Shown: positions 1-35,443, counted from the stretch's first letter. The stretch is 35,443 bases of DNA from Victivallales bacterium (GCA_045639225.1 JAZUCR010000551.1:1-35443), one strand, 5' to 3'. The notes: generated by a model from the sequence alone, not told the origin. Numbers and translations: made by a program.

Positions 1-1353
1 GAAGCCATGCGCCGGCTCTGCGAGGCGGTCCGGCAGACCATCGATTCCGTCGATCCCGCCATCCGCTGCGGCTGCTGCATCGTGAGCAACCGTTATGACT
101 ACGCCGAGATCGAAAGTCGCGAACTGGCCGGCAAAACCGCGCCGTTCCTCCGTATCGGCAACGCCACTTATCTGGAAGCAGCTCTGCGGGATTCCATCTG
201 GAACGATGCCTCTACCGGTTTCGAGGCGACTGTCATGAAGGGAAAAGGCATCCAGCTGCTCGATGAATCCGATACCTGTCCGCACAACCGTTTCAGCAAA
301 ACCGCCCGCACCATGCACGCGCATATCACCGCCGGACTGCTCCGCGGTCTCGACGGCGGCAAACTCTGGCTCGACCAGTCGGCTTATCCGCTGCGCGAGA
401 TCTCCCGGCCCTACGAAAAGATCCTCGCCGAACATCAGGATTTCTATCGTCAGATCATCGCCATCTCGCATTCCTGGCAGCCTGAAGGCTGTGTGATCAA
501 CGTGCCTCCGCTGGAACAGAATCCCTATCCCGCCAGAGGAACCTCGTTCCCCGGACACTGCAGCTGGGTCTTCTCCTGTTTCGGCCGGGTCGGGATCCCG
601 GTCTGCTACGACGACATGCAGCGCAGCGGCATCCATCTGCTCAGCGGCGATCAGGTCGACTGGTATTCCGACAAAGACCTGCGTTTCCTGCTGTCGGAAA
701 GCGCTTTGATCGACGGACCCGCAGCCGTGAAACTGACCGAGCGCGGTTTTGCCCAATTCATCGGCGTCAAGGCAGACCGTCAGCCGGTCCGGGGCAACCG
801 GGAAGATTCCTGCTGCATGGACCTCAGCGTCGGTTTCCTGGCGGCCAACGAAACTCCGTTCCTCACCGCGCTGCCGGGCGCCGAGATCCTGAGCGAAGTT
901 TACCTTTCCCAGTACCGCGGTGCGCCTTCCGAAAAGACCATGCCCGGAAGCACCTTCTTCACCAACGCCTCCGGCGGCAAAGTCATCGTCACGGCGATGA
1001 ATCTGATCAAATGGCATCATATGCACGTGGCGAACCCCGGACGGAAACTCCTGTATCTTTCCTGGCTGGAAAAACTCGGCGGCGTCCCGTGCCTGATCCC
1101 GGAAATGCAGGATGCGCGGATCGTCTGCGGCACGCTGCCGGACGGGGATCTGGTCTGCGCGCTGTTCGATTCCTCCTACGATCCGCTCCCGGTCCGCATC
1201 ACACTGCAGAAAACCCCGCAGAGAATTGCCCGTTTGACCCCGGCGGGGACGTTCGAAGAAGGCACCTTCTCCATGAATGGAAACACACTGGAAACGTCAT
1301 GGGAGCTCCAGCCGGGCGAAGTCGGCATTTACAAGCTCGGATTTGCCGGCTGA
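1..1353 (+). CDS. Hypothetical carbohydrate-active protein, 5'-truncated by the window; C-terminal part resembles a GH42 trimerisation / class I GATase-like domain
   Basis: Frame is open from base 1 (gaa gcc atg) to TGA at 1351-1353 with strong GC3 codon bias. LLSGDQV...LSESALIDGPAA and TFFTNASGGKVIV segments resemble the trimerisation region of GH42-like proteins. Confidence 0.6.
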   Translation, partial: EAMRRLCEAVRQTIDSVDPAIRCGCCIVSNRYDYAEIESRELAGKTAPFLRIGNATYLEAALRDSIWNDASTGFEATVMKGKGIQLLDESDTCPHNRFSKTARTMHAHITAGLLRGLDGGKLWLDQSAYPLREISRPYEKILAEHQDFYRQIIAISHSWQPEGCVINVPPLEQNPYPARGTSFPGHCSWVFSCFGRVGIPVCYDDMQRSGIHLLSGDQVDWYSDKDLRFLLSESALIDGPAAVKLTERGFAQFIGVKADRQPVRGNREDSCCMDLSVGFLAANETPFLTALPGAEILSEVYLSQYRGAPSEKTMPGSTFFTNASGGKVIVTAMNLIKWHHMHVANPGRKLLYLSWLEKLGGVPCLIPEMQDARIVCGTLPDGDLVCALFDSSYDPLPVRITLQKTPQRIARLTPAGTFEEGTFSMNGNTLETSWELQPGEVGIYKLGFAG

Positions 1354-1368
1354 CCAGGGCAAAGACAA

Positions 1369-2244
1369 TCACTCCGGAGACTGCATCTTTTCAGCGTGTT
1401 CGGCCCGGTATTGCGCCGGCGTCAGGCCGTCCCGCTGACGGAACACCCGGGCAAAATAATACGCATACGAAAAGCCGCATTGTCCGGCTACGGTCTCGAC
1501 CGGCAGATCGGTATTTTCCAGCAGATGGACTGCTTTTTCCAGCCGCAGACCGCAGATGTAATGGTTCATCGTGGTGTGAAGATGGTCCTGAAACTGTTTC
1601 CCCAGCGTGACCACACTGGTCCCCGCCGCTTTGGCGACATCCGCCCGGTTCAGGTCCGGATCGCAGAACCGGTTGTCAATATGTGCCAATGCGCGGTTCA
1701 AGGTATCCGGACGGCCGGGTGCCGGTGAAAACTGTTCCGCCGCCTCGCTCAGCAGACGGAATCCCATCGCACCCAGCAAGACGTTATCGGTCTCGCCCGG
1801 CTTGCGCAGAACTTTCCGGATATCTTCGAAACACCGTTTCAGCCGACCGGGATCCGGTGCGTAGTCTTTCGGCAGACCCGCCGGGAACAGACGGTCCAGC
1901 AGGTCCCGCAGAAAACGGTTCACATGGAGCAGCACGAAATAACGTTCCAGAGACTGTCTGCGCCGGTATTTTGTCCGGGTGATCCGATTCAGGTCGGAGA
2001 TCGCAAAAAAACCGGGCTTTCTTACGATCCGGTCCCCGTCCGCATTGATGTAATTCTCCTCGCCGGACAGGATCAGGGAAACCAGGATGAACGGTCTGGC
2101 ATACTCATCCGGATTGAAATCAGGCAGCAGCAGGGAATGGCAGAAGGAATGCACCCGGATGTCCGGCCGACCCGGCCGGAATTCCGAATTGTTCAGCAGA
2201 TAATTTTCCCGGTATTCAGGAGCAGAGGAGCTGCGTTTTTTCAT
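1369..2244 (-). CDS. AraC/XylS family transcriptional regulator
   Basis: C-terminal double HTH: LRLEKAVHLLENTDLPVETVAGQCGFSYAYYFARVFRQRDGLTPAQYR. N-terminal cupin-like ligand domain. Divergent from the pilin operon. Confidence 0.93.
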   Translation of the reverse strand: MKKRSSSAPEYRENYLLNNSEFRPGRPDIRVHSFCHSLLLPDFNPDEYARPFILVSLILSGEENYINADGDRIVRKPGFFAISDLNRITRTKYRRRQSLERYFVLLHVNRFLRDLLDRLFPAGLPKDYAPDPGRLKRCFEDIRKVLRKPGETDNVLLGAMGFRLLSEAAEQFSPAPGRPDTLNRALAHIDNRFCDPDLNRADVAKAAGTSVVTLGKQFQDHLHTTMNHYICGLRLEKAVHLLENTDLPVETVAGQCGFSYAYYFARVFRQRDGLTPAQYRAEHAEKMQSPE

Positions 2245-2294
2245 ATTTCTTTTATATTATTTTATTTTCTTTTTTTATTATTGATTCCGCTGAT

Positions 2295-2334
2295 AATATA
2301 TTGCTTTTTGCGGGAAATGCAAATATATTATCCG
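2295..2334. promoter_or_regulatory. Overlapping bidirectional sigma70-like promoter (copy 1 of a 40-bp repeat)
   Basis: + strand TTGCTT(2301)-N17-TATATT(2324). - strand TTGCAT(2322-2317)-N16-TATATT(2300-2295). Lies between the divergent araC and pilin genes. 39/40 identical to 9294-9333. Confidence 0.65.
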
Positions 2335-2390
2335 AAAATCAAGCAAAAGATTTCGATCGGAATTACCATTAACCAGAAAGGACCAGAATC

Positions 2391-3185
2391 ATGAAGCAGT
2401 TCGAAACCCAGATCCGCCGGAAATCCGTTTTCACGCTGATAGAACTTCTCATTGTGATCGCAATCATTGCCATTCTGGTGGGAATGCTGCTGCCCGCATT
2501 GAATTCGGCCCGCGAAAAAGGCCGGTCCGCGCTCTGCAAAAGCAATCTGAAACAGCAGCATCTGGCTTTTGCCGGATACATCAACGATTATCAGGAATGG
2601 TGCATGGTCCTGTCATATCCGGCGGCATATTTCCCCGGACGGACAATGGGGGTTCCTTGGTATGGACAGATGCAGGAATTGAAATACATTGCCAACGGGA
2701 AAGTTTTCGCCTGTCCGAGCAATAAGGCCCAGGTAAAAGGACAATATCCGAATGACGGCGGCAATACTTACGGATCGACTTATGGCCTGACTTACGGAAC
2801 ATTCGGTGACAGCCTGAAGGGGACTGCAATTGTCCCGATCAAAATGACCTCGCTGGCAAAAGACCGCAGAGCTCCGGGGACGGCAGTGTTCGGCGATACC
2901 GCAGTCATACTTAACGATGACGCCGCAAGATGCTCTTTTCCCGGCATATCCTCCAACCGGCCGGGCGACAGGATCAGCAATGTCAGCAACAATCCATCCA
3001 AAGCTTTCATCGGCAGTGGGGATTACGTTGCCTATGGAGTTTACCTGGTCCATGGCGGACAGTATGCAAATCTGGCGTCCTTCAGCGGCGGGGTAACGAC
3101 TTTCAAGCACCGGGGCGTGAATTTGACAAATTATGACGACTTCAAGCCCAGCAGGCGGCATGACAATACGACCGGACAGTTCTGA
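2391..3185 (+). CDS. Prepilin-type N-terminal cleavage/methylation domain protein (DUF1559-like, degenerate H-X9-DG)
   Basis: KSV|[42 protein letters not shown], an FACP motif, and C-terminal [24 protein letters not shown] upstream. Confidence 0.92.
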
Positions 3186-3224
3186 CAATCGAAATTCGAC
3201 CAATACAAAAAGGAGTGAATTATT

Positions 3225-3782
3225 ATGAAAACCAAAAATCTGTTTCTGCTGGCGGCGCTGGCCGTGTCCGGAATCCTTCATGCGGAAAGCGTGGATATCC
3301 CCGTCCTTTACCGGAACCCCGCCGAAGAAGTGAAAACCGGACAGCTGCAGTCCTTCGGGTTCTATGAAAACGAAACCCGGATCGTCCTCGCCTTCCAGAT
3401 CAAGGATCTACAGGAAACGATGCAGCAGCCGAAAGCCGCGCTCAGTTTTTACGCCGACACCGACAACGACCTGATGACGGGGCGCTATCCGAAAGCGCTG
3501 GGCTGGGATTTCCAGATCAACGTGATGCTGAACCGGAAATCCGCCGTCATGATGAAATGGAACGGCAGCAAGGCGGAGAATTTCAACGTCAAGGGCAAAT
3601 ACGCGGTCTCTTCGGACGGCGACACGCTTTATATCACGTTCCCGAAAAGCGCGGTCCCGGGGATCGAATTCAAGGAACAGTTCAAATTCCGGACGCTGCA
3701 GCTCCGTAACAATCAACGCGTGGACAAACAGAAAACCGACGGGGTGTTCGCGGAAAAATACGAACTTCCCGCCGATAAATGA
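3225..3782 (+). CDS. Secreted hypothetical protein (beta-rich, possibly carbohydrate-binding module-like)
   Basis: Signal peptide MKTKNLFLLAALAVSGILHA, RBS AAGGAG, and a FYADTDNDLMTG DxDxD-like loop. In the operon after the pilin. Confidence 0.75.
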   Translation: MKTKNLFLLAALAVSGILHAESVDIPVLYRNPAEEVKTGQLQSFGFYENETRIVLAFQIKDLQETMQQPKAALSFYADTDNDLMTGRYPKALGWDFQINVMLNRKSAVMMKWNGSKAENFNVKGKYAVSSDGDTLYITFPKSAVPGIEFKEQFKFRTLQLRNNQRVDKQKTDGVFAEKYELPADK

Positions 3783-3793
3783 AAGGTTGAATC

Positions 3794-6064
3794 ATGAAGA
3801 AGCTTCTGCCGCTTTTCCTGCTGTGCATCCTCGCAGCCGGGCTCCCGGCTGGTGAAATCACCATCGATCCCGACCGTGCGGTCATCTCCGCCCAGCAGGC
3901 GAACGATCCCGCCGCACAGGAATTGAAAATGCACCTCGAACTCATCACGGGCAAAACGGTCCCGGTGCTGGGTGCGGGACAAGTCCGGCGGAACGCTTTC
4001 ATCTTCCACATCGGCAAAGCGCCCGCCGGAGCGCCGGAGAAATTGAAGCCGGAGGAAGCGCACTGGGAGATCACTCCGTCCGCGGCGTATTTCTACGGTG
4101 AAGGGACCAAGGGGAGCCTCAATGCGGTTTACGATTTTTTAGAAAACGAACTCGGCGTCCGCTGGCCGGGAGGGGATGATATCGCCTTCCGGAAACAGAA
4201 CCCGATCCAGGTAAAAAACACCTCGGGCAAGTGGATCCCGAAACTGAACATGCGGGGGATCCGTGTCAGCAGCACCGGCGGCCGGGAAGCCAGGGAAGCC
4301 GCTAGCCTGTGGCGGCGAAGACTGCGGACCGGAGGACATGACCGGCCGAGTTACGGGCACGCATTCACACAATACTGGAAACGGTTCGGCAAGACGCATC
4401 CGGAATATTTCGCCATGCGCAAGGACGGAGTCCGGGCGCCGGTCGGAGCAAAAGCCGATGCGGCCAATGCGGCGGCTTTCCGGGGCGCGAAAGCGCAGGC
4501 CATCGCGTTGTGCGTCAGCAATGAAGCACTGGCCGATCAGGTAATCGCCGACTGGCGGGAAAAAGGCTGTCCGCTGTATATCAACCTCTGTGAAAACGAT
4601 GCGCTGGGCAAGGATTCCTGCCATTGTCCGAAATGCACCGCGCTGGATGTGGTTCCCGCCAGGAAGACCCCGTGGGAAAACTGGTATGCGGACCGTTATG
4701 TGAATTTTGCCAACCGGGTGCTGGCCAGGGCCAGGAAGATCCGTCCGGATGTGAAAGCGGCAATGTATGCCTACAATGCCGCGGAGCAGGCGCCGAAACG
4801 GGAAAAACCCGATGCGTCACTCGTGATCGGAATGGTTCCGACCGATTTCACCATGGCCGGAATCGAAGCGTATGTCGGCGCATGGAAAAACGCGGGGCTG
4901 AACCATTTTTTCTATCGGCCGAACCGGCATACTTATTATTCCCTGCCGCAGCTCCCGGTCGGATATGAAAAACACTTTTTCGATCTCTGGCAGTATCTTT
5001 ACCGTTCGGGGGCGATCGGCTTCGATTACGATTCGCAGACCGAGACCGGATGTTTTCAATATTTCGACACCTACGTGCTGCTGAAAGCGATGCAGGATCC
5101 GTCCAAAACGTTTGCCCACTGGGAGAAACATTATATGCAGGCGTTCGGCGCGGCGGCGGATGATATCCGCGAGTATTACCGTTACTGGCGCGAACAGGTC
5201 TGGGAAAAACGGCTGGCACCGGATCAGGCGAAAATCGCCGAACGGGGGAAATGGTTCAATTTCGCCCGCGGACTGGTCTGGAATCTGGGTAAATATTTTA
5301 AGGAAAAAGATTTCATTGAGGCGGGGAAATATCTTGACGCGGCCTTGTTGCGGGATTTGACGGCAGAGGAGCGTGTCCGGATCGAAAAATTGAAACTTGC
5401 CAATGAACACGCGAGGCTCTTTTACCATGCCGTCGTCAACAAAAAAGATGCCGATTCCCTGAAACTGCTGGCATTCCGTGAAAAGCACGGATACACCCTG
5501 CTTCCGGCCAATGAAAAGCATTACGGCGATATCTGCGGCATCCAGCGGGTGATGAATTTCAAAGAATATCTGCCGCCGTATCTGAAAACGCCGCTGTTCT
5601 GGAATTTCAAGCTGGATCCGGAGAACAAAGGTGTATCGGAAAAATGGTATGAAAACACGCCTGCGCAGGTCCGCCGCTGGGGAGCAGTGATGTGTACCAA
5701 TACGCCGTGGGAATCTCCGCACAAACATTACAGGCAGATCTCCGCGGCGATCCGGGCGAAGACCGCACAATATGACGGCATCGCCTGGTATGGCACTCAA
5801 ATCACGATCCCTGCCGACTGGAAAGACCGCAAAGTCTTCCTCTATTTCGGCGCGGTGGATGAATCCTGCCTGCTATATGTCAACGGAAAGAAAGTCGGGG
5901 AAAGGTTTTTCAAAAAATCCAGCGACTGGACGACTCCTTTCGCCATCGAAATCACTTCCTTCATCGACTGGAAACGGAAGCAGCAGAACATCATTGTCCG
6001 GGTGGAGGATACCAATGGACAAGGCGGCATTTGGAAACCAGTCTGGCTGCTATCGAAACAGTAA
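3794..6064 (+). CDS. Secreted DUF4838-domain protein with an N-terminal GH20/GH67-N-like domain and a C-terminal GH2-type sugar-binding jelly-roll
   Basis: Signal peptide. AAQELKMHLELITG...GSLNAVYDFLENELGVRW, HPEYFAM...LCVSN, and CHCPKC are typical of DUF4838 proteins. C-terminal YDGIAWY...LYFGAVDE...YVNG...GGIWKPV is typical of the GH2 N-domain. Confidence 0.82.
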   Translation: MKKLLPLFLLCILAAGLPAGEITIDPDRAVISAQQANDPAAQELKMHLELITGKTVPVLGAGQVRRNAFIFHIGKAPAGAPEKLKPEEAHWEITPSAAYFYGEGTKGSLNAVYDFLENELGVRWPGGDDIAFRKQNPIQVKNTSGKWIPKLNMRGIRVSSTGGREAREAASLWRRRLRTGGHDRPSYGHAFTQYWKRFGKTHPEYFAMRKDGVRAPVGAKADAANAAAFRGAKAQAIALCVSNEALADQVIADWREKGCPLYINLCENDALGKDSCHCPKCTALDVVPARKTPWENWYADRYVNFANRVLARARKIRPDVKAAMYAYNAAEQAPKREKPDASLVIGMVPTDFTMAGIEAYVGAWKNAGLNHFFYRPNRHTYYSLPQLPVGYEKHFFDLWQYLYRSGAIGFDYDSQTETGCFQYFDTYVLLKAMQDPSKTFAHWEKHYMQAFGAAADDIREYYRYWREQVWEKRLAPDQAKIAERGKWFNFARGLVWNLGKYFKEKDFIEAGKYLDAALLRDLTAEERVRIEKLKLANEHARLFYHAVVNKKDADSLKLLAFREKHGYTLLPANEKHYGDICGIQRVMNFKEYLPPYLKTPLFWNFKLDPENKGVSEKWYENTPAQVRRWGAVMCTNTPWESPHKHYRQISAAIRAKTAQYDGIAWYGTQITIPADWKDRKVFLYFGAVDESCLLYVNGKKVGERFFKKSSDWTTPFAIEITSFIDWKRKQQNIIVRVEDTNGQGGIWKPVWLLSKQ

Positions 6065-6067
6065 AGA

Positions 6068-6161
6068 ATCATTTTGCCTTGACCATGAGTCCTGTTTCCA
6101 TGATATTTGCCTTTTGTTTCCAAAATTCTATGACGATATTTGGCGGTCCATGCAAAATGAT
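6068..6161. repeat. 17-bp imperfect inverted repeat enclosing short phased direct repeats
   Basis: ATCATTTTGCCTTGACC (6068-6084) matches the reverse complement of 6145-6161 (ATCATTTTGCATGGACC) at 15/17. Internal TGTTTCCA at 6093 and 6115, GATATTTG at 6102 and 6135. Confidence 0.5.
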
Positions 6162-6298
6162 ACTGGAAATACCGCAAAACATATGCTATTTTATAAAATG
6201 CGTGTGGGAACTGCAGGCAAAGTCTTTCGTATCGGACTCGGGTCAGTCTGTGGCTTTTCAAATGTTGACTAAAAAATTCTTGAAGGAGAAATGGGAAA

Positions 6299-9247
6299 GT
6301 GGGAGGCGACCATAAATTTTACTATGATTTCAATGCGGAAACCAAACTGGAGAACTGGGATGTTGTCCAGCTGGAACAGCATCGGGCGGTTCTGGAATGC
6401 AAGGTCACAATGCCGGAGGGAAATTATATTTTCCTCGCGCCCTGCGCAGCCTTTCTGCCGCAGCTGAAACAGTTTTCCGTAAATGGTCAATCGCTGTCCT
6501 TCGAGAAATCCCAAGCGGTTTACGTGCATAGTTCGTTTGCCCGTTACGGGATAAACTGCCGGATGAAACCGGGCGTCAATGTCCTGACTGCGGGAATCAC
6601 TTTGCCAAAAGATGAAAAATTCGCTCCGGGTCAGCTCTTTTTCTCGCTGATCCGGGCGGAAGAACCGCCCGTTCCGCTCAAAACAACCCGGAGGATGCAT
6701 ACTCTCCCTAAGGCCGCATATCACCGGAACCGTTCCGATTTCGATGCGGGGGGCTGGAAGCCGGGTGTCGGACATAAAAACGGTCCCGGCAGATTCGGTT
6801 TTTCCAAGGGTGACGGTCTGCTGGACTGCGCCATGCCCTCCCTGGGAATCGTGGACAAGATGTTTCTGTGCGGACAGGAAAAATATCACAAACCGTATCG
6901 CTGGAACTATTCGCTGCTGCCGGAAGGCATGGAGCTGCACGGTTCATACGAGCCGAATGACTGCGGGATCGAAAAAGATGAGGTCGAAGTCAATCCGCTG
7001 TCGGTCCGCTGGTCGGCTAAGTATCAGGGGAAACGTTTTTCCTGCACATATTCGCTGGCGTCCCCGGCAATTCTCTGCGAAAATGAAACCGGGGTGATGC
7101 GTCTTTCCAATCTGCGTTTTGCGGGTAATTATCAGTCAGTTCTGATCCCCCGCGAGGCAGGAATTGAGGAAACGGGGCTGGATGAAGCGGATATTGCCGA
7201 TATGGCGGAAAACTGGATCCTGCTGTTCAACAGCACGGAATTCCCGGATTGTCCGCTGATGCTGGTGTTCGAGAACAATCCGGCGGGAATGAAAGTAAAA
7301 CGGGATTCGTCCGGCCGACTGGATTCGATCGAATTTTCGTCCTGTTCCCGGATGCTTAGCTGCACGCCGTTCGGAATTGAACGGTTCGATCCCGGCAAAA
7401 TGAATGTGCACGATGCGGTCCGGCGCTGCCGTTTCTGGAGCCGGGCGCTGCTGGCATATCCGGTCCGCTGCCGCGATTATTTCCGGCTGGATGAAGAAAC
7501 AGAAAAAGTGACCATCCGCCAGAAATTTGAATACCGTTATCTGGAAGATGCCTGGGGGACCGAACCGCTGGAACTGGCGTCGTTTCCGCCGCCGCTTTCG
7601 ATCTGCGGAACCTCGGATTGCAAAGAGATTGCCGATTTTGAGTTTCCGACGAAATACGGACATCTGCGCGGGCGAATCGGCTGCTGGTCGGAATACACTC
7701 TGCCCTTCATGCCCCTCGAAAGAAAGTTCCCGCTCCGGGATGAACATTCCACGATTCCGGATCTGCTCCGGGTGGGAATGGAGAAATATCAGCATGTGGC
7801 GTCTGCATTCGGGCCGGACAAAGTTTCCTATCCTTATGCGGGCGCGATTCTGGAACCTTATGCACTGGCATCCACGATGTCCTTTTTCATGAACGACTCT
7901 GACCGGGATTTTCTCCGTCGGCATCTGGCGGAATGTCTTACGGCGGCATTGGATGCCGATGCGGTTTCCGATTACACTGTGATCGACTGGGGCGAAATGA
8001 TGCGCGACCAGCCGGATCATGAGTCTGTGCTCAAGGTTTACCATGATCCTGCGAAAAAACATATGACGCTGCACAACTGGTATGACCGGGTGGAGCCGTT
8101 CACCGGAGCGAAATTCAAAATCTGTTATTTGAACGTGGGATTCTTTTCCAGCGGAGCGATCAAAACCGCCAGTCAGGAGGAAATCCAGAATCTGAAAATT
8201 CCGCTGATCGAAAACGACTGGGGTGTCGGCCTTACATTCTATTATATCTATCTGAGTTCACTGGCGACCGGTTCTTTCGAAGAGGTCAGGAAACACTGGA
8301 ATCTGCTCAAACAGGTCTATTCGTTTTTCGATCTGATGCACGACTGGGCCTGCATGGGAACCGGATACAGCGACAACGGAATCACGTGGGTGGAAGGAGC
8401 CAATTACGGTCTGTTCCCGACGTTTATCCGCATGGCGGAAGCGGCGCATGATCCGGAAGCCCGTGACTTCGGCATTTATAATGCGGCCAAACAGCTGGCA
8501 TTGCGTCTGGCCATCATGCGGGCCTCGCAAATCTATTTCCCGCAATGTTTTGAAACGGAACCATGGTACTGCGCCAAGCATTTCCATGAAGAAGCCAATC
8601 CGGATAAAGCATTCCAGAATGTTCCAACCCTTTTTGAAGACAGACTGCGCCGCGACGCCGCCTACAACTTCACCACGGAAGGCCTGTATCCGGAAGCTTA
8701 CGAAGCTTTGCGGAAGTTCGGGGGAAACACTTACAGCTCAGTGATGGACCGTTTGGAACATGCTTTGCTGAACGGACTGGACAATCCGGGCTTCCGGTGG
8801 GGGATCATCCAGCAGTTTGCCGGCATGATGATCGATCATGCTTTGGACAGCCAATGTTCCGAAGAAAAGTTTATGGCGCTTCTGGAAGCCGGACTTGAAA
8901 AGGACCTGCTCATGGACGCTTGGCGAGGCATCCATATATTCAGCCGCGTCCTTCCGGAAAATTATCTCCGCTGTCAGCTGCTTGCGTGGATGGAGATGCG
9001 GAAGCATCCGCTTTGGCTGGAGCATTGGGAAGATGTGCGGATCGTTTCTGCACAATGGCATCCGGATTCGAAAACCGCGGAAATCGAAATCCTGATCACC
9101 GGGGAAAACCCGGTTCTGCGCTGCGGAATCAGGACCGTTCCCGATGAAGCGGAGCTGGGTGGAAAAACACTGTCATGGCAAGCCATAAACAGCCAAACGA
9201 TCGAATTCCATCCGGACGCATCTGGAATGCTGCGGATAATGCACTGA
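6299..9247 (+). CDS. Large hypothetical protein (982 aa, GTG start, no signal peptide); probable carbohydrate-active enzyme from context
   Basis: Long ORF with AAGGAG (6283-6288) 10 nt before the GTG. N-terminal half is beta-rich, C-terminal half is helical and Trp/Tyr-rich. No family recognised. Confidence 0.8.
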   Translation: MGGDHKFYYDFNAETKLENWDVVQLEQHRAVLECKVTMPEGNYIFLAPCAAFLPQLKQFSVNGQSLSFEKSQAVYVHSSFARYGINCRMKPGVNVLTAGITLPKDEKFAPGQLFFSLIRAEEPPVPLKTTRRMHTLPKAAYHRNRSDFDAGGWKPGVGHKNGPGRFGFSKGDGLLDCAMPSLGIVDKMFLCGQEKYHKPYRWNYSLLPEGMELHGSYEPNDCGIEKDEVEVNPLSVRWSAKYQGKRFSCTYSLASPAILCENETGVMRLSNLRFAGNYQSVLIPREAGIEETGLDEADIADMAENWILLFNSTEFPDCPLMLVFENNPAGMKVKRDSSGRLDSIEFSSCSRMLSCTPFGIERFDPGKMNVHDAVRRCRFWSRALLAYPVRCRDYFRLDEETEKVTIRQKFEYRYLEDAWGTEPLELASFPPPLSICGTSDCKEIADFEFPTKYGHLRGRIGCWSEYTLPFMPLERKFPLRDEHSTIPDLLRVGMEKYQHVASAFGPDKVSYPYAGAILEPYALASTMSFFMNDSDRDFLRRHLAECLTAALDADAVSDYTVIDWGEMMRDQPDHESVLKVYHDPAKKHMTLHNWYDRVEPFTGAKFKICYLNVGFFSSGAIKTASQEEIQNLKIPLIENDWGVGLTFYYIYLSSLATGSFEEVRKHWNLLKQVYSFFDLMHDWACMGTGYSDNGITWVEGANYGLFPTFIRMAEAAHDPEARDFGIYNAAKQLALRLAIMRASQIYFPQCFETEPWYCAKHFHEEANPDKAFQNVPTLFEDRLRRDAAYNFTTEGLYPEAYEALRKFGGNTYSSVMDRLEHALLNGLDNPGFRWGIIQQFAGMMIDHALDSQCSEEKFMALLEAGLEKDLLMDAWRGIHIFSRVLPENYLRCQLLAWMEMRKHPLWLEHWEDVRIVSAQWHPDSKTAEIEILITGENPVLRCGIRTVPDEAELGGKTLSWQAINSQTIEFHPDASGMLRIMH

Positions 9248-9293
9248 CCGCAAGACGGAGACGTTTTCTTTTTTATTATCAAAAGCTGGGTAA

Positions 9294-9333
9294 AATATAT
9301 TGCTTTTTGCCGGAAATGCAAATATATTATCCG
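9294..9333. promoter_or_regulatory. Promoter of the GH31 gene (copy 2 of the 40-bp repeat)
   Basis: AATATATTGCTTTTTGCCGGAAATGCAAATATATTATCCG, 39/40 identical to 2295-2334. TTGCTT-N17-TATATT, with the repeat ending about 30 nt upstream of ATG 9362. Confidence 0.65.
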
Positions 9334-9361
9334 CCAATCGAATAGCAGAAGGAAACGGAGC

Positions 9362-11305
9362 ATGAATCAATACCATTGGACATTGTTATATCCTGGAATA
9401 TGGAGAGTGCAGACAGCACCCGATCCGGTTACGGTTACCGGCATGGCCGGAGCCAGTCCGTCTTCCGCACTTCAGAAAAAGAGTAAAACTGAATTTCCCG
9501 ATGGAGTAGATGTCCGGAAATCAGGCGGCTATGCGGTCATTCGCATCCCGCTTGGAGAGCGCGAACAGGTTTTCGGATGCGGCCTGCTGTTTCATGGCGT
9601 CATCAGCCGGAATAAGGTTTATCACCTGCGGGTGGATCACTCATCGGGCAGTGATAACGGCAGGGGCCACGCACCGATCCCGTTTGCCGTTACATCATCC
9701 GGGACCGGAATATTCTGCAATTCTCCTTATCCGGTGGATATTTACGTTGGGACTGCACAGCGTCTGGAAGATAAAAAGCTGGTCAGAGAACATGACCGCG
9801 CCACAGATCCGGACTGGACTTGCTATAATGCTCCGTTTTATATCGAAATGGCAGTTGCTGCCAACGAAGCGGAATTCATCCTGTTCCGCGGGGATGATCT
9901 GAAAGACTGCACCGCGAGATTCAATCTGTTCTGCGGCGGCGGATGCCTTCCGCCGAAATGGGGGTTCGGCGTATGGCACAGAACCAACATGTCCATGGCA
10001 GCTCAGGATATTCTGAACGTTGCGAAGGAATACCGCGATCATGATTTCCCGCTGTCGGTTCTCGGATTCGAACCTGGCTGGCAGAGCGGATCGTATCCAT
10101 GCACTTACGACTGGTCGGAGAAAAACTTTCCGGATCCTGCCGGACTGCTGGAGAAGTTGAAAAAACAGGGGATCAGAGTCAATCTCTGGGAAAATCCTTA
10201 TATTTCCGAACGGTCTTCGGTGTATCGGAAGATTCTGCCGTATTGCGGCAGTCATCTGGTCTGGTGCGGAGCGGTTCCGGATTATACGATCCCCGAGGCT
10301 CGTGAGATCCTCAAGGAACACCATCAGAAAACGCACTTCGATATCGGGGTCAGCGGATATAAACTGGATGAAAGCGACGGTTATGACGCATGGCTGTGGC
10401 CGGACCACACGGAATTCCCGTCCGGTCTGAGCGGATTGGCTGTCCGCAATACCTGCGGTCTGCTGTTCCAGAAACTGACTTATGACATTTATCACGGGAA
10501 TAACCAGCGGACTTACGGGTTGACCCGCTCCACGGCCGGCGGCGGTGTATCGTTCCCTTATGTGATTTACAATGACCGCTATGATTACAGCGAATTTATT
10601 GCCGGACTCTGTTCCTGCGGATTTACGGGAGCCTTGTGGTGTCCGGAACTGCGGAACGGATCGACTCCACTGGAATGGCTGAGGCGTTTCCAGCTGGCTG
10701 CATTATCTCCGGTCCTTCTGCTGAACGCCTGGGCCAATCATGCCACACCGTGGATGTTTCCGGAAGTGAAAAACGAGATCCGCGATGCAGTGACACTTCG
10801 GGAAAAACTTCTGCCGTATCTGTATTCTGCCTTTGCCCGGTATCATTTCGAAGGCATTCCGCCGTACCGCGCAGTATTTATGGATTACGGAATGTTCATC
10901 GAACAGAAAACCGGACAGGGAGAACTGGATCCGACCGAAAATCCATATCAGCTGGTAAAGAAAAATGATATTGCAGATCAGTTTATGGTCGGCGATTCCC
11001 TGATGGCGGCTCCCATGCCGATCGACCGAAATTCCAGAAACGTGATTTTCCCGCCGGGGAAATGGTATGATTTCCACTCCGGAGAATTCGTATCGGACGG
11101 AGGTGTTCTCGAGATCCGCCGCGGGGAAAAAGACCCGCTTCCGTTGTTTGTGCCGGACGGAGCCGTGGTTCCGCTGGATCAGAACGGAAGCATCGAGATC
11201 CGGAAGTTCGGCACGAAACCCGGCAAATTCATGCTTTATGAAGATGACGGGGAAACTTTCGGTTACGAGCAGGGCGAATATCATTGGACTGAGCTGAAAG
11301 CATGA
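9362..11305 (+). CDS. Glycoside hydrolase family 31 (alpha-glycosidase)
   Basis: PPKWGFGVW, FPDPAGLLEKLKKQGIRVNLWENPYI, nucleophile region GYKLDESDG, LREKLLPYLYS, DQFMVGDSLMAAP, and LYEDDGET. Confidence 0.93.
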   Translation: MNQYHWTLLYPGIWRVQTAPDPVTVTGMAGASPSSALQKKSKTEFPDGVDVRKSGGYAVIRIPLGEREQVFGCGLLFHGVISRNKVYHLRVDHSSGSDNGRGHAPIPFAVTSSGTGIFCNSPYPVDIYVGTAQRLEDKKLVREHDRATDPDWTCYNAPFYIEMAVAANEAEFILFRGDDLKDCTARFNLFCGGGCLPPKWGFGVWHRTNMSMAAQDILNVAKEYRDHDFPLSVLGFEPGWQSGSYPCTYDWSEKNFPDPAGLLEKLKKQGIRVNLWENPYISERSSVYRKILPYCGSHLVWCGAVPDYTIPEAREILKEHHQKTHFDIGVSGYKLDESDGYDAWLWPDHTEFPSGLSGLAVRNTCGLLFQKLTYDIYHGNNQRTYGLTRSTAGGGVSFPYVIYNDRYDYSEFIAGLCSCGFTGALWCPELRNGSTPLEWLRRFQLAALSPVLLLNAWANHATPWMFPEVKNEIRDAVTLREKLLPYLYSAFARYHFEGIPPYRAVFMDYGMFIEQKTGQGELDPTENPYQLVKKNDIADQFMVGDSLMAAPMPIDRNSRNVIFPPGKWYDFHSGEFVSDGGVLEIRRGEKDPLPLFVPDGAVVPLDQNGSIEIRKFGTKPGKFMLYEDDGETFGYEQGEYHWTELKA

Positions 11306-11331
11306 AATATATGGGAGTGTAAACGGGGAAA

Positions 11332-12540
11332 ATGATAGAGATCACCAGTCATCGTCAGGGTGCGATCCTGAACCACAATCATGGAACGGAAACCGCACGA
11401 AGTCTCAAGATCACCGTTCAGGGCATCTCCGGATCGGGCCGTCCGGTCAAAGTCAACGGCATTCCCGCCCGGATGGACGGACGGAATTTTTCGGCGGAAA
11501 TCGAACTGACCGGAAAGGTGAATACCGTAACCGCCTCGGTCATGACTCCGTACGGTGTCTATTCGCAGGAACTGCAGCTGATGTGGGACAAGCAGTCCTT
11601 CCGGCGGTATCACTGCTATATCGACGACCACAGTTTCGTTTTCACCGAACTGACCCGGCAGCGTCCGAAACACGCTTTCGATCATTTCTACCTCGCCGGG
11701 CTGAAGAAGATCCACGATGAAACCGGATTCAAAGTGACGCTGAACTCATTTTACCGGAACGACCACGACAAGGACGGTTTTCTGCTGAAGGAAATGCCCG
11801 ATGTATGGAAATCGGAATTCGAGGAGAATTCCGGCTGGCTGAAATTTTCGTTCCACTCCTACAGCGAATTTCCGGACCGTCCGTATCTGGAAGCCTCGGC
11901 GGAAGAATTCGGCCATGATTACGATCTGGTCAGGGACGAGATCATCCGTTTCGCCGGAGAAAATGCGTTCACACCTCCGATCGTCATTCACTGGGGCAGC
12001 ATCCATCCTGCCGCCGCGACGGAACTGATCCGGCGGGGCACGAACTGCTATAATTACACATTCCGGCCCAAAGTCTCCGGCGGTCCCAGTCTGGCCGAAC
12101 GCATGAACGGCGGCGATATGAACCGGGTGCAGAAACGGTCGCTCTCGGGCGAAGACAGGGACGCCTCCACCGAAGGATTGAAAATGCACTATGAACGTCC
12201 GGATGAGGCAGATTATCTCAAGCGGCATTCAGCCTGTTATGATCCGTCACTGGGACTGATCTTCATTTACGGCTGCGGGATCTGCTGCAATCTGGTGCCG
12301 CTGGCGGAGATCCCGAAACGGTTCGAAGCCGCGCTGCGGACTGCCGAACGAAACGGCGTCGAGACCTTGAAATTCGCCAGCCACGAACAATATACCTTCC
12401 CGAGTTATCCGAACTATCTGCCGGACCACATGGAACGGATCGCGTTGACGGCCCGTCTGTTTGCGGAAAACGGTTTCGAACCGGTTTTCTTCAACGACGG
12501 CCTGCTGGGCAATCCGGCGTGGGGGCGGAATGAGAAATGA
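11332..12540 (+). CDS. Hypothetical protein: N-terminal Ig-like domain plus possible NodB/polysaccharide-deacetylase-like barrel
   Basis: About 85-aa beta-sandwich (ITVQGISG...VKVNG...FSAEIEL.GKVNTVTA), then YIDD, FHSYSE, HWG and SHEQY motifs reminiscent of metal-dependent deacetylase folds. Confidence 0.6.
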   Translation: MIEITSHRQGAILNHNHGTETARSLKITVQGISGSGRPVKVNGIPARMDGRNFSAEIELTGKVNTVTASVMTPYGVYSQELQLMWDKQSFRRYHCYIDDHSFVFTELTRQRPKHAFDHFYLAGLKKIHDETGFKVTLNSFYRNDHDKDGFLLKEMPDVWKSEFEENSGWLKFSFHSYSEFPDRPYLEASAEEFGHDYDLVRDEIIRFAGENAFTPPIVIHWGSIHPAAATELIRRGTNCYNYTFRPKVSGGPSLAERMNGGDMNRVQKRSLSGEDRDASTEGLKMHYERPDEADYLKRHSACYDPSLGLIFIYGCGICCNLVPLAEIPKRFEAALRTAERNGVETLKFASHEQYTFPSYPNYLPDHMERIALTARLFAENGFEPVFFNDGLLGNPAWGRNEK

Positions 12541-12576
12541 GAGACTCTCACAGCTGACCGCCGGACAGTAAGCGGA

Positions 12577-14946
12577 TCACTGTTTTGGTTTCCCCGGCCC
12601 GGTTACCTGCAGTTCTGTGGCTTTGCCGAACGACGGTTCCTGAGTGGTCTTTTCGAGATACTGGATCAGCCGATCGTAATCGCAGACGACCACGAAATAC
12701 ATATTGAAAACAGTCAGATGCGCGAACGAATAGATCCGCTTTTTTCCGTTTTCGGGGATGATGAAAGTTCCGAAATCGCGGTTCCGCTTCAGGATCCGGT
12801 AACGGACTTCCGGGGTTCCGAAACGCTGCGCCTTGTAGACGGCATGCTCATGAAATTTTTCCGGATCGAATTTCTTGTTGAAGAAATGGGATTTCGTGGA
12901 GAAAACGACTTCGCCGTTCAGATTGATGACCGCTTTTTCGAGCACATAATTTCCGGTATTGCCTTTTTCGATGATGCTGTTGGTCAGCTTGTTGACCGAA
13001 ACATCCGCTCCGACGACGCCGCGGAATTTGCCCTGCAGATCGTAAATCGGCACGGAACACGGCATGGAAAGACCCGAAATGGATTCCGCATCCATATATG
13101 GCTGGCTCCAGAAAGGTCCGTTCTTCTTGTAGGCATCCTGATACCAGGAACGTTTTCTGGGATCGATCGCCCGGGGGTAGTTGCCCCGCCAGGGATAAAG
13201 CAGTTTGACACCCTCGATGGAGCCGATATAGACCGCCCGGATCGGCAATCCCTGATAAAGATACGCCGTTTTCAGTTTTTCATAGTCCTTCTTGTCGAAG
13301 GCGAAACCGGAAGTGCTGCCCAGCACGAGATTTTTCATTTTGGTCAGAACCGGATAAATCTGCTCGATGAATTGGGTGCACTTGACCGGATCGGCATCGG
13401 GAGCAAAGGTATAGATCCCGTAATCCAGACTGATCATCCGTTTGTAATACGGGGAATAGAACATGCCGAGCTCGGTTTTGCCGATCTTGCTCATGGTAGG
13501 CCGGAAATAACGCTTCCAGTCGTCTTTCCCGGTGGCCGTATTGTAACTGAGCAGATAAGCCGAGATCCGCGCCAACGCCGAAAGCTGTTCCTGAATGTAA
13601 AGCGCCGTCACATTCAGATGGTTCGACACGGTTCCCATCCGGTTGTAGGTGTAATTCATGGCGCGCCGCTGGAGAGTCATTTCCCTGATGGTCTGCAGCT
13701 GACTGTAGATTGCGTACGCGGTTATAGCAGCGGATCCGAACAGGATCGCCATGAGGGCGACCAGGAATTCTTTCCGGTAACGGTATGACTGGCGTGTGAG
13801 TTTCGAAAAGAATGTGTCCGGACAGGCCGTGACCGAAAGTCCGCCCATATAGCGGCGCAGGTCTTCGGCAAGCTCGGCGACCGACTGATACCGGTCACTG
13901 GGCCGGTAGGCGGTCGCTTTCTGGATGATCGCTTTGAGCGGTTTGTCGATCCGCCAGTGGAAAAGGTGTTCGACCGGTTCCAGTTCTCCGTTCATGATCC
14001 GGTCCATAAATTCTTTTTCGGTTTTCCCCTTGACGGCGAACTGGAGGGTCACGATCTCCTGGAGGATCAGGCCCAGGGTAAAGAGGTCGGAACGCTCGTC
14101 GCAGCGTTTCCCGAGCAGGGCTTCCGGGGGAAAATAACGGGGAGTTCCGGTGACTTTTTCGCTGTTCGAAGTATCGGTATCGGTTGCTTTCGGAATCACG
14201 CGCGCCAGGCCCCAGTCCATCACATAGACTTCCATGAATTCGCCGAGCATGATGTTTTCGGGCTTCAGATCGCGGTGCATGATGTTCCGGTGATGGGCAT
14301 AATCGATGGCATCGCAGACGCGGAGGAAAATTTCCAGCCGTTTCCGCAGCAGGGCAGCCTCGTCGAAAGACTTGATCCCTTTGATCCGGTAATTCAGCGC
14401 CAGGTTTCTCAGATAATCCCGCAGCGTCTTGCCGTTGACCAGTTTCATGCTCAGGTGAACATCGTTTTTCCCGTCGCAGGTCAAGCCGTAGATCGGGATG
14501 ATCCCGGGATGGTCCAGCTGGGCGGTCACTTTGGCTTCCGAAACGAATGCATCCACCGTGTCGCCGCTTTTTTTGGCTTCATCGCGGAGCGATTTGATCG
14601 CCACGATGCGGCGCAGATTCCGGTCGCGGGCCACGGAGACCGTGGCATGGCCGCCTTTGGCGAGTTCCTCCAGCACGGAATAACGGGTTTCCAGATTGCT
14701 CAGCGGAGCGGGCAGCACCGCGGTCGTGTCCGGATCTTCACTCGTATAATGCGAAAGGTCTGCTCCGCCGATGATGTCTTCCACTTCCTGTTTTTTCCGG
14801 CCGAAGCGGGAAGTGAGCTTATGCAGCGGAGTCGAATGGGAACTCTGCTTCCGGCTAGGCCGCTCTACCACGACTGTCCGGTTGAATTCATCGGTATCCG
14901 GCAGAAATGGATCATCAGGCGGAGTTTTTCTCGGATTTTCATCCAT
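12577..14946 (-). CDS. Hanks-type Ser/Thr protein kinase with one TM helix and a C-terminal extracytoplasmic dCache domain
   Basis: AKGGHATV, VAIK, HRDLKPEN, DWGLA and GTPRYFPPE kinase motifs. TM FLVALMAILFGSAAITAYAIY. Cache signature DPRKRSWY...WSQPYMD...GVVGADV. Confidence 0.9.
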   Translation of the reverse strand: MDENPRKTPPDDPFLPDTDEFNRTVVVERPSRKQSSHSTPLHKLTSRFGRKKQEVEDIIGGADLSHYTSEDPDTTAVLPAPLSNLETRYSVLEELAKGGHATVSVARDRNLRRIVAIKSLRDEAKKSGDTVDAFVSEAKVTAQLDHPGIIPIYGLTCDGKNDVHLSMKLVNGKTLRDYLRNLALNYRIKGIKSFDEAALLRKRLEIFLRVCDAIDYAHHRNIMHRDLKPENIMLGEFMEVYVMDWGLARVIPKATDTDTSNSEKVTGTPRYFPPEALLGKRCDERSDLFTLGLILQEIVTLQFAVKGKTEKEFMDRIMNGELEPVEHLFHWRIDKPLKAIIQKATAYRPSDRYQSVAELAEDLRRYMGGLSVTACPDTFFSKLTRQSYRYRKEFLVALMAILFGSAAITAYAIYSQLQTIREMTLQRRAMNYTYNRMGTVSNHLNVTALYIQEQLSALARISAYLLSYNTATGKDDWKRYFRPTMSKIGKTELGMFYSPYYKRMISLDYGIYTFAPDADPVKCTQFIEQIYPVLTKMKNLVLGSTSGFAFDKKDYEKLKTAYLYQGLPIRAVYIGSIEGVKLLYPWRGNYPRAIDPRKRSWYQDAYKKNGPFWSQPYMDAESISGLSMPCSVPIYDLQGKFRGVVGADVSVNKLTNSIIEKGNTGNYVLEKAVINLNGEVVFSTKSHFFNKKFDPEKFHEHAVYKAQRFGTPEVRYRILKRNRDFGTFIIPENGKKRIYSFAHLTVFNMYFVVVCDYDRLIQYLEKTTQEPSFGKATELQVTGPGKPKQ

Positions 14947-14981
14947 ATGTTTCTAATATGTCCTTATTTTTATCTGCCTGA

Positions 14982-15009
14982 AATATACTAGCTTTTCGGA
15001 TTTTTTCAA
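14982..15009 (-). promoter_or_regulatory. Putative promoter of the kinase gene
   Basis: - strand TTGAAA(15009-15004)-N16-TATATT(14987-14982), about 35 nt upstream of the ATG at 14946. Confidence 0.5.
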
Positions 15010-15212
15010 GTCCCGGAAACGCAAATAACGGCATTTTCATCAGTACGGCGGACGCTTTCCGTGCCGGACTGTCCGGCGGATCGGCCCGCTTTTCGTTTTC
15101 CGGATCACTTTTTCCGGACTTTTTGCGGATTCTCTCTTGTATAATCCGCCCGGAAGGAGTAAATTACGGAATGATTTTTCCACATCAACCAAAAACAAAA
15201 AGGAAATCAAAG

Positions 15213-16871
15213 ATGAACAACGTTGTTTCCCCGATCCAGAAAGCCCGTCTTGCCTACGCACCGAAACTGCCCGCCGCCCTCCGCGCCGGCGCCAATGTGA
15301 AATGCGAAGAAGGGCCGAAACAGAAGGCTTTCGCCGATACCGAAAAAATCGAAGCCCGTTTCCCGAATACCAGCAACATGCCCGTGCTGACCTTCGGAGC
15401 AGCTTCCGGCGCCGCCGCCAAACCGATCAACGTGGCCGTGATCCTCTCCGGCGGCCAAGCCCCCGGCGGACACAACGTCATCGCCGGTCTGTTCGACGGT
15501 CTCAAGAGCCTCAACCCGGCTTCCAAACTCTACGGCTTCAAAGGCGGACCGAGCGGTCTGACCGACAATAAATACATCGAAATCACCGCCGATTTCCTGG
15601 CCGGTTTCCGCAACACCGGCGGTTTCGACATGATCGGTTCCGGCCGTACCAAACTCGAAACTCCCGAACAGTTCGAAAAAGCCGAAGCCAACTGCAAAGC
15701 GCTCGGTATCACCGCCATCGTCATCATCGGCGGCGACGATTCCAACACCAACGCCTGCCTGCTGGCTGAATACTACAAGGCCAAAAACGCCGGCATCATC
15801 GTGGTCGGCTGCCCGAAAACCATCGACGGCGACCTGAAGAACGCCTTCATCGAGACTTCTTTCGGTTTCGATACCGCCACCAAGGTTTACAGCGAACTGA
15901 TCGGCAATATCGAACGCGACGCCAACTCCGCCAAGAAATACTGGCACTTCATCAAGCTGATGGGCCGTTCCGCCTCCCATATCGCGCTGGAATGCGGTCT
16001 CCGCACCCAGGCGAACATCACGCTGATCTCCGAGGAAGTCGCCGCGAAGAAACAGACCCTCGACCAGGTCGTCACCACCATCGCTGATTCCGTGGCGAAA
16101 CGCGCCGCCAACGGCGAAAACTTCGGCGTCGCCCTGATCCCCGAAGGTCTGATCGAATTCATTCCGGACTTCAAGGTCCTGATCGCCGAACTCAATGACA
16201 TTCTGGCGAAAGACGCCGAAGCCTATGCGGCAATCACCGAAAACGACAAGAAAGCCGCTTTCATTCTGGGCAAACTCACCGAAAAATCCGCGGCGGTCTT
16301 CGCTTCCCTGCCGATGGAAATCAAAATGCAGCTGACCATGGACCGCGACCCCCACGGCAACGTCCAGGTCTCCCGGATCGAAACCGAAAAACTGCTCACC
16401 CAGCTGGTCAAAGCCAAACTCGACGGCTGGAAGAAGGAAGGCAAATTCGTCGGCAAGTTCTCCACCCAGACTCACTTCTTCGGATATGAAGGCCGCTGCT
16501 CCATGCCGTCCAACTTCGACGCCGATTACTGCTACAGCCTCGGTTTCAACGCCGCCGCAATCATCAGCACGGGCAAGACCGGTTACATGTCCTCGGTCCG
16601 CAATCTGATCGCCCCGGCCGAAAAATGGATCGCCGGTGCCATTCCGCTGACCGCCATGATGAACATGGAACACCGTCACGGCGAAGACAAGCCGGTGATC
16701 AAGAAAGCGCTGGTCGAGCTCGACGGCGCCCCGTTCAAGATGCTGGCGGCCAACCGCGACAAATGGGCGGTGGAAACCAGCTACGTCTATCCCGGCCCGA
16801 TCCAGTTCTTCGGCCCGTCCGAAGTCGCCGACATCACCACGATCACGCTCGCGCTCGAGAAGGGAAAATAA
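15213..16871 (+). CDS. pfp: Pyrophosphate-dependent phosphofructokinase (diphosphate--fructose-6-phosphate 1-phosphotransferase)
   Basis: SGGQAPGGHNV, GGDDSN and PKTIDGD (PPi-type signature), MGRSASH, GYEGR. Start placed at ATG 15213 after AAGGA. Codon bias typical of a highly expressed gene. Confidence 0.95.
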   Translation: MNNVVSPIQKARLAYAPKLPAALRAGANVKCEEGPKQKAFADTEKIEARFPNTSNMPVLTFGAASGAAAKPINVAVILSGGQAPGGHNVIAGLFDGLKSLNPASKLYGFKGGPSGLTDNKYIEITADFLAGFRNTGGFDMIGSGRTKLETPEQFEKAEANCKALGITAIVIIGGDDSNTNACLLAEYYKAKNAGIIVVGCPKTIDGDLKNAFIETSFGFDTATKVYSELIGNIERDANSAKKYWHFIKLMGRSASHIALECGLRTQANITLISEEVAAKKQTLDQVVTTIADSVAKRAANGENFGVALIPEGLIEFIPDFKVLIAELNDILAKDAEAYAAITENDKKAAFILGKLTEKSAAVFASLPMEIKMQLTMDRDPHGNVQVSRIETEKLLTQLVKAKLDGWKKEGKFVGKFSTQTHFFGYEGRCSMPSNFDADYCYSLGFNAAAIISTGKTGYMSSVRNLIAPAEKWIAGAIPLTAMMNMEHRHGEDKPVIKKALVELDGAPFKMLAANRDKWAVETSYVYPGPIQFFGPSEVADITTITLALEKGK

Positions 16872-16874
16872 GTC

Positions 16875-17186
16875 ATGGCGGCCTCGTCAAAAGGAATTGA
16901 TGTGGCTCATATCGCGGCTCTGGCGCGGCTCAAGCTTTCGCCGGAGGCCGCGGCGAAACTCGCCGGGGAAATGGAAAACATTGTCGGCTATGTCGAAATG
17001 CTTTCCGAACTGGATGTTTCCGGAATTGAGCCGACCGCACATGCCGTGCCGCGTTCCAATGTGATCCGCGACGATGTGCCCGGCACTTCGTTCCCGCATG
17101 ACCTCATGCTGGCGAATGCCCCCGCTACCGTCGATCAGGAACTCGTCAAGGTCCCCCAGGTCCTGGCGGAAGAAGGGATGGCATGA
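16875..17186 (+). CDS. gatC: Asp-tRNA(Asn)/Glu-tRNA(Gln) amidotransferase subunit C
   Basis: VAHIAALARLKL...IVGYVEMLSELDVSGIEPTAH...RDD...LANAP...KVPQV. Immediately upstream of gatA. Confidence 0.93.
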   Translation: MAASSKGIDVAHIAALARLKLSPEAAAKLAGEMENIVGYVEMLSELDVSGIEPTAHAVPRSNVIRDDVPGTSFPHDLMLANAPATVDQELVKVPQVLAEEGMA

Positions 17187-18664
17187 TGGATCCGAAAACT
17201 CTTACCATGGCCGCTGCGGCGCAGCTCCTCGCCGAAAAGAAGATCTCCTCCGCGGAACTCTGCCAGGCTTATCTGGACCGGATCGCCGCTCTGGAGCCGA
17301 AAGTCGCCGCCCTGCTCTCCATCGATCCGGAGGCGGTGCTGGCACAGGCGAAGGAATCCGATGCGCGCCGGGCTGCCGGCAAGGCGCTCGGTCCGTTCGA
17401 CGGCGTGCCGGTCACGATCAAGGACAATATCGCGGTGAAGGGGCAGCCCTGCACCTGCGCTTCCAAAATCCTGCAGGGATTCGTTTCCCCCTACGATGCC
17501 ACGGTCATCACCAAACTGAAGGCCGCCGGCATGGTCCTGACGGGACGCGCCAACATGGACGAATTCACAATGAATTCCTCCTGCGAGAACAGCGCCTATC
17601 AGAAGACCCGCAATCCGTGGAACACCGACTGTGTGCCCGGCGGTTCCAGCGGCGGTTCGGCAGCGGCTGTTTCGGCCGGTGGAACCGTGATCGCACTCGG
17701 GTCCGATACCGGCGGTTCCATCCGTCAGCCCGCCTCGTTCTGCGGCATCGTCGGACTCAAACCCACCTACGGACGGGTCTCCCGGTTCGGTCTGGTCGCT
17801 TTCGCTTCCTCGCTGGACCAGATCGGTCCGATGAGCAAGGATGTCACCGATTCGGCGCTGATGCTGGATCTGATCGCCGGACAGGACGGACACGACACGA
17901 CCAGTCTGCCCGCGGCAATTCCGGAAGGCGGTTTCGCCGCCGCGCTCAAGGATTTCCAGCCGTCTCTGAAAGGCATGAAGATCGGTCTGCCGAAAGAATA
18001 TTTCGAGGTCGAAGGCGTCGCTCCCGGCGTGAAGAAAGTCACCGCGGACGCGATCGAGACCCTGAAATCACTCGGCGCGGAATTCGTGGACATCTCCCTG
18101 CCCCACACCAAATATTCGATGGCGTGCTATTACATCATCGCGCCGGCGGAAGCCAGCGCCAACCTGGCGCGTTTCGACGGCATCCGCTACGGCTACCGCA
18201 GTCCCAATGCCAACGACATCCTTTCCACTTATCAGGATTCGCGCGGCGAAGGGTTCGGGCCGGAAGTGATCCGCCGGATCATGCTCGGCACCTACGTGCT
18301 GTCCAGCGGGTATTACGATGCGTATTATGTGCGGGCGCAGAAAGTGCGCACGCTGATCCGGAAGGATTTCACCGATGCCTTCGAAAAATGCGACGTGATC
18401 TTCACGCCGGTGACTCCGGCGACCGCATTCAAGTTCGGCGAAAAATCCGACCCGATGCAGATGTATCTTTCGGACGTGTTCACGACCGCGCTGAATCTGG
18501 CGGGCAACTGCGGCATCAGCGTGCCGGCGGGACTCGATCCGGATACGCACATGCCCAGCGGCATCCAGCTGATCGCGCCCTCGCTGGCGGAAGACCGGCT
18601 GTTCAAAGCCGCCCGCGCCTTCGAAATGAGCCGTCCGGAAAAAGAGATCGTTTCTCCGCTGTAA
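17183..18664 (+). CDS. gatA: Asp-tRNA(Asn)/Glu-tRNA(Gln) amidotransferase subunit A
   Basis: Amidase signature IKDNI, GGSSGGSAAAV, GSDTGGSIRQPA. GatA-specific EASANLARFDGIRYG and RRIMLGTYVLSSGYYDAYY. Confidence 0.96.
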   Translation: MMDPKTLTMAAAAQLLAEKKISSAELCQAYLDRIAALEPKVAALLSIDPEAVLAQAKESDARRAAGKALGPFDGVPVTIKDNIAVKGQPCTCASKILQGFVSPYDATVITKLKAAGMVLTGRANMDEFTMNSSCENSAYQKTRNPWNTDCVPGGSSGGSAAAVSAGGTVIALGSDTGGSIRQPASFCGIVGLKPTYGRVSRFGLVAFASSLDQIGPMSKDVTDSALMLDLIAGQDGHDTTSLPAAIPEGGFAAALKDFQPSLKGMKIGLPKEYFEVEGVAPGVKKVTADAIETLKSLGAEFVDISLPHTKYSMACYYIIAPAEASANLARFDGIRYGYRSPNANDILSTYQDSRGEGFGPEVIRRIMLGTYVLSSGYYDAYYVRAQKVRTLIRKDFTDAFEKCDVIFTPVTPATAFKFGEKSDPMQMYLSDVFTTALNLAGNCGISVPAGLDPDTHMPSGIQLIAPSLAEDRLFKAARAFEMSRPEKEIVSPL

Positions 18665-18685
18665 GCAACGAAAGGGACCGATGTC

Positions 18686-19768
18686 ATGAAATGCTTTCTG
18701 AGTCTGATCCTCGGAGCGGCGGCGCTCGTGCTGACCGCCGCGGAAGCCGGCAAACCGCAGCCCCGTCTGCAGGTCGCCAAATGGTATTTCAACTCACCGG
18801 TCCCCGCCGGGCAGCTGGAATGCAGCGTCCTCTTCGATCTGACTGCCGCCAATTCGCAGGAAATGCTCCGGATGCTGGAAACCTTTCAGGAGGAGTTCCG
18901 GGTGCCGATCCGCGCGGTCATGGTCAACGCCAAAAAACAGGCGGATGACTTTGCCTCCGCCACCGGTCCCTATTCGATCGGTCTGGGCGCCGACGACAAT
19001 CTGAAAACCCGCAACACGCTGGCGGAAACCGTGTCGCTTTTCCCGTATGCGGTATTGTCCAAAGACGGGGAAGTGGTCTGGAGCGGCGATCCCACCGAAC
19101 TCGATTCGGTGATCGAACAGGTCAAAGCCGGTAAATTTTCGCTTTCCCGTCAGAAAAGAGTGGAAGCCCTGCGGAAGGAACTGCAGATGGCAATCCAGTC
19201 CGGACTCTCCCATGTGGTATCATCCACCGCGGACCAGATCCTGAAGGAAGCCCCGGCTGACCGTATTGCGATCCAGGCGAAACTGATGGCGCTTTCCGCC
19301 AGCGGACAGAATGCCGAAGTGCCGGCGTTCATCAAGAAGATCTGCAGGGAAAATCCGCAGGACCTGCGTCTGCGCATCATGCAGCTGGATCTGCTGCTCC
19401 GGGAAGGCAAGTCGGAAGATTTTGTCCGGGCGGTGCAGGATTTCAGCAAAACCTTTGCCAAACCCGACCCCAGACTGGTGCGTCCGGTGGCGTATATCGT
19501 GGATAATGCCCCCTACGGGGCACTGATGCCGGATTTGACCATGACCCTGGCGCAGCGGGCTTATGACAGCGTCAGAAACAATCCGAAGACCCTGACCTTT
19601 GCGATCGCCTGTGAAACGCTGGCGAGGGTGCAGGCGGAACGGGGAAAATTCGCCGAAGCGGTCAAACTGCAGCAGACCGCGCTGCCCTTCCGGCTGAAGA
19701 CCCCGCAGGAAAAAGCCGCCAGAGCCCGTCTTCAGTATTATCAGGCGCTGCAGAAGAATAGCAAGTAA
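18686..19768 (+). CDS. Exported protein with a thioredoxin/TlpA-like domain lacking CxxC and a C-terminal TPR-like region
   Basis: Signal peptide. FPYAVLSKDGEVVWSG resembles the cis-Pro/beta-hairpin of TlpA. ETLARVQAERGKFAEAVKLQQTA is TPR-like. Confidence 0.6.
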   Translation: MKCFLSLILGAAALVLTAAEAGKPQPRLQVAKWYFNSPVPAGQLECSVLFDLTAANSQEMLRMLETFQEEFRVPIRAVMVNAKKQADDFASATGPYSIGLGADDNLKTRNTLAETVSLFPYAVLSKDGEVVWSGDPTELDSVIEQVKAGKFSLSRQKRVEALRKELQMAIQSGLSHVVSSTADQILKEAPADRIAIQAKLMALSASGQNAEVPAFIKKICRENPQDLRLRIMQLDLLLREGKSEDFVRAVQDFSKTFAKPDPRLVRPVAYIVDNAPYGALMPDLTMTLAQRAYDSVRNNPKTLTFAIACETLARVQAERGKFAEAVKLQQTALPFRLKTPQEKAARARLQYYQALQKNSK

Positions 19769-19770
19769 GC

Positions 19771-22700
19771 TTATTTCAGTTCGTTTTTCAGTTCGTCAGC
19801 CAGCCGCTGGGCGACAGGGAGGTCGCGCCCGGACAAGGCTCTTTTCAACTCGCCGATCTTCACCTGACAGGCAAACCTTCCGGCTGCGGAAAGCTTTTTC
19901 CCCGCCCCGGCAAGTTTCCGATCAAAAGCGGCACATTCCCCGGCAAGGAGTTTGAGCTGCTGCCCGGCGAAAGTCACTTTCCGAGTGAAAGAAAGATTGC
20001 CGCTGGGGGAAGTCAGGTTCACCTGAATCGTATAACAGCCGTCCGGAAAAGCTTTCAGATCGGTTTCCGGCTGAAGCACAAAGGCCGACGGCAGGTCAAA
20101 AGCAAAGGAATCTTCCGCTTTCCGGAAAGAGGCGATTTTCCGTTTCCCGTCGAACAGCGCAGCTTCCAGCAGGACCTTGTCCGGCATCAGTGCGGCGGTC
20201 GCGGCTTCCACGACGGCATCCGGAAAAGCCGACTGGTCCACGGTTTCCGGCAGGACCAGATACGCCGCATTCAGTCCGCTGACCGCGCCTACACCCGAAA
20301 GGCCGTGGAGATACAGGAAGCGCATGTTCAGGTCGATCGACTTGCCCGGTTCGACCGTTTTCCGCGGTGAGAACATCTCCAGCGTATAGAAATCGGAAGC
20401 CTCCCAGATATAGATCCTTTCCACCTCGTCCGGCCGGAAAGTATTGATCAACGCGCATTTGGAACGGGTGTCCACGATAGCCGCCCAGCTGCCGCAGTTC
20501 CGGAACTGTTTCCCGCTGTTCTGTCCGCGGAATGCCGACCGGATGACGGAACCGTCTTTCCCCGCGATGAAAAATTCGTCGGAACTGTCGGCGGAACCGC
20601 CCACGTGCAGTTCGGGATGATAACGCAGATCGAACTTTGCCGCATCGGAGCCCCGGTTGATGCAGGAAAGCGTCAGGTCGCAGACCGCGGCATCCGGCAG
20701 CAGGCTTGCTTTCTGGACCAGCAGCTTGTTCTGCACGGGAACGGTCATGGCGAATTCCGCCGAAACCGCATTGCCGTCCTGTTTGATTTCAACCGGCATC
20801 CGGGCGGAATGAAAAGGGCCCGGCATCTGTCCGGAGATGGTCCATGCATGGTTGTTCGCGATCAGGTTTTCCTTTTCCGCCAACGGCAGGAACGAGATCA
20901 GGGATCCGCCTTTCCCGCTGTCGAACGTCAGAGAGATCAGATCATTCGAAAGTGTTATCAGCTCTTTTTTTTTCACTGCCGCAGCTTTTCCGGAATACGG
21001 GACCGCCTTGACTTCCCGGATCTCCAGCGTAGTATGGAACGGATACATGAAGAAAATGTCGAGACATTTCACCTCGAAAATCTTATCCCGGGTGCGGAAC
21101 CAGACCGTTTTTCCCGCTTCGATTCGTTTTTTCTGGTCCTCATTTCCGGAACTGACGGTCAGATAAGCGGTGCCGACCCGTGCGTTGTTACCCGAGCCGA
21201 GGATGGTTGCGGAGAAAGTCCATTTCCCGGCCTTCAAAGGCGAATCCGCATACAGCCGCCCCTTGTAAGGCAGCGTGATCTTCTTGACATCGTCGCGGGT
21301 TCCGGAGGAGTTTTCAAGCTTGAATGCAACCGAGTCGGACAGCGGTGTTTCCGCGAGGGCGATCCCGCCTTTGATGCGGAACACCCGGCAGCCGTTGGCG
21401 GTCAGGGTCCGGAATACCGTATAACCGTCTTTATACTGCGTTTTCACGTCTTTTCCAAACAGGTAATCTTCCACGCTCACCTTGCCGCGGATCCGGACTT
21501 CGGTTTCTTCCAGACCCCAGTCCCTCCCCTGCTTGCCTTTCTGCGAGGTCAGGAGCAGATAAGTTCCTGTCGAATGCGTCCACTCCCGCAGGACCACGTC
21601 CGGATCGGAGACTTTGAAACGTTCTCCGATGCCAAGGGAACGCAAGACGCGTTCCAGAACGGGGGCAAACGCCGTGTATTTGTGAAGTCCGGCGCCGAAG
21701 CCGATAAAAGTGACAGACCCTTTCCCGCAGGAACGGGTCAGGATGGCGGGTGCGCCGCCGGGATAGGCGGCAAGGACCTTGCCCTCCCCGCCGGGCGAAA
21801 AAACCGTGTCTTTTTTCAGCAGACCGATCCGGCTCTTTTCCATGACCGCTTCGGAAGCGGAAACGAATCCGGGAATGACTGCCGTCTCCATGAAAATCAA
21901 GTTGGACTTCCTGCCGAATTCATCGAAACGTCCGGCATTCCCCTCGATGATCAGCCTGCCGCCGTTTCGGACATAATCCAGCAGTTTTTTCTGGACCGCA
22001 GCGGAAAGGAATTCCGCCTGGGGGACGATCAGGACCTTGACGGACGGCATCTTCCCTTCCAGCAGGGCTTCCTCGGCAAAGACTCTTGCCGATCTGCCGT
22101 ATTGGAGAAAGTGTTTGTAATATACGCTGACCGTGTGCAGGTGTGCGGAGAAAGTGCTGCTGCCCGCCCAGCCCCAGCCCTGGTCGTGCATGCGGGCTGT
22201 CTGGGAGAAGAGAATACCTATTTCCGGCACGGCACGTTCGCCGTCGAGGATCAGATGGTCTAGCTTCCGCATCTCCTTGAGCGTGGTATGAAGCAGTGCG
22301 CCATAGATGGTCGGGATGTCAAGCGTGTCCGCGAAGTTGCAGCTGTCGTTTCCGAAACTCCAGATATGCTGTTCGACCCCGAGAGCTCCGGCCCCGAGTT
22401 CCTGCCACATCTGGCCGTGGACCCGCTGCGGCGAAACTTCCTGATAAAGCGCACCCCATTCGGAAGTCAGATAGCGTTTCATGGTCAGGTCGCTGTAAAG
22501 CCATTCCTGATCGATGGCGCAGCAGGTGCCGTCAATGCCGCTGACGTCCTGATATCTGGTTGCGTTGTAATAGTTCAGCCCGTACAGGGGAAGCAGACTT
22601 CCGCCGGTGGACGGAAGCTGGAAAATGTCGATGTCCGGGTTGTATTTCCTGACCAGACCGTAGAAGCGGGAGTAAAAACTTTCCAGCAGGGCTTCGCGGC

Positions 22701-25206
22701 AGCGGCGGAAATGTTCCCAAACTGCATGCTGGGCCGGAGTTTCCGGCTGGCGGACCGGAACCGCCACTTCCTCGAACGATTTGAAGGCAGTGCCGCATTG
22801 TTCATTCATAGCGGCAATATCGTTTTTATAATATTCCCGGAGATGTTTCTGAAGCGCCTCTTTTGCCGGTGTCCCCCAGAAGTTGAGCCCCAACCCGGTT
22901 TCATCCGCACTGCCGATCCGGAACTGTTCTTTGCCTTTCCATTTCCAGTTCTCGAAAATCGCTTTCAATTGATTGGATATAACCTTTTCCGGGTATGGCA
23001 CGGCTTTCCCGTCCTTCACGGTCCCGTTAGCGGGATTGAATCTACCGCCGCCGGTCAGATACCTTGCGGACGCGGAATAAATGAACTTATGGTCCCGCAG
23101 GATGCCCGACAGCTGTTCCCGAACAACAGGATCGTCCGCGTACCATTCCGGAAATGGCTGACTGCTGAACACATTCGAACCGATCCGCCGGATATTGCCG
23201 AACAAACGTCCGCGCATCCGGGAAAGATTGACCGGAACCGTAAACGAGGCGATCGACGGGATCGTCCCGTATTTGTGCCGGACCGGGACCTTTGCCGGGG
23301 CTTTCACATCACGAAACGTTTCCTTTGCCCGGACAGACAGCGCGGCATACCGGGCAGCCGCATCCCGGACTTTCTTCAGCAGAGCGGCGGACGCCTTCGC
23401 CGACACCGCATATTTCCCGGATACCAGCAATGACTGCTGCGCTTTCCGTTCCAGAGCCAGTGCGGAATATTCCTTTTCCATTTGATTCAGGTCATCACGG
23501 AAATACTTCCATTCCCCGCCGAGGAGCTGACGGAAATACGCCGCGTCGCGCAAGGCCGCGACCGCTTCGGAATACACGAATCCCAGTTCGCTCCATTCCT
23601 TGTGCAGAGCCGTTGCGGTCCGGTAGTATTCCGGAGCCTGTTCGCCGGGCAGACGGCTTTCCATCAGGCGCAGGACCGCGTGGAAGACCTTGTCCCCGTC
23701 CCTGCCTTTCAGCAGCAACGATCCGACCCGTCCCAGATTGACCAGCGTTGCGCCGTAGAGCAGATTGTTGTAGTAGCGGTACACGGTAAAATCGGACGGG
23801 ATGCCGTTCCGTTCCAGGTAGAGGTCGAATTTCAGGTCCGCCCCCTGCGCATAATTGGTCCCGTCCCCGTAAGAGCCGTCCAGACCGGGCTGTTTGTTCC
23901 ATGCATCCAGCGGACGGTAGAACAGTTTCGGGAACGGTCCGCAGGCGGCGGGCAGGAGATCGCCGGTCAAGTTCACCGCTTCCGGGTTCAGCCCCAGCGG
24001 CGAGATCCATTTCCGGTTCGCCTGGGCAGCGGGATTGTCCCGCAGCAGAAACGGGGCATACCAGCCGCGATTGTGGTTTTTCAGGATTCTCCCGTTGAAT
24101 TTGCCGAAAGTCCCGTCCGCATTGCGTTTGTATACGCTCGGCAGGACTGTCGGGATCAGCAGATTTCCGCCGGAGGCGAGAAAGGCAAAGACAGAATCTT
24201 CCGCTTCGAACGGAATCACACCGGCCGGCAGGATCAGAGTGTCATAATTTTTTTTTTGCACCAGGGTTTTGTTCCCCAGTGCGGTATCATCCAGAAGCGT
24301 TACCCGGCAGCCGAGTTTTTCTGCCTGTTCTTTGAACCAGGCGGGACTTTGCACGGGGACGGCCCATTTTCCCGGAAGCGGCTCGTAAACCGCGATCCGG
24401 GTATTTTTCAGCGGTCCGAAGTCGATCTTTTTCAGAACTGTCTGTTTTGCCGGAACTTCTGCACGCTGGGTCGCGTTCTCCTTATACTCCTTCGCGACTT
24501 CCTCGGCGGAGAGGGCGCGGTCGTAGATCTTGACTTCATCCATCAGGCCGTTGAACCACTGCGATTCAGCAGATGCAAAATTTCCCAGCGTGAGCCGCAC
24601 TTTCGGATGGTCTGCAATGGGGGCGTTCACAGGACGGTCGCTGAGCCGGGTCTTCGAGTCTTTCAGCAGCTTGCCGTCCAGATAGAACCGGAGGATGAGC
24701 TTCTTCCCGTCCGCGGGGTCGGGCTCAAGGGTAAAGACGATATGATGCCACGGGGAGAGTTTATCCGTTCCCGGCGGCACGCGGGTATAACAGACCGCGC
24801 CTTTCATTTTCAAGGAACTGAAAGCGATAAAGGAACGGAAGATATAGGTGCTCCATGCCAGCCGGTAATTGCCCCGGTTGAAGAGGCTCATGCCGACCTT
24901 GCTTTTTTCCGCCTTGATCCAGACGGAAAGCGTCATCGCCTTGTCCGGGTTCAGTTTCTCGGAAATCGGGAGCACGATTGCAGAATCCTTGCCGTTGAAG
25001 CGGACTGCCTTCCCCTGAACGCCGAACTCCTCCCATGCAATATTCCGCAATGCTGCATCAAGCCCGTTCCCAGAGAAATCCTTGGCGATATTGCCGGTTC
25101 CTTCGTCCAGTTTCAGATGCAGGACCGGGCCGTTGTTTTCCGCGGCGTTTACCCCGCAGATCAAACTCACCCCCAGCAATAGAGACGTAAACAGTTTTTT
25201 CATCAT
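19771..25206 (-). CDS. Secreted multidomain glycoside hydrolase-like protein (LamG + GH42-like barrel + trimerisation domain + mutarotase-like supersandwich), 1811 aa
   Basis: Signal peptide. LamG: LHLKLDEG.G...FNGLMDEVKIYDRALSAEEV. GH42-like: LQKHLREYYKNDIAAMNEQCGTAFKSFEEV, SADE, TSEWG. Trimerisation domain: KVLIVPQAEFLS...LLDYVRNGGRLII. C-terminal LSNDLISLTFDSGKGGSL. Confidence 0.8.
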   Translation of the reverse strand: MMKKLFTSLLLGVSLICGVNAAENNGPVLHLKLDEGTGNIAKDFSGNGLDAALRNIAWEEFGVQGKAVRFNGKDSAIVLPISEKLNPDKAMTLSVWIKAEKSKVGMSLFNRGNYRLAWSTYIFRSFIAFSSLKMKGAVCYTRVPPGTDKLSPWHHIVFTLEPDPADGKKLILRFYLDGKLLKDSKTRLSDRPVNAPIADHPKVRLTLGNFASAESQWFNGLMDEVKIYDRALSAEEVAKEYKENATQRAEVPAKQTVLKKIDFGPLKNTRIAVYEPLPGKWAVPVQSPAWFKEQAEKLGCRVTLLDDTALGNKTLVQKKNYDTLILPAGVIPFEAEDSVFAFLASGGNLLIPTVLPSVYKRNADGTFGKFNGRILKNHNRGWYAPFLLRDNPAAQANRKWISPLGLNPEAVNLTGDLLPAACGPFPKLFYRPLDAWNKQPGLDGSYGDGTNYAQGADLKFDLYLERNGIPSDFTVYRYYNNLLYGATLVNLGRVGSLLLKGRDGDKVFHAVLRLMESRLPGEQAPEYYRTATALHKEWSELGFVYSEAVAALRDAAYFRQLLGGEWKYFRDDLNQMEKEYSALALERKAQQSLLVSGKYAVSAKASAALLKKVRDAAARYAALSVRAKETFRDVKAPAKVPVRHKYGTIPSIASFTVPVNLSRMRGRLFGNIRRIGSNVFSSQPFPEWYADDPVVREQLSGILRDHKFIYSASARYLTGGGRFNPANGTVKDGKAVPYPEKVISNQLKAIFENWKWKGKEQFRIGSADETGLGLNFWGTPAKEALQKHLREYYKNDIAAMNEQCGTAFKSFEEVAVPVRQPETPAQHAVWEHFRRCREALLESFYSRFYGLVRKYNPDIDIFQLPSTGGSLLPLYGLNYYNATRYQDVSGIDGTCCAIDQEWLYSDLTMKRYLTSEWGALYQEVSPQRVHGQMWQELGAGALGVEQHIWSFGNDSCNFADTLDIPTIYGALLHTTLKEMRKLDHLILDGERAVPEIGILFSQTARMHDQGWGWAGSSTFSAHLHTVSVYYKHFLQYGRSARVFAEEALLEGKMPSVKVLIVPQAEFLSAAVQKKLLDYVRNGGRLIIEGNAGRFDEFGRKSNLIFMETAVIPGFVSASEAVMEKSRIGLLKKDTVFSPGGEGKVLAAYPGGAPAILTRSCGKGSVTFIGFGAGLHKYTAFAPVLERVLRSLGIGERFKVSDPDVVLREWTHSTGTYLLLTSQKGKQGRDWGLEETEVRIRGKVSVEDYLFGKDVKTQYKDGYTVFRTLTANGCRVFRIKGGIALAETPLSDSVAFKLENSSGTRDDVKKITLPYKGRLYADSPLKAGKWTFSATILGSGNNARVGTAYLTVSSGNEDQKKRIEAGKTVWFRTRDKIFEVKCLDIFFMYPFHTTLEIREVKAVPYSGKAAAVKKKELITLSNDLISLTFDSGKGGSLISFLPLAEKENLIANNHAWTISGQMPGPFHSARMPVEIKQDGNAVSAEFAMTVPVQNKLLVQKASLLPDAAVCDLTLSCINRGSDAAKFDLRYHPELHVGGSADSSDEFFIAGKDGSVIRSAFRGQNSGKQFRNCGSWAAIVDTRSKCALINTFRPDEVERIYIWEASDFYTLEMFSPRKTVEPGKSIDLNMRFLYLHGLSGVGAVSGLNAAYLVLPETVDQSAFPDAVVEAATAALMPDKVLLEAALFDGKRKIASFRKAEDSFAFDLPSAFVLQPETDLKAFPDGCYTIQVNLTSPSGNLSFTRKVTFAGQQLKLLAGECAAFDRKLAGAGKKLSAAGRFACQVKIGELKRALSGRDLPVAQRLADELKNELK

Positions 25207-25221
25207 ATCTGTCCTTTTTCG

Positions 25222-25998
25222 TTAAAATGTCAGAGCAACGTTCCTGAACCAGCCGGCCAGGATGCCGTATTGACTTCTCAATATCCGCCGGTCCGGGTTT
25301 TCCACATGAAAATCGACGAAGGCAAGGTTCACCCGGTCGGAATGGCGAAGACTCAGCAAGGGTTTACTCTCATAATCGGACATGATCCGGTTCTTGAAAA
25401 ACCCGACCTGATAGAATCTGGAGTCTTTGAATTGTGCCGTATCCCCGAAAAATTTGGCTTTGGCCGGATTTTTCTTTTTATAAACATTCCAGAAATTACT
25501 GCGCGATGAATCTGCCGAAGCGAATTTATGGACATTATAAGAAACCCATAAGGCATGATCCGATATTTCCGACGTAGTGCCAAGCCAGGCGCCGAACATA
25601 TCATACGCGATTGCCAAATCGTTTGTCCTGCGCGGACGGTCCATGGCGGGACAGCCGTAGGCAAGATATTTTTTATTCCAGTGATCGATGGAAGTTCCGA
25701 TTGCACAAGGGGCCATGCAGACGATCCAGTTTTTACCTCCGCCGTAGCTCACAACCCAGCCGTTGGAATTCTCCGCATAAAGCTGGACAAGGTATCCGGT
25801 CTGTTTGAGGTTGCTTTTGCAGGCGGTCCCCTTGGCTGCATCCACTGCTTTCTTCAATGCCGGCAGCAGCATTCCCGCCAGGATCGCGATAACCGCTATG
25901 ACCACGAGGAGCTCTATCAAGGTGAAACAACTGACCGTTTCATGCTTCAGGGGTATGAGAGATGAGATGTTTATCGTGTTTTTTTTGGATTTCTGCAT
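25222..25998 (-). CDS. Prepilin-type N-terminal cleavage/methylation domain protein (DUF1559-like, H-X9-DF variant)
   Basis: VSC|[27 protein letters not shown]...CKSNLKQ, a YGCP motif, and [16 protein letters not shown]. Start placed at ATG 25998 after GAAAGGAG. Confidence 0.92.
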
Positions 25999-26118
25999 GA
26001 TTTCCGCTCCTTTCAAACTTGTTTTTTAACTTGCGCCATCAGAATCTGTATTTTTTGCGCGTCAAAATTTTTTTTCAATCTGGATGCATTCCTCCCGGAT
26101 TCAGTATCTGACTCGAAT

Positions 26119-27561
26119 TCACGGCTTTTTCCGATTTACGATCCCGCTTTGGACGCTGTCAATGATCAAATCGGGGTTTTCAATTTTTAATGAAATACCT
26201 GCCGGATTCCGGTTGATCACATTGCTGATGCAGGAGTTCTGAAGTCCGCCAAGGACACGGACACTATGCCGGGCGTTTCCATTGACATTGGAAACGTTGA
26301 TATTGAACAATGCCTGTTCGAATTGTTTTCCATATGGATGGCCGGGTTCTCCGACGATACCGGGAGCCTTGCCCAAAGCAATGTCATCAAGAACATGAAA
26401 ATCATCAGGAGATGCATCGATCACGTTGTCAATGGAGACATTGTGGATTTCCCCACCTTCTATGCCAAGCAAACGGATAATGGAACATCCTCCGGCCGGG
26501 TAGGCAAGCACGTTGCGGATGATTACATTGCGGATCCCCATTTCACGCCGGGTCCAGTCGTTGCCCAGCACGTGGGAGGATCTCATTCTGCCGCTTTTCA
26601 ATTTCCATTGCGGAGTAGTAATGGCCGTCAACGCAATGACGTCGTCACCCGTCTTCCCCGTTATGTCGGAAACGATGATGTCATGACAGCCGTTCCGGAG
26701 ATTGACACCGTCCTGGTTTTCAACATTATGTTCCGCGCCGTCGATAATGCGTTTTTGCGATGCACTGAAGTCAATATGACTGACATTCCCGTATGTGCAG
26801 TCTTCAAGGGAAATAGCCCAGCCATGCTGTTCCACAATGCGGATGTTTTCAATGGAAAAATGACTGACCTTCGCAAAAAGGATCCCGATATTGCGCCAGT
26901 CGCCATACGGAGATTCCCCCTTTACGAGAGCATCCGTCCCATACGTATGGGCGTGCAGATCGGCGAAGGTCGGTTTCGCCGAACCGGAAAAATTTCTGGG
27001 ACAGGGGCAGGCAAGTATTTTGGTACTGTCGCCAGTGGAACGCGGGTGGTCGGCACCTTCCAGAATACAGCATCCGATCCCTTTGATATGTATGTTTTCC
27101 ACCGATCCCGGTTCCTCGATCCCCAAACCGCAGTTGGCGCTGCGGAAAAAATTATCCCGGCACTTGTCGGAAAGTTTGATTTTGCAGTCCTGAAGCACAA
27201 TCGTCGTATTCGAGGGAAGAAGTATTGCACGGTCCAGCTTCCACCAGGTACGGTCCGGCTCGATGTTCGAGACCCGCTTGGGGATAATGACAATATTGCC
27301 GTTCCGTCCGCGGATGGCAGCCTCGATCCGATCGTTGTCGGTCTTTCCCTCATAATCGTTGACCGTTTTTAACGTCGCTCCATATTCGGATACTTTCATT
27401 TTCTTCTCCATGATGTTTTTGTTTTTACCGATTTCAAGTTCCGCCCCGGCAAGCAGAAATGATGCAGACGCTGCTCCCAGGAATAACAATTTTTCAATGA
27501 ACAACCGACCGGATAGCCATTGTATCCTTGCTCTGAAAGTTTTGTTCAGGCAAATTATCAT
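26119..27561 (-). CDS. GH28-like right-handed beta-helix (pectin lyase-fold) glycoside hydrolase
   Basis: NQDGVNL...GDDVIAL matches the GH28 NTD/DD catalytic aspartates. Asn/Ile ladder repeats. Start placed at ATG 27561 after AAGGAGG. Confidence 0.8.
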   Translation of the reverse strand: MIICLNKTFRARIQWLSGRLFIEKLLFLGAASASFLLAGAELEIGKNKNIMEKKMKVSEYGATLKTVNDYEGKTDNDRIEAAIRGRNGNIVIIPKRVSNIEPDRTWWKLDRAILLPSNTTIVLQDCKIKLSDKCRDNFFRSANCGLGIEEPGSVENIHIKGIGCCILEGADHPRSTGDSTKILACPCPRNFSGSAKPTFADLHAHTYGTDALVKGESPYGDWRNIGILFAKVSHFSIENIRIVEQHGWAISLEDCTYGNVSHIDFSASQKRIIDGAEHNVENQDGVNLRNGCHDIIVSDITGKTGDDVIALTAITTPQWKLKSGRMRSSHVLGNDWTRREMGIRNVIIRNVLAYPAGGCSIIRLLGIEGGEIHNVSIDNVIDASPDDFHVLDDIALGKAPGIVGEPGHPYGKQFEQALFNINVSNVNGNARHSVRVLGGLQNSCISNVINRNPAGISLKIENPDLIIDSVQSGIVNRKKP

Positions 27562-27604
27562 TCTCGTCCTCCTTGATGAATGGTTCGTTTTTTTAATATA
27601 CTGA

Positions 27605-27716
27605 ATTATATACATTTTCGGCTGAAAAACAAGGGATAAAAAGCGGTTTATTATGGAAAATAATTCAAGATATATGAAAAATCGTATTTGCAAGAAAAAT
27701 CAATGCGTGGTATATT
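27605..27716. promoter_or_regulatory. Divergent promoters for the GH28-like gene and araC
   Basis: - strand TTGTTT(27632-27627)-N16-TATAAT(27610-27605). + strand TTGCAA(27688)-N17-TATATT(27711), with a TG extended -10. Confidence 0.55.
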
Positions 27717-27749
27717 GACGCCGGACGCATAAAAGAGAGGATACAGTTT

Positions 27750-28658
27750 ATGGAAATCGTCAATAAAGATTCTTTCAATACCTGGATCCGGCACAAATTG
27801 AAGATCCAGCTGAGTAACTGGCGGCCAGCCTCGGCATTCACACTGGTTCTCTGGCCGGATTTCGCAACGAGGGTCACTTATGCGGACGGTTATTTTGTCC
27901 GGCACACCCATTATGAAAGATGGTGCGCCTGTTCAGTGGAAAAAGGCTGTCTCCAGGTGATCAGCAACGGAAAGGCCGTCAAAATCAAAGAGGGACAGAC
28001 CGCGCTGATCCCGCCGGGGCCGCATACGCTGTCGGCCGAGGACGGCGAGGTCACCGTCAAAGTATTGGGGATCGAAGGACACGTGCTGCGGCTGATTCTG
28101 GAAACCCTCGCATTCAACCGCTGTCTGGTGGTCGAAGATTTTCTCACGGAAGAATACGAACGCCTTTTCGATGAGGTTTATTCTTTGCTCGGGAAAAGGG
28201 ATCCGGCATATGCTCCCCGGCTGTCCCTGCTGGCGTATGCGATCCTGATGTATGCAGTCCGGTTCGTTCCCCGGCAGAAACTGCCGGAAGAATTAGTGCT
28301 GGGGCAGCAGTTCATCCAGCGGAATCTGTTCCAGAAAATCACTTTGGCGGATCTTTGCCGGGAGACGGGGTGTTCCCGGACCCGGCTTTGCATGCTGTTC
28401 AAGCAGTATACGACGTTTTCACCTGGGGAATATATTGCGAACAAACGGCATAAATATGCCATGGACCTGTTGACCTCATCGCCGACATTGCCGGTCAAAC
28501 AGGTAGCCAGCTATTGCGGCTACCGCAGCCAGCTGTATTTCTCCAAAGATTTCAAGAAACACACCGGCATGTCTCCCAGCCGCTACAGGGAAAAATATTC
28601 CCGGCAAAGCCCTTCCCCGGATTGTTTACCGTTCCCCCGGAAGAAGCAGGACCGATAA
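27750..28658 (+). CDS. AraC/XylS family transcriptional regulator
   Basis: Cupin N-terminus (RHTHYE...LIPPGPH). HTH AMDLLTSSPTLPVKQVASYCGYRSQLYFSKDFKKHTGMSPSRYR. Confidence 0.93.
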   Translation: MEIVNKDSFNTWIRHKLKIQLSNWRPASAFTLVLWPDFATRVTYADGYFVRHTHYERWCACSVEKGCLQVISNGKAVKIKEGQTALIPPGPHTLSAEDGEVTVKVLGIEGHVLRLILETLAFNRCLVVEDFLTEEYERLFDEVYSLLGKRDPAYAPRLSLLAYAILMYAVRFVPRQKLPEELVLGQQFIQRNLFQKITLADLCRETGCSRTRLCMLFKQYTTFSPGEYIANKRHKYAMDLLTSSPTLPVKQVASYCGYRSQLYFSKDFKKHTGMSPSRYREKYSRQSPSPDCLPFPRKKQDR

Positions 28659-28675
28659 TATCCCTTCCCGAATTT

Positions 28676-29932
28676 TTATCTCAGCTTTTCGGAGGCGAAA
28701 CGGATCAGAGCGTCCCAGTTCTCCGGCGTGAAAGCGTGTCCGCCTTCCCGCAGGTAATAGCCGACCTGATCGCCGATCAGTTGTCCCGGCGGCGGCATCG
28801 TCGATGCACCCAATCCGGTTTTGCCGAAAATCTTCCAGGCCCGGGAGGCAGCAGCAGCCGCTTCGAACGAGCCCGGCGGATCGGCATACACATCATCGGT
28901 CCCGTCGGACACGTAAAGCAGACGCGGCGCGATCGCCGCCATCAGGAAATGCTGGTCGAAGGGGATCTCGCGGTCTTTACCGACCCATTGCTGGAATTTT
29001 ACGGGCAGCCAATGGGGATTCCACAGCTGGAGCCATTCGTAATTTTCACCGTAATACCGGCAGGCCGGTTTGGCGCCGCAGGTGCCGGACCCGTTGCTGA
29101 CCGTCAAAGCGATGCGCGTATCGTTGGCCCCGGCCCACAAGGCGGTCTTCCCGAGCCGGGAATGGCCGTGCACGATGATCTTCGTCCGGTCGATCTCCTC
29201 CTGCGCTTCCAGACAGTCGATGGCGCGGGAAATCCCCCAAGCCCAGGCGCTGATGGAGCCGAACGGGCGGTTCGGGGATTCCCATTCGCTCCGGTCGTAA
29301 AACAGCCGCATGATGCTGCGGTCGAAACTGTCCCGGCGGTCCGGACAGATATCGTGGAACATGATCGTGGCGGAAGCGAACCCCGCGCGCAGGGCTTTTT
29401 CGAAACACCAGCGGTCCTTTGCGATACCGCGTTCGTCTTCCCCTGCCCGGTTGTCGTTGAACCGGACCGTCCAGGTGTCCGGCCAGCGGGTGAAGGGATG
29501 AAACGTCACGCCGGGATCGTCGGTGCAGGCGTGATTGCCCTTGAAATTGAGTCCGAAGAAGACGGGGACTTTGCCGGTGCGTTTTGCCGGGATATAGAGC
29601 AGCAGATGGAGAACCAGTTCATCGCGGCGGTGCCGGCAGACGATATCGATCTCGCGGCGGACCGCCAGACCATCGAAAGCAGGCCCTTCGCTCCGGGGCC
29701 GGAAAACCAGTTCATCGCAGTGCGGCGGGATCGGACCGTACATGTTTTCGGTCATGATCCGGACGAGCTCGGGACGGATCCGGCCGAGGAATTCGTCGGC
29801 GGATACGGTATCGGAGAAAGGCAGTTCAGGCAGGCGGTAAGGAGGGATCCGGTCTGGTTCGATATTCATGCGGTCGGCGATCTGCTGGATTTCCGGCGGG
29901 AATTTTTCGGCTTCGAACTGATGCTTGGTCAT
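28676..29932 (-). CDS. Carbohydrate esterase family 15 (glucuronoyl esterase-like alpha/beta hydrolase)
   Basis: SAWAWGISRAID.L, nucleophile motif GHSRLGK, PFDQHFLMAAIAPR, and C-terminal REGGH. RBS GAAGGAG. Confidence 0.9.
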   Translation of the reverse strand: MTKHQFEAEKFPPEIQQIADRMNIEPDRIPPYRLPELPFSDTVSADEFLGRIRPELVRIMTENMYGPIPPHCDELVFRPRSEGPAFDGLAVRREIDIVCRHRRDELVLHLLLYIPAKRTGKVPVFFGLNFKGNHACTDDPGVTFHPFTRWPDTWTVRFNDNRAGEDERGIAKDRWCFEKALRAGFASATIMFHDICPDRRDSFDRSIMRLFYDRSEWESPNRPFGSISAWAWGISRAIDCLEAQEEIDRTKIIVHGHSRLGKTALWAGANDTRIALTVSNGSGTCGAKPACRYYGENYEWLQLWNPHWLPVKFQQWVGKDREIPFDQHFLMAAIAPRLLYVSDGTDDVYADPPGSFEAAAAASRAWKIFGKTGLGASTMPPPGQLIGDQVGYYLREGGHAFTPENWDALIRFASEKLR

Positions 29933-29951
29933 GGTCTTTCTCCTTCAGGGT

Positions 29952-29978
29952 AAAAAAAAGCCCCGTACAAGACGGGGC
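29952..29978 (-). terminator. Intrinsic terminator downstream of rpsO
   Basis: - strand GCCCCGT-CTTGT-ACGGGGC followed by T8. Confidence 0.85.
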
Positions 29979-30037
29979 GGAAAGTTTGCTTCGGCGATCC
30001 GGCAATAACAGGAACAGCTGCCGGAAAGGAAAAAAAC

Positions 30038-30310
30038 TTACATTCTGGAACCACGGATACCGAACTCATCAGCGAGCTCGAGATACTTGGCATGATTTTC
30101 TCCCGCGAGGTAACGCAGGAGGCGTTTGCGACGATTGACCAGAGCCATCAGACCGCGTCTGCTGCTGTGATCCTTTTTGTTGTCGCGCATGTGTTCCGTG
30201 ATTTCAGCGATACGGGCGGAAAGAAGAGCGATCTGAACTTCAGACGAACCGACATCGCCTTCTTTGCGGGCGTACTTACTAATGATTTCAGTTTTCTTTG
30301 CTTTTTCCAT
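30038..30310 (-). CDS. rpsO: 30S ribosomal protein S15
   Basis: MEKAKKTEIISKYARKEGDVGSSEVQIALL...KKDHSSRRGLMALVNRRKRLLRYL. 90 aa from ATG 30310 after GAAGGA. Confidence 0.97.
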   Translation of the reverse strand: MEKAKKTEIISKYARKEGDVGSSEVQIALLSARIAEITEHMRDNKKDHSSRRGLMALVNRRKRLLRYLAGENHAKYLELADEFGIRGSRM

Positions 30311-30350
30311 GATTCCTTCATTTCCTGTTTTTATTGCGAAAGCAGATTGT

Positions 30351-30378
30351 AATATATACCGAACTCTTTGTTTTACAA
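30351..30378 (-). promoter_or_regulatory. Putative rpsO promoter
   Basis: - strand TTGTAA-N16-TATATT, with an A/T-rich UP-like tract upstream. Confidence 0.55.
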
Positions 30379-30472
30379 GTCTTTTTTCAAAAAAAAATAA
30401 AAATTTTCCGTTTTTGAGGCGGCCGGACCGTCCCGCCGGCAGAGACGGCAGCACTGGTTTTCCGCGAACTTC

Positions 30473-30539
30473 AATCGGACGAATAGGATCCGGCTTCATC
30501 TGAAGATTCTGCCGTGGCAAGCGAATCGGACGAACAGGA
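30473..30539 (+). repeat. 16-bp direct repeat pair (51-bp period) in the rpsO/gntR intergenic region
   Basis: AATCGGACGAATAGGA (30473-30488) and AATCGGACGAACAGGA (30524-30539), 15/16 identical. Confidence 0.55.
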
Positions 30540-30632
30540 AAAATCGCGCTTTACCTGTAATGGCGGACTGCCGATCCCGTTTGGCCGGATCCGTTTTTTG
30601 GTAAAATTCTCTGAAAAAATGAAAAAGCAGGC

Positions 30633-30703
30633 TTGACAAACCATGATTGGATACTATATTTATGGTATTTTATTAGACGAAATTGTATATTGTCATTATA
30701 CAA
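30633..30703 (+). promoter_or_regulatory. gntR-operon promoter and candidate GntR operator
   Basis: TTGACA(30633)-N16-TATATT(30655). Palindrome TTGTATA-N7-TATACAA (30683-30703) in the 5' UTR. Confidence 0.6.
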
Positions 30704-30720
30704 AATTTTGAGAGAAGCAA

Positions 30721-31761
30721 ATGGGAAAGACAGAAAATCTATCAAAAGTTTCGAAGGTCAAGCACTATCTCTACGGATGCATCCGGCATTCGGACCGGAT
30801 GAACGATCTGCTGCCGGGGGAAGCGGAGCTGTGCCGGAAATTCGGATTTGCACGGGGGACAGTGCAGCGGGCAATCGACGAATTGATAAAAAGTAATTTC
30901 ATTCTGAAGAAACCCGGACGGCACGGACTTTATATCAATCTGGAGATGATAGATCTGGTCCCGGTTTCGATCGGCATCGTGATGAATAAAGGCATATCGG
31001 AAATCGTCTCCAGTTCGGCGGCCAATGCGTATGCGGGCTTCATCAAATCGATCACGGCCGATGCCGACACGGAATACATCTTTCACGACCTGCTGGAAAC
31101 CGATTTCGATTCGATCTACGATTCCGCCCGGGAAAACGGCGTGCAGGGTCTGCTGTGGATCTTATCCAATCGGGACGACCCGAAATGCATCGAGGTGTTC
31201 AATACGTTTGCGGAACGGAATTTTCCGGCAGCGGCGGTAGGGTTTTCCTATGACAGCAGCATTCCGGTGCCCTGCTGCAACACGGTGATGCGGGATTATG
31301 CCGAACTCGGGGAACGGCTGGCAGATTTCATCCATGCGAAAGGCTATTCGAACCCGCTGTTCATCGGACAGGATCAATGCATCATGAAGAATTTCATGGC
31401 CCGTTTCGGACGGGAAATCACCTGTTATACGGCAGAGACCGACCCGAACGGGGAGCTGGATGCCATTCTGGCCCGACAGGAATATGATTGTGCGATTTCA
31501 GGGGGCGGCCCGCGGCGTTACGCCATGCTGGCAAAAGCGATGAACCAAAGCACCTACACCAGATCGCTTCCGCTCATTCTCCGGAATTATCACATGACGA
31601 AACGGTTTAAGGCGGAAAATCCGGCTTTGAAAATCCAGGTGATGGACGAAATGTCCGCTCCGGCTTTCATGTTCAAATCGGGAGAGGCGGCGGGACGCAT
31701 GTTCCTGAAACTGCTGAAAAACCCGGCTTTGAAAATCAATAATCTGCTGCTGAAATCATAA
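30721..31761 (+). CDS. GntR-family regulator (winged HTH plus periplasmic-binding-protein-like effector domain)
   Basis: LPGEAELCRKFGFARGTVQRAIDEL...KPGRHGLYI, followed by a LacI/AraR-type C-terminal domain (IGIVM..., NTVMRDYAELGERLADFI). Confidence 0.88.
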   Translation: MGKTENLSKVSKVKHYLYGCIRHSDRMNDLLPGEAELCRKFGFARGTVQRAIDELIKSNFILKKPGRHGLYINLEMIDLVPVSIGIVMNKGISEIVSSSAANAYAGFIKSITADADTEYIFHDLLETDFDSIYDSARENGVQGLLWILSNRDDPKCIEVFNTFAERNFPAAAVGFSYDSSIPVPCCNTVMRDYAELGERLADFIHAKGYSNPLFIGQDQCIMKNFMARFGREITCYTAETDPNGELDAILARQEYDCAISGGGPRRYAMLAKAMNQSTYTRSLPLILRNYHMTKRFKAENPALKIQVMDEMSAPAFMFKSGEAAGRMFLKLLKNPALKINNLLLKS

Positions 31762-31782
31762 TCTTAAAAAACGGAAAGGGCC

Positions 31783-32658
31783 ATGACCATGCAGAAATGC
31801 ACCAACAATTTTATCCTCCCATCGTTCATTTCCTTGTCCTCCACAGCTCGAAGAGCGGAGGAGGATCATCATTCATCATTTGAGCGCAAAACGGGCCGTT
31901 TTACGCTCATAGAGCTCCTGGTCGTGATTGCGATCATTGCGATCCTGGCGGGAATGCTGCTGCCGGCACTGAATCATGCAAAACAGACAGCGCAGGCGAT
32001 CTCGTGCAAAAACAATGTCCGCCAGACCGGCGTTGCCTTTGCCTTTTATAAGGACGACTGGAAGAATTACTACTACGCACCGTACGGAGCGGGTTCGTCG
32101 CCGAACTACCAGGATCCGACCTTTCCTACCAGTTCGGTTCCCTCTTATGCGACCATTCTGCGGTGGAACGGGTATGTGAAAAACTGGAAAAGCATGCGGT
32201 GCGTCAGCGGTCCGGCGCCGCAGTACAAAGGCAAAACCGATGACATTTACGGCAACAATGAAGTTTTCGGGGTGCCCTACAACCGGAATTCCAACAATTT
32301 CGGCAAACGGTATGTTGAATGTTCGAACAAAGGATTCACCACCTCGGGCGGATACGGCACCGCCTTCACCGGCATTCCCCCCTCGGAAGTCCTTCAGGCT
32401 GCGTGCTCGATCAATGCCAATACCAGACTTCAGGGCGGGCTGGTCTCTTTTCAAGATACCTTCAGTGACAATATGAGCGCCAATTATGTCAATCTCGTTC
32501 ACAACAGCAAAGCCAACGCCGTGATGTGGGACGGTCATTGTTCCGAGGTCGAAAGAAGGGCCACGCGGATTTTTACTCCCAATTGCAGTCAGCTCAAACT
32601 GTATCCGGTCGTAAAGTATTATGAAAAAGGCGTAGTCCGTTACCGGGCGGCGCTTTGA
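31783..32658 (+). CDS. Prepilin-type N-terminal cleavage/methylation domain protein with canonical H-X9-DG motif (DUF1559-like)
   Basis: TGR|[42 protein letters not shown] and [14 protein letters not shown]. Leader of 37-39 aa. Confidence 0.92.
31837..31865. repeat. REP-like GC-rich hairpin inside the pilin leader coding sequence
   Basis: TCCTCC-ACA-GCTC-GAA-GAGC-GGAGGA(GGA), encoding [10 protein letters not shown]. Flanked by TCATT/TCATC microrepeats. Confidence 0.45.
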
Positions 32659-32689
32659 TCATGACGGACCACTGATTGGAGAACCCGCT

Positions 32690-35443
32690 ATGAAAAGTCT
32701 GTCCGCATTATTTCTTTCAACCGTGTTTCTGTCTCTTTCCGGGGCCAATCTGATTCCGGGCGACACCAGTGCCGAAACCGAACGGGCCACCGCCGGAAAC
32801 GGGAAATTCGGAGCCATGGTCTATGGACATGGAAACGCCCGTCTCGCCTGGGACCGTTCGGCAGGCTTCGACGGGAAATCTTCGCTCAAGACCATGACCC
32901 CCGATGTTTTCAGTCTCAAAAAGAGCGTCAAGCTCCGGAAAGGCACCAGATACACCTTTTCTTTCTATGCGAAAGCGGGGCGTGACGGGGTCCGCGGACA
33001 GATCAACTGCGTCCCTTCCGATCTGCGGCAATGGCCGCTGCCGGGCGGCGGACGCAATATCGTGTTTACCACCGAATGGAAACGGTATGCCTTCACCTTC
33101 ACGGCAGCCAAAGATTCCCCGTATTCCGGGATTTACCGGGTGTTTGACAAGGATGCGGAGGTGAATTTCGATGCCTTCATGCTGGAACCAGGGGATAAGA
33201 CTTCCCCCTATCGCCCTGCTTCGAACTTTACGGTCGGCATCAGCTCGAACGAGATCCCCGGAAATATATTATATCTCCATGAACAGGTCGAACTTGCCGT
33301 TTCCGTGCGGCGGTTCGAAGGGAACGGCAAATGCTCGCTGAAGATCCATATCATCGACCATAAAGGGAAAACGCTTAAAAAATATGAAGTCACTCCGGTT
33401 TTCGATCAGGACGGCAGGTTGCGTTTCAAGCCGGATTTCAAACCCTCGCACCCCGGCTGGTTCAGAGTGGAAGCCGAAGCAGAGACAGCGGACGGAAAAA
33501 GCCGGGATGCCCGTTCGTATGTGGTGACTGTGCCGGCAGTTCCTGCGGAGAAATCCATCCCTCCGTTCTGCGGATTCTGTTCCCCGTTCACTCCCCGGGA
33601 GATATTTCAGCGCATGGGGGCAGGATGGCGGTATTACTCTCAGGAATTCAGTTATGCCATGTCGGAAAAAGGCAAAATCAAACTTTTCGGAATGGATTTC
33701 GTCAGAAAAGACAAGGAAGCCGGCTTGTCCGTCAAGCTGATGATCAACCTGCATCCGCCGATGCGTCTGATGAGTCCGGAAGAGAAAGCAGCAATGAAAC
33801 AATACGGGCTTTCACCCGTCCGCTTTGTCCCCGGAAAGAATGCCGATGAAGACTGGGAAAAATTTATGAAGGAACTGGTCGACAAGTATTGGAAATATGT
33901 CGATGTGTGGGAATTCGGCGGCGAACTGGATGCCCGTTTCGGACTGAACCCATATTACAAGAACAAATATCCTGATGATGTGAAAGGGGCATTTGCCATG
34001 GGACGGATCCCGGAACGCGTCGCGGAACTGATCCGGACCGGCGCCAGGATCATCCGGGAAAAAAAGCCCCATGCCCTGATCACGGCGATCCGGCCGTGCG
34101 ATGTGGACTGCAGGAATAAATTCTTTTTCAGTTCCGCCGTGTATGAACGGGTGCCGGGATGCTTGAACGCGTTCGGCATTGACTGTTATGCCCGGCCGCG
34201 CCGGATCGGTCCGAAGGAACCGCTTCCCGGACCGGTGACGGATCTGATCGGCCAGTATGGAGATGCCATGAAAACGCTCGGAAAATCTTCCCCTGGCAGT
34301 AAAGATGTCTTCATCTCCGAATTCGGATACGAGCTGATGCTGGATTCAGTCAACGACTTGACGCTGCTCAACCGTTATGCGGCCTGCCTTGCCCAGTCTC
34401 TGCTGATGGCGAGGGCGGCGGGATTCACCAGTCTGGCTTTCTATTCTTCCCTGGGAATGTGTGAAACGGCCAAATCCACTTATACTCACTGGATCGGAGA
34501 AAATCCGCTTCCGTCTGTGTCCACTTACTGCAATATCGCGCGTTTTCTCCGCAATGTGGATCGGGCGGAGTATTCGATCCCCACAACCGATACCGTCGCC
34601 TGCATCTACGGAAAATCGGACGGTTCCGCCTGCGGTGCCGTCTGGACTTGCAATCCGGAAAGTTCGCCTCTGATCGTTATGGACCAAGTCCGGACTTCCG
34701 ATATGAACGGCATTCCTGTGGAATTCAAATCCGAAAACGGGAAAATCCGTTTCTCCGCCGGATTCGAACCGGTCCTCTTTCATGTCAGGAATTATGCCGA
34801 GGCGAAAAAGATCCTCGGAAACATGAAATTCATCCGGAAAGATCCGCTGAAAATCGATTTCAGGATGAAGACACGCAATTCCGTCAAGATGTATCTCTCA
34901 TCCAAATCGGCGCAGCGGCCCACCCGGTGCCTGTTCTCTTTCAACGGCAGAAAATACGATGTGATCGTCCCGCCGTCTGAATATGCCGTTTTCGAACTTC
35001 CGCTGGAGCCCGGCCGGGAAAAAATCAGTCTGACGCTCGATTTCCCGGAAAACGGACAGCAGATGCAGCTGGAATACGATATCCCGAAAATCGCCGAAGT
35101 CCCGAAAATCGCCGGACCGTTCCCGGTCGATGCCGAGCCGAAAAAATGGAAAAAACTTCCCTCGATGATTTTCGATTCGACCGAACTGATCTACCCGATC
35201 GATGTATTCGGATGGCACGGCAGGGAAGACCTTTCGGTCCGGCTCAATCTCGCCCATGACGGAAAACACCTTTATATTTTCGCCGCGGTAAAGGATGATC
35301 TGCACTGCAACCGGCATTCGGGACAGGGTGTTTCCGCGGGTGATATTTTCCAGATCGCATTCGATCCCAAAACCAACACTTTCGGCACCGGGAAGGACGG
35401 CAGACGCCCGGATGACACCAATATCGCCCTGGCCCTTGCCGCA
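32690..35443 (+). CDS. Secreted multidomain clan GH-A (GH39-like) hydrolase with an N-terminal CBM4/9-like and a C-terminal CBM9-like domain; 3'-truncated by the window
   Basis: Absent from the ORF track, consistent with no in-frame stop before the window end. GGAGA RBS, then MKSLSALFLSTVFLSLSGANLIPG...YTFSFYAK...TTEWKRYAFTF. Later YVDVWEFGGELD, VFISEFGY, and DLSVRLNLAHDGKHLYIFAAVKDD...GDIFQIAFDP. Confidence 0.85.
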   Translation, partial: MKSLSALFLSTVFLSLSGANLIPGDTSAETERATAGNGKFGAMVYGHGNARLAWDRSAGFDGKSSLKTMTPDVFSLKKSVKLRKGTRYTFSFYAKAGRDGVRGQINCVPSDLRQWPLPGGGRNIVFTTEWKRYAFTFTAAKDSPYSGIYRVFDKDAEVNFDAFMLEPGDKTSPYRPASNFTVGISSNEIPGNILYLHEQVELAVSVRRFEGNGKCSLKIHIIDHKGKTLKKYEVTPVFDQDGRLRFKPDFKPSHPGWFRVEAEAETADGKSRDARSYVVTVPAVPAEKSIPPFCGFCSPFTPREIFQRMGAGWRYYSQEFSYAMSEKGKIKLFGMDFVRKDKEAGLSVKLMINLHPPMRLMSPEEKAAMKQYGLSPVRFVPGKNADEDWEKFMKELVDKYWKYVDVWEFGGELDARFGLNPYYKNKYPDDVKGAFAMGRIPERVAELIRTGARIIREKKPHALITAIRPCDVDCRNKFFFSSAVYERVPGCLNAFGIDCYARPRRIGPKEPLPGPVTDLIGQYGDAMKTLGKSSPGSKDVFISEFGYELMLDSVNDLTLLNRYAACLAQSLLMARAAGFTSLAFYSSLGMCETAKSTYTHWIGENPLPSVSTYCNIARFLRNVDRAEYSIPTTDTVACIYGKSDGSACGAVWTCNPESSPLIVMDQVRTSDMNGIPVEFKSENGKIRFSAGFEPVLFHVRNYAEAKKILGNMKFIRKDPLKIDFRMKTRNSVKMYLSSKSAQRPTRCLFSFNGRKYDVIVPPSEYAVFELPLEPGREKISLTLDFPENGQQMQLEYDIPKIAEVPKIAGPFPVDAEPKKWKKLPSMIFDSTELIYPIDVFGWHGREDLSVRLNLAHDGKHLYIFAAVKDDLHCNRHSGQGVSAGDIFQIAFDPKTNTFGTGKDGRRPDDTNIALALAA

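Follow-up and report, generated by a model that had tools for sequence, protein, structure and literature searches.

Why should a gene for a pilin-like protein stand directly in front of a gene for a large secreted enzyme, with a regulator beside it, three times in one stretch of DNA? An earlier note on the window (the whole 35,443-nt stretch analysed, from a cattle-gut Lentisphaerae bacterium) had proposed a repeated module of regulator, pilin-like protein and secreted enzyme, and Pfam and NCBIfam searches confirmed all three copies where it had placed them. Its treatment of the three as one system did not hold, as they are separate operons with housekeeping genes (PFK, GatC/GatA and ribosomal protein S15) between them. 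In module 1 (1369-12540), an AraC-type regulator (1369-2244, minus strand; Pfam HTH_18 70.5 bits, HTH_AraC 34.7 bits) is divergent from pilin-like gene 1 (2391-3185, plus strand; N_methyl 27.6 bits, TIGR02532 19.6 bits), with 146 nt between them. A 185-aa protein with a signal peptide, read from its N-terminus, is encoded 39 nt past pilin 1 (3225-3782, plus strand); it matches residues 31-197 of a 747-aa protein at 29% identity, and this larger protein itself follows directly on another pilin gene. Next comes an exported DUF4838 + GH2_N enzyme (3794-6064, plus strand; DUF4838 78.4 bits, Glyco_hydro_2_N 50.6 bits), which is the likely cognate of pilin 1. The same-strand tail of the module (6299-12540, plus strand; from Pfam and N-termini) encodes a 982-aa protein, a GH31 protein (9362-11305, plus strand; Pfam) and a 402-aa protein. 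No signal peptide was seen at the N-terminus of any of these three, and cytoplasmic enzymes can thus also come after the pilin-exoenzyme pair.

Module 2 (19771-28658) has an AraC-type regulator (27750-28658, plus strand; HTH_18 79.8 bits, AraC_binding 24 bits) divergent from a 524-aa ORF (26119-27693, minus strand) upstream of pilin 2. This ORF had no Pfam match and is GH28-like by an Atlas lead only (score 0.98, with 24 of the 30 matches in GH28 clusters); no paralogue aligns with it before residue 108, and its true start is probably near 27372. Pilin-like gene 2 (25222-26016, minus strand; TIGR02532 20.8 bits; N_methyl 19.8 bits, under the 21.2-bit cut-off), with a probable start at the ATG at 25998, is followed after 15 nt by the gene for an exported 1811-aa protein with a signal peptide (19771-25206, minus strand; Laminin_G_3 62.8, Glyco_hydro_42M 38.8 and GLMA_2nd 37.9 bits). 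In module 3 (30721-35443), the 346-aa regulator (30721-31761, plus strand) is GntR-type by NCBIfam GntR-family matches and a Pfam GntR score of 23.3 bits, below the 27-bit cut-off, and its top PDB sequence match is the AraR DNA-binding domain (E 0.023). Pilin-like gene 3 (31783-32658, plus strand; TIGR02532 21.0 bits, PF07963 20.5 bits) comes next, and 31 nt past it starts an exported, CBM-bearing enzyme with a signal peptide, cut by the window end (32690-35443, plus strand; CBM_4_9 22.1 bits, below cut-off). It is 74% identical to a 1019-aa orthologue in L070 that scores 27.0 bits for CBM_4_9 and 27.5 bits for CBM9 (CBM9_1); the earlier note's label of GH39-like was not confirmed for it.

What kind of protein is the pilin-like partner? 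All three carry FTLIELL, with FTLIE including the Glu at +5 of the N-terminal hydrophobic helix, and a CKxN(L/V)(K/R)Q box (CKSNLKQ in pilins 1 and 2, CKNNVRQ in pilin 3), as the earlier note had read. Of the H-x9-DG-like tail it also listed as shared, the exact form is in pilin 3 alone; by eye, pilin 2 has H-x9-DF and pilin 1 H-x11-GG. Genome-wide, 146 of 224 pilin genes have a looser tail, H-x(8-10)-[DS][GF]. TIGR02532 was over its cut-off (16.3 bits) in 3/3 window pilins, and PF07963 (N_methyl) over its own in pilin 1. DUF1559 (PF07596, "SBP_bac_10") stayed below its 23.3-bit cut-off (18.6 and 18.0 bits, over profile positions 2-42, with no match for pilin 2 in the Pfam scan), and TIGR04294 (H-X9-DG) was not matched by any window pilin at E 0.01 in the NCBIfam scan. 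Many of their database homologues, however, have PF07596 or bear the name DUF1559 or H-X9-DG, and the window pilins are therefore divergent DUF1559 relatives, sharing with these PVC paralogues the helix, the CKxN(L/V)(K/R)Q box and the H-x9-DG-like tail. In the portions of the literature available to us, the DUF1559 / H-X9-DG proteins make up one of the largest families of paralogues in PVC bacteria and are of unknown function (PMC10632474, PMC4807772), and no description of a pilin-exoenzyme pairing was found there.

AlphaFold models of pilin 1 (pLDDT 92.7) and pilin 3 (pLDDT 79.8) gave heads that look pilin-like. For pilin 1, the best 24 structural matches were all pilins or pseudopilins (top Z 5.5), and the top rows for both heads were almost all of this kind, but with Z no higher than 5.5 (EpsG, for one, aligned over 95 residues with Z 5.3 and rmsd 3.2); a Foldseek search gave no match with an E of 0.001 or lower. 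The structural matches of the two heads included no lectin, CBM or solute-binding fold. As modelled, both folded heads look like pilins or pseudopilins, not sugar-binding folds, and the "solute-binding" label of DUF1559 is not borne out. The N-terminal helix of these proteins is near-invariant, with Glu5 kept, and the head varies from module to module. Within orthologue groups the heads are kept (63 sequences, mean column identity 39%; pilin 3 orthologues align at 93-38% identity over the mature part), which speaks for a function that is maintained and linked to the gene next to it.

Is the gene order particular to this window? The genome has 237 pilin-like genes among 4916 called genes, with both gene calls and signal-peptide calls made by simple heuristics. 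Three pilin genes among the window's 22 genes are no more than chance could give in this genome (P=0.087), since the module occurs genome-wide; it is commoner than the earlier note's three cases suggested, and across the genome the order of the genes is far beyond chance. A downstream neighbour exists for 221 pilin genes, and 198 of these are followed on their own strand by a gene that is neither pilin nor regulator, with a median gap of 24.5 nt (n=198). These downstream genes are long (median 736 aa, vs 305 aa genome-wide), and 79% of their products look signal-peptide-bearing, vs 21%. Seen from the exported side, 68 of 107 signal-peptide proteins of at least 800 aa and 43 of 112 of 500-800 aa lie directly behind a pilin gene, as do 10-16% of shorter ones. 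Among proteins that lack a signal peptide the share is 1-9%. For 76 of the 219 large signal-peptide proteins that could be assessed, none of the three genes upstream is a pilin gene. There is thus about one pilin per large exported protein, not one per multi-enzyme locus, and pairing follows export and protein size rather than sugar chemistry as such. The pilin gene keeps its place immediately before the exported protein even with cytoplasmic genes upstream: for 105 pilin genes the upstream same-strand gene is neither regulator nor pilin, and 16% of the 101 measured look signal-peptide-bearing.

The enrichment of pilin genes beside carbohydrate-active proteins and regulators, which the earlier note had expected, was strong on both counts, for secreted carbohydrate-active proteins and for GntR/AraC genes alike. 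A GntR/AraC regulator lies within three genes upstream of 130/210 pilin genes vs 507/3522 other genes, in a genome with 119 AraC-type genes, the module 1 regulator among them, and 150 GntR-type paralogues, of which the module 3 regulator is one. Among 60 downstream proteins sampled were DUF4838 (12), CBM9 (7), Laminin_G_3 (5) and CBM_4_9 (5), with GH42, PL8, GH20, GH63, GH123 and sulfatase also present. Most identifiable downstream proteins are carbohydrate-active and a few are not glycan enzymes (e.g. Peptidase_M14); a pilin-like gene could mark unclassified secreted enzymes, because many of the downstream proteins have no Pfam match.

Two roles can be set against these data. The one we lean towards, tentatively and with less than even confidence, is that each pilin-like protein is the private pseudopilin of the neighbouring enzyme, in separately regulated operons. 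The other, put forward by the earlier note and in our view possible though rather doubtful, makes each pilin a glycan-specific subunit of a shared, possibly retractile fibre that captures or imports the operon's substrate as SusD does. The carbohydrate-active neighbours and the enriched sugar-type regulators fit such capture, as do PilT-sized and PilB-type ATPases in the genome, heads that are kept within orthologue groups and differ between modules, and Pfam scans of the window's main ORFs in which, as first read, no SusC/SusD, TonB-receptor or ABC-transporter family appeared, nor any other binding or transport component. However, neither modelled head gave a lectin, CBM or solute-binding fold, a pilin number of about one per large exported protein, rising with protein length, is not obviously predicted for a substrate binder, a few of the downstream genes do not encode glycan enzymes, and related enzymes often lie behind unrelated heads. 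The interpretation thus gained support from the enrichment and from the secretion machinery described below, with SusD-like capture left as a possibility; the one-to-one pairing fits an enzyme-directed role (escort or tether) at least as well as glycan capture.

We then asked how far the pairing persists among paralogues and related genomes, for which P values overstate the case because paralogues and related genomes are not independent. On contig C410, a paralogue of the module 1 DUF4838 enzyme (68% identity) comes immediately after a pilin that shares 53% identity with pilin 1, and a second paralogous pair shows 35% (pilin) and 33.5% (enzyme) identity. Relatives of this enzyme were assessable at 18 loci (in the 10 other genomes that gave a match, together with the paralogue in the source genome, G000). 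A pilin-like ORF lay no more than 1.5 kb upstream at 12 of them, and 7 of these 12 ORFs resemble pilin 1 over almost the full length; at the other 6/18 loci the upstream pilin gene was absent, and some genomes have tandem DUF4838 genes with gaps too short to hold one. The order of pilin then exoenzyme was found at 9/9 pilin loci from 8 related genomes. In a near-complete genome from another family of the same order, 9 of 16 DUF4838 matches had a same-strand N_methyl match 1.0-1.2 kb upstream, vs about 0.4 expected. Gene order is thus retained over deep divergence, with pilin identity down to 36-38%.

The tie between head type and enzyme type is only loose. For 33 of 87 pilins the closest head relative precedes a related enzyme (6.4 expected by chance) and for 54 of 87 an unrelated one, and the matrix correlation of head with enzyme similarity (0.022) is inside the permutation range (maximum 0.049). 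This looseness would suit a reading without any specific partnership, in which the pilins are interchangeable variant fibre subunits (e.g. for surface variation) that front highly expressed secretion operons because those operons were duplicated as units. Pilin-enzyme modules do duplicate as units, and larger genomes have more pilin candidates (Spearman 0.91, 41 genomes). We nevertheless consider it very improbable, given the strict order and short gap in 198/221 cases, the survival of that order over deep divergence and the conservation of heads within orthologue groups.

Could these proteins be built into a fibre at all? The earlier note had called for a single T2SS/T4P machinery locus; prepilin peptidase, ATPases, platform and secretin were all found, spread over several loci rather than one. 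The genome has one match to Peptidase_A24 (prepilin peptidase), 12 to T2SSE, 7 to T2SSF and 10 to secretin (in about 9 ORFs). GspE/F are present with GspG/H/I/J-like genes, and there are further PilB-type and PilT-type (PilT-sized) ATPases. The enzymes have Sec-type signal peptides, and their export may depend on the T2SS. Gly at -1 is the classical requirement of the prepilin peptidase. It is present in 10/224 pilin genes genome-wide and absent in 214; the window pilins have Val (pilin 1, mature part from F14), Cys (pilin 2) and Arg (pilin 3, with a long 39-residue leader and its F at 31900), and none of the 7 intact pilin relatives read in related genomes has Gly there. Processing and fibre assembly of the pilin-like proteins are therefore uncertain. 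They might instead stay unprocessed and unpolymerised in the inner membrane, held by the N-terminal helix, and act in the periplasm either as a factor that folds or holds the enzyme or as a sensor linked to the regulator, a reading we consider unlikely. The near-absence of Gly speaks for it, as do the long, variable leaders (median ~20 residues) and the single peptidase gene. The GspG/H/I/J-like genes on contig C833, however, which are ordinary T2SS-operon pseudopilin genes, have Asn, Pro, Pro and Cys at -1 and no Gly either. The helix and its Glu5 are kept, as they are in pilins that assemble, and GntR/AraC regulators act in the cytoplasm and do not require a sensor in the membrane. The prepilin peptidase of this lineage may accept residues other than Gly at -1.

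On the private-pseudopilin reading, a GntR-type (possibly AraR-like) or AraC-type regulator would control the pilin-like gene, which would be co-transcribed with, and directly before, the genes of one or two large enzymes exported by Sec, most of them carbohydrate-active. The pilin helix would anchor the protein in the inner membrane, where a shared type II secretion or type IV pilus-like machinery would take it up; the head would recognise the folded enzyme, which would then either be passed to the secretin for export or be tethered at the cell surface. Like T2SS pseudopilins (GspG-K) and type IV pilins, the window pilins have a hydrophobic N-terminal helix with Glu5, TIGR02532 scores over cut-off, an alpha/beta head that looks pilin-like in the two models and machinery in the genome. 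The family here differs in number (237 copies per genome, not about 5-10), in head size (roughly 240 aa in the mature protein, about double), in the residue at -1 (no Gly) and in gene placement (scattered, one per exoenzyme operon, not within the machinery operon). A wider version, which we regard as speculative and rather improbable, is a cargo-coded secretion in Lentisphaeria: nearly every large exoenzyme would have its own pseudopilin, with a variable head that reads the folded enzyme and an invariant helix that plugs into one shared type II secretion/pilus machine.

Several known systems offer partial likenesses. In type III secretion, a small dedicated chaperone gene lies beside each effector gene, and all serve one export machine. 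By analogy, a small partner gene here stands beside each secreted cargo gene; however, the secretion system is another one, and chaperones there are cytoplasmic whereas the proteins here are pilin-like and predicted to be membrane-anchored. Bacteroidota PULs likewise consist of many separately regulated loci, each of which joins a regulator and an accessory protein that is not catalytic to secreted enzymes that degrade glycans, but the window scans gave no SusC/SusD or TonB-dependent transporter, the operons here are small, and there is about one accessory protein per enzyme, with a probable pilin fold. Boedeker et al. in 2017 reportedly proposed fibre-assisted polysaccharide uptake for Planctomycetes, which would likewise have a PVC bacterium use pilus-like fibres in glycan acquisition; that proposal is said to name neither a pilin family nor a gene pairing, and what is seen here is genes alone, not uptake.

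The fixed genomic partnership with large exported enzymes gives this family a testable role in export, tethering or substrate capture, and hints at how glycan degraders that are abundant in gut and rumen and lack SusC/SusD organise polysaccharide breakdown. If the pilins are adaptors, they matter for a long-standing problem, the way in which type II secretion picks out its substrates. If secretion is cargo-coded, substrate recognition would have been solved for hundreds of unrelated cargoes, and the DUF1559 / H-X9-DG expansion would be one of secretion adaptors or surface tethers.

As a separate observation, the leader codons of pilin 3 contain two hairpins (31813-31909, plus strand; RNA fold -30.7 kcal/mol, z -3.21), and the 3' arm of the second (31881-31909) consists of the F-T-L codons. 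A perfect stem of at least 7 bp ending in the FTL codons was found in 34/214 pilin genes genome-wide vs 0/214 shuffled sequences.

Combining a list of open reading frames with a simple dicodon-based gene caller, we obtained 22 genes for the window, and Pfam and NCBIfam scans placed three modules, each made up of a regulator, a pilin-like gene and a secreted protein, where the earlier note had put them. In module 1, an AraC regulator (1369-2244, minus strand) is divergent from the first pilin-like gene (pilin 1; 2391-3185, plus strand), which is followed, after a 39-nt gap, by a 185-aa signal-peptide protein (3225-3782) and then by a DUF4838+GH2_N enzyme (3794-6064); the tail of the module consists of a 982-aa protein, a GH31 and a 402-aa protein, all without signal peptides. 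The similarity of the 185-aa protein to a 747-aa protein, encoded behind another pilin gene, is confined to the first 170 residues of the latter; the 185-aa protein is kept between pilin 1 and the DUF4838 gene at the same spacing, a 608-nt gap, in a genome of the same genus (G001). In module 2, an AraC regulator (27750-28658) is divergent from the genes for a GH28-like protein (26119-27693, minus strand), pilin 2 (25222-26016, minus strand) and, 15 nt beyond pilin 2, a signal-peptide protein of 1811 aa that carries Laminin_G_3 and GH42M (minus strand). The GH28-like protein has no Pfam match, its label coming from an Atlas lead alone (0.98), and its start probably lies near 27372, as its paralogues align only from residue 108. 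Module 3 consists of a GntR-type regulator (30721-31761), pilin 3 (31783-32658) and, 31 nt further on, a signal-peptide protein that had been described as CBM-GH39-like-CBM9. This protein has a weak CBM_4_9 match, and a 74%-identical orthologue additionally bears CBM9. PDB sequence searches did not confirm the GH39-like part: they gave no match for the 1019-aa orthologue, nor for the 524-aa GH28-like protein and the 1811-aa protein of module 2.

The three modules, which are separated by genes for phosphofructokinase, GatC/GatA, ribosomal protein S15, a glucuronyl esterase and a Ser/Thr kinase that has a Cache sensor, are therefore taken to be independent operons. The motifs listed earlier as common to the three pilins are present, and the Pfam and NCBIfam scans showed no SusC/SusD, TonB-receptor or ABC family in the window. 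Rfam returned no family at gathering score within the window. Between modules 1 and 2, the kinase (12577-14946, minus strand) is fused to a dCache/PDC sensor domain and may be a sensor of extracellular signals. The first open reading frame (1-1353, plus strand), which is cut at the window start and has no Pfam or NCBIfam match, is a member of a family that has 12 or more paralogues, each about 650 aa long, within this genome.

Three pilin genes among 22 are unremarkable in this genome (P = 0.087 against the genome background), as such genes are abundant throughout it. The bin (G000; 5.9 Mb, 952 contigs, 86% complete), in which the window is contig C551, yielded 278 candidates for PF07963 (N_methyl), and each of the 150 that were scored proved to be a match; an FTLIELL-type motif occurs in 224 genes, and an HMM built from these matches 237 at E<1e-5. 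For the genome-wide analysis we used 4916 gene calls from our own dicodon-based caller and a signal-peptide heuristic, likewise our own. A pilin gene is followed by a same-strand gene that is neither pilin nor regulator in 198 of the 221 cases with a downstream neighbour, at a median gap of 24.5 nt. These downstream genes have a median length of 736 aa (305 aa genome-wide), and 79% of them have the look of a signal peptide by our heuristic, compared with 21% genome-wide. The longer the exported protein, the more often its gene stands directly after a pilin gene: 68/107 signal-peptide proteins of at least 800 aa (with 19 more one gene further), 43/112 of those of 500-800 aa and 10-16% of shorter ones, against 1-9% of proteins without a signal peptide. 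DUF4838-like genes sit directly behind a pilin gene in 43/63 assessable cases. In a Pfam sample of 60 random proteins from 149 complete downstream genes (the window's own left out), which describes composition and not enrichment, we found DUF4838 (12), CBM9 (7), Laminin_G_3 (5), CBM_4_9 (5) and beta-helix (3) families, further GH42, PL8, GH20, GH63, GH123, sulfatase and trehalase families. A few of the families found, Peptidase_M14 among them, are not glycan-related, and many of the sampled proteins had no Pfam match.

Regulators show a matching bias. Iterative searches seeded with the window's regulators identified, among the 4916 genes, 119 of AraC type and 150 of GntR type, a very large expansion of both; the GntR-type proteins have a median length of 357 aa. 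A pilin gene lies directly downstream of 61/129 GntR-type genes, and a divergent pilin gene adjoins 14/106 AraC-type genes and is one gene further away in 16 more. A GntR or AraC regulator lies at most three genes upstream of 130/210 pilin genes compared with 507/3522 other genes, although P values for this enrichment overstate it because paralogues are not independent. The enrichment of pilin genes beside GntR/AraC regulators and exported enzymes, anticipated from the window, thus extends across the genome in both regulator proximity and gene order (198/221). The non-regulator genes upstream of pilins form no large family, the largest cluster holding 5/101.

The same arrangement recurs in other genomes. 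In all nine loci returned from eight other genomes, a pilin-like gene is followed by a same-strand signal-peptide open reading frame, with a gap of 12-87 nt or an overlap; in one, the pilin gene is cut by the locus end. In G037, a 99%-complete genome from another family of the same order, an N_methyl match lies 1.0-1.2 kb upstream on the same strand in 9 of the 16 DUF4838 matches listed (about 0.4 expected; 150/198 candidates scored). Genes related to the DUF4838 enzyme of the window, at 40-93% identity, were assessable at 18 loci; these comprise one paralogue in the window's genome and loci from the 10 other genomes in which a match occurred. At 12/18 a pilin-like open reading frame lies within 1.5 kb upstream, and 7 of these 12 resemble pilin 1 over nearly its full length (38-84%). 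The other six loci are without an upstream pilin gene, some of them within tandem DUF4838 arrays, where the intergenic gaps, about 100-220 nt, leave no room for a pilin gene, so pilin-less copies do exist. Arrays of three or four DUF4838 genes related to the window's enzyme gene were seen at G015:C133:2714-14281 and G023:C49:11623-19761. The homologue lists of pilin 1 and its enzyme have at least seven identical 'longest contig' values in common, which hints at a possible linkage of the two. Across 41 related genomes, pilin-candidate counts correlate with genome size (Spearman 0.91) and with DUF4838 counts (0.67); some of these genomes have about 140-240 pilin candidates yet almost no DUF4838.

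For pilin 3, a search of 40 relatives gave one true orthologue (78% identity), and a sister-species locus (L070) keeps the whole of module 3, with regulator, pilin and enzyme 67%, 78% and 74% identical. In that locus a gene for a 778-aa protein with a sodium:solute symporter family match (SSF-like; L070:3537-5873) stands between the GntR regulator and the pilin gene, a position that in the window holds just 21 nt. We considered such a transporter as a general part of the module and rejected it, as a pilin gene stands at +2 from only 3/19 assessable SSF-like genes in the window's genome and at +1 from none.

Both predicted structures have an N-terminal helix of roughly 50 residues and a beta-rich head (pilin 1, 63 sequences, pLDDT 92.7; pilin 3, 31-sequence alignment, pLDDT 79.8). 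In an all-against-representatives structure search with pilin 1, all 24 of the top 24 rows were type IV pilins or pseudopilins, among them PilA4 at Z 5.5 (122 aligned, rmsd 3.9) and EpsG at Z 5.3 (95 aligned, rmsd 3.2), and with pilin 3 the same was true of 18/18 top rows (Z 2.5-4.6); the pilin 3 model had no Foldseek match in the PDB with E of 0.001 or lower. With Z low in absolute terms, we read the modelled heads as consistent with a pilin fold, and nothing in the results points to a lectin, CBM or solute-binding fold. All three pilins fall below the DUF1559 cut-off and do not match the TIGR04294 model; judged by their homologues, many of which bear the DUF1559/H-X9-DG labels, they nevertheless look clearly like divergent members related to those proteins. 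Every head type forms a conserved group of orthologues; in that of pilin 1, the 62 aligned homologues are 34-94% identical to it over the full length.

The machinery that such proteins could use is encoded in the genome, and it lies at several loci instead of the single T2SS/T4P locus suggested earlier. There are one Peptidase_A24 gene, ten secretin matches and twelve T2SSE matches, PilT-sized ATPases among them. Contig C100 bears a gspE-gspF pair whose locus runs on into C833, where a GspG-like gene of 143 aa and three genes for minor pseudopilins follow, and C431 carries two tandem ATPases and a platform gene. At residue -1, the position before the conserved Phe of the FTLIELL motif (codons 2427-2429, 25926-25928 on the minus strand and 31897-31899 in the window's pilins), Gly occurs in just 10/224 pilin-like genes of this genome; in the ordinary GspG/H/I/J-like genes on C833 this residue is Asn, Pro, Pro and Cys, and Gly is absent from 7/7 intact pilin genes read in relatives. 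Such sequences would fit either an unusual prepilin peptidase specificity in this lineage or no cleavage.

Three regularities suggest that the function of each pilin is linked to the exported protein next to it: the pilin gene has a set place immediately before that protein's gene regardless of what lies upstream, there is about one pilin per large exported protein with the proportion rising with length, and pilin-enzyme pairs are co-inherited. Paralogous pilin/enzyme pairs are 53%/68% and 35%/33.5% identical, and the nearest head relative precedes a related enzyme for 33/87 pilins (6.4 expected). We tentatively favour the reading that each pilin-like protein is a private pseudopilin whose head would escort or tether the neighbouring enzyme through shared secretion or pilus machinery. 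The earlier note had instead proposed that each pilin captures glycan, as a SusD-like subunit specific to one glycan on a shared fibre; we consider this a serious rival, somewhat less probable than our own reading. A strict head-enzyme code is weakened, as the nearest head relative precedes an unrelated enzyme for 54/87 pilins, the head-enzyme matrix correlation is negligible (0.022; permutation maximum 0.049) and a third of related enzyme loci are without a pilin gene. A complex prediction for the pilin 1 head (38-264) with the DUF4838 enzyme (21-756), using 63-row alignments, scored 0.00 and weighs neither way. Among known systems, the pilin-like gene is most readily likened to pseudopilins, and the operon design to PUL-like regulated loci. 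Passages of PMC10632474 and PMC4807772 describe DUF1559 as a large PVC-restricted family, its function being called unknown in one of them. We found no paper on pilin-enzyme pairing in the full-text literature searched, a scope that excludes supplementary files and subscription journals, and a term search of PMC13526803 did not find the pairing either.

Some pilin genes have long leaders (the N-terminal part before the conserved Phe) that are kept across otherwise dissimilar pilins and across metagenomes. Type A reads MN(K/R) followed by 25 residues not shown here, and type B reads SSLISH(I/L)SYLKRKT. These leaders include tandem heptamers as well as a hairpin in which the F-T-L codons form the 3' arm and K-R-K is encoded by the 5' arm, with compensatory changes in the arms. 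Perfect stems of at least 7 bp at the F-T-L codons occur in 34/214 pilin genes of the genome versus 0/214 after shuffling, and pilin leaders hold 49/78 heptamer matches and 7/9 type-A cores. In pilin 3 the leader hairpins span 31813-31909 (-30.7 kcal/mol, z -3.21), with the F-T-L hairpin at 31881-31909. A link between the hairpin and GntR-led modules was rejected (6/32 versus 54/170, P = 0.20). A GIY-YIG/Ssn-type mobile element, an idea taken from the abstract of PMC11893778, was not supported: the genome has two GIY-YIG matches, and neither adjoins a pilin gene. Close orthologues of pilin 3 differ in their leaders, the window's being type A, a homologue whose mature part is 93% identical having a type-B-like one and others having unrelated ones; by these comparisons, leaders seem to have been exchanged independently of heads.

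Window DNA, whole or in part, was present in 20 of 24 listed sequencing runs from 10 studies, all 20 being probable DNA runs whose organism, where given, is bovine gut or gut metagenome; no RNA run was listed. Within the genome itself, contigs often break inside or beside the N-terminal coding stretch, which is nearly identical from one pilin gene to the next; an upstream neighbour is lacking for 27/237 pilin genes, and several open reading frames begin within the conserved helix. This N-terminal repeat probably explains much of the split of the bin into 952 contigs.
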